A stretch of DNA of 64,000 nucleotides from a virus (Duplodnaviria; Caudoviricetes), in the IMG/VR virus record IMGVR_UViG_3300032296_002452, positions 2,006 through 66,005 of that record; one strand, given 5' to 3'. The position numbers and the translations under genes were made by a program. Below, in pieces: positions 1 through 64,000 of the stretch. The notes beneath the pieces are model-generated. The model was not told the DNA's origin and ran no database searches. It was given only the letters and a program-made list of their open reading frames with translations. The stretch's first letter is position 1. Each line of letters begins with the position of its first letter.

Positions 1-985
1 ACAAAGAAGCGTCGGTTACTTCAACAAAAAATTCACCTCCAGGTAATCCTGTGTATGTTATACTCTGCGAATATGAAATATCTATCTCTCCATTCGAAGC
101 CAAGTAATAATATGGACCTGTTCCACCTGTTATTGTTAAGGTAGCAACCCCATCACTACTAAAACACGTTGGTTGTGTTAAAACCCAAGAACCAAGTCCT
201 AAAGGCGCGCTTGTTTCAACCATTGCACCTTTTGTTAGTACACACCCGTCTGCAGACGTTATTGTACAACTATATAATCCAGGTGTTAGACCTGTTATAG
301 TTGTACCTGTTTGACCATTAGACCATTCGTAAGTAAATGGTGAGTTACCCGTAAGTCCTGTAACATATACCTTACCCGTGTGAATTTCGTTTGTTGTTGT
401 AACTCCAGTTGCCCCTGTTATAAAAACTTCTCGAGTACCGTTACACAAACCATCATTAACAACATAAAAACCAAAATCCAAAGAATTTCCTGAACTTATT
501 AGAAAACCCCCTGTTTGTCCTGTACATCCTGAATTATCATTTACAACAATATTATAAACACCCGCAGACAACGTACTGTAATAGTAATTATTTTCATATA
601 CATCCACAGAACTTATAAGATTGTCGTTGGAATCATAGAGATTGAAGGTATTAACTTGGCTATTTGTTTCTGCGGTTACAGAAACAAATCCATTATTTTC
701 ACCGCATGTGGTACCTGACACATCAGATATTGTAACGGAAACGGATGAACTTATATTAAAGTTTACCGTCTGTTGTAAGTTGGTTGGGTAGCTAGAGTCA
801 ACTATACTTAAAGCATAACTACCAGGTAATAAAGAACTTCTAGTTGATGATAATACGTCATAGTCCGTTCCTAATCCGTTTTGATATGAAAAAGTATACG
901 GAGGATTACCTGTTGTTGCTGAAATTAATACGGAACCAAGTCCGTTACAAGTACCTGTTAGTTGTATATTATATTCTAAACTCAT
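1..985 (-). CDS. Cys-containing SprB-like repeat protein (partial, runs off window start); probable tail/baseplate appendage
   Basis: Absent from the ORF track. ATG at 985 overlaps the TGA of the upstream gene (ATGA). Translation begins MSLEYNIQLTGTCNGLGSVLISATTGNPPYTF and contains GNSPFTYEWSNGQTGTTITGLTPGLYSCTITSADGC, a typical SprB-type repeat. Confidence 0.75.
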   Translation of the reverse strand, partial: MSLEYNIQLTGTCNGLGSVLISATTGNPPYTFSYQNGLGTDYDVLSSTRSSLLPGSYALSIVDSSYPTNLQQTVNFNISSSVSVTISDVSGTTCGENNGFVSVTAETNSQVNTFNLYDSNDNLISSVDVYENNYYYSTLSAGVYNIVVNDNSGCTGQTGGFLISSGNSLDFGFYVVNDGLCNGTREVFITGATGVTTTNEIHTGKVYVTGLTGNSPFTYEWSNGQTGTTITGLTPGLYSCTITSADGCVLTKGAMVETSAPLGLGSWVLTQPTCFSSDGVATLTITGGTGPYYYLASNGEIDISYSQSITYTGLPGGEFFVEVTDASL

Positions 986-3933
986 ACACAGTCAATATTG
1001 AGGTCTAAACCTACGTTTAATGTAAATACAATTTCAGACGGTAGATTACAAGTTAATGAATAAACACGTACTACACCATCAATAATTTGATAATAGTAAT
1101 TTTCATCAATAAGTGAATCTAAGGCGGTTATTAATCCACCATACCAATCATTTTCTGTTGGAACGTCACTTATACCTAACTGTTGATAGAATAAAACTTG
1201 TGCCGCGGTTACACCACTAATTTCAATATCAACGTACCAATACGCCGTTAAACTATTTGTTTCACAATCAGACAAAACATATCCATTGTCATCTAAATAT
1301 TCATTAAGAGTATCAAAAAGAATGTCAGATAAAGAACTAACAGTAGAACCCGCATCTAACCATGGGTACACACCAAACTCAGTATATTCATCTATACAAT
1401 CATATGGTAAAAATTGTCCTTTACATCCACATGGGTCGTACTCAATAGTTACTATTTCACATCCTCTTTGTCTTTTATATGCAAATTTTTGTCTCTGAAA
1501 TATAGAATTTTCATATCTAAGACCTGTATTCCATATTGTAGTTGCCGGTATCATCTGTTTAACCAACTCAACCCAATAAGTCCCCAAACCTTCTAAATAC
1601 GCAGAAACATTTTGATAAGTAAAATTGTCATTAGGAACGCCAGCAATTTCTGAGGACTCAATATATTTCCAAAAAATAGAACTCAAAGTAGGATATCCAC
1701 CTGTTTTTCCATCGGTAATCCACTGTCTATTTCTTGTATTAATCATATTTCTCCAAAAAGTTTGTGCAAATTCAAAGAAAGAGAGTCTATCAGGTTGTGG
1801 ATTAATAACGGTCCAATCAATTCCTCCAATCTGAGGGTAAGGAACAGTAAGACCAGTGCTTGGTATAGGGTAATTATAATTCCTTGACATTTTCCATACG
1901 TCATATGTAAAGGCGTAGGATGGGTTTAAAAATAAATCAACATTTTTGGCGTTTAGAACTAACCTATCGTCTTGAATCACGTAAAGAGCGTTGTATCCAG
2001 ATTCAATACTTCGTCTTATCTTAGGTGGTTGCCACGATTTTTTGTTGTCAATTACAGGTCTAAGTTTGTACCCTTCCCTCATGTAGGGGAAATTTCTATA
2101 TCTTTCGTAATATTTTTGTCCGTATGTAAACGGTTGCAGTTCTGTTTGTACACTTGGGTTATTACCGGTATAAACCGATAAGGATTGATTCACCACTGAC
2201 GGACTAATGTGGTCAGGTTGTGGTTGATACCATCCCGCACCTAATTGGAAAAAGTAGTCGTCGGTTTGTAGTGGTGCTTTTGGCCAACCATTATTGTCTA
2301 CAGGATACTCTTCTCTAGTTACATCGACTGTTTGAGTTTGTAGGTTTATATTGAAACCGGTATACACGGTTCCTAATATATTCTCGGTTACTGTGGGGTC
2401 AAATACCACATTTTGAGTAACTAAAGTCCCTCCTGATATTTGAGCGTACTGCTCATTAAAGTACGCCATATTAATTCTTGAATCCGCAAGATAAACGTAT
2501 TCGTTAAAATCTATTAAGAAGTCAGGTGCCCCTATTAATCTTAATGTAAATTCAATCGCCTTTCTAGTTCCTTTTGACCTAAACAAATAAGCCGAGTTTA
2601 ATATTATATTTCTATAAAACTGAAAATTTACTTCTGCGGGTGTTTGTTGTCTTGAGTATCCTAAATAATTTCTAGTACCGCCAGTACCATAAATGGCATC
2701 TAAAAAATTTGTCTCAGTAATAGGTGATATATTGGGCTCCCAACCTAAGGTAAGTGCCAAATTTTTAAGTAATGCTGAAGGTATGTCGTTTCCAACATTG
2801 TAATTTACCGATGTCATATGCGCCATACCGTCGATATATTTTTTAACCTCATCAAAACTTCTACCATATATTTGTAGTACTTTAGCAATTTTTTGGTCAG
2901 GAGTATCAAACTCTTTAAAAGCTTCTGTGGTAAAAAATCTTAATACTAAGTTAGTTTTTGCTAAATCAAAATTGATTCCTATATCAGATAGTGTTGCTAA
3001 ATAGTTATCAAAATCAGGTGTTCTTATATCTAAATTCCATTGTCCGTCTAAAGGCCACGTAACGGATTGTTGTTTTGTTGCGGATTGACCGTTTTCTAAT
3101 TCTACCGGAACGTTGAATACCGCAGTATATGCTGGTTGTATAAGTCTGTTAAGTAAAAACTTTTCAACCTCGTCAAAATTATCTGAAAACGTTTGTTCTG
3201 TGTAAAAAGTGTTAGGTCTTATTATTAATGGTAAAATAGAACTAGATGCGCCCGAAAAAGGATTACCTCTAACAACAAATTCGCAAACTCCAGAAAATAA
3301 TGATTGGGATGAATTAAATATTATTACAGGATATTCAGTTTCAAACAAATAAAGAGAATATTTTAGATATTCAACCGTCAAATTTCTTAAAGGTGAAAAA
3401 TCATATTCTCTACTTCTTAAGTTTATTGTTGCACCTGAAGAATAATCAATATTAAAAGGATTTTTTATTCTACTTACATTAACAATAAATGTTGTTTCAT
3501 CTTCAATTTCGTTATAAACGATATTTGATGCGGTAACTCCTGTTGTTAGGTCGTAGTTAGTAAAATCAATATCTAAAGCCGCAGGAAAATAATTGATTAT
3601 TTTTGTTATTGAAACCTCAAATCTTTTACTTAAAGAACCATAAAGACTAAAAGACGTTACCTGACTTAAATCAAAATTAGGATAAACCCTGTAATCTTTT
3701 GCCGCAGCCTTTCTAGCTTCTATTAAGTTAGTTATGTTTAGCGAATCTAAAGATATTGGATTAGAAAATGCACCAACATTAAAATTTCTATTAATTTTTT
3801 CCTGTACAGTGGTAGTAAAACTGAAATTACCTTGGGTCAAACCACCTCCGTCCACAGTTTGTAAACCAACTATGTTGTCAAATGGAGTTTGACTACCTAT
3901 CGCCGCTGTATTTGGTATAAACTTTTTAGCCAT
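982..3933 (-). CDS. Putative baseplate wedge / tail structural protein (983 aa)
   Basis: LALTLGW...YLFRSKGTRKAIEFTLRLIG resembles the P2 gpI / T4 gp7-type wedge motif; lies in the baseplate gene cluster. Confidence 0.55.
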   Translation of the reverse strand: MAKKFIPNTAAIGSQTPFDNIVGLQTVDGGGLTQGNFSFTTTVQEKINRNFNVGAFSNPISLDSLNITNLIEARKAAAKDYRVYPNFDLSQVTSFSLYGSLSKRFEVSITKIINYFPAALDIDFTNYDLTTGVTASNIVYNEIEDETTFIVNVSRIKNPFNIDYSSGATINLRSREYDFSPLRNLTVEYLKYSLYLFETEYPVIIFNSSQSLFSGVCEFVVRGNPFSGASSSILPLIIRPNTFYTEQTFSDNFDEVEKFLLNRLIQPAYTAVFNVPVELENGQSATKQQSVTWPLDGQWNLDIRTPDFDNYLATLSDIGINFDLAKTNLVLRFFTTEAFKEFDTPDQKIAKVLQIYGRSFDEVKKYIDGMAHMTSVNYNVGNDIPSALLKNLALTLGWEPNISPITETNFLDAIYGTGGTRNYLGYSRQQTPAEVNFQFYRNIILNSAYLFRSKGTRKAIEFTLRLIGAPDFLIDFNEYVYLADSRINMAYFNEQYAQISGGTLVTQNVVFDPTVTENILGTVYTGFNINLQTQTVDVTREEYPVDNNGWPKAPLQTDDYFFQLGAGWYQPQPDHISPSVVNQSLSVYTGNNPSVQTELQPFTYGQKYYERYRNFPYMREGYKLRPVIDNKKSWQPPKIRRSIESGYNALYVIQDDRLVLNAKNVDLFLNPSYAFTYDVWKMSRNYNYPIPSTGLTVPYPQIGGIDWTVINPQPDRLSFFEFAQTFWRNMINTRNRQWITDGKTGGYPTLSSIFWKYIESSEIAGVPNDNFTYQNVSAYLEGLGTYWVELVKQMIPATTIWNTGLRYENSIFQRQKFAYKRQRGCEIVTIEYDPCGCKGQFLPYDCIDEYTEFGVYPWLDAGSTVSSLSDILFDTLNEYLDDNGYVLSDCETNSLTAYWYVDIEISGVTAAQVLFYQQLGISDVPTENDWYGGLITALDSLIDENYYYQIIDGVVRVYSLTCNLPSEIVFTLNVGLDLNIDCV

Positions 3934-4841
3934 TACTGTGCTGTGATATTTGCGAAGTTTTTACTGAAATCAATATTATTATTTCTATTTTGTCTAACCT
4001 CGTACAACAGGTTATTGAATTCGTCTTTGATTTCATACAAGTTGTACTGTTGATAGATGTTATCTTGAGCATCGTAGATAGTGTAAATACCATCTTCCAT
4101 TGACTTGGTTTGGTTACCATAAAGAGCAATCGCAACGGTATCCAAGTCATAATTCGCCAATGTAATCTCCATGGTTATAGGATTAAAAAAGGTATTAGAA
4201 ATTACTATGTTTTGACCGGGTTGTCCTATGAATGGTGTTGCGGTTGGTTTGTTTGTTGGTGAAGAACTAGGAGATAAGGTGCAGAACACCAAATTTGTTG
4301 GTGACTCAACATATCTATATCTGATTGCCTTTTGGACAGAGTTTACCAAGTTTTGTGCAATCGCCTCACAATAGAAGTTAGATGTTATAATTCTAAAAAA
4401 ATTAGGTATTTTACTTCCATCAGGATTTAAATATTCCACTCTAAATCCAACTAGTCCTTGTTGTTGAAATTTATTTCTAAATGCCGAAGGTACATTATTA
4501 ATATCAATAATAATACCCTTAACGTTGGGAAGCGCCGACAATACGTTACAATCGGTAATTGAGGTTCTTATTTGTGCCGGTCTTATATATAATGTGTATA
4601 TACCAAGTTGATTAAATTCACTTGCCGGTAATCTTAAATTGTACAAACCACCTAGCAGTTCGTTGTTGTTACCCCCTGTTTGAGCGTTATTGAAATAAGG
4701 TCTCAATATTGTTGCTGAATTTAGTGTTTTTAAGACGAAATTATTTGTCACATCCCTTGATGGGGTATAATGCAAAATTATATCAACGTCTTCGGGACTG
4801 ACATCGGCCGGTCTTATTGTTCCATAGGTTCCTGTTGCCAT
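3933..4841 (-). CDS. Hypothetical virion structural protein (302 aa)
   Basis: Long ORF, stop/start overlap with the next gene, preceded by the TATTTATA motif. Confidence 0.55.
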   Translation of the reverse strand: MATGTYGTIRPADVSPEDVDIILHYTPSRDVTNNFVLKTLNSATILRPYFNNAQTGGNNNELLGGLYNLRLPASEFNQLGIYTLYIRPAQIRTSITDCNVLSALPNVKGIIIDINNVPSAFRNKFQQQGLVGFRVEYLNPDGSKIPNFFRIITSNFYCEAIAQNLVNSVQKAIRYRYVESPTNLVFCTLSPSSSPTNKPTATPFIGQPGQNIVISNTFFNPITMEITLANYDLDTVAIALYGNQTKSMEDGIYTIYDAQDNIYQQYNLYEIKDEFNNLLYEVRQNRNNNIDFSKNFANITAQ

Positions 4842-4845
4842 ATTT

Positions 4846-4853
4846 TATAAATA
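4846..4853 (-). promoter_or_regulatory. TATTTATA promoter-like motif (putative late promoter)
   Basis: Coding-strand TATTTATA 4 nt before the ATG at 4841; the same motif recurs before many genes on both strands. Confidence 0.6.
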
Positions 4854-4873
4854 TTATTTTTTACTTTTTATCT

Positions 4874-6361
4874 TTATTCTACGTCAAAATATCCGTATCC
4901 ATAACGGTTTAATTGTCCAAAATTATTTACCTCACCTAATCTGTGAATTTTTTCGTAAGGTGCTAACTTACCTCTTTCTACGTAAATGTTTGATTGAACT
5001 TCGGGTTGTGACGATAAACCCAACAAAAATTCTTCTTTCACAATCGCTTGTGCCATAGATGTTTCTTCACAACATAAATTTGTATTTTCCGTTATACTAT
5101 AAAAATCGTTCGGGTTATTTTCATTGTCTAACAAGACATCGTTTTTGTAATAAAAAATAACAACATCATCACTTGCGGTCCTTCTAACACAAAAATCTTT
5201 ATAATAATTCCCAGGTACTTTGTATGGTTTGCTCAAATATGTATTCGCAAAACAATTACTATATCCCACAAATACAACACCATCATATTCAGGATTTAAT
5301 ACGTTTCCAGATGCACTAAGTAAATCTCTTATATCTATCCTAACATCAAAAAAATTACAAGCCCTACAGCCAATATCTCCGTTTGGAAAAGTCACATACT
5401 CCTCACTAACTGTTAATATAGGTACTTGTATGTCGTCCGCTAATGTATCTTCGGTTATACCAGAACTTGGAAGTACATATATAGTCTGTTTATTTTGATA
5501 ATCAATATAGTTCACATCACCTATTGTGTAAGCGGTATAAAATAACTTCAAATCAGAATCGTATGCATTTATTGAACTTATGCTACCGTACAACTGTCTA
5601 TTTCTAAATACGGGTCCCAATCTGTATTGTGGTATTGAATAATTTCTAAGTTCGGACAATCTTGACTTTGTGTTTCCTGTAACAGGAAAAGGCCAAGGAT
5701 TTACATACGGTTTTGATATTTGATATCTTTTTTGGTTTGTTGTGTCACCTGTGAATAGATATTTGTAACTAATTGGTGATGATGACCAAGAACCACCTAT
5801 CGGAGTAAAATAGGCATCCCCTAATGGGTCTAATATAATAGGAAATTGTGTTGCGGGTAATGTAATTTGTTTTTTTACTGTTATAACACCCCAAGGTCCA
5901 TTTTGATTTACGGTTATTGTATATTTTTTTGGTGTTGATGGATAGGTATGTTTTATTACACCGTCCAACGGAAAATTTTCTATAGGCGAACCATCACCAA
6001 AATCAACTTTGTATTGTGACAATAGATTAGTGGGAATAAACTCGTCCGATGTGTTTTTTATGTTGATTTCATAAGAGCCCGCCGAATCTACACCTTGTGG
6101 AAAAATAACAAAATTATTCACCACATCTATTTGTAATACGTTAAAATCTAAAACAGAGTAGTAACCCAAATCAATTATATTCTGTTTTATAAAAACAGGT
6201 ATTGTTAATCCCGTAAACAAAGAAGTACCAAGCGTACCTCCCGTTAACATTTGCGTCATGGCAGAATAAACACCTACTTCAGTTCCGTCATAATTAACGT
6301 CTTGAACTATTGTTTTTAGTACCTCGGGCGATATTCTTATTTTATAAAAATCAGTGTTCAT
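4874..6361 (-). CDS. Structural protein with PKD-like domain and Cys-rich insertion (495 aa)
   Basis: YKVDFGDGSPIE...KHTY...YTITV is a PKD-type signature; structural context. Confidence 0.55.
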   Translation of the reverse strand: MNTDFYKIRISPEVLKTIVQDVNYDGTEVGVYSAMTQMLTGGTLGTSLFTGLTIPVFIKQNIIDLGYYSVLDFNVLQIDVVNNFVIFPQGVDSAGSYEINIKNTSDEFIPTNLLSQYKVDFGDGSPIENFPLDGVIKHTYPSTPKKYTITVNQNGPWGVITVKKQITLPATQFPIILDPLGDAYFTPIGGSWSSSPISYKYLFTGDTTNQKRYQISKPYVNPWPFPVTGNTKSRLSELRNYSIPQYRLGPVFRNRQLYGSISSINAYDSDLKLFYTAYTIGDVNYIDYQNKQTIYVLPSSGITEDTLADDIQVPILTVSEEYVTFPNGDIGCRACNFFDVRIDIRDLLSASGNVLNPEYDGVVFVGYSNCFANTYLSKPYKVPGNYYKDFCVRRTASDDVVIFYYKNDVLLDNENNPNDFYSITENTNLCCEETSMAQAIVKEEFLLGLSSQPEVQSNIYVERGKLAPYEKIHRLGEVNNFGQLNRYGYGYFDVE

Positions 6362-7161
6362 TATGGATTGATAAACTCATACCAATTTATGGGATTTCCG
6401 TCTTGTCCTACTCTTAGACCAGATGGGTGTTTTTGAACTATATAATATTTTGGTCCATTTGTTATTGGGTCGTCTTCAAACGTAACCTTATAATAAAAAA
6501 ACTCTTCGGGGTTAAAGGTTGTTGGCGAACTTGCGTTTTGTGGGGTATTAATCATTCGTACAAATTCACCCGTTTCACCATCAAAAAATTTCGCACTCAT
6601 ATAAAAAGTTTTTATATCTAAAAAATTTTTCTTTTTTAACCAATAAATAAAAAACCCCTCTTTGTCACCAACAAAATCTAATCTAAAGTCGGGTTTTCTT
6701 ATGTTTACTGTGTTAACACCTAATTGAGATTGTTCGAACGCCCCTTGACTTACAGGTAAAATTATTGTTATATAATTTTTTTGTGATTGTGTATTTGGGG
6801 TGTCGTATAAATCTAACTTCCAAAAAGAACTAACAAATTGATTAGTAAAATAATAAATTTGTTTTGTGTCAAACTTTGGTAGATAAGAACAAACATAGGT
6901 ATTTGTATTTGCACTTTTGAAAAAAAAGTTGTAATTTATCGCGGTACCGTCTTGGGTAAGTCCCACAGATGGATATGGTTTGTGTGTAATTCTATTTGTT
7001 TCAAAATCTTCTTGATTTAATAGAGATTCAACAACATCTCTTTCGTAGGTTTCATAACCTTCGTCTACACCGGTAAGGTCCCAAACCTGTTCAACAGGTA
7101 TTGTGAACTCTAAATCCGTGATATCCGGTGTAAGTCCTATTCTATATTTATTCACATTCAT
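6361..7161 (-). CDS. Hypothetical structural protein (266 aa)
   Basis: Long ORF translationally coupled to its neighbours. Confidence 0.5.
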   Translation of the reverse strand: MNVNKYRIGLTPDITDLEFTIPVEQVWDLTGVDEGYETYERDVVESLLNQEDFETNRITHKPYPSVGLTQDGTAINYNFFFKSANTNTYVCSYLPKFDTKQIYYFTNQFVSSFWKLDLYDTPNTQSQKNYITIILPVSQGAFEQSQLGVNTVNIRKPDFRLDFVGDKEGFFIYWLKKKNFLDIKTFYMSAKFFDGETGEFVRMINTPQNASSPTTFNPEEFFYYKVTFEDDPITNGPKYYIVQKHPSGLRVGQDGNPINWYEFINP

Positions 7162-8872
7162 CTATTAGTGGTCTTGGTATAAAGGTTGATTGTGTCAATC
7201 CTAATTTAGCCCCTTCAGGTATTAATCTGAATTGAACGTTTGTGTATGGATAGTGTGTTTGATTTACGAAAGGGTAATCAACACCATTACCATCTACATC
7301 TATATATCCATAAGGATATAAATCTCGCCATCTAAACATATTTAAATTAGGTGAAAAATAAGAATAGGTTGGTATATCGATTATTGATTGTTTTTCACCC
7401 TCTTCAATATATCCTGAGTATGATTTAATTCTCATTGGGTGGTGAACTTGGTAATAGTATCCGACAGGATTTGTATTACCAACACCTATTTGAAAGTTCT
7501 TTTGATTAAATACGAATTTGTGGTAATATGGTGAAATTACTCTACCTAGTTGTTCATAGTCGTTATATTCATACCAATCCCCGTAAATAGTATCACCTGT
7601 GTTTAGTGTTTCGTTATAGTAAAAATTAAAAGTCTTTGTTAAGTCTACTTTAGAATATGACGTTTTAGTTATGGATGTCTCGTTAGATAGCGGTTGGTTA
7701 AAATCCCACCAAGGTGAAATTATTGGTTCATTCATGTTGAATTCCCAACCCCTTTTTAATCCATATTTTTCATTCATAAACCATCCGGCATATCCTTTGT
7801 AAACAAACGTTAAATAAAAAAAATCAATTGGTTTTTGGTTCTCATCCAAGATACTCGCAATGTTTAGGTCTTTTTGATTTGTGATTGAGTATGCTTGTGA
7901 ATTAGTTAACCTTGATACGCTAGAAATATTATTTGGAGTTAAAGAAGAAAATTCGAATTTTGAGGGGTTATTAAAAGCGTTTATGTCAAAAGCCGCGGTT
8001 TCAAGTTGCAAGTCAGCAGTTTTACTAGCAACTTTATTAATTCTTATATAATATCTAGATGTTGTATCGGCGGTATTTGTTATGTCTATAGTTCTTTTGA
8101 AGATATAAACATACCCTGATTTGAAAGTGGTTCCTGTGTAACCGGGGTTATATAGGTTAAAGATATATTCATCACTACCATACGTATCATTACCTAAAAG
8201 GTTTACTTCAAAAAAACTAGTCCCGTTGTATGAAAATGGAAACTTTACGTATTCACCCACAGATAAACCATGTTTTACGGGACATGTAAATTGTAGGTAG
8301 TTAGCACCATTTATAGTAACACCAGATAGAAGTGCGGGTATACCTTCAGATGATAAAAAACTAGCTAATAGGTTTCCGTTATCATTTTGATACCATCTCA
8401 TATTAAAATTTGTATCGGCACTGAAAGGGTATGTCAAATAATAATCCCAATTATATGTTGTTGCGGACTCTGCTCTATAACCTATATGAGTATTGTAACT
8501 ATCTAATCTTATTAAATCAAACTCATATGTTTGTGGTATCCCGTACCACGTTACTGTTGTTCCTGCAATTTTTTGAGCTAAAGATTTTTCACCGTCCAAT
8601 ATATACAAGTTGTATGAAAAGGGATTGTAGTCAGTTGTACCTGAGTAATTATTTTCGAACAAAAAATCTACTTTGAATGTTGGTCTAAATATTGTGGACT
8701 TTTGTCTTTCTTGGTCAAACAAATCGGATAGGTTTAAATTAAACGACCTATCTGTTTCTACCAACAAACTTGTATTTTGTTCGAGCGTTGTTGGAACCTG
8801 ATAAGATACTTCGGGAGCGCCTTTGTATCTATTATTAGATTTTATTACAATATTGTCATTTACGTTATCCAT
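7148..8872 (-). CDS. Hypothetical structural protein (574 aa)
   Basis: Long aromatic/beta-rich ORF in the baseplate cluster, coupled to its neighbours. Confidence 0.5.
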   Translation of the reverse strand: MDNVNDNIVIKSNNRYKGAPEVSYQVPTTLEQNTSLLVETDRSFNLNLSDLFDQERQKSTIFRPTFKVDFLFENNYSGTTDYNPFSYNLYILDGEKSLAQKIAGTTVTWYGIPQTYEFDLIRLDSYNTHIGYRAESATTYNWDYYLTYPFSADTNFNMRWYQNDNGNLLASFLSSEGIPALLSGVTINGANYLQFTCPVKHGLSVGEYVKFPFSYNGTSFFEVNLLGNDTYGSDEYIFNLYNPGYTGTTFKSGYVYIFKRTIDITNTADTTSRYYIRINKVASKTADLQLETAAFDINAFNNPSKFEFSSLTPNNISSVSRLTNSQAYSITNQKDLNIASILDENQKPIDFFYLTFVYKGYAGWFMNEKYGLKRGWEFNMNEPIISPWWDFNQPLSNETSITKTSYSKVDLTKTFNFYYNETLNTGDTIYGDWYEYNDYEQLGRVISPYYHKFVFNQKNFQIGVGNTNPVGYYYQVHHPMRIKSYSGYIEEGEKQSIIDIPTYSYFSPNLNMFRWRDLYPYGYIDVDGNGVDYPFVNQTHYPYTNVQFRLIPEGAKLGLTQSTFIPRPLIDECE

Positions 8873-11800
8873 TAAATTCTGTCTATATAAGTAGAGTAAA
8901 ATTTATCCATAGCCGTTTTACCCTTTTTTAAACCAAAATAAAAATACCAAGGAGCACTAACAATTGTTTTATTTGAATGGTTTGCACCTTTAATTGGTGC
9001 ATAATCAAATGAATTTGGTGTTGATGTTTTAGTTGCACTGAAAATATATCCGGGTCTGAAATATGGTATTATGGAATCACCTATATAAAAATTAGAACCT
9101 ACTGAGCCAGGTGAACCTTTTAACTCTCTTTTTAAATTTTGATACTTTTCTGTTTGCCAAAATTCTTTAGTTTCCCAATGGTTGTTTTGTGTCCCAAAAA
9201 TATAATTACTGTTGTTTTCTATGTTCCATTGATATAGAGGTACTCTTTGTGAATTTTCAGGTAGTTCATCCGCAAATATAAGAGTAGAATTTGTTTGGTT
9301 TCTAATTATTCTTCTTGGTGATATATAATCTCTTAATTGTGTATCCGCCGAAAAAAATACACCTATTAAGGACTGTGAAAGTAGTGAATTATCAGAACCA
9401 ACAAAAATTGGTGATGTGGATATAGAGGTGGTTTCTTGGTAATTTTCGTTAGTAAAACCAAAAACACCATATTGTGAATTTATTTGTAGCGCTTGAGCAA
9501 AATCACCATCTACTCTGTTGTTAGGTCTGTTAAATAATCTTCTCACTATTGCGTCTGAAAAATTACCAACCATGTAAGAAAGAAAATTTGAATTTGTTAG
9601 TCTAGATACGGCTAATAATGTGCCTAAGTCTCCAACATCTTGATAGGATGTCACGGGTATTTGGTCCATAATATATCCATAATAATTTGAACTAAAACTA
9701 ACCTCTCTTGACCAAAAATATTTTGGACCCATATCTAATAAAGTAACTGGTGTTTGAATGTGTAAATCGTTAAAATTATACCCTTGAGCCTCTTTTCCTA
9801 TAAAAGCGTTAGTATTATCATTAAATGGACTTGAACGATAATAAAAATTATAAGTATCATTATCCAAATATAAGGTTTCTTTGCAGTACTCGGATTTTGG
9901 TTTGTTATTTCTATCATATACAGTTTGTAAAGCAAAAGGAAACGCATATAATGTGCCGTTAATCCAAGAATTAACAAATGAGTGACCTACAACACCTCTA
10001 CATAATGCCATCATAAATCGGTATCTATTAACCCACTCACTTAGTTGTAGAATATCACTTGGTATTGTAATGATTGGTTGGTTAACAAAACTATAACAAC
10101 CATTATTAACTTTTTTGTATTTTCTAGGTATCCCGTTTTTATTACACTCATCGTCAGGCCCTTTAGATGTAAATTTTGTTCCTGAACCTGAGTAACAACT
10201 TAGGTCAACCATTCCTTGACATGAGAACGATTCAATAACTTTATTATACGTTTCACCTGTCGCAAAATCATCCCTATCATTATCACCTAAAGTCCCGCTT
10301 GATTCAAATACTTCTCTTGTCTGAGAAAGTCCTTGGTCGTCAAATAGTGTTAGGGACATTGAGTTTGACGCTTGGAGAGCAAATACATTATTTCCTGAAG
10401 TATTTAAAATAGAACCTGTTGGGAGTCTGTCAGACCTCATAACAATATTAGTTTTATTTACCGTTACTGTTATTCCCGTATATGTGGGTGCAAAATATTT
10501 GTAGTCATTTAACCAAGTGCCAGATGCTGTGGTCACAACTTCTGATGTAATAAATGACCCACCTTCAATATATTCATTACTAAAGTATCCTGCACCTGTT
10601 TGGTTGTTGGTTACTAAACGATTAGTTGATGGTGATGAAGTTGTACTTAAAAATGGTAGTGCACTTGTACAAGTTCTTACAAATCTACTAAGTAAAGTAG
10701 TTGCCGGTCCATTCAATGGGTCAATAAAATACCTTGATACACTTGAGCAATCTAAACTAGAATAATATGTATGTGCACTTGTTGTGTACGAGCTAAATCC
10801 ACTTCCTGGTATAAACTCGTAAGATGGGTAAAATAATTTTTGATTTAATAAGGTACTGCCGCTAGATTGGGTTATCAAATCGTGTTCTACCGCAGTTGTT
10901 CCTGTTTGAATTGGTATGTTAAAGTAATAATCCCCATCTATATCGTATTGTGGTAAGTATGTTGTCCATCCCAACAAACGAGAAATATTGTATCTTACTT
11001 TTTTTCTACCACTGTGTGGGTCAACACCTCTTACCATTATAACAACACCTAAACCAGAAAATCCTTGATAATAATCTCTGTAAGCATTTTCAGTCGGATT
11101 CAATAAAACTCTTTGTACAAAATTGTTACCAATAGTAGTTGCGGTACTTGGGTTTGTAATTGCCGTTATGTCCGCCACGGTCATTGCGGTAATTACCTGA
11201 AAATATTCTAAGTCAGATGGAAACTTATACTTAGTTTCTTTTGTGTCCGCGCTTACGGTATAAGTGGTTTGTTTACCGCTTAGTGGGTTTGTTTCATCCG
11301 CCCAATTTACCGTCATAACAGTAGTTGACTGTTGGGTACCCGTTACTCCTAATGTTGTGGTTCCTGATTGCACGGCTGTTGGGTTAAAATCACCGCTTTT
11401 AATTGGTGCGGTAAAGGTTAATAATTGCCCTTTTTTGAATTCATTAATGCAATCATTATTTACCAAGTAGATTATAACACTATCATAGTGATAATTGTTT
11501 GTGTTTCCTGAATTTTGATTTGGTTCAAAAATTACCTTAACTCTATTAGTACCCGCAGTTCTTATTCCCGAATCAGTATCAAAATATTTAGACTTTAGAT
11601 TAAACAAATTCGCCCTTTCCCAAATAGGTAAAACAGGATTTGATACCGTACCTACTTGGGCACTTAGTAAACCAAATTGACCATTGGTGTATATTGGTGT
11701 TCTGAGTCTTACAATTCTTTCGGTCGTATTTGGTGAACCGATACCCGCCATGGCTTTTTGATTATCTTCTGCAGATATAACACCTCCAGGTCCAGGTACT

Positions 11801-13731
11801 CTTGTACTTCCTATTGTATAATTTTGAAAACTAAAGAAATTTGCGGTACACGAATTAGTATTCTCTTCAAATATTTCTTGAGCGGCATCACCAAATTCAC
11901 CCTCACCTAATGGCTCCGCTTTGCAAGAACAAGAGTTACACTCAGGATAGTCTAACATTGGAAGTGGGACGGTCACAAAAGGATTTTTTATTTTAGCAAT
12001 AGAATTAAATGCGGTGCTTGCCTTAGGACATGTCAAATTACCACCGAGAAAATTAATAACTTGGCAAATCGCACCTAAAAAACCAAAAATATAACCAAAC
12101 ACAATTGCCACCAAATATTTAACAATTGGAAAAATCAGTGATAAAATGTGTGTTACGAAAATTAAAGTTAATAACGGAAAGAACAAAATAGACAAAAGAA
12201 ACGTAATCAATAAATAAACAACATCAGTGTTCATAACACCATCTGTAATTGGGAATTTGTTGTTTTCGGATTCACAGTCTCTATCGGTAATCGCCTTTAT
12301 ACCTATAAACCTGTTTCTCAATGTTCCTCTAGAAAATTGGTCAATGTGTTGAGCGACTGTGTAGACCTTGTTATATTCCATTTTATAGAATGTGTCCACA
12401 CAATTTATTGCATCTTCTATTCTTTGGTCTATTGTTACTGTAGAAGCCGTTGTGTATCCTGTCCAATCCAAACCAAAATAATAACTGGCTTTGGCGCTTA
12501 TGTGATTTATACTACTTGTTGGTTCGTCTATTAAAGGGTCGATTTTGCTATTACCCCATCCGTGTTCTCTTAAGTTTGGGACTAAAAAATACCCCCTTCT
12601 CACTTCTCCCGTCAATTCATTTGATTGATTCCACTTAATTTTAAACCTATATTTAGCCGAAGAAGGAATTCCGATTCTTGGGTCTGAGCTTATTATTTGT
12701 TCACCAAATTCATTGGTAATTATATTGTCTAAATTCATTGGAACTTCTGTCATCCAAGTTCCATTTTCGTCGATTACATTACCGTCATTGGTTAATTTAT
12801 ACTGCTCAAGGAATGGTCTATTATACTCATCTAAAATAGGTGTCTGTCTTATAGCAATTATTTGACCCGGACCTGTGGTTAAACTACATAATTCACCCAT
12901 AGATAAACTAGGTCTACAACTAATTTTTTGTGGTGAGTCGTCATCATTTGATAATATAGAACCCATAAAAATTGCTGTGGGTGTAATTTCTATACCAGAT
13001 TTTCTTAAATCAAAGTCAACTCTTTCGATTTTTACTTGACACAATTCTTCGTTTCCCCAAAAAGGACTAACTTCTATGTTTTCACTTAGAGTCACAATTT
13101 GTGGTAATTCATCTAAATTTGTTGATGCCGCAAAACGGGTTCCTTTAATTTGGTCTGCCGTTGCCCTACCCATGTTAATTAAGTCTTGCGGACCTAATGA
13201 AAATGGTCCCATGTCGGACAGGTCTAAATCCATTACCACCGTTTGGTTTCCAAGTGGTGCCCCAAAAATCATATAATCACCCGAACTATTTGTTTTTACG
13301 GTATACTTATAATATTTTTCATAAATTTGTAATACGGTTTGGTTTGTCAAAACATCATTTACGGTAGGAAATGTACCTGTTGGTGTGTGACCACCGTGAC
13401 TTGGCTCATATGGTAATAAATTATATCTATACCCTTCTTCGTTTACATCACCAATTTGTACATAAGGATATAATGTAGATATTATAGGGTCTAAAGCATC
13501 CGTCGCGGACAAAGGTACAAATATTGAAACTTTCGCGTTTGGTACACCATAACCTCCGTTTGCAACAACACGACCAGCAACAACACCGTAATCAGAACAC
13601 ATTCTATCATAAATGTCAGATTGTAATAATTTAAGTGATAAAACCTCGATAGATTCCCAATCTTGGTCTATCTGCACTTGTATTTCTTTATCAACACCTA
13701 CCTGTGTCCTTAATCTATAGTTTTTGTTCAT
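8872..13731 (-). CDS. Large baseplate-associated protein (1619 aa) with N-terminal carboxypeptidase-regulatory-like fold and a central hydrophobic segment
   Basis: VVAGRVVANGGYGVPNAKVSIF...TVKTNSSGDYMIFG near the N-terminus; about 60 aa hydrophobic stretch followed by CNSCSC. Confidence 0.5.
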   Translation of the reverse strand: MNKNYRLRTQVGVDKEIQVQIDQDWESIEVLSLKLLQSDIYDRMCSDYGVVAGRVVANGGYGVPNAKVSIFVPLSATDALDPIISTLYPYVQIGDVNEEGYRYNLLPYEPSHGGHTPTGTFPTVNDVLTNQTVLQIYEKYYKYTVKTNSSGDYMIFGAPLGNQTVVMDLDLSDMGPFSLGPQDLINMGRATADQIKGTRFAASTNLDELPQIVTLSENIEVSPFWGNEELCQVKIERVDFDLRKSGIEITPTAIFMGSILSNDDDSPQKISCRPSLSMGELCSLTTGPGQIIAIRQTPILDEYNRPFLEQYKLTNDGNVIDENGTWMTEVPMNLDNIITNEFGEQIISSDPRIGIPSSAKYRFKIKWNQSNELTGEVRRGYFLVPNLREHGWGNSKIDPLIDEPTSSINHISAKASYYFGLDWTGYTTASTVTIDQRIEDAINCVDTFYKMEYNKVYTVAQHIDQFSRGTLRNRFIGIKAITDRDCESENNKFPITDGVMNTDVVYLLITFLLSILFFPLLTLIFVTHILSLIFPIVKYLVAIVFGYIFGFLGAICQVINFLGGNLTCPKASTAFNSIAKIKNPFVTVPLPMLDYPECNSCSCKAEPLGEGEFGDAAQEIFEENTNSCTANFFSFQNYTIGSTRVPGPGGVISAEDNQKAMAGIGSPNTTERIVRLRTPIYTNGQFGLLSAQVGTVSNPVLPIWERANLFNLKSKYFDTDSGIRTAGTNRVKVIFEPNQNSGNTNNYHYDSVIIYLVNNDCINEFKKGQLLTFTAPIKSGDFNPTAVQSGTTTLGVTGTQQSTTVMTVNWADETNPLSGKQTTYTVSADTKETKYKFPSDLEYFQVITAMTVADITAITNPSTATTIGNNFVQRVLLNPTENAYRDYYQGFSGLGVVIMVRGVDPHSGRKKVRYNISRLLGWTTYLPQYDIDGDYYFNIPIQTGTTAVEHDLITQSSGSTLLNQKLFYPSYEFIPGSGFSSYTTSAHTYYSSLDCSSVSRYFIDPLNGPATTLLSRFVRTCTSALPFLSTTSSPSTNRLVTNNQTGAGYFSNEYIEGGSFITSEVVTTASGTWLNDYKYFAPTYTGITVTVNKTNIVMRSDRLPTGSILNTSGNNVFALQASNSMSLTLFDDQGLSQTREVFESSGTLGDNDRDDFATGETYNKVIESFSCQGMVDLSCYSGSGTKFTSKGPDDECNKNGIPRKYKKVNNGCYSFVNQPIITIPSDILQLSEWVNRYRFMMALCRGVVGHSFVNSWINGTLYAFPFALQTVYDRNNKPKSEYCKETLYLDNDTYNFYYRSSPFNDNTNAFIGKEAQGYNFNDLHIQTPVTLLDMGPKYFWSREVSFSSNYYGYIMDQIPVTSYQDVGDLGTLLAVSRLTNSNFLSYMVGNFSDAIVRRLFNRPNNRVDGDFAQALQINSQYGVFGFTNENYQETTSISTSPIFVGSDNSLLSQSLIGVFFSADTQLRDYISPRRIIRNQTNSTLIFADELPENSQRVPLYQWNIENNSNYIFGTQNNHWETKEFWQTEKYQNLKRELKGSPGSVGSNFYIGDSIIPYFRPGYIFSATKTSTPNSFDYAPIKGANHSNKTIVSAPWYFYFGLKKGKTAMDKFYSTYIDRI

Positions 13732-13740
13732 GGGTTACCT

Positions 13741-13748
13741 GATAAATA
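13741..13748 (-). promoter_or_regulatory. TATTTATC promoter-like motif
   Basis: 9 nt upstream of the ATG at 13731. Confidence 0.5.
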
Positions 13749-13799
13749 GTTGATGGTCTATTTTAGAAAAAATAGTCACATACTAAAAAAAATAAATCA

Positions 13800-15641
13800 T
13801 CAGGAGATTGTTGTTGATGTGTAGTTTTTAACTCTAACCAAAATATCTTTTTCAGGGAATCTAACTTGATATATTTGATTAGGTTGTGCAAATATTACAC
13901 CGTCTATTAGTCCTATTTGTTTTGTCTCTGAGTTAGAGAAAGGTTGTGATGTTTGTGATGAACTATATTGTCCACCGACTAAGTTAAAGAATTTAATACT
14001 ACCGACATTAATTACACCATTTTCATTTTGGATTGTTCTCATAATATTTGCCAAATATACGTTATCCCCTAAACCTCTACTTAATGGGTTGAAATGTTCG
14101 GTGTATACTTTGTCAACTATGTTTGTAATAACACTACCTTGGTTTTGAGTGGCGTCCAATATTACCTCAATCTCTAAAGATAAATCAATTACATTTGCAA
14201 CTTGCACTGAAACGTAGTCGTTCATCATTCTATAGTTAGAAAGATATTCCGCAAGATTTTGTTTTAGTGTGTTTGAAACTACCTCAGTTAATGAACCATT
14301 GGTGTCAAAGGATACTATTTGAATATTAATTTTGTTGTCGTTTTCAACAATAGCGACTTTTGCAGGTGCACCAAATTCAGATGGCATCTTTTGGATTATC
14401 GCCTGATAATCCGCAACTGTAACCGCTCTGTTTTGAGACGCAAAATTAAATGTAACAAAATTTCTAACTTCATCTGTTGTTGGATATCCCGCACCACCTA
14501 TAGCAGCAGTTACGTTGTTACATCTCAATGAATTTATTACTTGTGTATTAATACTCTCACTCGGTCCATTAACAAAAAAGTTTACAGTACCAATCGTGTT
14601 GATTGTATTAATACCTAAATTAGTTCCTAAACCACCACCAACTCTATATTGAATAAACATGGTTGTATTTGGTTGTGGTGTGGTTCCTAAGGCAAAATTG
14701 TTTTGATACTTAGCCAAATTCATGGGAACTCCGAGTGAGGTAAATTGTCTCAATTGGTCTTCCGCTGTGTTTGTTCCTCCACCAAAAGTCAATTTCATAA
14801 ATCCTTCAGGTGTGTATTCGCTAATAAATCTTTGTTCTGTTTGAATATATTTCCCGACTTTAATTCCTGGTTGGTCAGAAGCCTTTGTAACATCGGCAAT
14901 AAAAACTCTATTATCAGCCAAAGCATCCACTTCATACCATTTACCAACAGGGCTTAAAAATTCTGATGCGGATGGTACGTTTGAGTAGTTTGTCCCTTGT
15001 CTTTGTATGATTGATGTGACACCTAAAACGTTTCTTTCGGGTAAGAAAAGTTCAAAGAAAGGTCTAACATCATTTGGTGTTATAACTCTTTTGAATACTT
15101 TTGTAATACCATTTACCACTATTTCTCTTTTTACAATAGTGTAATTAATTAGATTGTTATTGGCGTCAAAATTTGGTATTTTTAATCTATTAGGAAAACC
15201 TTCGGCGTTAAATGGTGAGGCAAAATCAATGTCTGTAATATTTTCAAAAACCTGACCAGCACCATAAACTTGACTCCCCCTTCTTAAAACTCCCAAATAT
15301 CTTTCATCTTCTTTATCCCCAAATGCAGGAACTGTTATTGAAAAATCGGTTAGTGATACCGATGGTCTTTGACCAGGTATTTTTAATCCGTATGTTCTTG
15401 CTATGTTATAAACAGATGAACGTTGTTGTGCGTATTGAAGAACGGTTTCTTGGATACTCCTATCTATGTGAAAGTGAAGGTTGTCTGCCACCGCAGCGTT
15501 CAAATCCATCAATACCGAAAACACCGAAGCGTCATTGAAGTTATCGATTAGTTCAGGATAATATTGTTTAACATAATTTATGAGTTCCTGTCTAATTCCT
15601 TGGAAGTCTCTAGTGGTATACGATATTTGTTGGTTTGCCAT
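13800..15641 (-). CDS. Baseplate wedge protein (T4 gp6 / baseplate J-like)
   Basis: YTTRDFQGIRQELINY, YRVGGG, FASQNRAVTVADY motifs; adjacent to the gp25-like gene. Confidence 0.85.
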   Translation of the reverse strand: MANQQISYTTRDFQGIRQELINYVKQYYPELIDNFNDASVFSVLMDLNAAVADNLHFHIDRSIQETVLQYAQQRSSVYNIARTYGLKIPGQRPSVSLTDFSITVPAFGDKEDERYLGVLRRGSQVYGAGQVFENITDIDFASPFNAEGFPNRLKIPNFDANNNLINYTIVKREIVVNGITKVFKRVITPNDVRPFFELFLPERNVLGVTSIIQRQGTNYSNVPSASEFLSPVGKWYEVDALADNRVFIADVTKASDQPGIKVGKYIQTEQRFISEYTPEGFMKLTFGGGTNTAEDQLRQFTSLGVPMNLAKYQNNFALGTTPQPNTTMFIQYRVGGGLGTNLGINTINTIGTVNFFVNGPSESINTQVINSLRCNNVTAAIGGAGYPTTDEVRNFVTFNFASQNRAVTVADYQAIIQKMPSEFGAPAKVAIVENDNKINIQIVSFDTNGSLTEVVSNTLKQNLAEYLSNYRMMNDYVSVQVANVIDLSLEIEVILDATQNQGSVITNIVDKVYTEHFNPLSRGLGDNVYLANIMRTIQNENGVINVGSIKFFNLVGGQYSSSQTSQPFSNSETKQIGLIDGVIFAQPNQIYQVRFPEKDILVRVKNYTSTTIS

Positions 15642-15646
15642 ATAAA

Positions 15647-16108
15647 TTAAATATTGATGATAACGAAATCTTGAGTTCCAAATGCGTCATTTGTTACCGT
15701 AAAATCCACTCTAACCTTTGCTGTATACTCAACCTTTTTTTGATTTGGTATTAATAGATTTTGATTTATTACGTTTCCTGCGGTTGTTACAGTTTGACTT
15801 GATTCTTCCTGTGAGGCATCGGTAACAGAAATGTTTGTTATTTGTAAATTAGGAATATACTTTGTAACTGAATCTCTAATTTCCGCCTCTATTGATGAAA
15901 ATGTTGGTCCGTCTAATGGTTCAAAAATGTATTCCAATAGTCTTGTACCAAAATCAGGTAAAAAATAACGTGTACCTTTTCTTGTTAATAATAAATGAAC
16001 CAAATTTGTTCTAACCTCTTCTTTTGCATAATCGGTTAAATCTAAATATTGACCATTAAAAGAATCTATAAAAGGAAAGGTTATACCATATGTTTTTCCA
16101 TTAGCCAT
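15647..16108 (-). CDS. Baseplate wedge / sheath initiator (T4 gp25 / GPW-like)
   Basis: LLLTRKGTRYFLPDFGTRLLEYIFEP is the gp25 family signature. Confidence 0.9.
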   Translation of the reverse strand: MANGKTYGITFPFIDSFNGQYLDLTDYAKEEVRTNLVHLLLTRKGTRYFLPDFGTRLLEYIFEPLDGPTFSSIEAEIRDSVTKYIPNLQITNISVTDASQEESSQTVTTAGNVINQNLLIPNQKKVEYTAKVRVDFTVTNDAFGTQDFVIINI

Positions 16109-16313
16109 TGTTTATAAATATATTCGTGTTCCCTTTTTTGTGAAGGGGATAATATGGACAGTGTCTGCACCCCGAACCACAACAGTGACCACGCTTTAAA
16201 TGAAATTCTTTTGTAAAAACATATTTACCATTTTCGATATAAAAATCAGAAGGGGAAAGCTTTTGGCTCTCCCCCTCCCCAAATGTGTTTATGTTTTTGT
16301 TATTTGATTTCAC
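16101..16313 (-). CDS. Small Cys/His-rich protein (DUF5522-like)
   Basis: DFYIENGKYVFTKEFHLKRGHCCGSGCRHCPY. The likely start is the GTG at 16313, inside the last codons of nrdJ; the ORF track gives 16343. Confidence 0.7.
   Translation of the reverse strand: MKSNNKNINTFGEGESQKLSPSDFYIENGKYVFTKEFHLKRGHCCGSGCRHCPYYPLHKKGNTNIFINNG
16113..16120 (-). promoter_or_regulatory. TATTTATA promoter-like motif restarting the baseplate operon
   Basis: 4 nt upstream of the gp25-like ATG at 16108. Confidence 0.6.
16241..16277 (-). terminator. Putative intrinsic terminator hairpin after nrdJ, within the DUF5522-like ORF
   Basis: GAGGGGGAGAGC-CAAAA-GCTTTCCCCTTC (12 bp with two G.U pairs) followed by TGATTTTT. 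Confidence 0.5.
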
Positions 16314-18159
16314 ATGCACCACCCGCACATGCCAACTCACCACTTAAATCTGTGTTGTCTTGTAATTCAACAACTTTACTTAAGTCAATTGAGTGTAGTT
16401 TAGCGAATAATCTTTCATATTCTTCTTTAGTACAATCTTCAAAAGGTGCTTGTACATATGTTCCACCATCGTACGGAAGAACAGAAAGACCATTGTAGTA
16501 GTCACGGTTTTCCCACATCCACTCTCCAGCCAATTCCCAATCTTCGGGTTTCAAACTAATTGTTGCAGAAACGTTGTGTGTATTATTGCCAGTTCTGTGA
16601 CCGGGTCTAACCCACTCTTGTGTGATTTTCTTTACACGGTCCAGCAATTGGAATGGTGATTCTGTTCTCAAAATCGCCCCTTCAGGTGCTTTTTGTGGAA
16701 CTGAGATAACCGCCGTATCGTGTGGACGGAAGAATTCATCTTCAACTAACTCAGGATGGTAGATAGACAAGTATTGGTAGATAGCCTCGTTCTTACCCAC
16801 ACGAACTCTACGGATATAGTAGTCGTTGTGCCATGCGTGAATACCTGATGATGTTCCTAAAGTAAGTGAAGTAGTTCCTGCAGGTTTTACTGTTGTTGTA
16901 CGAGCTGATTTGTTGATACCAATAAGTTCAGCGACTCTCGCATTTTCTTCTTTAACCATTTTAGCCGCTTCTTTCATGTTGTAACCTAAAACCGCACCTG
17001 AACCGATACCTGTCATGGATACACCAATAAGCGCCTCTTTTTCTGTGGTACGTTTCCATACGTCTCTCAAGTAATGAAAATCAGTGTATCCTGCTTGAAG
17101 TGTTCCAATGAAAGCCGCTGCTTTAACACGAGCGTTTAGGTCTTCTTGTGATTCAATATCAGATACATTTACCTCACACAAATTACAAAATTGATTAGGT
17201 CTCAAAGCGATTTCACAACATGGATTTGTTCCCCAATCTTTGTCGTTTGTGAAGTAGATACCAGGTTCACCAGCTCCTGACGCTTCAACACGTTTCCACA
17301 AATCCATAAAGAATTCTTTTGTAATTTTGTGTCTAACCAAAGCAGCCGAATTATTAGCTCTACCTCTTTGTGGATTTTTTTCCCACCAAGCACCTGACTT
17401 ACATGAAATCATTTCTTGGTCGTTAGCGGAGAATAGTGAAATCAATGCAGCTCTACGAATACCACCCGCAAGAACTGCGTCTGCGATGTGACAAACCATA
17501 TCATGAACTTCAATAGGTGTAAGTTTATCACCATCTTCTTTGGCGTCTAACATACCTTTTAGTTTGTGTATACAGTCTTTTAGTGGTTGAGGACCGGGTG
17601 CTTTACCTCCTGATGTCACAAGTTGTGCCCCTTTAGGTCTAATGTCTGAAAAATCAAACTCGGGTGTTGATAAATTCTCACCAAAGTAAGACTTCATTAA
17701 TACTTTAATTGCGTCTGCCCATCCTTCAATTGAATCTCCGATGAGAAATCTTCTTGTTCTGTTAGCGTTTGGTTTTCTGATTTCAGGTAGTTTGTCCACG
17801 TGGTGTTTCTGTACTGAATATCCAACCCCTGTTCCACCCAATAACAAGAACATAGTTTCTGAAAAAGCATCCAAGTGGTCAATAGGTAGGTAAGCACAAT
17901 TGTAAATTCTGTTTGGAGAAATTTCAATTGGTTTACCACCAAATTGCATTGACCTCATTGAAGGTAATACTTTTTTATCATACACCATCTTATAAACCTC
18001 TTTGATTTCTTCTTCCATCTTTGGGTATTTTTTGATGTGCATGTTCATGTTTCTTGTTACGAGTTCTTCCCAAGATTCTCGTCTGTTTAATTCAGGAATA
18101 AACTTCGCATACTTCATGTATACGGTTAGGTCTGACAATATTTTTTGTGATGCGTCCAT
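16300..18159 (-). CDS. nrdJ: Class II (adenosylcobalamin-dependent) ribonucleotide reductase, monomeric type
   Basis: NCAY, GGIRRAALI, TNPCCEI..CNL, VKPAGTTS, C-terminal CAGGAC; no beta subunit gene alongside. Confidence 0.9.
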   Translation of the reverse strand: MDASQKILSDLTVYMKYAKFIPELNRRESWEELVTRNMNMHIKKYPKMEEEIKEVYKMVYDKKVLPSMRSMQFGGKPIEISPNRIYNCAYLPIDHLDAFSETMFLLLGGTGVGYSVQKHHVDKLPEIRKPNANRTRRFLIGDSIEGWADAIKVLMKSYFGENLSTPEFDFSDIRPKGAQLVTSGGKAPGPQPLKDCIHKLKGMLDAKEDGDKLTPIEVHDMVCHIADAVLAGGIRRAALISLFSANDQEMISCKSGAWWEKNPQRGRANNSAALVRHKITKEFFMDLWKRVEASGAGEPGIYFTNDKDWGTNPCCEIALRPNQFCNLCEVNVSDIESQEDLNARVKAAAFIGTLQAGYTDFHYLRDVWKRTTEKEALIGVSMTGIGSGAVLGYNMKEAAKMVKEENARVAELIGINKSARTTTVKPAGTTSLTLGTSSGIHAWHNDYYIRRVRVGKNEAIYQYLSIYHPELVEDEFFRPHDTAVISVPQKAPEGAILRTESPFQLLDRVKKITQEWVRPGHRTGNNTHNVSATISLKPEDWELAGEWMWENRDYYNGLSVLPYDGGTYVQAPFEDCTKEEYERLFAKLHSIDLSKVVELQDNTDLSGELACAGGACEIK

Positions 18160-18190
18160 TTTTTTTTACAAATTTAATAAAATACGTTTA

Positions 18191-19591
18191 TTAGTTCAAA
18201 TTATTTTGCGGATTTTGTTCCGATTCCCTTTGTTTTCTTCTTTCCATAAGTTCTTTAATTCTATCACTCTTTTGTTGTTCCTTAACTTCTTGGAATCCTA
18301 AGAATGTAACAGAACTATCTGTGTCGATTTCAATCAACTCGTTATTGAACTTACAGTTTTCGAAGATGATTCCATCGGGACCCAAACGGGATTTTGTGAT
18401 TGCGATTGTTGCGAGTTTCATTTCTTTCTGTTGAAGGGTTTTAGCCACTGATATAATAACGTGTCCTACTTGAGCCTTCTTGATTGAACCACCCATTTGG
18501 TCGGTAGTTACAACTTCAGAAGAGATGGAACTTCTATTTCCTTGTGTTGCGGTCCATCCTACAATATTTAACTCGTGACACATAGCCTCAAACCCTCTCA
18601 TCACAGAACCTTCACTTTTCCACTCATCCCCGAGGTTCTTATCAGGAACAATACAATCAATGTAATCAATAACAACTAAGTCAATCTTGATTCCATCGGC
18701 AATCATTTTTCTTACTTTATTTTTGATTTGGTTCATAGTCAAAGTGTCTGACGCTTCTTTCTGTAAAATCAATCTGTTTGGCATCTGACCTTCAATTTCT
18801 TTTACTTTTTCCATAACATCTTCTTTGTGTGCCGCCAAATCATCAGGTGCAATACCTGTCCAAATCGTAAAGTGTTTTCTTTGTATAACCTTTGGGTTGT
18901 CTTCAAAAAATATCTGAAGTACATTGTAACCCACGTTAAACGCAGTGTTGGCGATTTTAGTTAGAATGGTAGTTTTACCCACACCTGTTGGTGCCAATAT
19001 TACCCCAATTTCACCTTTAGCCAACCCACCTTTTAATAACTTATCAATACCTGAAATACCCATAGGTACAGGGTGTCTGAAATCATCGTTTAAGACATCG
19101 TCTAAATTGTGAAACACGTCATTACTGTGGTTGTCTCTTTCACCAACTTGTAATGCAGTTCTTACCAACTCTTCTAACTTGTCATAATTTTCAAACTCAC
19201 CAGCGTCAATAATTTTTTGAGCTTTTGTCATTACTTTCTGTAGCTCTTGTTGTTTACAGAATTTTAATGCCTTGTCCTGTACAAAATTAGAACCTTCAAA
19301 AGGTGCGTTTCTAATTTGTTTTATTGTGTCCATCAGAATTCTCAACATCATTTCTTGTGGAAACTCACTTTTGGAAATTTGTTCCAAAGTTTCAAATGAT
19401 GGTGAGCACTGATATTTTTGGTAATATTCCTTAACCATCTGAAGGATGGTTTTGAAATACTTGTTTTCAAAGTGGGTTGGTTCTATAACATCAATTATTG
19501 AGTGTGTAAAATCTTTATCTACTATGATTTGGTTTAATAATTGTAACTGAAATGATTGACCTAAATACTCAAAATTCTTGTGTGATGACAT
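18191..19591 (-). CDS. dnaB: Replicative DNA helicase (DnaB / T4 gp41-like)
   Basis: Walker A APTGVGKT, Walker B VVIDYID, WTATQGNR, KSRLG arginine finger. Confidence 0.9.
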   Translation of the reverse strand: MSSHKNFEYLGQSFQLQLLNQIIVDKDFTHSIIDVIEPTHFENKYFKTILQMVKEYYQKYQCSPSFETLEQISKSEFPQEMMLRILMDTIKQIRNAPFEGSNFVQDKALKFCKQQELQKVMTKAQKIIDAGEFENYDKLEELVRTALQVGERDNHSNDVFHNLDDVLNDDFRHPVPMGISGIDKLLKGGLAKGEIGVILAPTGVGKTTILTKIANTAFNVGYNVLQIFFEDNPKVIQRKHFTIWTGIAPDDLAAHKEDVMEKVKEIEGQMPNRLILQKEASDTLTMNQIKNKVRKMIADGIKIDLVVIDYIDCIVPDKNLGDEWKSEGSVMRGFEAMCHELNIVGWTATQGNRSSISSEVVTTDQMGGSIKKAQVGHVIISVAKTLQQKEMKLATIAITKSRLGPDGIIFENCKFNNELIEIDTDSSVTFLGFQEVKEQQKSDRIKELMERRKQRESEQNPQNNLN

Positions 19592-19621
19592 AAAATATTC
19601 TCCCCTTGGATTTGATAAATA

Positions 19622-20074
19622 TTACCCAACTAAACTAATTCCGCAATACTCGTAATTTAAATTTTCGTCTGAAAAAATGTCAGTCAAACCCTTCAATAGA
19701 CTTTTTACTTGCGGGCGTATGTCTACGGTGTATCTTATCTTAGGTGGGTATATTTTAGCGTCCATCTGTCTATGACAAATTGTCACATCTCCCAACTTCA
19801 AATAAATGTTAAATACCTCAGGACCGTCTGTCATAGACGTAGATAAAACCGCAGGGTCTTCAATAATTGCGTCTTTGTTGTCCATCATGTAGACCACTGT
19901 TTTCATCTTCAAATCGTAAGCAAAATCTTCCGCAAACTCTTTTAGGTACTCATACAAATCAACCGAGCTTTTAGCGTCTTGATTGTAGTTTTTTACATTA
20001 AAGAATCTTTGAATTACAATGTTTTCATTCAGTGTAATCAAAAACTCCATCTTAATCGAATCTTGTTCTTTCAT
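19622..20074 (-). CDS. Hypothetical protein (150 aa) in the replication block
   Basis: ORF tightly packed between the exonuclease and helicase genes. Confidence 0.6.
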   Translation of the reverse strand: MKEQDSIKMEFLITLNENIVIQRFFNVKNYNQDAKSSVDLYEYLKEFAEDFAYDLKMKTVVYMMDNKDAIIEDPAVLSTSMTDGPEVFNIYLKLGDVTICHRQMDAKIYPPKIRYTVDIRPQVKSLLKGLTDIFSDENLNYEYCGISLVG

Positions 20075-20076
20075 AG

Positions 20077-21090
20077 TTATTTATTTTTATTCTGTGTGTG
20101 TTTTCTTTTTTCTTTTCTTGTTAATTTCAAAAATGGTGTGATGAATCCTACCCAAGCATCGTCTCGTTTTGGTAGGTATTTGAAGATACCGTCATCAGTC
20201 ATCATTCTGATTAGGTTCTTATACCCCCTTCCATCGGGGTCTAAAGATTCGGTACAGTATGACTGAACCATTTCTTTAGCTTCGTCTGTTAGTAGTGGGT
20301 TTTTTAGATTGACAATTTGTTCGTTGACCTGAAAATATTCTTCACCGAATATACCTTCTTTTGTTCTTCCTGTTAGTAGGTTTTGAAGTGTCTTATTGTC
20401 TTTATCCTCCTTGATTAAAAGTTCTGCTCTGTGTAAAATATTAGTAATATTTACCGTTTCGTCAAGCAACTCAGGAAAGTATTTAATTAACTTCTTTTCA
20501 CCTAATCCATAAATTCCCGCAATGTTGTCTGACTTATCACCTGTCAATATTTTGTACGTTAAAATATTAGATACAGGAATTTCATATTCATAAATTTTTA
20601 CCTTATCACCACTTTTATAATAAGTTTTAGAAATGGGGGCGAATACGGTAGTGTTCTCATCTACAAGTTGTAGGTAATCCCTATCTGAGGAAAAAATTGT
20701 TTTCTTTTCATTTGGTGCAATTAAACAATAATATGCGACCAAATCATCCGCTTCACATTCTTCAAATTCAACTTGTCGTACGAACATTTCTTCAAGGTAT
20801 TTTTTTACCTTGTTCTTTTGCCAATCATACGAATCTTTCTGAAATTCGTTTAAAGGTTCTCTTCTGTTGAGTTTGTAGTTTGGATAAATCTTTCTTCTAA
20901 CTGAAGAATTGTTGTGTCCGTCCCAAAAGACCAACACCTTATCAAAATTGTTTTCTTCTAAGTGTTTACGTAAAGTATTGATGAAATGGAAAAGACCACC
21001 AATGTGATTTCCGTTGTGGTAATATTCTTTTACCCCGTGATATCCGATTTTAAATAGGTTGTCCCCATCTACTAATAGCGTCTTTTCCAC
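20077..21090 (-). CDS. 5'-3' exonuclease / flap endonuclease (Pol I N-terminal / T4 RNase H-like)
   Basis: LLVDGDN, VFWDG, YKLNR, EADD, SSDRDYLQL, GDKSDNIAGIYGLGEK. Confidence 0.92.
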   Translation of the reverse strand: MEKTLLVDGDNLFKIGYHGVKEYYHNGNHIGGLFHFINTLRKHLEENNFDKVLVFWDGHNNSSVRRKIYPNYKLNRREPLNEFQKDSYDWQKNKVKKYLEEMFVRQVEFEECEADDLVAYYCLIAPNEKKTIFSSDRDYLQLVDENTTVFAPISKTYYKSGDKVKIYEYEIPVSNILTYKILTGDKSDNIAGIYGLGEKKLIKYFPELLDETVNITNILHRAELLIKEDKDNKTLQNLLTGRTKEGIFGEEYFQVNEQIVNLKNPLLTDEAKEMVQSYCTESLDPDGRGYKNLIRMMTDDGIFKYLPKRDDAWVGFITPFLKLTRKEKRKHTQNKNK

Positions 21091-21100
21091 TCTTCAATTT

Positions 21101-22108
21101 TTATGCGATTTCACTTTCTTGTTCCGTTAGAACAAAATCTCCGTCCAATCCAATGATTTGGTTCCAATATTCGGCATGTTCTTTTTTGTATGCCTCTATT
21201 GATGCCTTTTCTTCAGCGGCGTCTTTACCCGCCAAGAATCCATGTGGTGTTACAATAATTTTTCCGTCCTCATAACCCAAACCGTTAATGTGATTTTTCA
21301 ATACAGATACTTTAGTTCTGATTGCGAATTTAACAGTTCTTTTGTCTTTTGTTGCGGAAATTTTATTTGTCCCCGCACCTTTTTGATTACCGAACAAAAA
21401 TACTAAAGATGAGTTCAACCAAATTGCTTCACCACCCTTTGCCTTAATCTTAGGTTGACCAAAAGGATTGTCGGGTAGTTCCACCCAAGGTTGGTTGATA
21501 ATAATCAGTGTATTCTCGTATTTTGAATCTGACTTACGTGAACCTGAAATACGTTGGTTGATACCCATACCAATTTTGTCGGCAAGAACCGCTGCGTTGT
21601 GTTGTTTACCACCTTTACCTTCGTAAGTCATCTTACATGGTACAGAACCTACTGAGTCCCAAATAAAACACAAACTATAATCCAATTCACCCTTCTCTTG
21701 AGCATCGAGTAAACTATTGATATAATCGGTAATTTGTTCGATGTAATTAAAGTTGTTATTGAATATATAGAATCCGTCCCAATCCGCTTCACCCGTTTCT
21801 TCGTCAACAATTTCACTACATTCAAAACCCATAAGTTGTGCGTGTTCAAAACTCCACTTTTGTTCAGTAATAATGAATACAGGAAGAATACCCATTTTTT
21901 GTGCCGCCACAGCCGATTTAACTGCCGCAGTTGTTTTACCTGTGTCAGAGTGACCCAAGAACATATTTAAATGTCCTATTGCAGGACCTGGTAGTCCAAC
22001 CGCATCCAAAAAATCTTTTCCTAAATCAAGGAACTTTTGCGGTTTGTATTTTGCGGAGCTTGAAAATTGTTTTTTAATGTCTCCGAATTCTTTTTTCTTA
22101 ATCGCCAT
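21101..22108 (-). CDS. recA: RecA/UvsX-like recombinase
   Basis: Walker A GHSDTGKT, FIWDSVG, IIINQ, KGGEAIWLNSS, VLKNH; adjacent to SSB. Confidence 0.8.
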   Translation of the reverse strand: MAIKKKEFGDIKKQFSSSAKYKPQKFLDLGKDFLDAVGLPGPAIGHLNMFLGHSDTGKTTAAVKSAVAAQKMGILPVFIITEQKWSFEHAQLMGFECSEIVDEETGEADWDGFYIFNNNFNYIEQITDYINSLLDAQEKGELDYSLCFIWDSVGSVPCKMTYEGKGGKQHNAAVLADKIGMGINQRISGSRKSDSKYENTLIIINQPWVELPDNPFGQPKIKAKGGEAIWLNSSLVFLFGNQKGAGTNKISATKDKRTVKFAIRTKVSVLKNHINGLGYEDGKIIVTPHGFLAGKDAAEEKASIEAYKKEHAEYWNQIIGLDGDFVLTEQESEIA

Positions 22109-22135
22109 TGTCTATGTGTGTATTATTTTTTTATT

Positions 22136-22181
22136 AAAAATAAAGAGCATAGACACTATGTCTATGTAAGTGTCTATGCTC
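22136..22181 (-). terminator. Intrinsic terminator-like hairpin between the SSB and recA genes
   Basis: Perfect 13-bp stem GAGCATAGACACT/AGTGTCTATGCTC with an 11-nt loop, followed by TTTATTTTT. Confidence 0.7.
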
Positions 22182-22188
22182 AGTTAAA

Positions 22189-23031
22189 TTAGAATGGTAA
22201 ATCCTCGTCAGGGTCAGCTCCCGCTTGTGGGTCTGTGTAAGAACTCATTTCTTTGTTCCCACCCATGGTCATGATTGCCTCATCACCATATACCCATTTC
22301 TGAGTTTCGGGGTTCCACTTTGGAACTTCTCCACGTGAGATAGCCTCAAGATATTCTACGGGTTTTTTAGAATATACGTCACTCCATACCAAGTCATCTT
22401 CCAACCAAGATTTCATGGTCTCAGCTTCTGTGTGTAGTGGTGATGGGTCATCGTGCATTACGGTTTGAATTGTGGTGTAAGGTTTACCCGCGTTTGTTTT
22501 AGACTTAGAAAGTTGTATGATAAGGTCTCTTCCTGAATTTGCGTCGGTGATGTCACCTTTTGCTCTCCAAATTGGAATGATTTTATCCAAAACGCCTTCT
22601 TTCTTGTAGTTGTCCTTGAATCTCCAAAACTTAACACCTTCGTGTTCTTTGTCTCGGTCGATAACCTTTACGATGTAAAACTTACGTGATTTGTACTGTT
22701 TAGCAAGTTCCTTGTCGGAATCTTTACCTGTGGACATTAGTTCTTCGTAAACTTCGTTCAATGGTGAACGTTCGTTGTCATTTTTACCGGGGTCATACAA
22801 TTTTGTCCATTTCCCGTCGATTTGAATTTCATGGTACCAAACCTCTTTAAAAGGTGAGCTACCGTCTTTTGTTGGAAGGATGCGTACTCTACGTTGTCCT
22901 TGTGATTCATTGTCTAAAAGGATACATGCAAAATACTTTTTCATTCTTTCCTCTTGTGACATTCTGTCTTCGCCAAAGTTAGCCGTGTTTTTTTCATACT
23001 GCGCCAATACTGAATCTAATACATTACTCAT
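22189..23031 (-). CDS. Single-stranded DNA-binding protein (T4 gp32-like)
   Basis: VRILP, FYIVKVIDRD...GVKFWRF, DITDANSGRDL, acidic tail ending DEDLPF. Confidence 0.85.
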   Translation of the reverse strand: MSNVLDSVLAQYEKNTANFGEDRMSQEERMKKYFACILLDNESQGQRRVRILPTKDGSSPFKEVWYHEIQIDGKWTKLYDPGKNDNERSPLNEVYEELMSTGKDSDKELAKQYKSRKFYIVKVIDRDKEHEGVKFWRFKDNYKKEGVLDKIIPIWRAKGDITDANSGRDLIIQLSKSKTNAGKPYTTIQTVMHDDPSPLHTEAETMKSWLEDDLVWSDVYSKKPVEYLEAISRGEVPKWNPETQKWVYGDEAIMTMGGNKEMSSYTDPQAGADPDEDLPF

Positions 23032-23058
23032 GATAAATTTTGTTTTAAGTGTTTATAA

Positions 23059-23087
23059 ATTATAGTTGTTAATTTTCCGTTTGTCAA
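23059..23087 (-). promoter_or_regulatory. Consensus sigma70-type promoter TTGACA-N17-TATAAT driving the replication block
   Basis: Minus strand TTGACA (23087-23082), 17-nt spacer, TATAAT (23064-23059), 28 nt upstream of the SSB ATG. Confidence 0.75.
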
Positions 23088-23125
23088 ATTCGCCAAGTTT
23101 TTATTTTCTGTTATAAAAGTATAAT

Positions 23126-23155
23126 AAAAAAAGGGAAGATTTACACCTTCCCTTT
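23126..23155 (-). terminator. Intrinsic terminator ending the upstream structural operon
   Basis: AAAGGGAAG-N8-CTTCCCTTT followed by a T run, just after the stop at 23162. Confidence 0.75.
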
Positions 23156-23161
23156 AGTATT

Positions 23162-23842
23162 TTAGTTACTGTTGTAGTTCCGTGTGTTAAGTGAAGGTAA
23201 TCCCGATGCAAATGTTTTTTTAATTTCATTTGGTGAAAAATTCTGAACTTCATCACTTGTTAAAACATATTCATTTTTTCCCGATTTTTCCATGTCAGAC
23301 ATTTTATCGGTAAAAAAATCGGATAATTTTTGATTGTATGGACCTGAATCCAAAGTTCTTAATTCCAATCTTTCTTCAGGTGTTTTTTCTCTATATTTAT
23401 CCAACTTAGTTTCAATATCATTTAGTTTTTGAACTAGTCCGTCCATCTCACCTAATTTAGATTGTAAACCTTCTAGTTGTTTAAATAGGGAGTCAAAATA
23501 CTCTTCTTGTTTTGTTTCTATATTTTTTTGACTACTAACTAAATCAGTAATTTCTAATTCTTCAGTTTCACCCCCTTTTTCCTCCGACTCACCTTTACTA
23601 TCAATTTTTTCAACGTCTTTATCCGCTTCAACATCAATAATGGATGGTGTTGCGGGAGCCGGAGCCGCACCGGGGGTGTCGGGAGGTGCCGGTATGTCTC
23701 CACCTGGAGGTGGTGGAACGTCACCAGCCGGCTCGGGAATTACTTCTGCGGGAGGCGGTGGTGGAGCGTCTTGTTCAAAAATGTATTTATTGATAGAATT
23801 ATATCTAGCAATTTCTTTAAGTATTTTTTCGTCTGTTTTCAT
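23162..23842 (-). CDS. Pro-rich acidic coiled-coil protein (226 aa), possible internal head / scaffold-type protein
   Basis: N-terminal ILKE...YIFEQ, PPPP-rich linker, C-terminal coiled coil. Confidence 0.55.
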   Translation of the reverse strand: MKTDEKILKEIARYNSINKYIFEQDAPPPPPAEVIPEPAGDVPPPPGGDIPAPPDTPGAAPAPATPSIIDVEADKDVEKIDSKGESEEKGGETEELEITDLVSSQKNIETKQEEYFDSLFKQLEGLQSKLGEMDGLVQKLNDIETKLDKYREKTPEERLELRTLDSGPYNQKLSDFFTDKMSDMEKSGKNEYVLTSDEVQNFSPNEIKKTFASGLPSLNTRNYNSN

Positions 23843-23845
23843 TTT

Positions 23846-24070
23846 TTAATCAACCAATAACTGTTTAACCCCCATTGGAGTTTCAACTTGAACTCTTCTG
23901 TTTATTTTTTTTGTGTTATCAAATCTTTCAATAAGACCGTCCTTTACACTAACAGTATAGCAATCACCCGTTTCTAAATCGCAAACTTGTGATGTTCCAT
24001 CCCCATTTGGTTTTTCACTATATTTGGTGTTTTTACCCAAATAGTTATCTAATATGTTTTTTACACTCAT
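23846..24070 (-). CDS. Hypothetical protein (74 aa)
   Basis: ORF preceded by TATTTATA (24087-24094) and packed against the next gene. Confidence 0.6.
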   Translation of the reverse strand: MSVKNILDNYLGKNTKYSEKPNGDGTSQVCDLETGDCYTVSVKDGLIERFDNTKKINRRVQVETPMGVKQLLVD

Positions 24071-24102
24071 AACAATTTTATTTACTTATAAATATCTCGT
24101 TA

Positions 24103-27100
24103 TTATAAAAGAGAATTCTTTTTCATTATGGTTATCGTCTCAGTTGCCTTTGTCAATAACGTATTGTACTCGTTTGTGTTCGCAGTAATCCACTTATCAA
24201 GTTCTTCCACAGTTTTAAATCTCTCTGTTGGCCAATACCTAACGTAAGTTAAACTTAACGGTCCTGAATAAGAATCAACTCCATTAGCCCAATAAGCGGC
24301 ATAGGTTGCCACTTTACCTGTGTAGAAACTGACGGCAAATCTAATAAAATTAGTTAAATTAGCGAAATCTAAATATGGTCTTACGTTACCTGAAGAATCT
24401 GATAAACAAAAATAATTTGGTGAAAATAAAGTATTCAAACTACCACCATATTTAATATTTTCATATAGGTATCCACCAGCTGCGGCACCTCCGTAATTAC
24501 TATTAAACCCATAAAATCTTTCATCTTTTACTCCATTCAAATACATAGTATAAAAAACACATGCAATAACTCTTGGGTCTGATGTGTATTGTTTTATAAT
24601 GTTAGCAACCTCAGAATAAGATGCGGTAGTTGGTATTGTTTCAACACCTACAAATCTATTGTAATTTGGACTAAGTGATGTAAAGCAAGTTGATGATGGT
24701 TCCGCCTTATAGTTCTGATTAGGGTTTATTGAATTACCAACTGTCGTAATATTTGGTGAAGGATTACCAGGTATTTGTTCGTTTTGTCTTTTTCTTCTAA
24801 CTTCTAAAATTAAATCGTTAAGTATATTTTGATTTAAACTAGCGATTTGGTCGTTTATTTTTGGAAGTGAGTATGTTGGCATTCTAACTCCCTTAAATGT
24901 GGTTCTAAAATTACCCGAATCTATTTGATGACTTACAGACTGTATCATGTATGGTCCATTAAACATAGGAACGTGTCTCAAGTTAAAGTACATCGTTGGT
25001 TGAATCATAGCGTTACCTAAACATTCGATAGAGCATTCGTAAGACCTATTTTTATATATGTTGTACAAACTAACACTTTGTACAAAAGATTTTCTTCCAC
25101 CGGCTGCGTTGACCATTTCGGTAAGTTGTTTGTTTGCCTCAGTGGTTGCCGCAAATTGGACTTGGTCTAATGTTATATTATAAAACATAGATTGATTTCT
25201 ATTACCCATATCAACATTAAATCCAACAACTTTATTTGTAACCGACCAGTTGTTTTTATCTATTAGTTTTTCTAATAGTGGGTTGTCTTGAGCTCTAGCC
25301 AACGCAAAAGTGTCTCCTTGGAATCTAACATCAGCATTGTCTTTCATGTCTAAATGTTCTGATGGTTTTCCCGCATAAAAACAAACCAATTTTGGTGAGG
25401 ATAGTCTAGTGTCGACCTCAGTAAATGTACCAAACAAGGAATTAGCCAAATCTAAACTACCTTCAGCAACAGGAGGTGTATTTGGTCTAATATCATTTAT
25501 GCCCCAAAAATTTATGTATGAAGCCATCGGCATCATAAAGAATTTGTTTTCGGCAATTATTTTAGACAACATGTCTATTACTCTAGCGTTTTGATTAGAA
25601 TCTGAAAACAAATAAGCTTTCAAACCAAATACATCAAAGTACACTTTATCACCAATGTCTCTATTTGCCCTATCTAAAAATAAAACATCTTCTAATAAAG
25701 TTTTTTCTTTATAGTCATTTCCCGCAATCCATTTATCATTAAACGCTTTGAAGGTTTCCCAATATTCGATTTTTGGTTGTGACCCTTCTATTGCGGAATT
25801 TATTGGTTTTATATTAACACTGTCAATATTAGGTAATTGTCTCTGTAATTTAAAAAACAACTGTGTTAAAGTTTGTGAAACATAATCATCTTTCTCATTA
25901 ATAAAGTCTGTTATGTCACTTGTAAAAGACGCACTGTTGTATCCACCATTATTTGATAGTTTTTGGGTTCCGTATATTTTTATCAAAGGCGCAAATTGTT
26001 GTACGTTTGCGGCGGTAAACTGAACATTATTATCAATAAAAAAGTCAGTATAGTAAGAACCTTGGTCTGAGTATCGTAAATCAGGTATTGACGAGAATCC
26101 TACATTAGTGTACATCGCTTTCCAAGCATCGGGGAATAAAAGTTCAGACTGTACTAATGTTGTCGCCCCATCACCAGGCAAACTGTTTTTAACATACCCC
26201 GCATATTGTATTGGGTCGACTATTTTTGGGTTTGAGAACGTACCAAAAATTTGTCTATTATACTCACCGGGATTTCCGTATTTAAACGTTATATTGTAAT
26301 TTAAAATACTTTCTATTTGATTTCCTATATTTTTAACCTGATTATTAGACAGTCTTTGTATATAATCTTCACCACCTAAAGTATTTGGTACTTCATCAAC
26401 TAATAATAAGGACGTTAAACATGACTGAAAATTAGTTGCCACCGGATTTAATCCCAAAGAAGGGGCTTCAATGTCATTTAAGTCTCTACAATAATTTAAA
26501 AATTCTTTTTCAAATTCGTCTAAAATTTGTTTTTTAAATGTACCGAATATATCTTCAATTTTACTATACTTGTTTGTGTCACCAAATAAAGACATAGCAT
26601 TTTGAATTTCAGTATCATCTAATATTTCATTCAGATATGCGTCAGGTGGGGGTAACGGTATTTGGGTTGTATCAAAATATCCGTAAACCGGTGCACCCCA
26701 AAACAATCTAGAGGAACCATTATATACCGCAGAGTTGTTTACTATATCTTGTCCCGGTCTTAATACAAAGTTGTTACCATCTCTTTCAAATATTTCATAT
26801 TTGGCTTGGTTTATTGTTGACCCAAACGATGGGAATATTATGGTTTTAAATTTTTGACTGGCGGCAAATTCTTTTCTGTTTTTTATATCAAATGATGAAT
26901 ACCATGACTTAGAGTTAAGTGATGTATTAGGTATTGTTGGATTGTATCCTACAGGTTCATTTATTGAGGCATTTCTTGAGTAACCCAAATTTAACCCTAA
27001 ACTAACGGCGTATTGAATGTCGGAATCCGTATAAGTGGTAAATAAATCCAAACCAGACACAAAGTAAAATATATCATTTATTAGTTTTGGATAAAATCCA

Positions 27101-30100
27101 ACATTAATAACCGTTTGGTTTACAGTAGGACCAGAAACGGTTTTTTCTAACGTAATTTCTTCGACCCTTGTTTTACCTGTTAAAGTATATGTTTTTGTTG
27201 GTGAATTGGTAACCGGGTCAAAATTATTAACATAATTTGTTGATGTCCAAACGGGTGCTATTATGTCGTTACCCGTTTCAATAAAAGTTTTATATCTATG
27301 CCAAATTGCCCCGTACTTAAGAACCCAAGCGTATGGTAAATTGTGTACCGCACCAAATTTTTTAAGTGTTGCAAATATATAGTCTAATTTTTTCTCTTCA
27401 GAACTTGCAGGGTCTTTCCATGTATTTGGTTCTGAATTGTATTTTTCTCTCAAAGTGGCCAAAGGTAAACTATTAAGGAAAAGGTACGCCGCTTCAACGT
27501 ACGGATACTGAACCCCTATTGTTTTTGATTTTTGTACACCTAATTGTAATGCATTTATAAAATAAGGTGTGTTTAACATTGACACTGTTTGTGTACCCAC
27601 AACTCCAACATTAGGACTTTCAGGATATTCTAACAAACCTTCAGTTGGTAATAATTTTTTTTCTTGTACTCTGTTTATATAAAATTCATCAAAATTTCTA
27701 ACCACAGGGGTATTGTTGTTTTGATAATTGTAATTAGTATAAGGTCGATTGTATGTTTCCCAAAAAGAAACATCGTAGTTTGAAATAATTTTTTTGTCTG
27801 TGTTTAGGACTAAACTAAGTTTTGTTTCATATCTATCTTGCGCCGTGTTTTGTCCGTTGGCCAAGTTACTTTGAGACCAAGACAAATCGGTAAAAGGAGC
27901 GGTGTCTAAAAAGTCGGTTTCGTTTGAAACACTACTTTCTAAGTATTCGGTTATCTTATTTAATGAGTTTGCATTTTCTGCGGTTGACACCGAACCACCC
28001 CCCAATGAAGATATTGGGTCAATACTAAAATCTTTTTCAACATATCCTCTAATATATCTCGTATTGTATAGTCCTCTAATAAAAGACTGCCAATTTAAAC
28101 CTGTTCCTTGGTTCGATATTGTCTGTAAAAACTGAAGATAATTTCCACCCGAAATGGCGTATTCTTTAAGTTTTTTAGACAAATACGGATTACTAACACC
28201 CAAAGAATCTACGATGTTTATCGCCTCTAAATCTGAATGAATTTTATAAATTTCAAAATCAAATCCACCAGGTTTTGATAATCTTTCAAAATACGCCCCC
28301 ATTAAAATTCTTTCATATATTTCGTAAAAGTATTTTACCTCTTCTTTGTCGGTATATGGAATATTACTTGTTGGGAATTCTACGGCGTTTAAGGTTATTC
28401 TTAATACGGTTTCGGATTCATTACTGTCTCCGTTAGGGTCGTTTGTTTCTAATCTCTCAGAATACGCTTTGATGTATTCTTCAACAAACTCAACCTCAGG
28501 CCAAACAAAATAGTTATTACCTTTTGTTTTAGACACTTCTTTAGGGTCTCCAGGATATCTTAATTCAAACCTTTCATCTCCGTCTACATCAACTTCAACA
28601 AAATATTGCGGCCATGGATAAACAGGTATTAAAGTGTCCCCGCTTATACCAACACTATTTTTGGCATCCACACTATTACTTTTGTCGGGCGGTAAAATTG
28701 CTGCCTTTCTATCTTTATGAAATCTTTTATCCCAAGCGTCTCTATGAACATCATCTAATAACCTGTAAAAACCCTCAACTGAAGCAAATATAACGGCAAA
28801 CAAATTTCTAAGTGTTGGTTTGAATCCCAATCCATTTGGTCCTTCAAGTTTTTCTCTTAGTTTATCTTGAAGAGCAACTTCAACTTCTTGTCTTAACTTA
28901 GATATATCACTGAACATTTTATTAGAAAGTTCACCAAATGAACCAACACCATCAAAGACAAAGAGATAATTTTTAACGGTGGACACGCCAGCCGAGTTTG
29001 TAAAATTTGTTCCTTGTAATAATCCCGAAAAACCGCTGTCAATTTTAAACTGTTGTAATTCTATACTAATTGTTTCACCTGTAGTACCTGACACAGAACT
29101 ATATCTTGGCGGTCTTTTTTTAACCTGTGTAAAAGTTTCAATCCAATTTATTTCGTTATCGCTTGGTGTAACTATTAAATCGTTTAAGTCAATAGGATTG
29201 GTAATACTTGATGGTATTTTTTGACCGTTAATTTCGTAGGTACCATCCTTACCACACGTTGGGTTTTCGGACAAAGTTTTATTATAGTTTTGAATAATCC
29301 TTTCTAAATATGAAATTGCATCTATTTTACCTTGGTCGGTTAAATATTCTTTTTTAAGAACAAAAAGTTTTCTATCTTTATTATCAATAAAATAGTTGTT
29401 TTGGTCTATATATTTACCCAAAAAAGAATCGTCCAATCCACTAGATACGTCAGTAACATATTCACCTAAAGTTTTATTATATGAATCAATATCTGATAGT
29501 GGAGTAAAATCCGCCTGTCCAAAAGATGCAAGTATATTAGTTTCGAGTGCGTCTAATCTTTGGTTTAACTCATACAATGTTAACTCAGGGAAATCCGGTG
29601 ATATAAGTTTTTGTTCTTTATATCTTGAGTAAACTTCATTGATTTTTTGTCTACCTCTAAATACTATCTTGGATTGTAGTGTTTGGTTTGAACTTCCGTT
29701 GGATGTTTGAGCAGCATTTTGTTGTGCGGTACTTGGAGCGTTTTGAGAAATTTCATATTTTGTTTTATACATGAACGGTAGTGCAAATAAAGAACCAACC
29801 GTTGTTTCTGCTAAGACAGTAAATTTATAACCATAAAATTTTAACGCAACTCTGTAGTTTCCTGTTGTACCATCAAAAGAAGCTGAAAAACTAACTAAAT
29901 TTAATTGGTATTTAACCGCCTTTCCGTAAAACCCTTTAATTGTTAAATAAAAAGTGGGGTATGGTAGATTAAAAAATGCGGCATATGGTGATTGGTCACC
30001 CTTTTCAAACAAAGCCCTACCTTGTATATCAATAAGTTGTATGTCGACAACCGGAGTATTTGACCTATCATTGTCAATTTTTATTGACTCAATACCCATT

Positions 30101-30504
30101 ATTCCCGTATCGTAGTTATTTAATATATCTTGTTTGATATAAAACTCGTTAGGTTTTTTTTGGTCTTGAATTACCGTTCTTTGTTTTTGATTTAACCCTT
30201 TTCCTTCTAACGTGTCTTTACCCGTGAATTCATTAGCCCATTCGTCAGTTAAATAATCTTTACCACCAGGTCGTAAAAAATTAATAGACGCAATTTCAAC
30301 ATTTTGAATTGAGTCGTCTAATGGTCTACCCGAAGCTAATTTAGTTCTTGGAATTAATTTAGCCTCTAAGTTAGCGTACATGACCAACTCTTCTTGGTCA
30401 ACTACTCTATCATAAACTTCATTATTGTTGTCAATTATTTTGTTTGGGTCGATAACAACAATATTTTGGTAATCAAATTCAACTAAAATATTCTCATCGG
30501 CCAT
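24103..30504 (-). CDS. Very large baseplate hub protein (gp27 / GpD-like termini; 2133 aa)
   Basis: N-terminal GIESIKI...VDIQLIDIQG and C-terminal CLGNAMIQPTMYFNL...GPYMIQSVSHQI...FRTTFKGVR hub motif; follows the LysM/gp53-like gene. Confidence 0.65.
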   Translation of the reverse strand: MADENILVEFDYQNIVVIDPNKIIDNNNEVYDRVVDQEELVMYANLEAKLIPRTKLASGRPLDDSIQNVEIASINFLRPGGKDYLTDEWANEFTGKDTLEGKGLNQKQRTVIQDQKKPNEFYIKQDILNNYDTGIMGIESIKIDNDRSNTPVVDIQLIDIQGRALFEKGDQSPYAAFFNLPYPTFYLTIKGFYGKAVKYQLNLVSFSASFDGTTGNYRVALKFYGYKFTVLAETTVGSLFALPFMYKTKYEISQNAPSTAQQNAAQTSNGSSNQTLQSKIVFRGRQKINEVYSRYKEQKLISPDFPELTLYELNQRLDALETNILASFGQADFTPLSDIDSYNKTLGEYVTDVSSGLDDSFLGKYIDQNNYFIDNKDRKLFVLKKEYLTDQGKIDAISYLERIIQNYNKTLSENPTCGKDGTYEINGQKIPSSITNPIDLNDLIVTPSDNEINWIETFTQVKKRPPRYSSVSGTTGETISIELQQFKIDSGFSGLLQGTNFTNSAGVSTVKNYLFVFDGVGSFGELSNKMFSDISKLRQEVEVALQDKLREKLEGPNGLGFKPTLRNLFAVIFASVEGFYRLLDDVHRDAWDKRFHKDRKAAILPPDKSNSVDAKNSVGISGDTLIPVYPWPQYFVEVDVDGDERFELRYPGDPKEVSKTKGNNYFVWPEVEFVEEYIKAYSERLETNDPNGDSNESETVLRITLNAVEFPTSNIPYTDKEEVKYFYEIYERILMGAYFERLSKPGGFDFEIYKIHSDLEAINIVDSLGVSNPYLSKKLKEYAISGGNYLQFLQTISNQGTGLNWQSFIRGLYNTRYIRGYVEKDFSIDPISSLGGGSVSTAENANSLNKITEYLESSVSNETDFLDTAPFTDLSWSQSNLANGQNTAQDRYETKLSLVLNTDKKIISNYDVSFWETYNRPYTNYNYQNNNTPVVRNFDEFYINRVQEKKLLPTEGLLEYPESPNVGVVGTQTVSMLNTPYFINALQLGVQKSKTIGVQYPYVEAAYLFLNSLPLATLREKYNSEPNTWKDPASSEEKKLDYIFATLKKFGAVHNLPYAWVLKYGAIWHRYKTFIETGNDIIAPVWTSTNYVNNFDPVTNSPTKTYTLTGKTRVEEITLEKTVSGPTVNQTVINVGFYPKLINDIFYFVSGLDLFTTYTDSDIQYAVSLGLNLGYSRNASINEPVGYNPTIPNTSLNSKSWYSSFDIKNRKEFAASQKFKTIIFPSFGSTINQAKYEIFERDGNNFVLRPGQDIVNNSAVYNGSSRLFWGAPVYGYFDTTQIPLPPPDAYLNEILDDTEIQNAMSLFGDTNKYSKIEDIFGTFKKQILDEFEKEFLNYCRDLNDIEAPSLGLNPVATNFQSCLTSLLLVDEVPNTLGGEDYIQRLSNNQVKNIGNQIESILNYNITFKYGNPGEYNRQIFGTFSNPKIVDPIQYAGYVKNSLPGDGATTLVQSELLFPDAWKAMYTNVGFSSIPDLRYSDQGSYYTDFFIDNNVQFTAANVQQFAPLIKIYGTQKLSNNGGYNSASFTSDITDFINEKDDYVSQTLTQLFFKLQRQLPNIDSVNIKPINSAIEGSQPKIEYWETFKAFNDKWIAGNDYKEKTLLEDVLFLDRANRDIGDKVYFDVFGLKAYLFSDSNQNARVIDMLSKIIAENKFFMMPMASYINFWGINDIRPNTPPVAEGSLDLANSLFGTFTEVDTRLSSPKLVCFYAGKPSEHLDMKDNADVRFQGDTFALARAQDNPLLEKLIDKNNWSVTNKVVGFNVDMGNRNQSMFYNITLDQVQFAATTEANKQLTEMVNAAGGRKSFVQSVSLYNIYKNRSYECSIECLGNAMIQPTMYFNLRHVPMFNGPYMIQSVSHQIDSGNFRTTFKGVRMPTYSLPKINDQIASLNQNILNDLILEVRRKRQNEQIPGNPSPNITTVGNSINPNQNYKAEPSSTCFTSLSPNYNRFVGVETIPTTASYSEVANIIKQYTSDPRVIACVFYTMYLNGVKDERFYGFNSNYGGAAAGGYLYENIKYGGSLNTLFSPNYFCLSDSSGNVRPYLDFANLTNFIRFAVSFYTGKVATYAAYWANGVDSYSGPLSLTYVRYWPTERFKTVEELDKWITANTNEYNTLLTKATETITIMKKNSLL

Positions 30505-30817
30505 AATAATAGAAGTGATTGTCTAATGCGTTTTTATAGTCTTGAAGTGAACCAATCAGAGGATACGGTATCGTAAGTATTGCACCATCGTATATGTTCC
30601 ATTCTAACCCACCAAACTGTGGATTACCCTGTAGAATAAGCCACCCAAAATATGGTGAATTATAGTATTCTTGACTTATTTTATCTAGTCTTGAAATACC
30701 TTCTCTGTAAATGTATCTTTGGTCAGTTGTCTTAGATGGCAAAGTTACATAAGGCACAACTGTCTGTCGACCATTAATCAAGAAATTCAAATACCTATTG
30801 TAATATTGTAACGCCAT
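30494..30817 (-). CDS. LysM-like baseplate wedge protein (T4 gp53 / P2 gpX-like)
   Basis: RLDKISQEYYNSPYFGWLILQGNP...GAILTIP. Confidence 0.8.
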   Translation of the reverse strand: MALQYYNRYLNFLINGRQTVVPYVTLPSKTTDQRYIYREGISRLDKISQEYYNSPYFGWLILQGNPQFGGLEWNIYDGAILTIPYPLIGSLQDYKNALDNHFYYYGR

Positions 30818-33800
30818 TAATTAAACTTCTTTTTTAAGTTATACACTTTTTTATCATTATCAACATTTTGTGTTGTATATAAATTTTTAACATTTGTTTT
30901 TTGTGTTGCCGATGCAGCTGGTAGGGTTGAGAATGTAAAATTTCTTTTAACTCCTGACGGGAATGTTTTGTACTTTTCACCAAAAAAGTTTGGGTTACCG
31001 TTTTTAAATAACGTTAGGGTTTTTATTGCCTCGTCTTGTTCTCTTTGGAATGCCGCCTTTGTTTGTGTTCCATAAAATAAATCAAAATTTCTTTCAAATG
31101 AAACATCATTAATGTCTTTTAACATTTTTGTTCTAAAATTTTCGTAGTTTTTTAAAATTGTTTGACACAATATCATGTATTCTCTTTTTTTGGTTGTTGA
31201 ATTAAAATCATTTGAGTCTGAAGTTTGTATTGGTTCAAAGTCACCACCAGCTTTATAACTTACGTTATATAGAAAATTAGGTCCTGTGTTTTTTAATGCG
31301 GTAATAAATTGTGTATTTCCACTCCCTATTAATGTTAAATCAGAAATTAAAGTTGTATATGAATCAGCGGTTAGTGATGTTGTAGTTCCTGTTTGAATTG
31401 TTGTACCTGAAATATTAAATATCTTAGGGTTACCATCTGTCATAATGTACGCATCGGTATTACTCGCAATTAAATTGGCACAATCTATTAGATAACCTAA
31501 ACTTTGTTGTTGTGTTGTTATTGTTTGTATTCTTTCTGTTAGTTTACTCAAAAAACCACTTTTTAATTCATTTAAGAATGTGGTATAATTTTTCTTAAAA
31601 GTTCTAATACTGGCTTGATTAGCACCTTTACCCGCAACTCCCGATTGTATAAATGCAATACTATCTGTTTCAATATCTAAAGTAAGTGCCGAAAAAACCT
31701 CATCAATATTTTTTTGATACGCCGATGGTTTACCGTATAATGGTGAATCTATTGGTGTGTTAAACGCTAATAATTTTCCTGTGGTATAGTCCATTTCAGA
31801 AACAGTTGCTTGATATACACCATAGTTGTATTCATTAACTATTTCATTCATAAATGTATCTACCGCACTGTAATACTCTTTTGTCTGAGTATTTAATTTG
31901 TCCATAAACACTGTGTATGATGTGGTACCTGTTTCAGCAGTCTCTGTTTGTGTTCTTAGTGTAATGTCACCAATTGTTTTTCCAAAATCGTTCTCTTGGA
32001 CGTTGTTTACACTATTCACACCAACCACAGGTGTTTGGTCAATTATCGCCTGTACTAACGCCTTGTCAAGTGCCGACGTATCTACAGTTGGTGTTGCTCT
32101 TTCATCATATATTTCAGTATTTGCGTAGAAATTAAATGACAATGCATTTTGTAGTCTTTCTACAGGATTTTTAAGTCCACTACCACCAATAAAGTTAAAT
32201 CCTAAAGTTACATCAACTATCATAGGTTGTACACCAATTCCTTCAGGATTTAAATCAAGATTTTCATATTTTAAACTTAAACTTGTGGGAATTATTTTTG
32301 TATTATAAAAATCACCAATTCTCAATACCAATACGGGAGGTGCTCCAAAAGCGGTGTTTATAGCATCGTTATATATTTTTTCACCGTTAGCACCAATTGT
32401 AGGTATTGTGTCACCAGGTCTTGTACATTGTTGTAAGAAAGTTAATCTACCATTTAATCCTTCAGGTGTCATACTGTGAAAGACTGGCGAAAAATATTTT
32501 ATTTTATCTTTAATAGAATCAAATACGAATGGATTTGTTTCTTTTAATACTTCAAAATAGTCGCATTCAGATAGTAGATATCTTAGTATTTTTTTACTTA
32601 TACCTTGTTTTACTTGTTGTAGTAAATCTATCTGTGGTTGTGGTTTTTGTGGTTGTGGTGTTCTTCCTTGAGCGGCCAATGCGTCATTCTGATTTGCGGT
32701 TATATCGGGTGGTGGTGTAGAAGACAATGGTTCAGAAGTTATACTACTAATTCTAACCACACGACACGCCATTGCGTTTAATCCATACCACTTAACAGTC
32801 AAGTCTTGGGTTGTTGCCAAATCGCCATCGGTACAATTATAAGAATCTAATGTGGTATTTTTGTTGTAACTTCTTGGTTGTACGCCTTCTGCGTTTTCTC
32901 CAAGAGCTAAAGGTTGTATTAATACTTTACCTTCGTCAATCAAGTTACTCAAACTTAATGTTTCTTCCCCTGATTGAAATGTAAATCCTGAAAAATACTG
33001 TAACACACTATCAATTCTTCTTTGGGAAAGTTTATCGTTGTATGTTTTGCTTTGTGGTGCAGACGCACTACCTTGTAGTCTGATTGTTACTCTTTCGTTT
33101 TTATTTTTTACAACATTAATAATATCTTTTAATAGTTCTTTAGATTGATTGTAATTGTCACTAATTATGTCATCAAAGAAATTGCCTATTTGTTCTTGTA
33201 CGGTTCCTCCGTTTTTGGCGTTTTGGTCAACGTAAAATTGTTTAAGACCTAAATATGGACCAACTAAATTTTCAAATGGTTGGGTTGAGAAAACCTGTGT
33301 GGTGTTTGGGTCGGGTATGTCGTTTTCAAAATAAAACCCTAAGTTTTGATATTTGTTTAGATTTACCTCTGTTGGTTGTTGTACTGTTTGACTATCGTTA
33401 TTAGTTGCATTACTTATTGCGGATACATCTTCCTGTGTTGAATTTGGGTTGTTTAATATTTGTTGATAAGTGTATAGTTCACTAGTGGGTATTGTATTAT
33501 ACTGTCTGGCCAATTCATATAAATCATATTTTCTACATCCGGCATAAAAAGAATTTATTACAGAATCCACTTTAGCTCTGTCTGTTTCAGATGCCAACAC
33601 TTTGTTAACAAGTATGTTTACAACAGAAGGATGGTCAACTACCATCTTCCAAGATAACGTACCGGTTCTTTTTGTATTTGTGTAAGTATATACAGGTTCA
33701 GGTCTTCCTAAGAAATCATGGTCTTTAAATGATGGGGTAACGCTCTCATCAAATTTCAAATCGTATGGTGGAAACCACATAACCCTACCTCCATTAGGTC

Positions 33801-35760
33801 CTCTTTCACATACGGGTAAATCTTGAACTCTGTAATCGGGTCTTGCTCCTGTTCTCCAAGCCAAATTCTCAATAGAAAACATATATTTTCTAGCATAACC
33901 ACCAAGACCATTATTATTGTTTGGTACTATGTTTGTAGAATCCGTTCCTTTATATGGTGCGATGTTTAAGTTATATGTGTTATCCAAAACCGAGTCGGCG
34001 AATTTTCTTCCGTAATTTGTTATACCTTCTCTTTTTTGTAAGTCGGTAAAAGTATAATATGGTGTGTCTTTGGTAAAAATCCTACAGTATTCTTGTCCTA
34101 CTTCAACACCATTTTGTGATTTATAAGAAATTACTTTTGAACCTTTAGTGATTTCTTTGTACCCATCATTAAATACTTTCGCCGTTTGGTCTATTGCATT
34201 TCCTACGTGAGCAAATCTTGCCTTTCCTTCCGGTATTGAGTCAATTAATTTTTGTGTATTAAATAGTATTGAGTTTGGTGTAAACTCGTATCTTGTTGAT
34301 TCTGTGGCTTGTAGTGTATTACTAATCTCATTAAATTGTGGGTCGGCACCAAAAACTTTACCGCCAGGTCCAACGTAATTTCCTGCGTCTTTTTTGTATT
34401 TTGGTGATACCCAAGTAAATCCACCTTGTATACTTCCGTCGTCTTCGTATGCCCTACCTGCTAAACCAAATTTAAAATCCTTATCTTCACCTTCAAATAA
34501 TTTAGCCAATAAGTCATTACCGTATACGGGCGCATTCACTTCTTTTCCCACATCATTTAAAGGTACTTGACCTGGTGGTGATGTAAGTGTTGATGGGTCT
34601 CTGTCTGTACCACCAACATAAAAATCACCAGAACCTGCGGGTGAGTCAAATATTGATGTAATTGCACCAACTATTCGACTTACCAAATTACCTCCCTTTG
34701 TAAGTTGGTAGTTTGGTCTATATCGGTTCATATCTATGTTAGCCTGTAATTGAGATTTTTGACCTGAACCAGTATATTCCAAAAATAACTCAGATGGTGT
34801 TCTACCTCTGTCTGTTTTACGTCCTAATAATTTACCTACGAACCCACTTCTATATGCAGCGATTTGTGAGAAAGCACTACCATAGTTTTTTTGTTCCATG
34901 TCTTCGTCAAAATAATCACCCGGTATTGGTGATACAGGAATTGTTACACCAGCAAATCTTTGCAGGATATCCATACCATTACCTAATATTCCGCCGCTAA
35001 CCGTAATTTTCCAATCTCTAGCCACTAACGGTCTTTTTCCTGCAAGTATTTGAGCCAAATTAAATGGGTCTTTTAGTCCGTTCAATATGTTTAATCTACC
35101 TATTGTTTGATTTCTAACATTTTGGTCAACTCTATATTGTAAATTGTCTTTTAGATTTTTAGCGGATAGTTTCATCGGGTCTGAATCTTCAGATAACAAT
35201 CCGTCGTCACCCACAGGGTCACCTTGTAAAAGAATATTATATGGGGTATAAATAGAAGGAACAAAACTTGGTGGTGTCCAATAGTTTTGGAATGTAGGAA
35301 TTACCGTTCTGTCTATTGAGTTGTCGTAAACAAACGTATATGATGTTTGAGCACTTTGAGTTATATCTACAACAGGAAGGGGAGCAAACTTATTTCTTGT
35401 TGCGTTTGCTGCTCTAAAAGTAAAATTATATCTAACTATAGCATTTAAAAATGGTGGTGTTGGTCCGTAAGCCCCTTGATTTGGTTGTGTTGGTTCAGTA
35501 TCGGTAATAAAACTAATGTCTTTATCATAACCACCGTTAGGTCCGTACTCATTTCTTTTATACGCATCAGTAAGATAAGGTTCATTAACTAATGGGTCAG
35601 GTGTATTAACAACTGAAAAGTCTCTTAAAAATAAATCACCCGCCGCCCTATCATTTTTTCCCGAATATATACCGGGTACGTTGTAGGGTGGAAGGTTTCT
35701 ACCCAGTAAATTTTGTCTGAGTATAAAGGTAGAAAAATATGATAATGGACTTTCTGCCAT
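30817..35760 (-). CDS. Tail tube initiator / baseplate protein with an inserted OmpA-like domain (1647 aa)
   Basis: FPPYDLKFDES...FLGRPEPVYTYTNTKRTGTLSW and APPVLVLRIGD tube-initiator motifs flank IRLQGSAS...YNDKLSQRRIDSV...LGE...CRVVRI. Confidence 0.65.
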   Translation of the reverse strand: MAESPLSYFSTFILRQNLLGRNLPPYNVPGIYSGKNDRAAGDLFLRDFSVVNTPDPLVNEPYLTDAYKRNEYGPNGGYDKDISFITDTEPTQPNQGAYGPTPPFLNAIVRYNFTFRAANATRNKFAPLPVVDITQSAQTSYTFVYDNSIDRTVIPTFQNYWTPPSFVPSIYTPYNILLQGDPVGDDGLLSEDSDPMKLSAKNLKDNLQYRVDQNVRNQTIGRLNILNGLKDPFNLAQILAGKRPLVARDWKITVSGGILGNGMDILQRFAGVTIPVSPIPGDYFDEDMEQKNYGSAFSQIAAYRSGFVGKLLGRKTDRGRTPSELFLEYTGSGQKSQLQANIDMNRYRPNYQLTKGGNLVSRIVGAITSIFDSPAGSGDFYVGGTDRDPSTLTSPPGQVPLNDVGKEVNAPVYGNDLLAKLFEGEDKDFKFGLAGRAYEDDGSIQGGFTWVSPKYKKDAGNYVGPGGKVFGADPQFNEISNTLQATESTRYEFTPNSILFNTQKLIDSIPEGKARFAHVGNAIDQTAKVFNDGYKEITKGSKVISYKSQNGVEVGQEYCRIFTKDTPYYTFTDLQKREGITNYGRKFADSVLDNTYNLNIAPYKGTDSTNIVPNNNNGLGGYARKYMFSIENLAWRTGARPDYRVQDLPVCERGPNGGRVMWFPPYDLKFDESVTPSFKDHDFLGRPEPVYTYTNTKRTGTLSWKMVVDHPSVVNILVNKVLASETDRAKVDSVINSFYAGCRKYDLYELARQYNTIPTSELYTYQQILNNPNSTQEDVSAISNATNNDSQTVQQPTEVNLNKYQNLGFYFENDIPDPNTTQVFSTQPFENLVGPYLGLKQFYVDQNAKNGGTVQEQIGNFFDDIISDNYNQSKELLKDIINVVKNKNERVTIRLQGSASAPQSKTYNDKLSQRRIDSVLQYFSGFTFQSGEETLSLSNLIDEGKVLIQPLALGENAEGVQPRSYNKNTTLDSYNCTDGDLATTQDLTVKWYGLNAMACRVVRISSITSEPLSSTPPPDITANQNDALAAQGRTPQPQKPQPQIDLLQQVKQGISKKILRYLLSECDYFEVLKETNPFVFDSIKDKIKYFSPVFHSMTPEGLNGRLTFLQQCTRPGDTIPTIGANGEKIYNDAINTAFGAPPVLVLRIGDFYNTKIIPTSLSLKYENLDLNPEGIGVQPMIVDVTLGFNFIGGSGLKNPVERLQNALSFNFYANTEIYDERATPTVDTSALDKALVQAIIDQTPVVGVNSVNNVQENDFGKTIGDITLRTQTETAETGTTSYTVFMDKLNTQTKEYYSAVDTFMNEIVNEYNYGVYQATVSEMDYTTGKLLAFNTPIDSPLYGKPSAYQKNIDEVFSALTLDIETDSIAFIQSGVAGKGANQASIRTFKKNYTTFLNELKSGFLSKLTERIQTITTQQQSLGYLIDCANLIASNTDAYIMTDGNPKIFNISGTTIQTGTTTSLTADSYTTLISDLTLIGSGNTQFITALKNTGPNFLYNVSYKAGGDFEPIQTSDSNDFNSTTKKREYMILCQTILKNYENFRTKMLKDINDVSFERNFDLFYGTQTKAAFQREQDEAIKTLTLFKNGNPNFFGEKYKTFPSGVKRNFTFSTLPAASATQKTNVKNLYTTQNVDNDKKVYNLKKKFN

Positions 35761-35793
35761 ATGTTTTCTATAAATAGATTACTCCACGGTTTT

Positions 35794-37602
35794 TTATTGT
35801 GTAGTCGTATTTGGTTTTAATGGCATTGCTTTACCAATATTATTATTTTTTTCAATTTCACTTCTAATTATACCTTCTATATAACTCTTTAACTCAGGAC
35901 TTATTGTCACTTGTTCGTTGTTTTTTCCATTTACACTAACAGAACCTGAAACGTCTATTTTAATGTCTTCAACTTTTACGTTTGTGTTTTGATTTACATT
36001 TTGTGTTAATGTTTGGCTTTTAACATCAACACCAAACGATTTACTTAGTTCAACAAAACCTTTTGACACAACATCTGTAATTGTATTTCCTAAACCAGCA
36101 AAAACGTTATCAGGCATAATGTCTTTTTTGAATTGTGTTGAGTAATCAAAACTCATAACTCTGTTGGATAGTGTTTCCAATCCTGTAACAAAATTATCTC
36201 CAAATTTTGCAAATTTACCCAAAACATCTCCCAATCCTTGTTTACCTGATATAACATCATTTAGTGTTCCTATACTAGAAGATATTGCTTGGTCAACATT
36301 TGACTGAAACTCTCTAGGTCTTACTAAGTTTGTAAACCCTTCTCTTGCGGTTCCTGTTGCACCACGAAGTATTTCTTGGGACGAGGAAACAATTCTAGTT
36401 CCCGCTAATGGTCCCGCAATTGTGGCTCTTATTGCCGCCACGTCGGCTTGTATTATTTTTTCGGTATCGAGTGCTGCTCTCGCGATTTCTTTGGGGGATA
36501 ACTCAGCATTCGCATCCTGTATCGCCTTTATATCCGCACTGTTTATTTGGCTAACTAATTTTGTATCACCCTGGGTATTTAACTTAACAACAAAACCACC
36601 TTTTGTTTTGTCGTACTGTGCTACGTTAGCAATAAATTGTTTTGTTTCTTCAGGAATATCACCACCCAATTTTAAATCTCTACCAACTATTTTTAATCTT
36701 TCAGTCGCTTGACTCATTTTAACCAAGTCGTCATAAGCAATTCCTGTTTCGGTTTGAAGAACTCTCAAATCACGTTTTGCATTTGGGTATAATTCAAATG
36801 ATTTGGTTTTTTCATTAAAGAATGTAAATCCTTCGGTTACTTTAGAAATTTGTTTTGTTAGTTCTTCAGTGTCTTCACTCGCCAAATACATTAATCTAAA
36901 TGGGTCAGCCAAGTCACCAGCAGCGACTCCCATTCTTTGAAAAGCAGCAACCATTTTAATTGCACCTTCAGGGTCAAATACTTTTTCGGCAAAGTCAAAA
37001 ATGCTTTTCATGTTTATTCTTAAAGCCGCTGCTTGAGCTGCCATTCTACCTAATCCTTCAACACCATCCTCAAACCCAAACTTGTTCATATCGTCCAAAC
37101 CTATACTAATGTTCTTCATTACGGCATCGACGTTAACTCCGACCGCTCTTGCGTTGTTAGCTGCGGCGTTTAATGCCTCGGGAAAATCGTTAATAGATTT
37201 ACCGACTGTAATAAAATTTTCAGCCATTGTTCCAACGGTACCCGCCTGTAAACTATACGCTTGTGTTACCTCAGCAATTGCAACCATTTGTTGACTTGTT
37301 AATAAAAGATTAACTTGTAAACCATCTAAAATTTCGTCTTGAGCCTTTTTTGCCTTGGCTAAAGCGTCTGCAAAATCTATACTTCCCGTTGATATCGCCT
37401 GTAATTCAGGTACCGCTAATGATAAACTCTGTTGGATACCAGCAGCATATTGACGAGATTGTCCCATGGCACCAACAATAGAACTTGCTTGTACATCTAA
37501 CCCCTTGTACAATGCGTTCATACTTTCCGCCAATGTACTGAAAGCGTTTTTTATCTCTTCAGTAATTTTTTGAAAATTAAATGTACTGCCCGTATCTGCC
37601 AT
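35794..37602 (-). CDS. Tape measure protein (602 aa)
   Basis: Ala/Gln-rich helical composition; canonical position after tube and chaperone genes and before the tube initiator. Confidence 0.7.
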   Translation of the reverse strand: MADTGSTFNFQKITEEIKNAFSTLAESMNALYKGLDVQASSIVGAMGQSRQYAAGIQQSLSLAVPELQAISTGSIDFADALAKAKKAQDEILDGLQVNLLLTSQQMVAIAEVTQAYSLQAGTVGTMAENFITVGKSINDFPEALNAAANNARAVGVNVDAVMKNISIGLDDMNKFGFEDGVEGLGRMAAQAAALRINMKSIFDFAEKVFDPEGAIKMVAAFQRMGVAAGDLADPFRLMYLASEDTEELTKQISKVTEGFTFFNEKTKSFELYPNAKRDLRVLQTETGIAYDDLVKMSQATERLKIVGRDLKLGGDIPEETKQFIANVAQYDKTKGGFVVKLNTQGDTKLVSQINSADIKAIQDANAELSPKEIARAALDTEKIIQADVAAIRATIAGPLAGTRIVSSSQEILRGATGTAREGFTNLVRPREFQSNVDQAISSSIGTLNDVISGKQGLGDVLGKFAKFGDNFVTGLETLSNRVMSFDYSTQFKKDIMPDNVFAGLGNTITDVVSKGFVELSKSFGVDVKSQTLTQNVNQNTNVKVEDIKIDVSGSVSVNGKNNEQVTISPELKSYIEGIIRSEIEKNNNIGKAMPLKPNTTTQ

Positions 37603-37624
37603 TTTTTACTTATAAATAGGTATC

Positions 37625-37816
37625 TTAATCATTTTTGGTAAATTCAGTTACTAATTTATCTATAAGATATCTTCTCATAAAACTAGGCATTGTTAAAAAA
37701 TCACTATACGTGACTGTAGTATGTCTCGACAAAACGTAAAATTCGTCGATAAGTAAGCTTCTATAATCAGAAGAAAACCCGAAAAAATTCCACCCCGAAG
37801 TTGATAGAAACATCAA
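37625..37816 (-). CDS. Small tail/hub assembly protein (T4 gp51-C / lambda gpT-like), possibly made as a frameshift extension
   Basis: LLIDEFYVL...YSDFLTMPSFMRRYLI; overlaps the upstream gene in the +1 frame. Confidence 0.6.
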   Translation of the reverse strand: MMFLSTSGWNFFGFSSDYRSLLIDEFYVLSRHTTVTYSDFLTMPSFMRRYLIDKLVTEFTKND

Positions 37817-38513
37817 CTTTTTTTCCTGACGGGGTATAAACTGTTTTAACCAAATCTAATCTTGGTTCATTTTTATCCAAAAACTCACGTATAAATTTAG
37901 AATCTGAAATTGGCATTGATTGGATAAACTTAGATATTTCATTGGAATCTTTACTACCATTAACTTCAATCAATTGTTTTTGTAACGCCCATGTAACTTT
38001 GGGTACTACCATGTTTGGTGGGTATGATTGTGCCATAACATCTAAATCTTTTGTATCCTTTAAACATAAAGGTTTCAATTTGACTTCAACCCCACTTTTA
38101 GGTAACACAACTTTATAATGTCCGTTTTCATCAGGTTCTTGTTCAGGTCTTTTTATGTTTAACTCATCCAACAATAATGTTGTCGTGAATTTTTGTCCTG
38201 TATCGGGGTCGTTTACACTTATATTATATTCAGGACCAAAAGCAGTATTCCTTAAAAAAATTAATATTGCCTCAACATCTCCTTGCATTAACTCGTCCGG
38301 TTTTAAGTCTGGTTCATATAACTTAGTACGAATAAGTTGAGTAATCATATCATTAGTATTACTCATTAAAAGGTTTTCGTCAGCCGCGGTTAAGTATCCG
38401 ACTTTTACGCTTTTCTTTTTTGATTTATAAAATCTACCTCCAGTAGGTAGTGGAACCACATCGTGTGGTAAATTAAAATTTTCTTGCCCGAATTTAGTCA
38501 AATTTTCATCCAT
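37767..38513 (-). CDS. Tail assembly chaperone / hub assembly protein (T4 gp26-like)
   Basis: VPLPTGGRFY, YLTAADENLL, GDVEAILIFLRNTAFG, C-terminal FGVEFF; between tube and tape measure genes. Confidence 0.75.
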   Translation of the reverse strand: MDENLTKFGQENFNLPHDVVPLPTGGRFYKSKKKSVKVGYLTAADENLLMSNTNDMITQLIRTKLYEPDLKPDELMQGDVEAILIFLRNTAFGPEYNISVNDPDTGQKFTTTLLLDELNIKRPEQEPDENGHYKVVLPKSGVEVKLKPLCLKDTKDLDVMAQSYPPNMVVPKVTWALQKQLIEVNGSKDSNEISKFIQSMPISDSKFIREFLDKNEPRLDLVKTVYTPSGKKVDVSINFGVEFFRVFF

Positions 38514-38543
38514 AAAAAAACACAGGGGTTAGTCCCTGTGTTT
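38514..38543 (-). terminator. Intrinsic terminator after the tail tube gene
   Basis: AAACACAGGG-ACTAAC-CCCTGTGTTT with a T run that abuts the next ATG. Confidence 0.7.
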
Positions 38544-38593
38544 AAATATACTTAGGTTGATTATTAAATCAACAAAATATGAAAAATATAGTA

Positions 38594-39082
38594 TTAGTAA
38601 ACTAATATACAACGGTCAGGTTGTAAAGTTACATCAAAATCAGCTAACTTGTCATCAGAATAACCTACGTTACCCCAACCAACTTTTGTAATTATAGTTC
38701 CTTCAAGTATCCATTTTTCAACTACAACTCCTGTTGGGTCTAGCATTTCTAAATCAACGTTTTTCTTATAACCCGCAGCGTAACCCATACGACCTGTTAC
38801 TGATTCTGCGTGTAAACGAACCCATTCCATAATTGCTTGTGTTGCGGATGGACCTATTGGGTCACGGAATTTAACGTTAATTGTACCCCAAGTAAATCTA
38901 CCCGACACAAATGTCGAAGTATTCAAAAACGGGATTTCAACTCCTTTTATGTCAATTGATGGTCTACCTGATGATTCAACAAACCATTCATTTAAACCCA
39001 ATGTACTATCAAATCTTAAAATAAATCGGTTCGAACGTTTTGGTTCGTATGGAACCGGCATTTTCATGAGTAAATCAGCCAT
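38594..39082 (-). CDS. Tail tube protein (T4 gp19-like)
   Basis: YEPKRSNRF, GRFTWGTINVKFRDPI, YKKNVDLEMLDPTGVVVEKWILEG, LQPDR. Confidence 0.9.
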   Translation of the reverse strand: MADLLMKMPVPYEPKRSNRFILRFDSTLGLNEWFVESSGRPSIDIKGVEIPFLNTSTFVSGRFTWGTINVKFRDPIGPSATQAIMEWVRLHAESVTGRMGYAAGYKKNVDLEMLDPTGVVVEKWILEGTIITKVGWGNVGYSDDKLADFDVTLQPDRCILVY

Positions 39083-39204
39083 AGTATATTTTCTTTAATA
39101 TTTTTATTTTTTATTTTATGTGTATCTATAAATACTCCGAATTAATATTTTTGTATTTACTTTTGTTTTTTAACTTTTATAGTTCCACTAGACCAGTCCA
39201 GAAC

Positions 39205-40032
39205 TTAATATTTTCTTTTAATTCCTCCTTTAGTTAAATAAGTTTGTACTATATTATCAGGGTCATCTTCAAATTTACTTTTCATTAATTCAACATTTTT
39301 TAAATCATCATCTGAAAAACCAATAGAAGGTATAAAATTATTTGTAACTAAATTTTTGATTTTAGCTCTTTGGTTTAATTCTTCTGATAATTGTTTTACA
39401 TAAGTAACAAACTCCCTCATAGCATCAACTTTAGCCTCTTCAGGATTGGACTCAACTCCGGCACCATAACTAACGGGATAAAATTTACACATATCCAAAT
39501 AGTTAATTATTAATTCACGGTCAGAAAGTTTGTCCATGTTCATGAAATTCCTGAATTTCTTTAAATTTTTTATTAGTTGTTTTTTATCAATTCCACCAAA
39601 ATCCATTACAATCATATTGTAAACCGCATCTTTTATTGTTTGTGGTGAATGACCTCTAGCGGTTATTATTGCAAAAATAGAACCATTATTAATTGCCTCA
39701 ACAAAATCGTTCCATACAGGTCCTTTTTCTGCGTCAAAAACATCTACCTTAAATTGTTCGTCTCCGTCTGTTCTAAAATTTCTAAAAGCTGTTGTGTAAT
39801 CTAACCCTATAATTGTTCTACCATTATATTTAAAAGGTTCTTTGCCAATTTTACTTCTGTATTCAGCAAAATCTTCTGTACTCATACCAACCTCTTCCCC
39901 GTTTTCGTCTAAAACCATGATTTTGGTTGGCATAGACAGTATGTTGTCATCCCAATCAAAGGCATAATATTTTAAACTTGGGGTCCCAAATTCTGTAAAC
40001 CCTTCAACAATTCGTTTATATCTATAAAACAT
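39205..40032 (-). CDS. HAD-superfamily phosphatase-like protein
   Basis: Motif I YAFDWDDNI, motif II ITARGH, conserved Lys (EEAK), motif IV GFSDDDLKN. Confidence 0.7.
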   Translation of the reverse strand: MFYRYKRIVEGFTEFGTPSLKYYAFDWDDNILSMPTKIMVLDENGEEVGMSTEDFAEYRSKIGKEPFKYNGRTIIGLDYTTAFRNFRTDGDEQFKVDVFDAEKGPVWNDFVEAINNGSIFAIITARGHSPQTIKDAVYNMIVMDFGGIDKKQLIKNLKKFRNFMNMDKLSDRELIINYLDMCKFYPVSYGAGVESNPEEAKVDAMREFVTYVKQLSEELNQRAKIKNLVTNNFIPSIGFSDDDLKNVELMKSKFEDDPDNIVQTYLTKGGIKRKY

Positions 40033-40049
40033 TAATTTTAGAAATGGCT

Positions 40050-40081
40050 AAAAAATGAGACCGGCACTTAACCGGTCTCAT
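40050..40081 (-). terminator. Intrinsic terminator after the tail sheath gene
   Basis: Perfect 10-bp stem ATGAGACCGG/CCGGTCTCAT with a 7-nt loop, then a T run. Confidence 0.8.
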
Positions 40082-40089
40082 CGTTTTTA

Positions 40090-43000
40090 TTAGATGTCTT
40101 CGAATGAAGCACCTGTTGGTGTAATCAAGAATTCTATATCAATAAATTCTAATGATTTAGTTGGTTTCAGATAGATTTTACCAACCAATTGGTTTCTGTC
40201 CAAATCAGCAGGGTCTGAAGAAACTGTCACACGGAAATCGTACAAACCTCTGTCTCTTCTAATCGAATCCAAAATTGGGTTTACTGAATCCAAAAAGTCC
40301 TGTCTAACTTTTTCGTCGTTTTGTTCAAACAACAATCTAGCTGCGACTGCTGATATTAATTTACGTGTTTGAAGTAATAGTCTTCTAACGTTAATTCTAT
40401 CAAGAGCGGATTCTGCAACTTGTAAGGTTTTATTACCCCAAATTACAGTTCCTACATCAGCAAAAGTTGCAATTGGGTTGATTCTACCTTCATACAAAGT
40501 ATCTCTTTGTGTTTGTGTTAGTTTTAATCTTGCCTTAATTGAGTTTACCAAACCTCTTGTATAACCTGCCGATGCAAACCATGGGAATGCAATATTGTCA
40601 GTTAACGCCAAGTTTCTTGTTACTTCACCTGTTGCGGGAATATAAATTTGAGTGTTATTTACTGTATCCCTAACTAAAATCCAAGGATAATAAGTTGCGG
40701 TATAGTTTGAATCAATACCTGTTGTATTCAAATTGTCAACAGCTTCTGTTGGTAATATAATATCATCCACCGTAACTACAGGTAAATAAACATTAACATC
40801 AGGGGTTGTACAAACATATAAAGAATCTGCTCTATCCCTTTCAACCATTTCAATAGCGTTTTCTACTAAATTACCGTTGTTTACGTAATCAATACCTGGT
40901 GTAACTAATACATTTATGTTTACCGCTTCAGGATTGTTAAATGTTTGAATACCCAATAAGTAAGCGTAGTAGTCGGTGTTAGACCAGTTTGTTACGTCTT
41001 GGTCTATTGTAATAATTTTAAACATACCTTCATTTGTCGCACTTGGGTATCTGTTTAAAGCATCACAAGCCCCGTTCGCCCACCCCGAACCACCAATAAT
41101 AAACCTGTCAGTATTTGTTCTTGTTTCTCTGTAAATGTCCCAACCGTCAAAACCTCCTTGAACCAAGAATGTGAATTTACGTGATTGGATTGTGTAATAA
41201 GGGTTATTTGGATTAGTTGGGTCTGTTTGGAACGACGCATCTCCTACATCAAACATAGAAGTACCTGAAGTAGAATAAATTGCCGGAATAGTAACAACAG
41301 TCGCTCCCGAATCCATATGAAATCCTTTTGACAAATAGTTCCAAGGTAATGAGTCAACCTGACAAATGTTAGAAGGATTTAATTTACCTTTATAGGTATA
41401 ATAGTCAGGGTCCCAACCATAAGCATAAGCCGTTGAGAAACCTAAATAAGTTTGTCTGATTTTGTCGCCAGAACTATATACTGCGTTGTCACCACCTACC
41501 GCATTTCCAAAAGGAGGATTAGAGATAATTTCATTTGGGAAATTATATCTGGTTTTATAGATAGGAAATGGACTTATTGCACCTGTATACTTCCTAAAGT
41601 TGTAACCTTCAAAACCACATGGTAATGATGTTATTGGTGCGTTTTCGTTAAGTTCCAACATGATAAACTTAGACAATAAAGCGTATTCTCCGTTTGAACT
41701 ACCTATTTTTTTACCTACATAACTATTAGACGCTGGGTCCATAGTACAGTTAGTAAATCTCTCTAAGAAAACAGGATTAGAATCTGTATCGGTATAACTA
41801 CGAACACCAATATCAAATGTGCCATTTGTAAACGAAATGTTTAATATTGAAATTTTTATTTCTACGTTAGCCGAATCACCATCAGATATTGTATGTACTT
41901 TAAATAATTTAGTTACTTTAGTACCTTCTAATTGTGATACAACCCAAGGAGATTCAGCACTTTGATATCTATCTAAATACCAACCTATCGATGAAGAAGA
42001 ATTACTTCTCGCACTTGGTAGATTAACAAAACTACAATTTATACCTCTAATGTATCCTTGATTGTACGAATTATTTAAGAAGGTTGGGAACGTTTCTTCA
42101 ACAAACATTGGGACATCTCTTCTAGGTTTACCGAAGTTTGTAACACCAAAAACCCTGTCTATGTAATTAGCCGCGGATAGAGATAAAGACGTTTCAAAAC
42201 TAAAAGTAGTACTTTCAATAGTACCACCCGTAATCGCAAAAGTAGCAAAAGGATTTTTAGATATATCGCCATAGGTTGGTACGGAAGTACAATCTACTGT
42301 GGCACCTGTACAAAAATATTCAGGACCATAGTTAGAACCAACATAAGTTGCAATACCTCTTGACCTTAAAGTTGCTACAACAACATCATCATAATCACAA
42401 TAAGAAACACCTGAATAAGTATATAATGTGCCCGATACTGAACCCGAGAAACTACCACTGCCTAAATCAGTTGCTCCTGTAACGTTAATGTAAAACGAAT
42501 ATCCCGAATATGTACAATCACCTTCATTGTCAAACAAAGCGTAGTACCATTCATCATTTTGGTCATTTTCTAAATCGTTAAGTGATAAATCCACATCGTT
42601 TACACCTAAATCATTTATTTCGGTTGTATAAACAAGTGACGTATAACCCGTATAGTCATTGGTTGCAATACTACCAAAATAATCAATCGAAGTTGACGCC
42701 GCAGAAAACATACCGTCTATTGCTAAATCATATATATAATTTTGAATGTCACCACTTATTGTTGAAACACTTCCATTAAACTGTGTATATTCACCAAAAT
42801 GATTTTGAATTGGGGTAGGTAATGCGGTTAAGAAATCAATTGAAGACGAGCTTCCTGTTGTACCTGAAAAATTAAAACTAAAAGGTGTTGTTAAGTTTGA
42901 GTCTATTCCAATAGTTGTTGGGTCAACATTGGCGATTGTTGTTAAAGACCAAGACGGACCAGCGTCGTATCCTGATAATCCAAGCACTCTTGTTACAAAA

Positions 43001-43272
43001 AGTTGATTAGATTGTTGTAAATACGATTTAGCTATGTATGCTGCCTCGTATTTTGGTATTTGAGTGTTAACAAATTTTTCGGGTTGGGTTCCTCCAAAAT
43101 ACGACTGAAAATCATCATAGTTTGTGATGAAAATAGGTTCGAAAGCCGGACCTTTAATTGTTTCTCCAACAATACCGAGAGTTGTTACACCCACACTTTG
43201 AGCTACGAAGCTTAAATCTCTTTCTGACGTATACACACCAGGTGATACGAATACTTTATTTGAACTTGCCAT
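40090..43272 (-). CDS. Tail sheath protein (T4 gp18-like, 1060 aa with insertions)
   Basis: VSPGVYTSERD, TYYPWI, PWFASAGYTRG, INPI, WGNKTLQ, RINVRRLL, PTKSLEFI. Confidence 0.95.
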   Translation of the reverse strand: MASSNKVFVSPGVYTSERDLSFVAQSVGVTTLGIVGETIKGPAFEPIFITNYDDFQSYFGGTQPEKFVNTQIPKYEAAYIAKSYLQQSNQLFVTRVLGLSGYDAGPSWSLTTIANVDPTTIGIDSNLTTPFSFNFSGTTGSSSSIDFLTALPTPIQNHFGEYTQFNGSVSTISGDIQNYIYDLAIDGMFSAASTSIDYFGSIATNDYTGYTSLVYTTEINDLGVNDVDLSLNDLENDQNDEWYYALFDNEGDCTYSGYSFYINVTGATDLGSGSFSGSVSGTLYTYSGVSYCDYDDVVVATLRSRGIATYVGSNYGPEYFCTGATVDCTSVPTYGDISKNPFATFAITGGTIESTTFSFETSLSLSAANYIDRVFGVTNFGKPRRDVPMFVEETFPTFLNNSYNQGYIRGINCSFVNLPSARSNSSSSIGWYLDRYQSAESPWVVSQLEGTKVTKLFKVHTISDGDSANVEIKISILNISFTNGTFDIGVRSYTDTDSNPVFLERFTNCTMDPASNSYVGKKIGSSNGEYALLSKFIMLELNENAPITSLPCGFEGYNFRKYTGAISPFPIYKTRYNFPNEIISNPPFGNAVGGDNAVYSSGDKIRQTYLGFSTAYAYGWDPDYYTYKGKLNPSNICQVDSLPWNYLSKGFHMDSGATVVTIPAIYSTSGTSMFDVGDASFQTDPTNPNNPYYTIQSRKFTFLVQGGFDGWDIYRETRTNTDRFIIGGSGWANGACDALNRYPSATNEGMFKIITIDQDVTNWSNTDYYAYLLGIQTFNNPEAVNINVLVTPGIDYVNNGNLVENAIEMVERDRADSLYVCTTPDVNVYLPVVTVDDIILPTEAVDNLNTTGIDSNYTATYYPWILVRDTVNNTQIYIPATGEVTRNLALTDNIAFPWFASAGYTRGLVNSIKARLKLTQTQRDTLYEGRINPIATFADVGTVIWGNKTLQVAESALDRINVRRLLLQTRKLISAVAARLLFEQNDEKVRQDFLDSVNPILDSIRRDRGLYDFRVTVSSDPADLDRNQLVGKIYLKPTKSLEFIDIEFLITPTGASFEDI

Positions 43273-43307
43273 TCTGTTTTTCTTTTATTCTTTGATTTAT
43301 TTTATTG

Positions 43308-43315
43308 TATAAATA
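43308..43315 (-). promoter_or_regulatory. TATTTATA promoter-like motif for the sheath gene
   Basis: 35 nt upstream of the sheath ATG; a divergent copy lies at 43352-43359. Confidence 0.6.
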
Positions 43316-43351
43316 TCCACCAAAAACACAAAAACTTTACATTTATTAATG

Positions 43352-43388
43352 TATTTATAAATTGGGCAGATTATTTTCTGCCTAATTT
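43352..43388 (+). promoter_or_regulatory. TATTTATA motif followed by an inverted repeat (putative operator)
   Basis: TATTTATA at 43352-43359, then AAATTGGGCAGA-N6-TCTGCCTAATTT (one mismatch), directly before the ATG at 43400. Confidence 0.55.
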
Positions 43389-43399
43389 CTACCTCTGTA

Positions 43400-43564
43400 A
43401 TGGAAAAAAACACTAAGAAAATAAAGAACCTAAAAATATCCGTAGAATCACATGAAACACTAAAAAAATACTGTGATAAACGTGGACTTAAAATTTATAA
43501 ATTTTTAGAAAGTTTAATTATGGAAAAGTGTAAAGAAAAAAAAGATATATACGGAGAAAGTTAG
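43400..43564 (+). CDS. Small ribbon-helix-helix-like DNA-binding protein (54 aa)
   Basis: Not in the ORF track (<60 aa). MEKNTKKIKNLKISVESHETLKKYCDKRGLKIYKFLESLIMEKCKEKKDIYGES shows a beta-strand (KNLKI) / helix / Gly-turn / helix pattern. It has its own promoter motif and fills the gap exactly up to the convergent gene's stop. Confidence 0.75.
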   Translation: MEKNTKKIKNLKISVESHETLKKYCDKRGLKIYKFLESLIMEKCKEKKDIYGES

Positions 43565-44601
43565 ACTATTGTTGCATTCCAATTTAAAGTTGCAGCAATT
43601 CCAGATATGTTTTTTAACACATCAATTCTAAGAACATCATTAGAATTAATTTGTAAACTTGTTAAATCGGTACCGTAAAAATCACCATTAATATACACAT
43701 CATACGTTACCACATTGTCCATATCTAAAAATTCTAAATTAACTCTGTAAGGTAAATTTTTTTCAACACTTATAATTGATGGTGAATACCTATAAGGAAT
43801 AACAAATTGATTTGGATTTTCGGGATAAACATTTCTTTTTCCTCTCAATTTTTTTGTGTTTACCTCCATCATGGTCAAAGTTCTCGATATTGCGGGTTTT
43901 ACTTCAAACTCATCTTCATCAATCAGAATACCCAACATTGTGAATGAATATGTTTGGATATAAAATTTTCTTTTTTCTAAATCAACCACATCTTCATCGG
44001 CAACATTATCCAAAACAATTGGGATATAATGTCCTTTTATAAACGCATACGCCTGCCTACTTGTGAATTTTTGCATAACAATTTTATTGAATTGGTTTAA
44101 TTCTCTCATTCTGTTACACATTATTTTAACTTGATACTTAATATCAACAGGTATTGGTTGTGGAATGGTATAAACATCCGCACCTCTACGGTTTCCGTCC
44201 CAAGTAGGGACTACGGCAAATAAAAATTGTTTTCTATCGGGTATTGTATAGATTAAAGGATTAGAGCCATATTTAACTTCCGGCTCCCTAACTATTGTGA
44301 TAAAAGGTAAATCAACGTTTTTATCTATGTCTTGAAAGTTCCATGTTTCGGTAAACTGAGCCCAGTTTTGTGAAGTAATAATAATATCAACAACGGGAAC
44401 TCTTTCACCCGAAGTAACCATAGATAAATCATCTTTTACAAAATCCAACATACCCCTATCCAAGTCGTCATGTAATAACGACTTAGGTAAATAAGTCCCG
44501 TCCTTTGTGATATATTCAAGTAACTGTTCTCTTCTTGGATAAAGAGTTCTTACAGGTTCCAAAGGAAGTGTTGGTTTAACTATTTTTTTGGGTAGTGCCA
44601 T
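43561..44601 (-). CDS. Tail completion / sheath stabilizer (T4 gp15-like)
   Basis: LPFITIVR, PIPVDIKYQVKI...RELNQF; between neck and sheath genes. Confidence 0.7.
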   Translation of the reverse strand: MALPKKIVKPTLPLEPVRTLYPRREQLLEYITKDGTYLPKSLLHDDLDRGMLDFVKDDLSMVTSGERVPVVDIIITSQNWAQFTETWNFQDIDKNVDLPFITIVREPEVKYGSNPLIYTIPDRKQFLFAVVPTWDGNRRGADVYTIPQPIPVDIKYQVKIMCNRMRELNQFNKIVMQKFTSRQAYAFIKGHYIPIVLDNVADEDVVDLEKRKFYIQTYSFTMLGILIDEDEFEVKPAISRTLTMMEVNTKKLRGKRNVYPENPNQFVIPYRYSPSIISVEKNLPYRVNLEFLDMDNVVTYDVYINGDFYGTDLTSLQINSNDVLRIDVLKNISGIAATLNWNATIV

Positions 44602-45059
44602 TATTTTTTTATTTCTTTAATAATAAATAACTTGTTTCTGTGGTTTATCATTGCCACTTCAGACGCTTTATAGATTGGTTCTTGTGTTTTTTTCACAACA
44701 AAAGAATCGTGTTCATATGGATTATATGTAATAATTCTTTGATTTGGTTCGTCAGGGATTGAACCGCAAGGATATTGACAAAAATCTTTCAAATCACCTA
44801 TAACAAAAGCATGTACGTTCTTTTGTTTTTCGGACCTTACTTTTTTCTTACCACCTTGTCTAACCTTAAAAGTGACATCTGTTAATTTTACATAATCGGC
44901 ATAAAGAACAACTTTTTTATTAAGTGTTACAGAAAAGGTTTTTTTATGTAGGTTATAATAAACCTCAACCCTCTTTCCTTTCAAAGACTCCTTTTCTGAC
45001 TCTTCATTAATTTTTTTAATCAGATTTAGTATTTGGTTTTCGTTAATTGAAATGTTCAT
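44601..45059 (-). CDS. Conserved phage hypothetical protein (152 aa) with an N-terminal leader ending in INEE
   Basis: VEVYYNLHKKTFSV...FKVRQGG...QKNVHAFVIG...ITYNPY. Confidence 0.6.
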   Translation of the reverse strand: MNISINENQILNLIKKINEESEKESLKGKRVEVYYNLHKKTFSVTLNKKVVLYADYVKLTDVTFKVRQGGKKKVRSEKQKNVHAFVIGDLKDFCQYPCGSIPDEPNQRIITYNPYEHDSFVVKKTQEPIYKASEVAMINHRNKLFIIKEIKK

Positions 45060-45571
45060 TATAATCCTCTAAATTCATTCATGTTTACGGGAACCGCAAC
45101 ATAAGTTTTATAAAATGGTTTGTAACCACCATATGTATGTTTTAAATCAGATACAATCCTACCATCGTTGGCAACACTGTAATATCTAACTCTTGATTCT
45201 GTTTCATAATAGGCGATGTAATCACCAAAATCTATTGTAATAGATAAACTATCCAACTCTTTTTGATATACAGAAAAAGTCATATTACCCGGTTCTGATT
45301 GAGCAATCTTTGACGTTCCTAAAAATTTATTTTCAGGTTGTACTATTTTAACATAGGCTTTAAATTGAACAGGGGCTTGAAATTGGATTCCGTCCTGTAA
45401 AGCTTCACCATACACATCATCCACTTTGGTTTTTTGTTTGTCCACTTTGTATAAAACCAAAGTGAAGTTCATATCACCTCCAAGCCATTCCTGACCCATA
45501 TCAATATCTAAATCAAAATCTTCACCCCCAAAGAATTTACCAAGTCGGGTTATAGGTACTTTTTTTTCCAT
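45059..45571 (-). CDS. Neck / head closure protein (T4 gp14-like)
   Basis: VLYKVD...DDVYGEA, GDYIAY; located upstream of the tail completion gene. Confidence 0.65.
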   Translation of the reverse strand: MEKKVPITRLGKFFGGEDFDLDIDMGQEWLGGDMNFTLVLYKVDKQKTKVDDVYGEALQDGIQFQAPVQFKAYVKIVQPENKFLGTSKIAQSEPGNMTFSVYQKELDSLSITIDFGDYIAYYETESRVRYYSVANDGRIVSDLKHTYGGYKPFYKTYVAVPVNMNEFRGL

Positions 45572-45637
45572 ATTATTTATTAGTTGGTGTTCCTTATTGA
45601 TAAATACCTATAAATTTGTTATTTTTTATATTACCGA

Positions 45638-47392
45638 ATGATTGAAGGTGTGCGGAATACTATTGAAAGTAAGGCTCTAAATATTTTAGAAACATATGAC
45701 GGTGCCAACAATTACATATTAAAACTTCAACAAAAATCTAAATCAAACAAAAAATTCTTTCCGACAAGAAACCAAGCCGAATACATTGTAAATTATCAAC
45801 ACACAAAACCAAAGGTTGCCAAGAAATGGGTCGACCTTGACCAATACTTCGCCGAAAAAATTGCTGATGACAAAGGATATATTGAAATACCTCAGAAAAT
45901 TTATGTAGAAAAATTGTTGGTTGAAAAAGATTTATCCTTTCACATTTGGGGTAAATTTTTTGATGGTCAAGAAATATTTGATTTTTGGGTTCCAAAAGCC
46001 GCAATGTTAAAAGACAACTCAATCGAAAACGTTGAATTAGATTTTGACAAGTATTCTCACAGACCTTTAATGGACCACCAAAAAGAAGCGGTAAAAAGAT
46101 TGGTTGTTAACAGAAGATTTATTTTGGCGGATGATATGGGTTTGGGTAAAACCACCGCGACTGTTGTTGGGGCGTTAGAAACAAATGCAAAAAAAGTTTT
46201 AGTTATATGTCCTGCATCTCTGAAGATTAACTGGCAAAGAGAAATATCAAACTACACCGACAGAAGTATCGCGATTATTGACGGAAAGAAATGGGAAGAT
46301 GCCGATTTTACAATTATTAATTACGACATCATAAAGAACTTCCACGACTTTGATAATAAAGAACATTCGGTAATTTTAAATTCAAAGTTTGATTTGGTTA
46401 TTATTGATGAGGCTCACTACATTCAAAACACACAAGCCCAAAGAACAAAATTAATAAATGATTTTGTTAGAACGGTAGATAGATTGTGGCTTTTAACAGG
46501 AACCCCAATTACATCAAGACCAATTAATTACTACAATTTATTAAACCTTATTCAATCCCCCGTCGCATCAAATTGGATGGCGTATGTAAGAAGATATTGT
46601 AATGGGTATCAGTTCAGAGCGGGAAAAAGAAAAGTTTGGAACGTTAGTGGTGCGTCTAACTTGGACGAGTTAAGAGAAAGAACCCAAAGACAAGTATTAA
46701 GAAGATTAAAAGAAAACATTTTGGACCTACCTGAAAAAATTATAACACCCGTTTACTTGAGATTAAAATCAAAAGAATACGAAGAACTGATGGGTGAATA
46801 TTATGATTGGTACGACAAAAGCGGTGAAGCCGATTCATTAACAATTCAATTTTCTAAACTTACAAAAGTTCGTCAGGTAATTGCTAAAGAAAAAATAAAT
46901 GCAACTATTGAGTTAATTGAAAGTGTGTTGGAACAAGACAAGAAAGTTATTATCTTTACCAATTTTACAAATTCATTGGAATTAATTTTAGAAAAGTTTG
47001 GTAAAATTGCGGTTCGTGTTGACGGTTCTTGTTCTCAAAAAGAAAGACAATTTGCTGTTGACCAATTTCAAAACAACGAATCAATCAAGGTTTTTGTTGG
47101 AAATATAAAAGCGGCAGGTGTTGGTTTAACACTAACCGCAGGCGAAGTCGTTATTATGAACGACTTATCATTTTTACCGTCCGACCACTCACAAGCCGAA
47201 GACCGAGCATACCGTATTGGACAAAAAAATTCAGTGTTGGTTTACTATCCAATTTTTGATAACACCATAGAAGGAATTATCTATGACATACTTCAGAAGA
47301 AGAAAAATATATTTGAAACCATTATGGGTGACAATGTAGATGGGGGTGATGTGGCGTCAGAAATCTTAGATAGAATTAATAACTTTAGATAA
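45638..47392 (+). CDS. SNF2-family (SMARCAL1/HARP-like) helicase/ATPase
   Basis: ADDMGLGKT, CPASL, DEAH, LTGTP, GVGLTLT, QAEDRAYRIGQ. Confidence 0.92.
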   Translation: MIEGVRNTIESKALNILETYDGANNYILKLQQKSKSNKKFFPTRNQAEYIVNYQHTKPKVAKKWVDLDQYFAEKIADDKGYIEIPQKIYVEKLLVEKDLSFHIWGKFFDGQEIFDFWVPKAAMLKDNSIENVELDFDKYSHRPLMDHQKEAVKRLVVNRRFILADDMGLGKTTATVVGALETNAKKVLVICPASLKINWQREISNYTDRSIAIIDGKKWEDADFTIINYDIIKNFHDFDNKEHSVILNSKFDLVIIDEAHYIQNTQAQRTKLINDFVRTVDRLWLLTGTPITSRPINYYNLLNLIQSPVASNWMAYVRRYCNGYQFRAGKRKVWNVSGASNLDELRERTQRQVLRRLKENILDLPEKIITPVYLRLKSKEYEELMGEYYDWYDKSGEADSLTIQFSKLTKVRQVIAKEKINATIELIESVLEQDKKVIIFTNFTNSLELILEKFGKIAVRVDGSCSQKERQFAVDQFQNNESIKVFVGNIKAAGVGLTLTAGEVVIMNDLSFLPSDHSQAEDRAYRIGQKNSVLVYYPIFDNTIEGIIYDILQKKKNIFETIMGDNVDGGDVASEILDRINNFR

Positions 47393-47408
47393 AATGGTAA
47401 AGTCGTAT

Positions 47409-47416
47409 TATTTATA
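47409..47416 (+). promoter_or_regulatory. TATTTATA promoter-like motif for the SOD fusion gene
   Basis: Plus-strand copy upstream of a plus-strand gene, confirming the motif's orientation. Confidence 0.6.
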
Positions 47417-47440
47417 ATGAAATAAAAATACGATTAGATA

Positions 47441-48985
47441 ATGAAAAATTTAGTTAACAGAGTTCAAGAATTAGAAGAAGAAATTCTAATTAAAGAAGCA
47501 CTTAAAGAAACTCGTAAAAGAAACGAAAAAGCCACAAACCAAGCAAGAAAAATCAAAGTAGAAAAATTACCCTACGGTTACGATTCCTTAAAAAAGTTTA
47601 TTGACCCCGAAACAATGGATGTTCATTACAACAAACATTATAAGGGATATGTTGATAAACTTAACAACGCTCTTGAAAACAAAGACGCGCCTGATGACTT
47701 AGAAAAGATTGTTCAGGGAATTAAAAAGTACAACAAAACAATTAGGAACAATGCGGGAGGTGCTTACAATCACCAACTTTTTTGGAATATGTTAACACCA
47801 AAAAAAATGACACCAAGAGGTGAGATTGCAAAACACATCAACAAAAATTTTGGTTCGTTTGTTTCATTTAAGAAAAAATTTGAGACCATTGCCAAAGAAA
47901 GATTTGGTTCAGGATGGGTTTGGTTGGTAATGACTGACGATGAAAAGTTAAAGATTATGTCCACACCAAATCAGGACAATCCAATAATGAATACAATCGA
48001 AGGTGGGGGTTATCCTTTATTGGGTTTGGATTTATGGGAACATGCATATTACCTTAGATACAGAAACAAAAGAGATGAATACATCAAAAACTTTTGGAAT
48101 GTTGTGAATTGGGACTATGTTGATAACTCGTTGAAAAGTAAATTAAAGATACCGATAAAGGAATCAATTAAACCCTTTATCTTTGAATCTATGGAACCAA
48201 AAATGTGTCCTTCACCTGTAACAAAAAAATACGAAAGTTTTTTAAACTCACATCCTGACCTTTACGAAGAATATAGAAAAGACATTGATAGATATGTGCA
48301 AGATAAGTTTTCTTCACTGTTCAAAAAAGCAACAAAAGAACAAGGTCAAGGTGTTTATAACTTTGAAGGTAGTGAAGGTAAAAGGTCTTTGATTAACAAC
48401 TTTAACACAAACATTGCGGTTTTTTGTTATTTGGCCGAAGAAATTAACAAAAAAGTTAAATCTTTAGGTAGACCCGAATTTACATATCTAACCGCAAAAT
48501 CAGAAGAAGAAAAAATTAAAGAATTTACAAGATACCGTAGAGCGTTAAAATATTTCAAAGCAGAAATATTTGACACAAACGGAGAATTGTTTAAAAATAT
48601 TATGTCGATTTTGGACAAAATTTATTCTGCAGGTGAAAGAAGGGAAGCTCGTGTTATTACCAAAATGAGAGAAATTATGGGTGAAGAAAATGTTGACCAC
48701 ACAGGGGGACATGGAAACCAAGAAGACTTTAAAGGAAACGATGCAAAATTCATGAAAGATGGTAAATGGCATACCGCACAGATAAAGCCTTTTTGGAAAA
48801 TGTTGAAAACAAAAGACAATACATATGAAGTTTATTCATCAGGTAAAATAACCAAATACAGAACCGATTGGATGATATTTGAAAATGAAAAATCAGGTGT
48901 AAAAGTTTTCAAAAATGATTTAATAGAAATTGGTGACGGGTTTTATGTATTCTCAGTAGACTCTCTTTTGTATTCAATATCATAA
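47441..48985 (+). CDS. sod: Fe/Mn superoxide dismutase (Mn-type signature) fused to a C-terminal PD-(D/E)xK-like domain
   Basis: LPYGYDSL, HYNKHY..Y, NNAGGAYNH, FGSGWVWL, NQDNP, DLWEHAYY (all four metal ligands present); C-terminal GERRE...GND...AQIK. Confidence 0.88.
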   Translation: MKNLVNRVQELEEEILIKEALKETRKRNEKATNQARKIKVEKLPYGYDSLKKFIDPETMDVHYNKHYKGYVDKLNNALENKDAPDDLEKIVQGIKKYNKTIRNNAGGAYNHQLFWNMLTPKKMTPRGEIAKHINKNFGSFVSFKKKFETIAKERFGSGWVWLVMTDDEKLKIMSTPNQDNPIMNTIEGGGYPLLGLDLWEHAYYLRYRNKRDEYIKNFWNVVNWDYVDNSLKSKLKIPIKESIKPFIFESMEPKMCPSPVTKKYESFLNSHPDLYEEYRKDIDRYVQDKFSSLFKKATKEQGQGVYNFEGSEGKRSLINNFNTNIAVFCYLAEEINKKVKSLGRPEFTYLTAKSEEEKIKEFTRYRRALKYFKAEIFDTNGELFKNIMSILDKIYSAGERREARVITKMREIMGEENVDHTGGHGNQEDFKGNDAKFMKDGKWHTAQIKPFWKMLKTKDNTYEVYSSGKITKYRTDWMIFENEKSGVKVFKNDLIEIGDGFYVFSVDSLLYSIS

Positions 48986-48992
48986 TTGTTGA

Positions 48993-49000
48993 TATTTATA
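48993..49000 (+). promoter_or_regulatory. TATTTATA promoter-like motif for the neck gene
   Basis: 4 nt upstream of the ATG at 49005. Confidence 0.6.
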
Positions 49001-49004
49001 TGGT

Positions 49005-50126
49005 ATGGCAACAATACCTGAACCGGAAAGAACCCAATTATTTACAAGAATAAGACATCTCTTGGGTGCACCATTGAGAAGTGTTGAATTAGAAGACGAA
49101 CAATTAGATTCCCTTTTACAATTATCTATTGATGATTATAGTCAATATGTTTTAGATTGGTTAATTAACTCTCAATGGACTTCTCTTTATGGATTAGATT
49201 TAGACGCACAGTCGTTGGCAAATGCTTTGGTCACAAGAAGTTTAGATTGGGAAACTCAATACACGTACGCATATTCTAAAATTGTTGGGTTACAAGCAAA
49301 TGGTCCTTGGGTTCTAAAAAAGGACTATTTTGATTTGGTACCTAATCAACAAGTATATGAAATACCTGCGTGTAGAGAAATTAACGAATTATTATGGTTT
49401 ACGCCCGCAGAACAAAACAATATTTTGTTTGACCCTTGGTCTTTCGGATTCTTGGGTGGAACAGGATTAGGCGGACCTGGTGGATTCTCACAAATTGGTT
49501 GGGGTGGGGGATACACTATGTTTTCAGGTTATGACGTTCTTGCTCGTTTACAGGACGTAAATATAAAAAACAGATTAGTTAGTTCTGATTTAACATACAA
49601 AATAACCGCACTTCCTGATGGTAAAAAAGCGGTATGGTTGTACAACGTTCCGGGTGGTAAGTTTGACTTTGGTAACATGGAAGTTAATAGACGTAGAGTG
49701 TGGTATTACTACTATGAGGCATGTGAACAAGATAGAGACCAATGTTTAAGGGACAATCCCGATATAGTCAAATTACCTTCAGATATTCCACTTTATGGAT
49801 TGTCTTGGGTTGACATAAACGTGCCGGCAAGACAATGGGTGAGAAGATGGTTTACCGCTTATTGTAAAGAAACATTAGCAAGGGTTAGAGGTAAATTTTC
49901 AGGAAATCTAAAAACACCTGATTCAGAACTTACAATGGACTACACTTCATTACAAACTGAAGCCAAGGATGAAAAGGCCAAATTAATTGAAGAATTGATA
50001 GGCGCTGATGGGACTCTGACCAGATTAAGACCTGAAAAAGTAATGGAAAGAGAAGCTTTATTGTCTGAGAACTTGAACAAACAACTCAAGTTTAGAGCCT
50101 TCCCACAACCGATTACAGTTATTTAA
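49005..50126 (+). CDS. Neck / head-tail adaptor protein (T4 gp13-like)
   Basis: LLGAPLRSVELEDEQL and WVRRWFTAYCKETLARVRGKF...EAKDEKAKL. Confidence 0.8.
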   Translation: MATIPEPERTQLFTRIRHLLGAPLRSVELEDEQLDSLLQLSIDDYSQYVLDWLINSQWTSLYGLDLDAQSLANALVTRSLDWETQYTYAYSKIVGLQANGPWVLKKDYFDLVPNQQVYEIPACREINELLWFTPAEQNNILFDPWSFGFLGGTGLGGPGGFSQIGWGGGYTMFSGYDVLARLQDVNIKNRLVSSDLTYKITALPDGKKAVWLYNVPGGKFDFGNMEVNRRRVWYYYYEACEQDRDQCLRDNPDIVKLPSDIPLYGLSWVDINVPARQWVRRWFTAYCKETLARVRGKFSGNLKTPDSELTMDYTSLQTEAKDEKAKLIEELIGADGTLTRLRPEKVMEREALLSENLNKQLKFRAFPQPITVI

Positions 50127-50127
50127 T

Positions 50128-50463
50128 ATGGCGGTTATACGTTCAATTCCAATTAGAAAATACATAAATGGACACGAAGTAACAACTTCAGAAGTTGCAT
50201 TAATTTCAGATGAGTTTTATAGTACAAAAGGAGAAGATATTTTAATAATAAGGCAAACTGACTTTTGTAAAATAAAACTTGATTCTACCACTACTGATAG
50301 AATCAAGATTAAAGTTTTAAATAATGTTTTAATTATACCTGACAAAGGTAAAATAGACGAAGAGTGGGACGAACTAAGTATATCTAAAGGTGCCTGTGTT
50401 GAGTTAAGATTTGCGGGCGGTAGTTGGTATATTATGTCTTCCGATGGTATTAAGTTTGATTAA
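50128..50463 (+). CDS. Small beta-rich structural protein (111 aa)
   Basis: Coupled to the neck gene; ends GKID...ELRFAGGSWYIM, a pattern typical of short fibre/collar modules. Confidence 0.5.
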   Translation: MAVIRSIPIRKYINGHEVTTSEVALISDEFYSTKGEDILIIRQTDFCKIKLDSTTTDRIKIKVLNNVLIIPDKGKIDEEWDELSISKGACVELRFAGGSWYIMSSDGIKFD

Positions 50464-53177
50464 CTCATATACTGACCCCAACCTTCTTCCGCTCTTTCGT
50501 AAATGTATTCAGGAGATAAACCTCTTCTATTCCAATAATCTAATTCTTCGGGTGTAATATCCAAAACATCTTTGTACAAATCGTCCTGACCGCCTTCATC
50601 TAAAGGTAAACCATTAATCAATTCACATTGTTCTGTGGTAAACAATCCCCTATCTTTTGGGTCATCGACTATCAAAGCATCTCTAACTTCTTGTTTAAAT
50701 ACAACCAAGAATGGTTCAATCCTTTTATTAAATGTTGACACTGCACGAGGAACATTATATTCACCTGTCATATTTGGGTTTGATTCCAATTCTGCAGGGT
50801 CCAACATATAACAATTAATCGTTACGGTATCTCCTTTCTTTACAACGTCACCATGAGATGCTCGTGTTCCATTGTTTACATACAGAATAACATCACCCAA
50901 ATTAACGTGCATATTATTCTGAATTGCAAGCTCCATATGGGCTTGTCTTGACATCAATGAACCCGCTTTAGTTTTTTGTGTACATCTAAATACATAATCA
51001 TCAATTGTTTGTTTAACTTTAGCCTTCTGAGCAATCTTAAGAAGAGGTATTTGTTTTTCAAAAATCTTGGTCAAATATTCATAGTAATATTCTATAAAAC
51101 CTTTACCATCACCATCCAACAACATTTTGATTCCTTTATCAATAAACTCCTCAATATAACCAGGTAGTTTCTTTGATTTGATTGTGTTACCTGTCAATTT
51201 GATTTTACCTTTTTCTGTAATCAAAGCGTAGTTCTTACGAGCCAAGTTAATACATGCGGGCCAAACACCATCATTATCTAATGCCATTTCACCTCTCATG
51301 AATATGTCATTATATTCGGCGATATCCGCAGCCGCTCCTGTATACTCCTTACCTTCTTTTACTTTCCAATTGTTACCACGACCAATGTATTTACGATTCT
51401 CCACACCTTCTGGGGCTGAGAAGTTTACACCGTCCGTATCCATTACAAGGGGTTGATATCCACGAGCCATAAAGAATTTAATCATCTGACGAAGATATTG
51501 TCTACCCGTACAAGTAATCTGTTCGCCCATGTACATATCACCCCAATGGAATACCTGCGGGGCTGACAACGCACCAAACATTGAGTTAATAAAGATTTTA
51601 ATTGGTAATTGTTTGCGGTCGTATGATTTTGATTTCTTTGGGTCCGACTTTTCGTATTCCTCTGCGAGTTGTTTGTACATAATACGAGAGTTACGGAAGA
51701 ATCCCAAGAACCCTTTCATCGCACCTGTAATGTCACAGTCGGGGAATACATCGTGAACCAGCTGAATAGATGGATACAGAGAACTAAAGTCAAGTTTTAG
51801 AACCGACCTTGAATATCCAACTTTAATCAATCGGGACAAACCTCCAACGAATGAAGTTTTTTGTTCCTTTTCAGGAACGGCAAGTCCTTGTTTATATGAC
51901 CAAGCCAACATAATCATCTTCCACAAAGTTGCGGTGCCCATCGTACTTACACGTTCATAAGTTGTGGGAACTAACGAAGCCAAAAGGAACGAACCTTGGT
52001 TAAACTCATCATCCACAATAAGGGTTTCTTCTAAGTCATCATCAAGATACCTCTCAACAATATCACTACCTGTAGTTTTGATATATGTGTCAGAATGTTT
52101 CAAACAAGCGGAGTCAATCTTTGGGTCAACACCAACTTTTTTGTACTTACCATTTTTAATATTCAACCAATATTCTTCATTATTAGAATACATAGAACCA
52201 ATATCAGTGTGGTCAATATACACACGGTCTTCAGCCTCGGCGTCCAAATAAGTTGTAATATACTTCAATCCCGCCGATTTGATATTGGAATTAATTGCCT
52301 GTGCTCTACGAACTGCGTGAATTATATCAATTACATTATATCCCCACATACCAACTTGATTATACTTTTCTACCTCGTTGGCAAGTTTAAGTAACTGTTC
52401 TGATTGTGATATTGTTTTCTCGTTGTTAAGTGTTCTACTTATCTTTTTTATATCCAATCCAAGTGCCTTACATCTTTCAAATATCCAATACCAGTCAAAG
52501 TTTGCTGAATTGTATCCACCGATAATACTTGGTTTTAGATAATCTATCGTTTGGAAAAATTCAATCAATCCATCCCTTTCTTGTTCTTCAGTGGCACACT
52601 CAATTACCTTTTTGAACCCTTTGTTTGTTTTCATTCCAATCATGAAGATACGACCGTCTTTGGGTTCTAACGAGGTCGTTTCTAAGTCATATACAAACCT
52701 TGTGATGTCATTGTATTCTTCATATCCTTTGAACAATCGTTTTTCTTTCTGAATTAGGAATTGTTCTACGGGTGGAAGTATCAATATCTTATCTCTTGTT
52801 TTTTCACCCCAAGGGTCCAATCCGCCATCACGGAAAAATTGTATCAAATGTCGATACCCTTTTAAACTTTTAACCATGTAGGTTAATCCACGTTCTAATC
52901 GTGGATGTCCATCGGTTCTTAATTTGTCTATAACAATACCATGTTTGGACATTCCTTCTTTTTGTAGTGCCCGTGAACTTTGATAAAAGTTACAGTCCTT
53001 TAGGTCACCAACCCAAGCAAAGGCAATAAAATTGTCTTTGATGATGGTTTTTCCCTTGTTGGGGATTTCCTTAATTTTGTAAATTGCGTCTGTTGTGTAA
53101 TCGTACTCTACCGCTACGATGTGTTCTTCAGGGTCATTACCCTCCAAAAATGATTTGATTTCTTCGTTACTTATCAT
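50460..53177 (-). CDS. Family B DNA polymerase with 3'-5' exonuclease
   Basis: ExoI YDLETT, ExoII GYNSANFD, motif A LDFSSLYPS, motif B KIFINSMFG, motif C DTDG, RKNY. Confidence 0.95.
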   Translation of the reverse strand: MISNEEIKSFLEGNDPEEHIVAVEYDYTTDAIYKIKEIPNKGKTIIKDNFIAFAWVGDLKDCNFYQSSRALQKEGMSKHGIVIDKLRTDGHPRLERGLTYMVKSLKGYRHLIQFFRDGGLDPWGEKTRDKILILPPVEQFLIQKEKRLFKGYEEYNDITRFVYDLETTSLEPKDGRIFMIGMKTNKGFKKVIECATEEQERDGLIEFFQTIDYLKPSIIGGYNSANFDWYWIFERCKALGLDIKKISRTLNNEKTISQSEQLLKLANEVEKYNQVGMWGYNVIDIIHAVRRAQAINSNIKSAGLKYITTYLDAEAEDRVYIDHTDIGSMYSNNEEYWLNIKNGKYKKVGVDPKIDSACLKHSDTYIKTTGSDIVERYLDDDLEETLIVDDEFNQGSFLLASLVPTTYERVSTMGTATLWKMIMLAWSYKQGLAVPEKEQKTSFVGGLSRLIKVGYSRSVLKLDFSSLYPSIQLVHDVFPDCDITGAMKGFLGFFRNSRIMYKQLAEEYEKSDPKKSKSYDRKQLPIKIFINSMFGALSAPQVFHWGDMYMGEQITCTGRQYLRQMIKFFMARGYQPLVMDTDGVNFSAPEGVENRKYIGRGNNWKVKEGKEYTGAAADIAEYNDIFMRGEMALDNDGVWPACINLARKNYALITEKGKIKLTGNTIKSKKLPGYIEEFIDKGIKMLLDGDGKGFIEYYYEYLTKIFEKQIPLLKIAQKAKVKQTIDDYVFRCTQKTKAGSLMSRQAHMELAIQNNMHVNLGDVILYVNNGTRASHGDVVKKGDTVTINCYMLDPAELESNPNMTGEYNVPRAVSTFNKRIEPFLVVFKQEVRDALIVDDPKDRGLFTTEQCELINGLPLDEGGQDDLYKDVLDITPEELDYWNRRGLSPEYIYERAEEGWGQYMS

Positions 53178-53265
53178 ATGTTCCTTTCCGAGTGGTTCAT
53201 TATCTTCCGTACAAGGACGGAGTTTACCTTCTCATTCAAACATAAATATAAGAAACAAAATCACA

Positions 53266-53646
53266 TTAACAACATGGGTTCGTTGAAATAAATGAATCTT
53301 GAATATTGATGAATAACTCATCTCTAATAGGTAGTATAATATTACCGTCATTTGTTCTTAGAATAAATTCCCCTTGGAATCTACCCGGTCTACTTGTTTC
53401 TCGTGTTGTGAATTGAAAATAGATATAATATTCAGGCGGGGTTTGTGGGTCAACAAATGTTTTTTCTACAATATATGCGGGCCTTGAAGCAATTCTTGGT
53501 ATGCCTGTAGTTGTATCAACCATAGAAAAGGCAATAGTTGATGTTTCTAATAAATCCATAAAGTGACGGTAATCACTTCTACCATCTTTAACGACCTGCA
53601 TTTTTAACACAGGTAAAGTTGCATTTTTCTTGATAAAGAATTCCAT
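53266..53646 (-). CDS. BppU-N-like small structural protein (126 aa)
   Basis: FIKKNATLPVL...YFQFTTRETSRPGRFQGEF...ILP; preceded by TATTTATA at 53655-53662. Confidence 0.5.
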   Translation of the reverse strand: MEFFIKKNATLPVLKMQVVKDGRSDYRHFMDLLETSTIAFSMVDTTTGIPRIASRPAYIVEKTFVDPQTPPEYYIYFQFTTRETSRPGRFQGEFILRTNDGNIILPIRDELFINIQDSFISTNPCC

Positions 53647-53666
53647 TGGTATTATATAAATACCAA

Positions 53667-55340
53667 TTAACTTTCTTTTCTTAAACTAGCATCATAAAAA
53701 TCGAATCTATTATGTTCTGTTGGTGTGATTAATAATAGACCGGGACTTATTTCACCCTTTTTGGTTTCTTGATAAATGTAACTCATCCATGTTTGTTCAA
53801 AGGGATGTGCCCAAGTTGTTGTTAAAAACATTTTTTTATTTCCATGTTTTGTAACAACCTGAGGCCAATTACAATAATAAATTTCACCAGTTGCATACGG
53901 TATATTATTATGTGATAAAATTTTAGTAAACTTAGTTTTAGGCGCGTTTGGGTCCAAACCTCGAACAGGTAGTGATGGTTTTTCGGGCCAAAATTGTTCT
54001 CTTACGGTTTGTGGGACATTATACCAAGACCACTGAGTTCCATTATCACCATAAAATTCACTATAATTCATTTTAATAAAATCTAAATTTTCAAACTTCG
54101 CAATTTCTAAAGTGTTAACATACAAATCGTTTACTTTTCTGTTAAATCCATTCTTACATACATCTCCATTTTTGGGATAAAAAAACATATCGTCTTCAAA
54201 AAAGAAATAAAAATCAAATTCATTTTGTTGTGCGTGTTCCGCAATCCACTGCCTACCGCCACAAATTCCCAAATTGTCTTTTTTAATATATTCAAAATCA
54301 AACTCTTCACAAAGTTCTTTGTATTTTTCTGATGTCGACAAATCTGATGAATTATCTAATAGATATTTTTTTGGTTTATCTATAAAGTTTGTGTCATATT
54401 GTATCATCGACTCTATTAAAGTTTCAAACTGTTTTGGACTGTTAAAAGTTATGACATACAAAGCGGTGTTATTAATATCTAAATCCCCATTTTTAATTTT
54501 CTTTCCTGTCGTCTTAACCTCAACCCTGTCGTTTTTTAAGTCCTCACAAAACTTATTTATTAAACCATTATCATCTATTTCCGCATATTCAATCAAATTA
54601 GGATTTCTGTACATTAAAATACTAAAAATAGATTCTTCTGTACCCATAAAACCTTCGTTTATGGTTGAAAATAGTAAATCATAATAAAGTCCGTTTATAT
54701 TTCCAATGTCGTTTTTTCTACCGCCAAATAAACCACCTCTACAAACAAGTTTTACATCTGATTCTGCGTAACTGTTTATTTTAGGATACGGAAAACCGTG
54801 TATTTCGTTATTTGCTTCATAAGGAAATGCAACAAATCCAAATCGATTAAATAGTTTGGGTAACTTTTCATGTATTTTATCGTGAGAAAAATAACCAGGG
54901 TGTACTGTGTTTGTGATACCCGCATCAATCCAATACAAGTGTGTAGAATCGAATTTGTCCATAAGTCTTGCGTCGTTTAACAAAAACACTTTGGACATAA
55001 CAAGAGGATTGTACCATTCTAAAGAACCTTGTGTTGACTCTTTTAACCAAGTAGCCTGATTGTACCAATCAGGATTATTACGAATAGATTGTATTTTTTC
55101 AAAAGGTACCGTAGTTTTAAACCACTCTTTGTCTCGTAAAATAAATTGTGTGTTTTCGTGTCCTCTTCTTTGCTCAACAAATTTCTTTAATTCGTTGTCA
55201 CCAAATATAATTATATTAAAGTCAGCTCTTAAAAGCTCATCTAACTTATTTAAATAATGGTCAAAAGAACGTGACCAACCTTGATTTAGTTGTTCTCTTT
55301 TTATGTCCCACAAACCGGTTACAAACGTTAACTTATCCAT
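53667..55340 (-). CDS. Two-domain glycosyltransferase: HtrL/YibB-like N-terminus plus a GT-A fold C-terminus
   Basis: TFVTGLWDI, MSKVFLL, YWIDAG, GGLFGG, GTEE; second domain with FFFEDD. Confidence 0.75.
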   Translation of the reverse strand: MDKLTFVTGLWDIKREQLNQGWSRSFDHYLNKLDELLRADFNIIIFGDNELKKFVEQRRGHENTQFILRDKEWFKTTVPFEKIQSIRNNPDWYNQATWLKESTQGSLEWYNPLVMSKVFLLNDARLMDKFDSTHLYWIDAGITNTVHPGYFSHDKIHEKLPKLFNRFGFVAFPYEANNEIHGFPYPKINSYAESDVKLVCRGGLFGGRKNDIGNINGLYYDLLFSTINEGFMGTEESIFSILMYRNPNLIEYAEIDDNGLINKFCEDLKNDRVEVKTTGKKIKNGDLDINNTALYVITFNSPKQFETLIESMIQYDTNFIDKPKKYLLDNSSDLSTSEKYKELCEEFDFEYIKKDNLGICGGRQWIAEHAQQNEFDFYFFFEDDMFFYPKNGDVCKNGFNRKVNDLYVNTLEIAKFENLDFIKMNYSEFYGDNGTQWSWYNVPQTVREQFWPEKPSLPVRGLDPNAPKTKFTKILSHNNIPYATGEIYYCNWPQVVTKHGNKKMFLTTTWAHPFEQTWMSYIYQETKKGEISPGLLLITPTEHNRFDFYDASLRKES

Positions 55341-56199
55341 TTAATTCTTCTAATATTTTATAAAAACTTTTATTTTCTATGAAAAAACTTTCGGGTCTAT
55401 TTTTAAAATTGTCTTCATGCCACCAAACATCAAAATATAATGGATTAAACCAATCTTTATGGTTTTGGAACATCAAAGACATAAAATGTTCCTCAAAGAA
55501 TAACCTACCTTGTTCAGGTAAAATCATATTTACATATTCGTCAAATTTGTCAACGATTTTACGCCAATTTTCTTTTTTACCCCCAAACATACCCCCAATA
55601 ACATGAAGACTTCTGTCATAATTAGTATAATATTTTGGGTCTACGGTACTCTCCCAATAATTCCTATCGTTTTCTTTTGCAATTACAACAAATTTATCAC
55701 CACAAAAATTAATTAAATTGTTTAAAAATTGGTCGTTAAATAAATTTGATTCGTAGTATATCCTGTATCCGGGTCCATTTAAATATTTGTTTGGAATTAT
55801 ACCACAATGGGACAATCCCGCATCAAACCAAAAATAATAATCGTAAGTTTCGTCTTCGTTATTGTACCAAGAAAATTTTGAATATTGTATTTCATAACAC
55901 CTGTCAGATTTTTTCATTTTTTCAACGTCCTTAACACTGTTTATTATTTCCGAATACAAACACTCATTTAATTCTTTTATCACAAAATTTAATCTTTCTT
56001 TTGGTATTTGATTAATATCGTAAAAAAAAGTTTTTAAATCATCTACCTCTCTACTTGATGTGTAACATACAAAATCGGCGTTATTCATTTTTAATAGTGA
56101 TAGTAAAGAAAATCTATAGTGGTCTTTTCTACCTTCTCTACCACCAAGTTCTGACCCATTCAAATCAGAATAAATTGCAGTCATTATTTTAATTTTCAT
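55333..56199 (-). CDS. HtrL/YibB-like glycosyltransferase
   Basis: YSKF, FWFDAGL, IGGMFGG, FEEHFMS; paralogous motifs to the neighbouring gene. Confidence 0.7.
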   Translation of the reverse strand: MKIKIMTAIYSDLNGSELGGREGRKDHYRFSLLSLLKMNNADFVCYTSSREVDDLKTFFYDINQIPKERLNFVIKELNECLYSEIINSVKDVEKMKKSDRCYEIQYSKFSWYNNEDETYDYYFWFDAGLSHCGIIPNKYLNGPGYRIYYESNLFNDQFLNNLINFCGDKFVVIAKENDRNYWESTVDPKYYTNYDRSLHVIGGMFGGKKENWRKIVDKFDEYVNMILPEQGRLFFEEHFMSLMFQNHKDWFNPLYFDVWWHEDNFKNRPESFFIENKSFYKILEELNG

Positions 56200-56914
56200 T
56201 GTTTCTAATTTCTAAACATTTATCGTAATCTAAAAAAACATTATCTAATTTATCAGGATAGTAAACATTCCAGTTGTACGTCATAACATAATGGTTTGAG
56301 TCAAATGTTTTATTTATATCTGAATAATCTCTTTTTTGAACTATCAACGGTAATTTCGCGGAAAAGGATTGAATGTTTGGATAAACACCTCTGTCTAAAA
56401 ATTCGTCAATAGGAACCTGTTTGTGAGTATTTTCTATTACATCATTTGTATCCCATTTAATGATATATTCACAAGCTTCTTTAGTCAAAATAAAACCTGA
56501 AGTACCAAAGATACCTCTGTGTCTATTAATGTCTTTTGGGGGTGTATTGGTCAAGTCCACAAGGTTTTCAGAATATTTATTTAGAGGTCTGTGTATTGAC
56601 GGTGCAAAATGGAAAAAAAACCATTCAGTTTTATTTAATTCTTCCTCAATTTGCGAAATCATTTTTTTGGTGTATGGCATAAAAAATATGTCATCCTCAA
56701 AAACCATGGCATACTCGTACCCTCTATCTAAAATTATTTGTGCGATTTTTTGATGAGAATACGCACAACCTTCATAGCTGTTGGTATCAATCGCGTTAAA
56801 TCTTTCAAACTCCCAACCCATGTATTCAAATTCTTTTTTTACGGATTCTAACCTGTCGGTACGTCTTTCTAAATTTATTAAGAATTTGGGGGTATCATTA
56901 AAATTAATTTTCAT
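56189..56914 (-). CDS. GT25-family glycosyltransferase
   Basis: INLERRTDR, RFNAID, GCAYSH, VFEDD, PID. Confidence 0.85.
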   Translation of the reverse strand: MKINFNDTPKFLINLERRTDRLESVKKEFEYMGWEFERFNAIDTNSYEGCAYSHQKIAQIILDRGYEYAMVFEDDIFFMPYTKKMISQIEEELNKTEWFFFHFAPSIHRPLNKYSENLVDLTNTPPKDINRHRGIFGTSGFILTKEACEYIIKWDTNDVIENTHKQVPIDEFLDRGVYPNIQSFSAKLPLIVQKRDYSDINKTFDSNHYVMTYNWNVYYPDKLDNVFLDYDKCLEIRNNEN

Positions 56915-57668
56915 ATATTAAATTTGATTTATCATTATGCCCACGTCTGTGAGCAAATACAACAGAACCTAACTCTAAAGCCAATTTTAAGTTACGATTC
57001 CAATCGGTCCAATAACCAAATATGTCGATATCTTGTCTTGGGCAGTTATATCTATGTGTAAGAATAGATAAAATACTTTGGTCGTGTCTATGGTTTTCTT
57101 GATTTCCGTCTAAACAACCAGGAATTAAAGATAATTTATAAGCCTCGTCAAATATGTTTTGAAACTTACCATTTGATTTGTATCCTACTAAACCGGCCCA
57201 AAGTTGTTTACCGCTCAACTCTTCCTCAGTTGCTGAAATACATTTTCTACATTCTGTGTGGGTATAGTTTCGGTTAGTGTGTACGTCACCAACTAAAAAA
57301 ATCTCATCTTTTTCTATTTTTTCATAAATGGTATTTAAAGACTTTAGAGGGCACGCCCCTGAATCCATCCAAAGAACATTTTCTCCTAACTCACCACTTT
57401 TGTACATACAATAAATTTTGTAAACATAAGATTTAGGTTCCATAAATTTAGGGTGTAGTTCAGTAGGATTGTCAGGAAACTTTAAGACTGTGACATTTTT
57501 TAATTTATTTAAAGTTAATATTTCAGACGAATCTAACCCTAAATCGTATACATATATTTTATTCACCAAATCTTCACTGTATTTGTGCACACCACTAATA
57601 AGTGTAAGTAACGATTCATAGTATGGACTATTTGTTGCGGTAACTAAAATATTTTTATACATTTTCAT
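56904..57668 (-). CDS. GT-A fold putative glycosyltransferase (DUF1647-like)
   Basis: LVTATNSPY, VYDLGL, LWMDSG, NHRHDQSILS. Confidence 0.65.
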   Translation of the reverse strand: MKMYKNILVTATNSPYYESLLTLISGVHKYSEDLVNKIYVYDLGLDSSEILTLNKLKNVTVLKFPDNPTELHPKFMEPKSYVYKIYCMYKSGELGENVLWMDSGACPLKSLNTIYEKIEKDEIFLVGDVHTNRNYTHTECRKCISATEEELSGKQLWAGLVGYKSNGKFQNIFDEAYKLSLIPGCLDGNQENHRHDQSILSILTHRYNCPRQDIDIFGYWTDWNRNLKLALELGSVVFAHRRGHNDKSNLIYEN

Positions 57669-58470
57669 CTAAAAATTTTTGTATTATTTTTTCAGGAAAC
57701 ATGTATTCTTTTGCTAACTCAAAGTTCTTATCAACATATTCTTTTTTGGATTGGTACAACTCAGGTGACAATTTATTTAAAATTTCAGGTAAGTCTTCGT
57801 CTCCTTCGAAATAAATTATACCATTTTCGTCAAAATAATTAGAAGTTGATTTAGAACCTACGTAAATTGGTATGGTTCCAGATAAGAAACAATCTAAAAG
57901 TTTTTCAGTAAAGTAGTCGGACTCAATACTATTTTCTATAATAATTGAAAACATGTAATCTTTTAATCCATCAATTTTAAAGTCTAATGGTTTTTCGCAA
58001 CCAGTCCCAAAAAAATCTAATCTATTATCATTTTTTAATCTGTCAAATACCCTAAATCTCATCCTGTGATAAGGGTTCCAATTTTTCCACGAAAAAATAC
58101 AACTAACTAATTTTGATTTTTCATGAATGTTTATGTCTTCTTCTCTTAACCACGTACCCCCATGAGGAACATAAACAACGTTATCTGATTGTGATAGTAA
58201 ATTTTTATGGTGAGTAAAAATATATTTATAGTCATTTTTGTTTTTAATGATTTCTATATAGTTTTCTCCGTTAATTATCGGTGGTTCTATAAGCCACGCA
58301 CAATTTATTTTTGAGTTGTCTTTTGGTATTACAAAACACATTCTGTCAACATATACCGCAACATCGTAATTGTTGGGTTCTCTTTCCCAATCTGTTTTAG
58401 GGTCAATGTATCTAGACAGACCTGGTTGTCCTATTAAGTTTTCATCAATTAGTCTTATTTTTTTTGTCAT
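57655..58470 (-). CDS. GT10-like (alpha-1,3/4-fucosyltransferase-type) glycosyltransferase
   Basis: YMFSIIIENSIESDYFTEKLLDCFLSGTIPIYVG is the GT10 signature. Confidence 0.85.
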   Translation of the reverse strand: MTKKIRLIDENLIGQPGLSRYIDPKTDWEREPNNYDVAVYVDRMCFVIPKDNSKINCAWLIEPPIINGENYIEIIKNKNDYKYIFTHHKNLLSQSDNVVYVPHGGTWLREEDINIHEKSKLVSCIFSWKNWNPYHRMRFRVFDRLKNDNRLDFFGTGCEKPLDFKIDGLKDYMFSIIIENSIESDYFTEKLLDCFLSGTIPIYVGSKSTSNYFDENGIIYFEGDEDLPEILNKLSPELYQSKKEYVDKNFELAKEYMFPEKIIQKFLDENV

Positions 58471-58471
58471 T

Positions 58472-59158
58472 TTAATATAAAATTTCGAATTTGTTTAGTC
58501 CTTTTGTATTGGCATATGAATCATAGTTTCTTACGTAATTATGTAAAAAAAACTTTGTGTTTGGAAACGAATAAGAGTTAATCATATCTTTTATAGATGA
58601 TTGCATAACATGAACTTCTTTTGCTTTTTCTATCAAATATATGTAATCAAAAATTAAAAACTTTTTATTGTTACCAACAATTTTTAAGTCGGTTCTAATT
58701 CTGCTCTTATCTAAAAACATACCTCTATCAGGGTCTTCATGAACAAATATAAAATCTTCGTCCTTTGGATTTAATGTTTTGTAAAGTAACATTTCTCTAT
58801 CTAAATCTCGCTCTACAAAATAACCATCGAATCTTAAAGAAAACGGAAGATTTTCTGACAGATAAAAACCCTCGTCAAATGTTTCTACTAAGTGTCTTAA
58901 TGACCTTGATTTGTCAAAACCTATTTTTATTAGGTCATCAGATATGTTATGTTTATGTATGTATTCATCCACTTCTTGGTCCGAAGACAGACCAATAGTG
59001 TGAAAATTACGCAAATCCCTATACATAAATTTTATATTCTCTTCAAAGTGTTTGTAACAAAATAAGGTGATTTCACCAAACACATTATAATAATATCTTA
59101 CTAATGCATTACAAGTAAAATGGTCACCCAATCCCATATGATGATAAATAAATTTCAT
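58472..59158 (-). CDS. Putative GT-B fold glycosyltransferase
   Basis: N-terminal HHMGLGDH, FVHED, IEKAKEVHVMQSS resemble GT9/GT11-like motifs. Confidence 0.55.
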   Translation of the reverse strand: MKFIYHHMGLGDHFTCNALVRYYYNVFGEITLFCYKHFEENIKFMYRDLRNFHTIGLSSDQEVDEYIHKHNISDDLIKIGFDKSRSLRHLVETFDEGFYLSENLPFSLRFDGYFVERDLDREMLLYKTLNPKDEDFIFVHEDPDRGMFLDKSRIRTDLKIVGNNKKFLIFDYIYLIEKAKEVHVMQSSIKDMINSYSFPNTKFFLHNYVRNYDSYANTKGLNKFEILY

Positions 59159-59164
59159 TTTTTA

Positions 59165-59542
59165 TTAATATGGTTTGTAACTTTTTTCCTCAATAAACGT
59201 AGAAAAGTATTTCAAGTTTATTTCTTTTTTTATTTCCGCTCTTTTATCATTAACAAAATAAACAGACCGAGCTAATTGTACAAAAGAGTCATTAAATTCT
59301 TTTTTTCTTTCTTTTTCTCTTATATTTTCCTCAATGTCCCAAAGCTCTTTATTCACTTTTAATAGTTCTACATACTCAGGAGACTCTGTTGAAATACCTA
59401 AATATTTTTCAACCACGGATTTTAAGTAGTCAAATTCACTCACAATATTTTTTAGTTTTTCAACCGATGTAATGTTATTTTTTTTAATTTCTAAAATTGT
59501 TAACTTATCAACAATTTCCGCATGTGAAACTTCTATTTTCAT
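59165..59542 (-). CDS. DUF6165-like helical protein
   Basis: EIVDKLTILEIK, VNKELWDIEENIR, ARSVYFVNDKRAEIKKEIN, EEKSY. Confidence 0.75.
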   Translation of the reverse strand: MKIEVSHAEIVDKLTILEIKKNNITSVEKLKNIVSEFDYLKSVVEKYLGISTESPEYVELLKVNKELWDIEENIREKERKKEFNDSFVQLARSVYFVNDKRAEIKKEINLKYFSTFIEEKSYKPY

Positions 59543-59547
59543 TTTAA

Positions 59548-60813
59548 TTAACTAACGTGTTGATGATTTAAATTACCTGTAATTCTTTCACACCAATCTT
59601 TAGATTCTGAGTGAGGCCACACAACCCAATAGGATGGTTGGTGTGTTGTTTGGAATTCTCTCCAAACCTTACAATAACCATCGGGGTCATTCATCATTCT
59701 TGAAATTTCTGCTTTATCGGCGTCTTTTCTATAAATTGTTTCATCATTTGCATCGTGGAAAGCCACTACCCAAAAATCGTAATCTTTTTCAGGTACTTGA
59801 TGGAATCCAATATCAATACAATGTTTAAACACAACCGCGAAACTATTTTTCCAATCCTCTTCAGTTTCATAGTTGTATGTATTTGGTGGATATTTCTTAT
59901 CTATTGTTTCTTGTTGAATAGCTCTTCTTTCAAACAATAGTCCCGAATAAATTTCATAGTCTCTTAATGTTCTAATCGGTCCAAATCCAAAAACTCCATC
60001 ATGTCCTTCTTGAACTTCGCCATCCATACCAAATAATTTTCTGTTTGTTAAGTGAGAATGATTGTTTCTTCTAACCCATTCTTTATCATCATCCCACTGT
60101 TTAGTCCTACCCTTGCGAGTATATTCATGCCAAATTAAAGTTTTATGTGGGTGAAACAAATCATATCCCCAAGTATAAGCTCGTGCGGCAATTGAAATTT
60201 CTTCTCCGTGAAAATAATACTCAGGGTTATGTTGTACCTCAGTTGAAAATTGACCCAACGTAAAACAGTAGTGAGCAGAATAAAATCTTGCGGGTACAGG
60301 TTCTTTCATGTCTTGCCAACCGGGTATTGTTTCGGGTAAAAAGAACACCGCACCTTCAGGAATAAATCTATCAAATACCATTCTCCATGGTTCTTGTACT
60401 CTTCCTTGTGGGTCATTTTCGGGGTCAAAAGATGAAACATAACCTGTCAATAAAGGTTTTTCATACCCTTTCTTTTGAAGTTGTTTAATCATCTTAATCA
60501 TTTCGTCATCCCAATTTGGTGCGAACCTCATATGAGAATCTATCTGTAAAGTGTACTCTTCACCTTCGTATAATTGTTGTACCAAATTTCTTGCCCAACA
60601 AACACCTTCCGCTTCTTGATAGGGGATGTTTAAAACTCTAAATCTTTTATCACCTACAAACTCAGATAGGTCATCAAAACCATCTTCAGGGTGAAACTGA
60701 CGAGCAACACCAATTCTGAGATTTTTAGGTCTCTTGGCATTTTCAATCATATTTTTAATTGTTGGGATTAACTGTGGGTCACGATACGCAGCGATTTGAA
60801 CAAATATTTTCAT
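59548..60813 (-). CDS. GT60-like polypeptide alpha-GlcNAc transferase (Skp1-HyPro GlcNAcT / OGNT family)
   Basis: IFVQIAAYRDP, GVCWAR, LQIDSHMRF..NWD (DxH), FHGEEISIAARAYTWGYDLFHP, WHEY. Confidence 0.8.
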   Translation of the reverse strand: MKIFVQIAAYRDPQLIPTIKNMIENAKRPKNLRIGVARQFHPEDGFDDLSEFVGDKRFRVLNIPYQEAEGVCWARNLVQQLYEGEEYTLQIDSHMRFAPNWDDEMIKMIKQLQKKGYEKPLLTGYVSSFDPENDPQGRVQEPWRMVFDRFIPEGAVFFLPETIPGWQDMKEPVPARFYSAHYCFTLGQFSTEVQHNPEYYFHGEEISIAARAYTWGYDLFHPHKTLIWHEYTRKGRTKQWDDDKEWVRRNNHSHLTNRKLFGMDGEVQEGHDGVFGFGPIRTLRDYEIYSGLLFERRAIQQETIDKKYPPNTYNYETEEDWKNSFAVVFKHCIDIGFHQVPEKDYDFWVVAFHDANDETIYRKDADKAEISRMMNDPDGYCKVWREFQTTHQPSYWVVWPHSESKDWCERITGNLNHQHVS

Positions 60814-60905
60814 ATAATAATCTTTTACAAAAAAAGATATTATAAAGACAAAAATTATGAATAGTTAAACTATCAAATTATAACCCGTTTTTAGACATCT
60901 AAACT

Positions 60906-61982
60906 TCAATTAAAGGTTAACGACCAACTTAATATTTGGTGATTATCATTTGCACCTCCTGTGGCAGCGCCAAATCCCATATAGTAAGAACCTGTATCAA
61001 ATGAGAAGCTTGTAAATGTTTGATTTGCCGAAACAGGTTTAGAATTCGTTGTGTTCCAATAAAGAGCAAAGGTCTGTGCAGAATTATTATAATCCGCCCA
61101 AAAATATAAGGTTTGTCTCCACAATCCTGATGATACTGAGGTGAGTAACGTATTTACGTTATTTTTATACCAAACGTAAAAATTGTTAGTGTATGTGTTA
61201 AATGTAATTGCGTTTATTGTTGCAGGGTCTGAAATCCTACCGACACCTCCACCGCCAATACCTGTTGTGGTATTGGTGGAAGTCCACTGTACACAGTAAC
61301 CATCCGCACCTGTTCCTCCACCAATAAAAGTAGACCACTGAGTGGAAAAATTCCTATCAAATCTAATTGCGGTTGTTCTGTAAACATTACCCACTTGATT
61401 ATTACTTGCGGTAGTTAAATTAATAATATTTGATGAAACTGCTGCGTTACCTCGAAGTACTAATCCCGAAGTAGATGAGAAATTGGCATAACTAAACCCT
61501 TGTACATTCGAAGTATTCGATGGTGTAACGGTTGGAGTTGGCGTTTTGGTCGATGTTACACTTGGTGTTGGAGTTAGTGTATTAGTAGGGGTTTGGGTTA
61601 TGGTTGGAGTGGGTGTTAGAGTTGGCGGTGGAACATACGAAGTCCAATAACCATTATTATTTAAATAAGTTTTTGCGGTTGATGTATCGGTAAAAGTTTG
61701 AGTTTTAATAACCGAATTACAAAGGTCAATAAATGATTGGTCCGAAAATACTTTTGTTCTCCAAAATTGAACGTATCCTGTTCCTGACACGGGTAGTGGT
61801 TGAGTACCACCCGATTGTGGGTATGCTATTACGTAACCCAAATCCTCGTCAGGACCGTTGTACCACCTTATACCTGTCGCATCAAATCCTGCGGTAGGAA
61901 TCCCAATTGCTAAATCACCAATTTGTTCCGTTCCCGATATTGTAGTACCTGTATTATATGCAAATGGTCTAGAAATGGACAT
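60906..61982 (-). CDS. Modular protein: shared N-terminal domain, Pro/Thr linker and L-type (legume) lectin domain
   Basis: PTLTPTPTITQTPT linker; LRGNA..LTTA...GADG...YMGFGAATGGANDNHQILSWS. Confidence 0.8.
   Translation of the reverse strand: MSISRPFAYNTGTTISGTEQIGDLAIGIPTAGFDATGIRWYNGPDEDLGYVIAYPQSGGTQPLPVSGTGYVQFWRTKVFSDQSFIDLCNSVIKTQTFTDTSTAKTYLNNNGYWTSYVPPPTLTPTPTITQTPTNTLTPTPSVTSTKTPTPTVTPSNTSNVQGFSYANFSSTSGLVLRGNAAVSSNIINLTTASNNQVGNVYRTTAIRFDRNFSTQWSTFIGGGTGADGYCVQWTSTNTTTGIGGGGVGRISDPATINAITFNTYTNNFYVWYKNNVNTLLTSVSSGLWRQTLYFWADYNNSAQTFALYWNTTNSKPVSANQTFTSFSFDTGSYYMGFGAATGGANDNHQILSWSLTFN
61510..61632 (-). repeat. Mucin-like (T-P-T/S)n coding repeat
   Basis: Encodes PPPTLTPTPTITQTPTNTLTPTPSVTSTKTPTPTVTPSNTS. 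Confidence 0.85.
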
Positions 61983-61984
61983 AT

Positions 61985-62989
61985 TTATAAACCAAAATTA
62001 GATTTATCGTAATTAAAATTTTGAAGTACTTCAGAGCTGTTTAACGCCCTGTTGTAACAATATACTTTAGAAATCCTACCATTTAATAAATTCCCTCCGT
62101 TAAATGTTGCTATATTGGTTGAACCGTCTCCACCTCTTTGTGATTTATTTGCGGTGTATGTAGAGTCCTGAACTCCATTTATATATAAAACCATCCCGTT
62201 TGTAGTATTAAATGTTAGTGTCGCATTATACCATGTGTTTAGGCTAAATGTGGTTACAGAAGGGAATGCTGTGTAAGAAGGCCAGTTAGCGTGACCACAA
62301 TACATAGTGCTAGTTCCTGCACCAAAAAACATAAAGTGACCTCCTGTCGCACTACTTACTAAGTTATTATCTGCAACCGCATTTAAATAAAACCAAACAG
62401 ACTTGGTGTATTCTGTGGCGGGCAAAACTAATCCACTTCCAGTTCCATATTGATTTATTGCGTTAAATGAAAAATATGATGGTGATGCCGATGTAAAAGT
62501 AGGTGAATTAATTAAAGTAATATTTTGTTGTGGACTTGATAAATCGTACCAAGTTGAGCCCGAACCAGGGTAAGAAGAATTATCACTAGCAATTAATTGT
62601 AATGTTAAACCACTAGTCACTAACGGATTATAAGATGTCCAAAAACCATTTGTATTTAACCAAGACTTTGCCTGTGTTGTGGTAGAAAAACTCTGTGGGG
62701 TACCATTGTAAAAAGACACATATTCTGACAGAGAAATAAAAGAATTATCAGAAAGGGAATCGCTCCTCCAAAATCCTAAATAAGCTGAAACACCATCAGG
62801 ATTAGGTTGGGTTCCGCTAACTGTTGGGTGTGCAATTACATACCCCAAATCTTCATTTGGTCCATTCCACCATCTGAGACCTGTTGATGTAAATCCTGAA
62901 GTAGGTGTGCCTATCGCTAAATTACCAACTTGTTCAGTTCCTGTTATTGTAGAACCTGTGTTATATGCAAAAGGTCTTGCTGTGGCCAT
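61985..62989 (-). CDS. Modular protein: shared N-terminal domain plus LamG / concanavalin A-like domain
   Basis: SYPGSGSTWYDLS, TKSVWF, NTWYNATLTF...LYINGV, GRISKVYCYNRALNSSEVLQNF. Confidence 0.82.
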   Translation of the reverse strand: MATARPFAYNTGSTITGTEQVGNLAIGTPTSGFTSTGLRWWNGPNEDLGYVIAHPTVSGTQPNPDGVSAYLGFWRSDSLSDNSFISLSEYVSFYNGTPQSFSTTTQAKSWLNTNGFWTSYNPLVTSGLTLQLIASDNSSYPGSGSTWYDLSSPQQNITLINSPTFTSASPSYFSFNAINQYGTGSGLVLPATEYTKSVWFYLNAVADNNLVSSATGGHFMFFGAGTSTMYCGHANWPSYTAFPSVTTFSLNTWYNATLTFNTTNGMVLYINGVQDSTYTANKSQRGGDGSTNIATFNGGNLLNGRISKVYCYNRALNSSEVLQNFNYDKSNFGL

Positions 62990-62993
62990 CTTA

Positions 62994-64000
62994 TTAATAT
63001 ATTATTCTAATTGCCAATCTTATAGTCCAAGTACCACTTGTAACACTCGTATTAAAATTAACGTTACCTGATGAAACAGAAACTGAAAAACTACACCCTT
63101 GTGTACTGTTATTTAAATCAGGTGTCGACGTATCGGTCCAAGACGCACCTGAACCATCCCAAGTGGACATTACTGTACCAAGTCTTTTAGCACCTCCACT
63201 TTCAATTATACAATAATCAAAAAACGCACCACACCCACTAGACACAGGTATTTGAATTAGTGTTGTATTACTACTTACATTAGTAGTAATATCACTCTGA
63301 ATTCTTTGCGTACCAATTAATGACAAATATGTACCATCGTATGTAAAACCTGATTGAGCAATTGCACCATAAGGAGAACCGTCCGATGTTAAAATTCTTG
63401 TTAATTCAGGATTAGTTACTGCGGAAAATCCTGTTCCGCTGGTTCCTGATGTACCACTTGTACCCGAAGTTCCACTTGTTCCTGACGTCCCACTTGAACC
63501 TGATGTTCCTGAAGAACCCGATGTTCCTGAAGAACCTGATGTGCCGCTTGTACCACTTGTTCCTGAAGTGCCGCTTGTTCCGCTAGTACCGCTTGAACCT
63601 GAAGAGCCTGAAGAACCTGATGTGCCGCTTGTGCCACTAGTTCCTGATGTCCCACTTGAACCCGAGGAACCGCTAGTTCCCGATGTGCCACTTGTACCTG
63701 AAGAACCTGAACTACCTGAAGAACCCGATGTTCCGCTGGTACCTGATGTTCCATCAACACCGCTTAATCCTGAAGAACCGCTTGAACCTGAAGTTCCCGA
63801 TGTTCCGCTAGTACCTGATGTTCCTGAAGAGCCACTTGAACCTGATGAACCGCTTGTGCCACTAGTTCCTGATGTCCCACTTGAACCTGATGAACCGCTA
63901 GTTCCCGATGTACCGCTAGTTCCCGATGTACCACTTGTACCTGAAGAACCTGAACTTCCTGAAGAACCCGATGTTCCTGAACTACCTGAAGAGCCTGATG
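62994..64000 (-). CDS. Collagen-like fibre protein with (Gly-Ser/Thr-Ser)n repeat (partial; start lies beyond window end)
   Basis: The frame of the 110-aa ORF stays open upstream through ...SGTSGTGFSAVTNPELTRILTSDG...FTYDGTYLSL to the window edge. Confidence 0.85.
   Translation of the reverse strand, partial: SGSSGSSGTSGSSGSSGSSGTSGTSGTSGTSGTSGSSGSSGTSGTSGTSGSSGSSGSSGTSGTSGTSGTSGSSGSSGLSGVDGTSGTSGTSGSSGSSGSSGTSGTSGTSGSSGSSGTSGTSGTSGTSGSSGSSGSSGTSGTSGTSGTSGTSGTSGSSGTSGSSGTSGSSGTSGTSGTSGTSGTSGTSGTGFSAVTNPELTRILTSDGSPYGAIAQSGFTYDGTYLSLIGTQRIQSDITTNVSSNTTLIQIPVSSGCGAFFDYCIIESGGAKRLGTVMSTWDGSGASWTDTSTPDLNNSTQGCSFSVSVSSGNVNFNTSVTSGTWTIRLAIRIIY
63432..64000 (-). repeat. Degenerate 9-bp tandem repeat encoding GTS/GSS triplets
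   Basis: Gly at every third codon; a single GLSGVDG interruption keeps the register; an exact 38-bp duplication at 63625-63662 and 63850-63887. Confidence 0.92.

Follow-up and report, generated by a model that had tools for sequence, protein, structure and literature searches.

Phage-encoded glycosylation of virions has been documented in very few systems. The window studied here, the whole stretch of 64,000 nucleotides at positions 2,006 to 66,005 of IMG/VR record IMGVR_UViG_3300032296_002452, raises the question of whether a further system of this kind can be recognized from a short peptide motif. A sequence-only reading of the window had noticed that the tetrapeptide [S/T]-[G/A]-x-[T/S] recurs across unrelated structural proteins, and had proposed that it is a convergently acquired acceptor sequon for the glycosyltransferases (GTs) encoded in the same window, marking exposed surfaces of the particle. 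Here, we ask whether the excess is real, where in the virion it resides, and which of several roles, acceptor sequon included, it most likely serves.

Motif excess in the structural proteins

Of the 48 window ORFs of at least 100 aa, 44 were used after dropping four antisense or nested ones. The structural set comprised 16 ORFs (11,239 aa) and the non-structural set 24 ORFs (8,079 aa); the SprB-like, the two lectin-like and the collagen-like ORFs were excluded from both. All tetrapeptides previously listed in the sheath and in the 983-, 574-, 1619- and 495-aa proteins (Table 1) are present, and the proposed enrichment held up against composition-preserving shuffles. Together the structural ORFs contain 72 [ST][GA]x[ST] sites, where global shuffling predicts 31.4, 20-residue local shuffling 34.4 and 10-residue local shuffling 35.9, and 72 sites were reached in 0 of 300 shuffles. 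Its narrow core, [ST]-G-x-T, occurs 39 times against 11.3 expected, a count reached in 0 of 1000 shuffles. After 10-residue local shuffling the remaining excess is 2.0-fold for the broad and 3.4-fold for the narrow motif. Composition and low complexity are thus ruled out by the global, 20-residue and 10-residue shuffles alike. The 24 non-structural ORFs (replication and sugar enzymes) contain 6 broad sites against 8.9 expected, in agreement with the rarity claimed for these enzymes.

Eight permuted orders of the same residue classes gave observed/expected ratios (O/E) of 0.7-1.6. Single-position swaps in the structural ORFs were not enriched either, whether at position 4 ([ST]G.S, O/E 0.78; [ST]G.[VI], 0.93), position 1 ([VI]G.T, 0.81) or position 2 ([ST]N.T, 1.07; [ST]D.T, 0.49). 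The motif cannot be put down to a glycine turn or to beta propensity, because N and D are barred at position 2 and V and I at positions 1 and 4; the glycine turn is further ruled out by the acceptance of A at position 2 and by the lack of special conservation of G. Post-hoc motif choice is ruled out by unbiased pattern ranking, in which T-G-x-T came top among about 48,000 patterns for the structural ORFs and, when all 39 window ORFs were scanned, headed the ab.c patterns (p 3e-11). Codons at the sites vary, with Ser drawn from both the TCN and AGY families, which excludes a DNA-level motif. As had been proposed, the tetrapeptide is distinct from established sequons: neither N-x-S/T (108 against 133 expected) nor the Bacteroidota motif D-(S/T)-(A/I/L/V/M/T) (35 against 38.2) is enriched in the structural ORFs.

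Table 1. Window features discussed in the text, with coordinates counted from the first letter of the window.
Feature	Position	Strand	Remarks
SprB-repeat protein, open at window edge	2..985	-	PF13573, 32.2 bits (cut-off 28)
983-aa structural protein	982..3933	-	7 motif sites, 2.3 expected
495-aa baseplate or fibre protein	4874..6361	-	8 motif sites, strongest excess
574-aa baseplate or fibre protein	7148..8872	-	7 motif sites
1619-aa distal baseplate protein	8872..13731	-	Downstream of gp6-like wedge
gp6-like baseplate wedge (internal control without site)	13800..15641	-	0 motif sites, 1.5 expected
1647-aa protein	30817..35760	-	Between replication and tail modules; weak OmpA-like stretch
Tail sheath, 1060 aa	40090..43272	-	Pfam sheath domains and phrog_23, residues 767-1057
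Sheath insertion region, aa 121-700	41173..42912	-	Carries 13 of 14 sheath sites
GT cluster: HtrL_YibB-like, GT25, DUF1647-like, GT10, DUF6165, GT60-like	53667..60813	-	Pfam
HtrL_YibB-like protein, 557 aa	53667..55340	-	Pfam E 2.3e-13; travels with GT60
GT60-like transferase, 421 aa	59548..60813	-	PF11397, E 9.4e-66
Pro/Thr mucin-like linker, aa 117-156 of lectin-like ORF 60906-61982	61515..61634	-	Directly upstream of GT60
Second lectin-like (Laminin_G_3) protein	61985..62989	-	Pfam E 3.7e-16
Collagen-like fibre protein, open at window edge	62994..63998	-	Pfam Collagen E 1.2e-27; tail-fibre PHROGs

Distribution among and within virion proteins

Composition shuffles gave 5.3 expected sites for the sheath (14 observed, including some beyond those first listed, such as TGSS, SAAS, SARS, SAES and TGAS), 5.8 for the 1619-aa protein (16 observed), 4.9 for the 1647-aa protein (11 observed) and 1.3 for the 574-aa protein; the 495-aa protein was expected to carry 1.1 (z 7). 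The narrow motif is also in excess in the corresponding families, with O/E of 3.3 for the 1619-aa protein (78 homologs), 6.2 for the 574-aa protein and 6.8 for the 495-aa protein. Neither Pfam nor PHROG profiles matched the 983-aa protein. In the gp6-like wedge family [ST]G.T is absent from 80 mutually related homologs, against 37 expected. Motif sites are missing from enzymes, those of the GT cluster included, and from inner virion proteins. The sequence-only reading had also placed them in the hub and tube initiator, which was not confirmed (0 sites in the 248-aa hub, the 162-aa tube and the 275-aa ORF). The TGTT and TGST that it saw in the lectin-like ORFs do exist, but the broad motif is not enriched there (4 against 4.0 and 4 against 3.5 expected). 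The collagen-repeat count, 64 sites against 21 expected, follows trivially from G-x-y periodicity. The 13 sites of the SprB-repeat ORF are explained by its repeat consensus, with sites returning at equivalent positions from one repeat to the next (e.g. TGGTgpY).

Within the sheath and the major capsid protein the motif clusters in insertion domains that relatives either lack or carry in varying form. Sheath residues 121-700 hold 13 sites against 5.0 expected from local shuffling, a number matched in 1 of 1000 shuffles, while the flanking core segments hold 0 and 1. Residues from about 124 to 352 are largely gapped in the alignment with the Mel-JY01 sheath, and in a PDB sequence search solved sheaths covered only residues 8-112 and 712-1059 of the window protein. 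The motif-rich insertion domains of sheath and capsid probably face outward.

Family alignments revealed both conservation and turnover. Among homologs of the 574-aa protein (41-45% identity) site columns are kept, column 135 in 29 of 29 sequences and column 251 in 29 of 30; at column 76 position 1 exchanges with V or I, and the G and final T are constant. The 495-aa family conserves columns 238 (23 of 23), 289 (22 of 22) and 313 (21 of 22), with S/T and G/A swaps. Across relatives some sites are conserved and others independently gained, and density stays high, which agrees with the proposed convergent acquisition. The two S/T positions are conserved above background (0.59 and 0.61 against 0.44), whereas G/A at position 2 is conserved no better than other G/A (0.50 against 0.51). 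Position -1 is more often hydrophobic (0.51 against 0.35 background) and aromatic (0.26 against 0.12), while position -2 is depleted of charged residues. Selection on the motif therefore acts at the protein level, with the hydroxyl positions conserved and position 3 free.

Search for a shared fold

Recurrence in unrelated proteins was upheld. The motif-bearing structural proteins had no mutual BLAST matches, and hhalign of the 495-aa against the 574-aa family gave a probability of 0.4% and no shared domain. A relaxed Pfam search of the enriched proteins other than the SprB-repeat ORF returned only sub-threshold hits (PKD_4, E 0.31; Ig_RSC4, E 0.039). As far as these BLAST, hhalign and Pfam searches reach, a paralogous shared domain is rejected. 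The AF2 model of the 574-aa protein was usable in part, with a core at residues 141-290 of pLDDT 78-94; that of the 495-aa protein was too poor for mapping (mean pLDDT 45). Five sites lie in the confident part of the 574-aa model, at a strand end, in mid-strand, in a loop, in a one-turn helix and in a hairpin loop. Foldseek against the PDB found nothing at E<=0.001, VIA-align retrieved a common small beta-barrel (Z 7.6), and the ESM Atlas yielded neither a model nor named neighbors.

Comparison with other phages

Homologs from relatives G001, G002 and G004 again show the motif excess. None was found in T4, XacN1, RAS14 and Mel-JY01, beta-rich tail proteins included, nor in G003; T4 has 57 broad sites against 53.5 expected and 18 narrow sites against 14.3, and XacN1 has 67 [ST]-G-x-T against 66.2 across 239 ORFs. 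A general property of beta strands or tail fibres is ruled out by the lack of excess in T4, XacN1, RAS14 and Mel-JY01. Flavobacterium phage immuto has no GT60; T-G-x-T takes second place among its patterns (53 against 25.3). Nine of its sites come from Ig-like-looking internal repeats, and this weaker excess is only partly explained. The excess in the window is thus a signal at the protein level and not a matter of composition, paralogy or general beta-strand propensity, and [ST]-[G>A]-x-T, which mostly follows a hydrophobic or an aromatic residue, constitutes a genuine, clade-specific signature. It is found in distal baseplate and fibre proteins and, within sheath and major capsid protein, in insertion domains that evolve fast.

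The phage is probably a large moraphage-like myovirus with a Bacteroidota host. Moraphages are described in the accessible part of PMC12619734 as large aquatic phages of Bacteroidota, up to about 300 kb, with several core GT orthogroups. The likeness rests on shared traits, namely aquatic source, size, GTs, glutamine synthetase and DnaJ; that part of PMC12619734 does not mention the motif. Relative G001 carries glutamine synthetase, DnaJ and T9SS sorting domains, as well as an 866-aa ORF whose repeats carry the same tetrapeptide.

The glycosyltransferase cluster and its Pro/Thr linkers

The GT60-like enzyme matches PF11397 ("GlcNAc") at 223.1 bits (cut-off 21). We confirmed 365 relatives in IMG/VR, of which 80 (73-86% identity) were kept; homologs in XacN1 and RAS14 are 45-49% identical, and a PDB sequence search matched no solved structure. 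Full-length homologs of the HtrL-like protein occur in XacN1, Xoo-sp13, CM1 and RAS14, and the gene is also present in G001-G004. Of the cluster GTs, only the GT60-like and HtrL-like ones are common to the motif-rich genomes (window, G001 and G002), and both genes are also found in XacN1, RAS14 and G003, all without motif excess. The proposed link between motif and GT cluster is not supported by this comparison: the cluster GTs do not track the excess, and GT60 and the HtrL-like protein are rejected as the cognate enzyme on the grounds of their presence in motif-poor phages. A phrog_7162-type GT and a Glyco_tranf_2_5 protein occur in G001, G002 and G004 and are absent from all five motif-poor genomes, a co-occurrence confounded by the motif-rich genomes being one clade.

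A more conventional candidate acceptor adjoins the cluster. Lectin-like ORF 60906-61982 contains a (T-P-T-x)n linker at residues 117-156 and 15 Pro/Thr-linker patterns, and shares its N-terminal domain (57% identity across some 120 N-terminal residues) with the second lectin-like protein. An ORF with such linkers lies beside GT60 in 64 of 80 GT60-anchored loci and in 0 of 80 wedge-anchored loci, and Pro/Thr linkers accompany GT60 in five of six GT60-bearing genomes, G003 being the exception. For the GT60/HtrL module, the most probable acceptors are the (T-P-T-x)n linkers found in its neighbors, the lectin-like and collagen-like fibre proteins. The sugar toolkit of the clade is very large. DNA hypermodification was rejected as a role of the cluster, as no hydroxymethylase or TET/JBP-type companion enzyme occurs among 119 G001 ORFs of >=230 aa, out of 145 of that size mapped to a locus; what these ORFs do include is a 2OG oxygenase of the prolyl-hydroxylase type that is fused to GT2.

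Discussion

It is reasonable to ask at the outset whether a motif picked by eye could be an artefact, whether of composition and low complexity, of repeats or of choosing it after the fact, all the more so as the collagen-like and SprB-repeat ORFs inflate raw counts. This is scarcely credible, since the repeat ORFs stand outside the structural set, local shuffles leave the excess in place, T-G-x-T tops unbiased scans and the excess recurs in the homologs of three relatives. The most likely reading, to which we subscribe only tentatively, is that the motif is a hydroxyl-dependent structural signature. It would form a side-chain-capped strand end or edge and would recur in the beta-rich decoration domains of the clade, as in the neighboring SprB-type repeats; it would then not be an acceptor of the GT60/HtrL module. 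The presence of the tetrapeptide inside a known repeat fold in the SprB-repeat ORF argues for a structural role, as do the hydrophobic or aromatic residues at position -1, the V/I exchange at position 1 with G and T fixed, the T-G-x-T excess of immuto, a phage that lacks GT60, and the occurrence of GT60 and HtrL-like genes in phages without motif excess. The sites in the confident 574-aa model, however, do not share a single structural context. Also counting against this reading are the conservation of the S/T positions but not of G/A, the barring of N and D at position 2 and of V and I at positions 1 and 4, the lack of excess in the beta-rich tail proteins of T4, XacN1, RAS14 and Mel-JY01, and the failure of BLAST, hhalign and relaxed Pfam to detect a common domain.

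It is possible, if rather doubtful, that the motif is an O-glycosylation acceptor for a clade-specific phage GT other than GT60/HtrL, coating capsid, sheath and baseplate, with the glycan probably on Thr at position 4. The rules of the motif look like those by which an enzyme recognizes its substrate: position 1 must bear a hydroxyl, position 2 must be small, position 3 is free, and position 4 takes Thr to the exclusion of Ser, Val and Ile. Conservation above background of the hydroxyl positions and not of G, a density that persists in the variable insertion domains while individual sites come and go, and absence from enzymes and inner virion proteins point the same way. So do the large sugar toolkit, the lack of DNA-glycosylation companions in the G001 ORFs scanned, the presence of the phrog_7162-type GT and Glyco_tranf_2_5 in G001, G002 and G004 but in none of the five motif-poor genomes, and the virion glycoproteins reported for XacN1 in the accessible part of PMC5852040. 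Against it, that GT co-occurrence is confounded by a single clade, none of the window's own cluster GTs tracks the motif, hydrophobic flanks and mid-strand sites are not usually seen where folded cytoplasmic proteins serve as acceptors, and the Pro/Thr linker offers a conventional candidate acceptor right beside the cluster. Somewhat less likely still is the composite picture of a Thr-directed sequon, [ST]-[G/A]-x-T, read by a putative clade-specific GT (with the phrog_7162-type GT and Glyco_tranf_2_5 as candidates) beside a separate, linker-decorating GT60/HtrL system. Location in surface domains, hydroxyl conservation and clade specificity would fit any sequence-specific surface role, such as contact with host or environmental glycans, binding of an assembly or decoration partner, or a different modification. 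We consider such another function distinctly improbable: no observation favors it in particular, and the analysis turned up neither a partner nor a kinase or another modifying enzyme, the sole "kinase" PHROG match in G001 being pyruvate phosphate dikinase by Pfam.

Comparison with known systems helps to place both the motif and the module. GT60 enzymes of protists are polypeptide or hydroxyproline alpha-GlcNAc transferases whose targets are Thr-rich mucin-like repeats or Skp1. By its PF11397 match and the Thr/Pro-rich repeats encoded beside its gene, the window enzyme may likewise be a cytoplasmic, protein-directed transferase. O-glycosylation by Bacteroidota hosts acts outside the cytoplasm; its D-(S/T)-(A/I/L/V/M/T) motif and N-x-S/T are, like the tetrapeptide, short and hydroxyl-containing, and the probable host is a Bacteroidota, but unlike it they are not enriched in the virion proteins. 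SprB-type Ig-like repeats of Bacteroidota adhesins have the same tetrapeptide as a fixed repeat element, both in ORF 2-985 and in the 866-aa ORF of G001. He_PIG-type Ig-like repeats of these adhesins also contain it. The other enriched window proteins, however, have no significant match to SprB or Ig-like families.

Among phages, XacN1 has at least two glycoproteins in its virions, and the authors attribute them to the phage's own GTs, one of them a GT60 homolog (PMC5852040, accessible part). This GT, ORF334, is 47-49% identical to the window enzyme, and XacN1 shares the HtrL-like partner, the layout of PolB followed by a GT cluster and the (T-P-T-x)n linker proteins; it differs in having no [ST]-G-x-T excess. 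In mycobacteriophages, phage-encoded GTs O-glycosylate virions (Freeman et al., 2023, as cited in PMC12619734). Going by the accessible part of PMC12619734, the likeness extends to phage-encoded GTs, modified capsid and tail proteins and proposed surface shielding. The mycobacteriophage glycans described there are demonstrated and sit on C-terminal tails of capsid and tail-tube subunits, whereas the candidate sites in the window are internal tetrapeptides in insertion domains.

The analysis yields a motif that is statistically solid, extends across the clade and lies on probably exposed domains of capsid, sheath and baseplate. It also yields a separate and more conventional module, made up of GT60-like and HtrL-like enzymes and fibre proteins with Pro/Thr linkers, which cultured jumbo phages such as XacN1 have as well. 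Our literature search found no acceptor motif defined for any phage. If the sequon reading were true, this phage would possess two protein-glycosylation systems and the first sequon for a bacteriophage. Confirmation of either the motif or the module would reveal how a glycan coat is made by large phages in the environment, and such a coat, if confirmed, would bear on the recognition of hosts, the evasion of defences and the stability of the particle.

Gene content of the window and its relatives

The 64 kb window was drawn from a 66 kb viral contig (GC 30-39%), and ORF calling, Pfam and PHROG resolved three modules in it: a myovirus tail, a replication module and a glycosyltransferase (GT) cluster (see table). 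No close cultured phage was found: sheath and wedge are 23-32% identical to their best matches, in Microcystis phage Mel-JY01 and Flavobacterium phage immuto. Nothing in the window was recognised as a tape-measure protein. Relatives in IMG/VR numbered more than 596 for the wedge and 365 for GT60. One of them, G001 (294,914 bp, estimated 98% complete), has a wedge 75% identical to that of the window; its further gene products include glutamine synthetase, DnaJ, a sigma-70 factor, PPK2 and pyruvate phosphate dikinase. Two of its proteins carry sorting domains for type IX secretion, which point to a Bacteroidota host.

Coordinates and content of features in the window and in IMG/VR relatives G001, G002 and G004
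Feature	Sequence	Position	Content or observation
SprB-repeat protein	window	2-985	tetrapeptide at a fixed place of each repeat
Structural ORFs	window	982-43272	N-x-[ST] depleted: 108 vs 133 expected, 297 of 300 shuffles at or above observed
Tail module (T4-like but very distant)	window		gp25-like and gp6-like wedge, hub, tube, 1060-aa sheath, five large unannotated proteins
Replication module	window		class II RNR, DnaB, exonuclease, UvsX, gp32, SNF2 helicase, PolB
Giant ORF, 2133 aa	window	24103-30504	between replication and tail modules; no family assignment
Giant ORF, 1647 aa	window	30817-35760	between replication and tail modules; no family assignment; weak OmpA-like stretch
514-aa ORF	window	47441-48985 (+)	complete Fe/Mn superoxide dismutase (residues 40-229) and ~285 residues without family match
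GT cluster	window	53,667-60,813	HtrL_YibB-like, GT25, DUF1647-like, GT10, DUF6165, PF11397/GT60-like enzyme
HtrL_YibB-like gene	window	53667-55340	conserved pair with GT60-like gene
GT60-like gene	window	59548-60813 (to 61982 with the lectin-like ORF upstream)	conserved pair with HtrL_YibB-like gene
Beyond GT cluster	window		two lectin-like ORFs, then collagen-like ORF
Sorting-domain proteins	G001	L235:14616-16502; L236:7321-9069	C-terminal CHU_C, Por_Secre_tail
Oxygenase-GT2 fusion, 620 aa	G001	L240:12690-14549	prolyl-hydroxylase-type 2OG-Fe(II) oxygenase (PF13640, E 2e-18) fused to GT2 domain
GT60-like copies	G002	55729-56985; 64223-65473	68% and 72% identical to that of G001
Unannotated ~495-aa ORF by head genes	G001	101421-102908	7 motif sites vs 0.8 expected
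Unannotated ~495-aa ORF by head genes	G002	91864-93366	9 vs 0.5
Unannotated ~495-aa ORF by head genes	G004	75668-77146	4 vs 0.5

Enrichment and specificity of the motif

Every tetrapeptide listed in the sequence-only reading, which had described a recurrent [ST][GA].[ST] (broad) motif in virion proteins, was found in the window. The 16 structural ORFs (11,239 aa) hold 72 sites against 31.4 in global, 34.4 in 20-residue local and 35.9 in 10-residue local shuffles, a count reached by none of 300 shuffles, while the 24 non-structural ORFs hold 6 against 8.9 expected; both sets omit the SprB-like, lectin-like and collagen-like ORFs. The proposed structural enrichment was thus borne out. The same residue classes in eight permuted orders gave observed/expected ratios (O/E) of 0.7-1.6. 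Because the motif had originally been picked by eye, ~48,000 exact three-residue patterns were ranked. The top pattern was T-G-x-T (22 vs 5.05, p 2e-8), with S-G-x-T in fourth place; when all 39 ORFs of the window were counted, the two took ranks one (34 vs 8.4) and two (23 vs 7.5).

The signal is a three-way correlation. Pairwise O/E in the window was 0.98 for TG alone, 1.46 for G.T and 1.27 for T..T. Enrichment before G.T was confined to T (3.1-fold) and S (2.6-fold), and after [ST]G. it was by far greatest for T (3.7-fold), K being next (1.2-fold) and S outside the top eight. Neither the 39 [ST]G.T sites (11.3 expected) nor the 18 [ST]A.T sites (7.7 expected) were reached in 1000 local shuffles. 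There was no enrichment of [ST]G.S (O/E 0.78), [ST]G.[VI] (0.93), [VI]G.T (0.81), [ST]N.T (1.07) or [ST]D.T (0.49), and reversed T.G[ST] was weakly enriched at most (1.53). Hydrophobic residues fill position -1 at 51% of sites (background 35%) and aromatic ones at 26% (12%); at -2, charged residues are underrepresented. The motif is confirmed and can be narrowed to [ST]-[G>A]-x-T; it is carried by variable domains of the virion proteins in one clade.

A motif at the DNA level was ruled out, since site codons vary and Ser is drawn from both codon families.

Location and structural context

Sites are carried by the sheath and by the proteins of 495, 574, 1619, 983 and 1647 aa; none occur in wedge, gp25, hub or tube. 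Occurrence in the hub and tube initiator, also claimed earlier, did not hold, with zero sites each in the ORFs identified as hub, tube and their 275-aa neighbour. Sheath residues 121-700 contain 13 of its 14 sites (5.0 expected; 13 reached by 1 of 1000 shuffles). This sheath can be aligned to solved sheaths at residues 8-112 and 712-1059 only, and that of Mel-JY01 is largely gapped opposite residues ~124-352. In the motif-rich relatives G001, G002 and G004, where 2.3-2.6 broad sites are expected in the major capsid protein, 8, 7 and 7 are found; with one exception they lie in an insertion (~113-375) that is hypervariable and is flanked by core segments with almost no variation. In sheath and capsid the sites thus cluster in variable insertions, which by analogy with T4 gp18 and gp23 would face outward; the surface location suggested earlier is probable.

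The unannotated ORF near the head genes of these three relatives, among the strongest excesses in each, may be a head decoration protein.

The 574-aa protein model is confident at residues 141-290 and moderately so at 330-450. The five sites within these parts are predicted at a strand end, mid-strand, in a loop, in a one-turn helix and in a hairpin loop, so that no single structural element recurs among them. The 495-aa model (mean pLDDT 45) was too poor to use. Fold searches returned nothing past a common small beta-barrel, relaxed Pfam gave Ig-like hints, all sub-threshold, and the Atlas yielded no lead. Sites of the SprB-repeat ORF are explained by its repeats.

Conservation and clade specificity

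Recurrence of the motif is independent of homology, as had been proposed: BLAST found no similarity among the structural proteins, and hhalign no relation between the 495- and 574-aa families (probability 0.4%). In 80 related loci, homolog families keep the excess ([ST]G.T O/E 6.8, 6.2, 3.8 and 3.3, from counts that kinship makes non-independent), and wedge, gp25 and RNR homologs have none. Several sites stay in place at 41-47% identity, with S and T, or G and A, replacing each other and the third residue varying freely; position-stable sites occur in 23/23, 22/22 and 21/22 sequences of the 495-aa family and in 29/29 and 29/30 of the 574-aa family. Among sheaths, that of the window has 14 sites, that of G001 20 and that of G002 16. 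Of 36 alignment columns with a site, these sites fill 33, six of them in all three sheaths; the remaining columns hold only Mel-JY01 sites. Among homologs no more than 55-60% identical, class conservation of the motif S/T (0.59 and 0.61) exceeds that of other S/T (0.44; Mann-Whitney p 0.015 and 0.010), with no gain for motif G/A (0.50 vs 0.51). In these alignments, selection acts on the hydroxyls.

The excess is not generic. It is absent from 31 T4 structural proteins (57 vs 53.5 broad; 18 vs 14.3 for [ST]G.T), from 239 ORFs of phage XacN1 (372 of its 385 kb; 67 vs 66.2), and from RAS14 (40 vs 50.2) and Mel-JY01 (33 vs 25.8). In immuto the excess is smaller and diffuse (80 vs 47.3). In this phage (L199-L207) T-G-x-T is the second-ranked ab.c pattern overall (53 vs 25.3), though it is without GT60-like and HtrL-like genes; nine of these sites come from one 546-aa internal-repeat protein with a weak He_PIG match, and the remainder are diffuse.

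Discussion

What had been observed by eye is confirmed, and its interpretation is partly supported. The central claim, that the motif is an acceptor for the window's GT cluster, is not supported. The GT60-like and HtrL-like genes are the only cluster genes common to the window, G001 and G002, and they also occur in XacN1, Xoo-sp13, CM1, RAS14 and the relative G003; the three of these scanned (XacN1, RAS14 and G003) have no motif excess. Two GTs, one phrog_7162-type and one Glyco_tranf_2_5, occur in G001, G002 and G004 and are missing from the five motif-poor genomes. As this co-occurrence lies within one clade, a sequon is possible but gains no support from it.

That the excess is an artefact is extremely improbable given the shuffles and the ranking. 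Our tentative preference, at somewhat less than even chances, is for a hydroxyl-dependent structural signature, though the five modelled sites share no element. A sequon for a clade-specific GT would also depend on hydroxyls and suit variable insertions; with its candidate enzymes confined to one clade, we consider it somewhat less likely. Some other function of the virion surface, with which the same insertions would agree, is less probable still.

GT60 goes with Pro/Thr linkers instead of the motif. The GT60/HtrL pair is conserved in otherwise distant jumbo phages (XacN1 (L164), Xoo-sp13, CM1, RAS14 and G001-G004), in most of which long (T-P-T-x)n mucin-like linker proteins accompany it, often directly upstream of GT60. 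P/T patterns total 533 in G001, 494 in G002, 690 in XacN1, 454 in RAS14 and 115 in G004 (65% complete), against 49 each in Mel-JY01 and immuto and 12 in the T4 structural set; the exception is G003, with the pair but 37 patterns and no long linkers. In the window, the lectin-like ORF that immediately precedes GT60 on its upstream side has its linker at residues 117-156. Of 80 loci anchored on GT60, 64 have an ORF with 8 or more patterns no further than 10 kb from this gene; of 80 loci anchored on the wedge, none has such an ORF. Our literature search found no paper describing the motif or this association in phages.

G001 encodes GT60, GT61, GT25, GT11, GT10, several GT2 and GT1 enzymes, sugar-nucleotide enzymes and three FkbM methyltransferases, and no hydroxymethylase or TET-type enzyme was found among 119 ORFs scanned; from this gene content, the cluster's target is probably protein, not DNA. 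G002 lacks homologs of the GT61, GT25, GT11 and GT10 of G001 yet has two GT60-like copies, which suggests varying glycan-extending enzymes around a retained GT60/HtrL core. The oxygenase-GT2 fusion of G001, which also encodes collagen-like fibres, resembles the modification of collagen or the Skp1 type, in which hydroxylation precedes glycosylation.

One of the two GTs of XacN1 is a homolog of the window's GT60-like enzyme. Virions of XacN1 are reported to contain at least two glycoproteins, which the authors ascribe to these two GTs (PMC5852040); this is an experimental precedent in a phage carrying a GT60 homolog.
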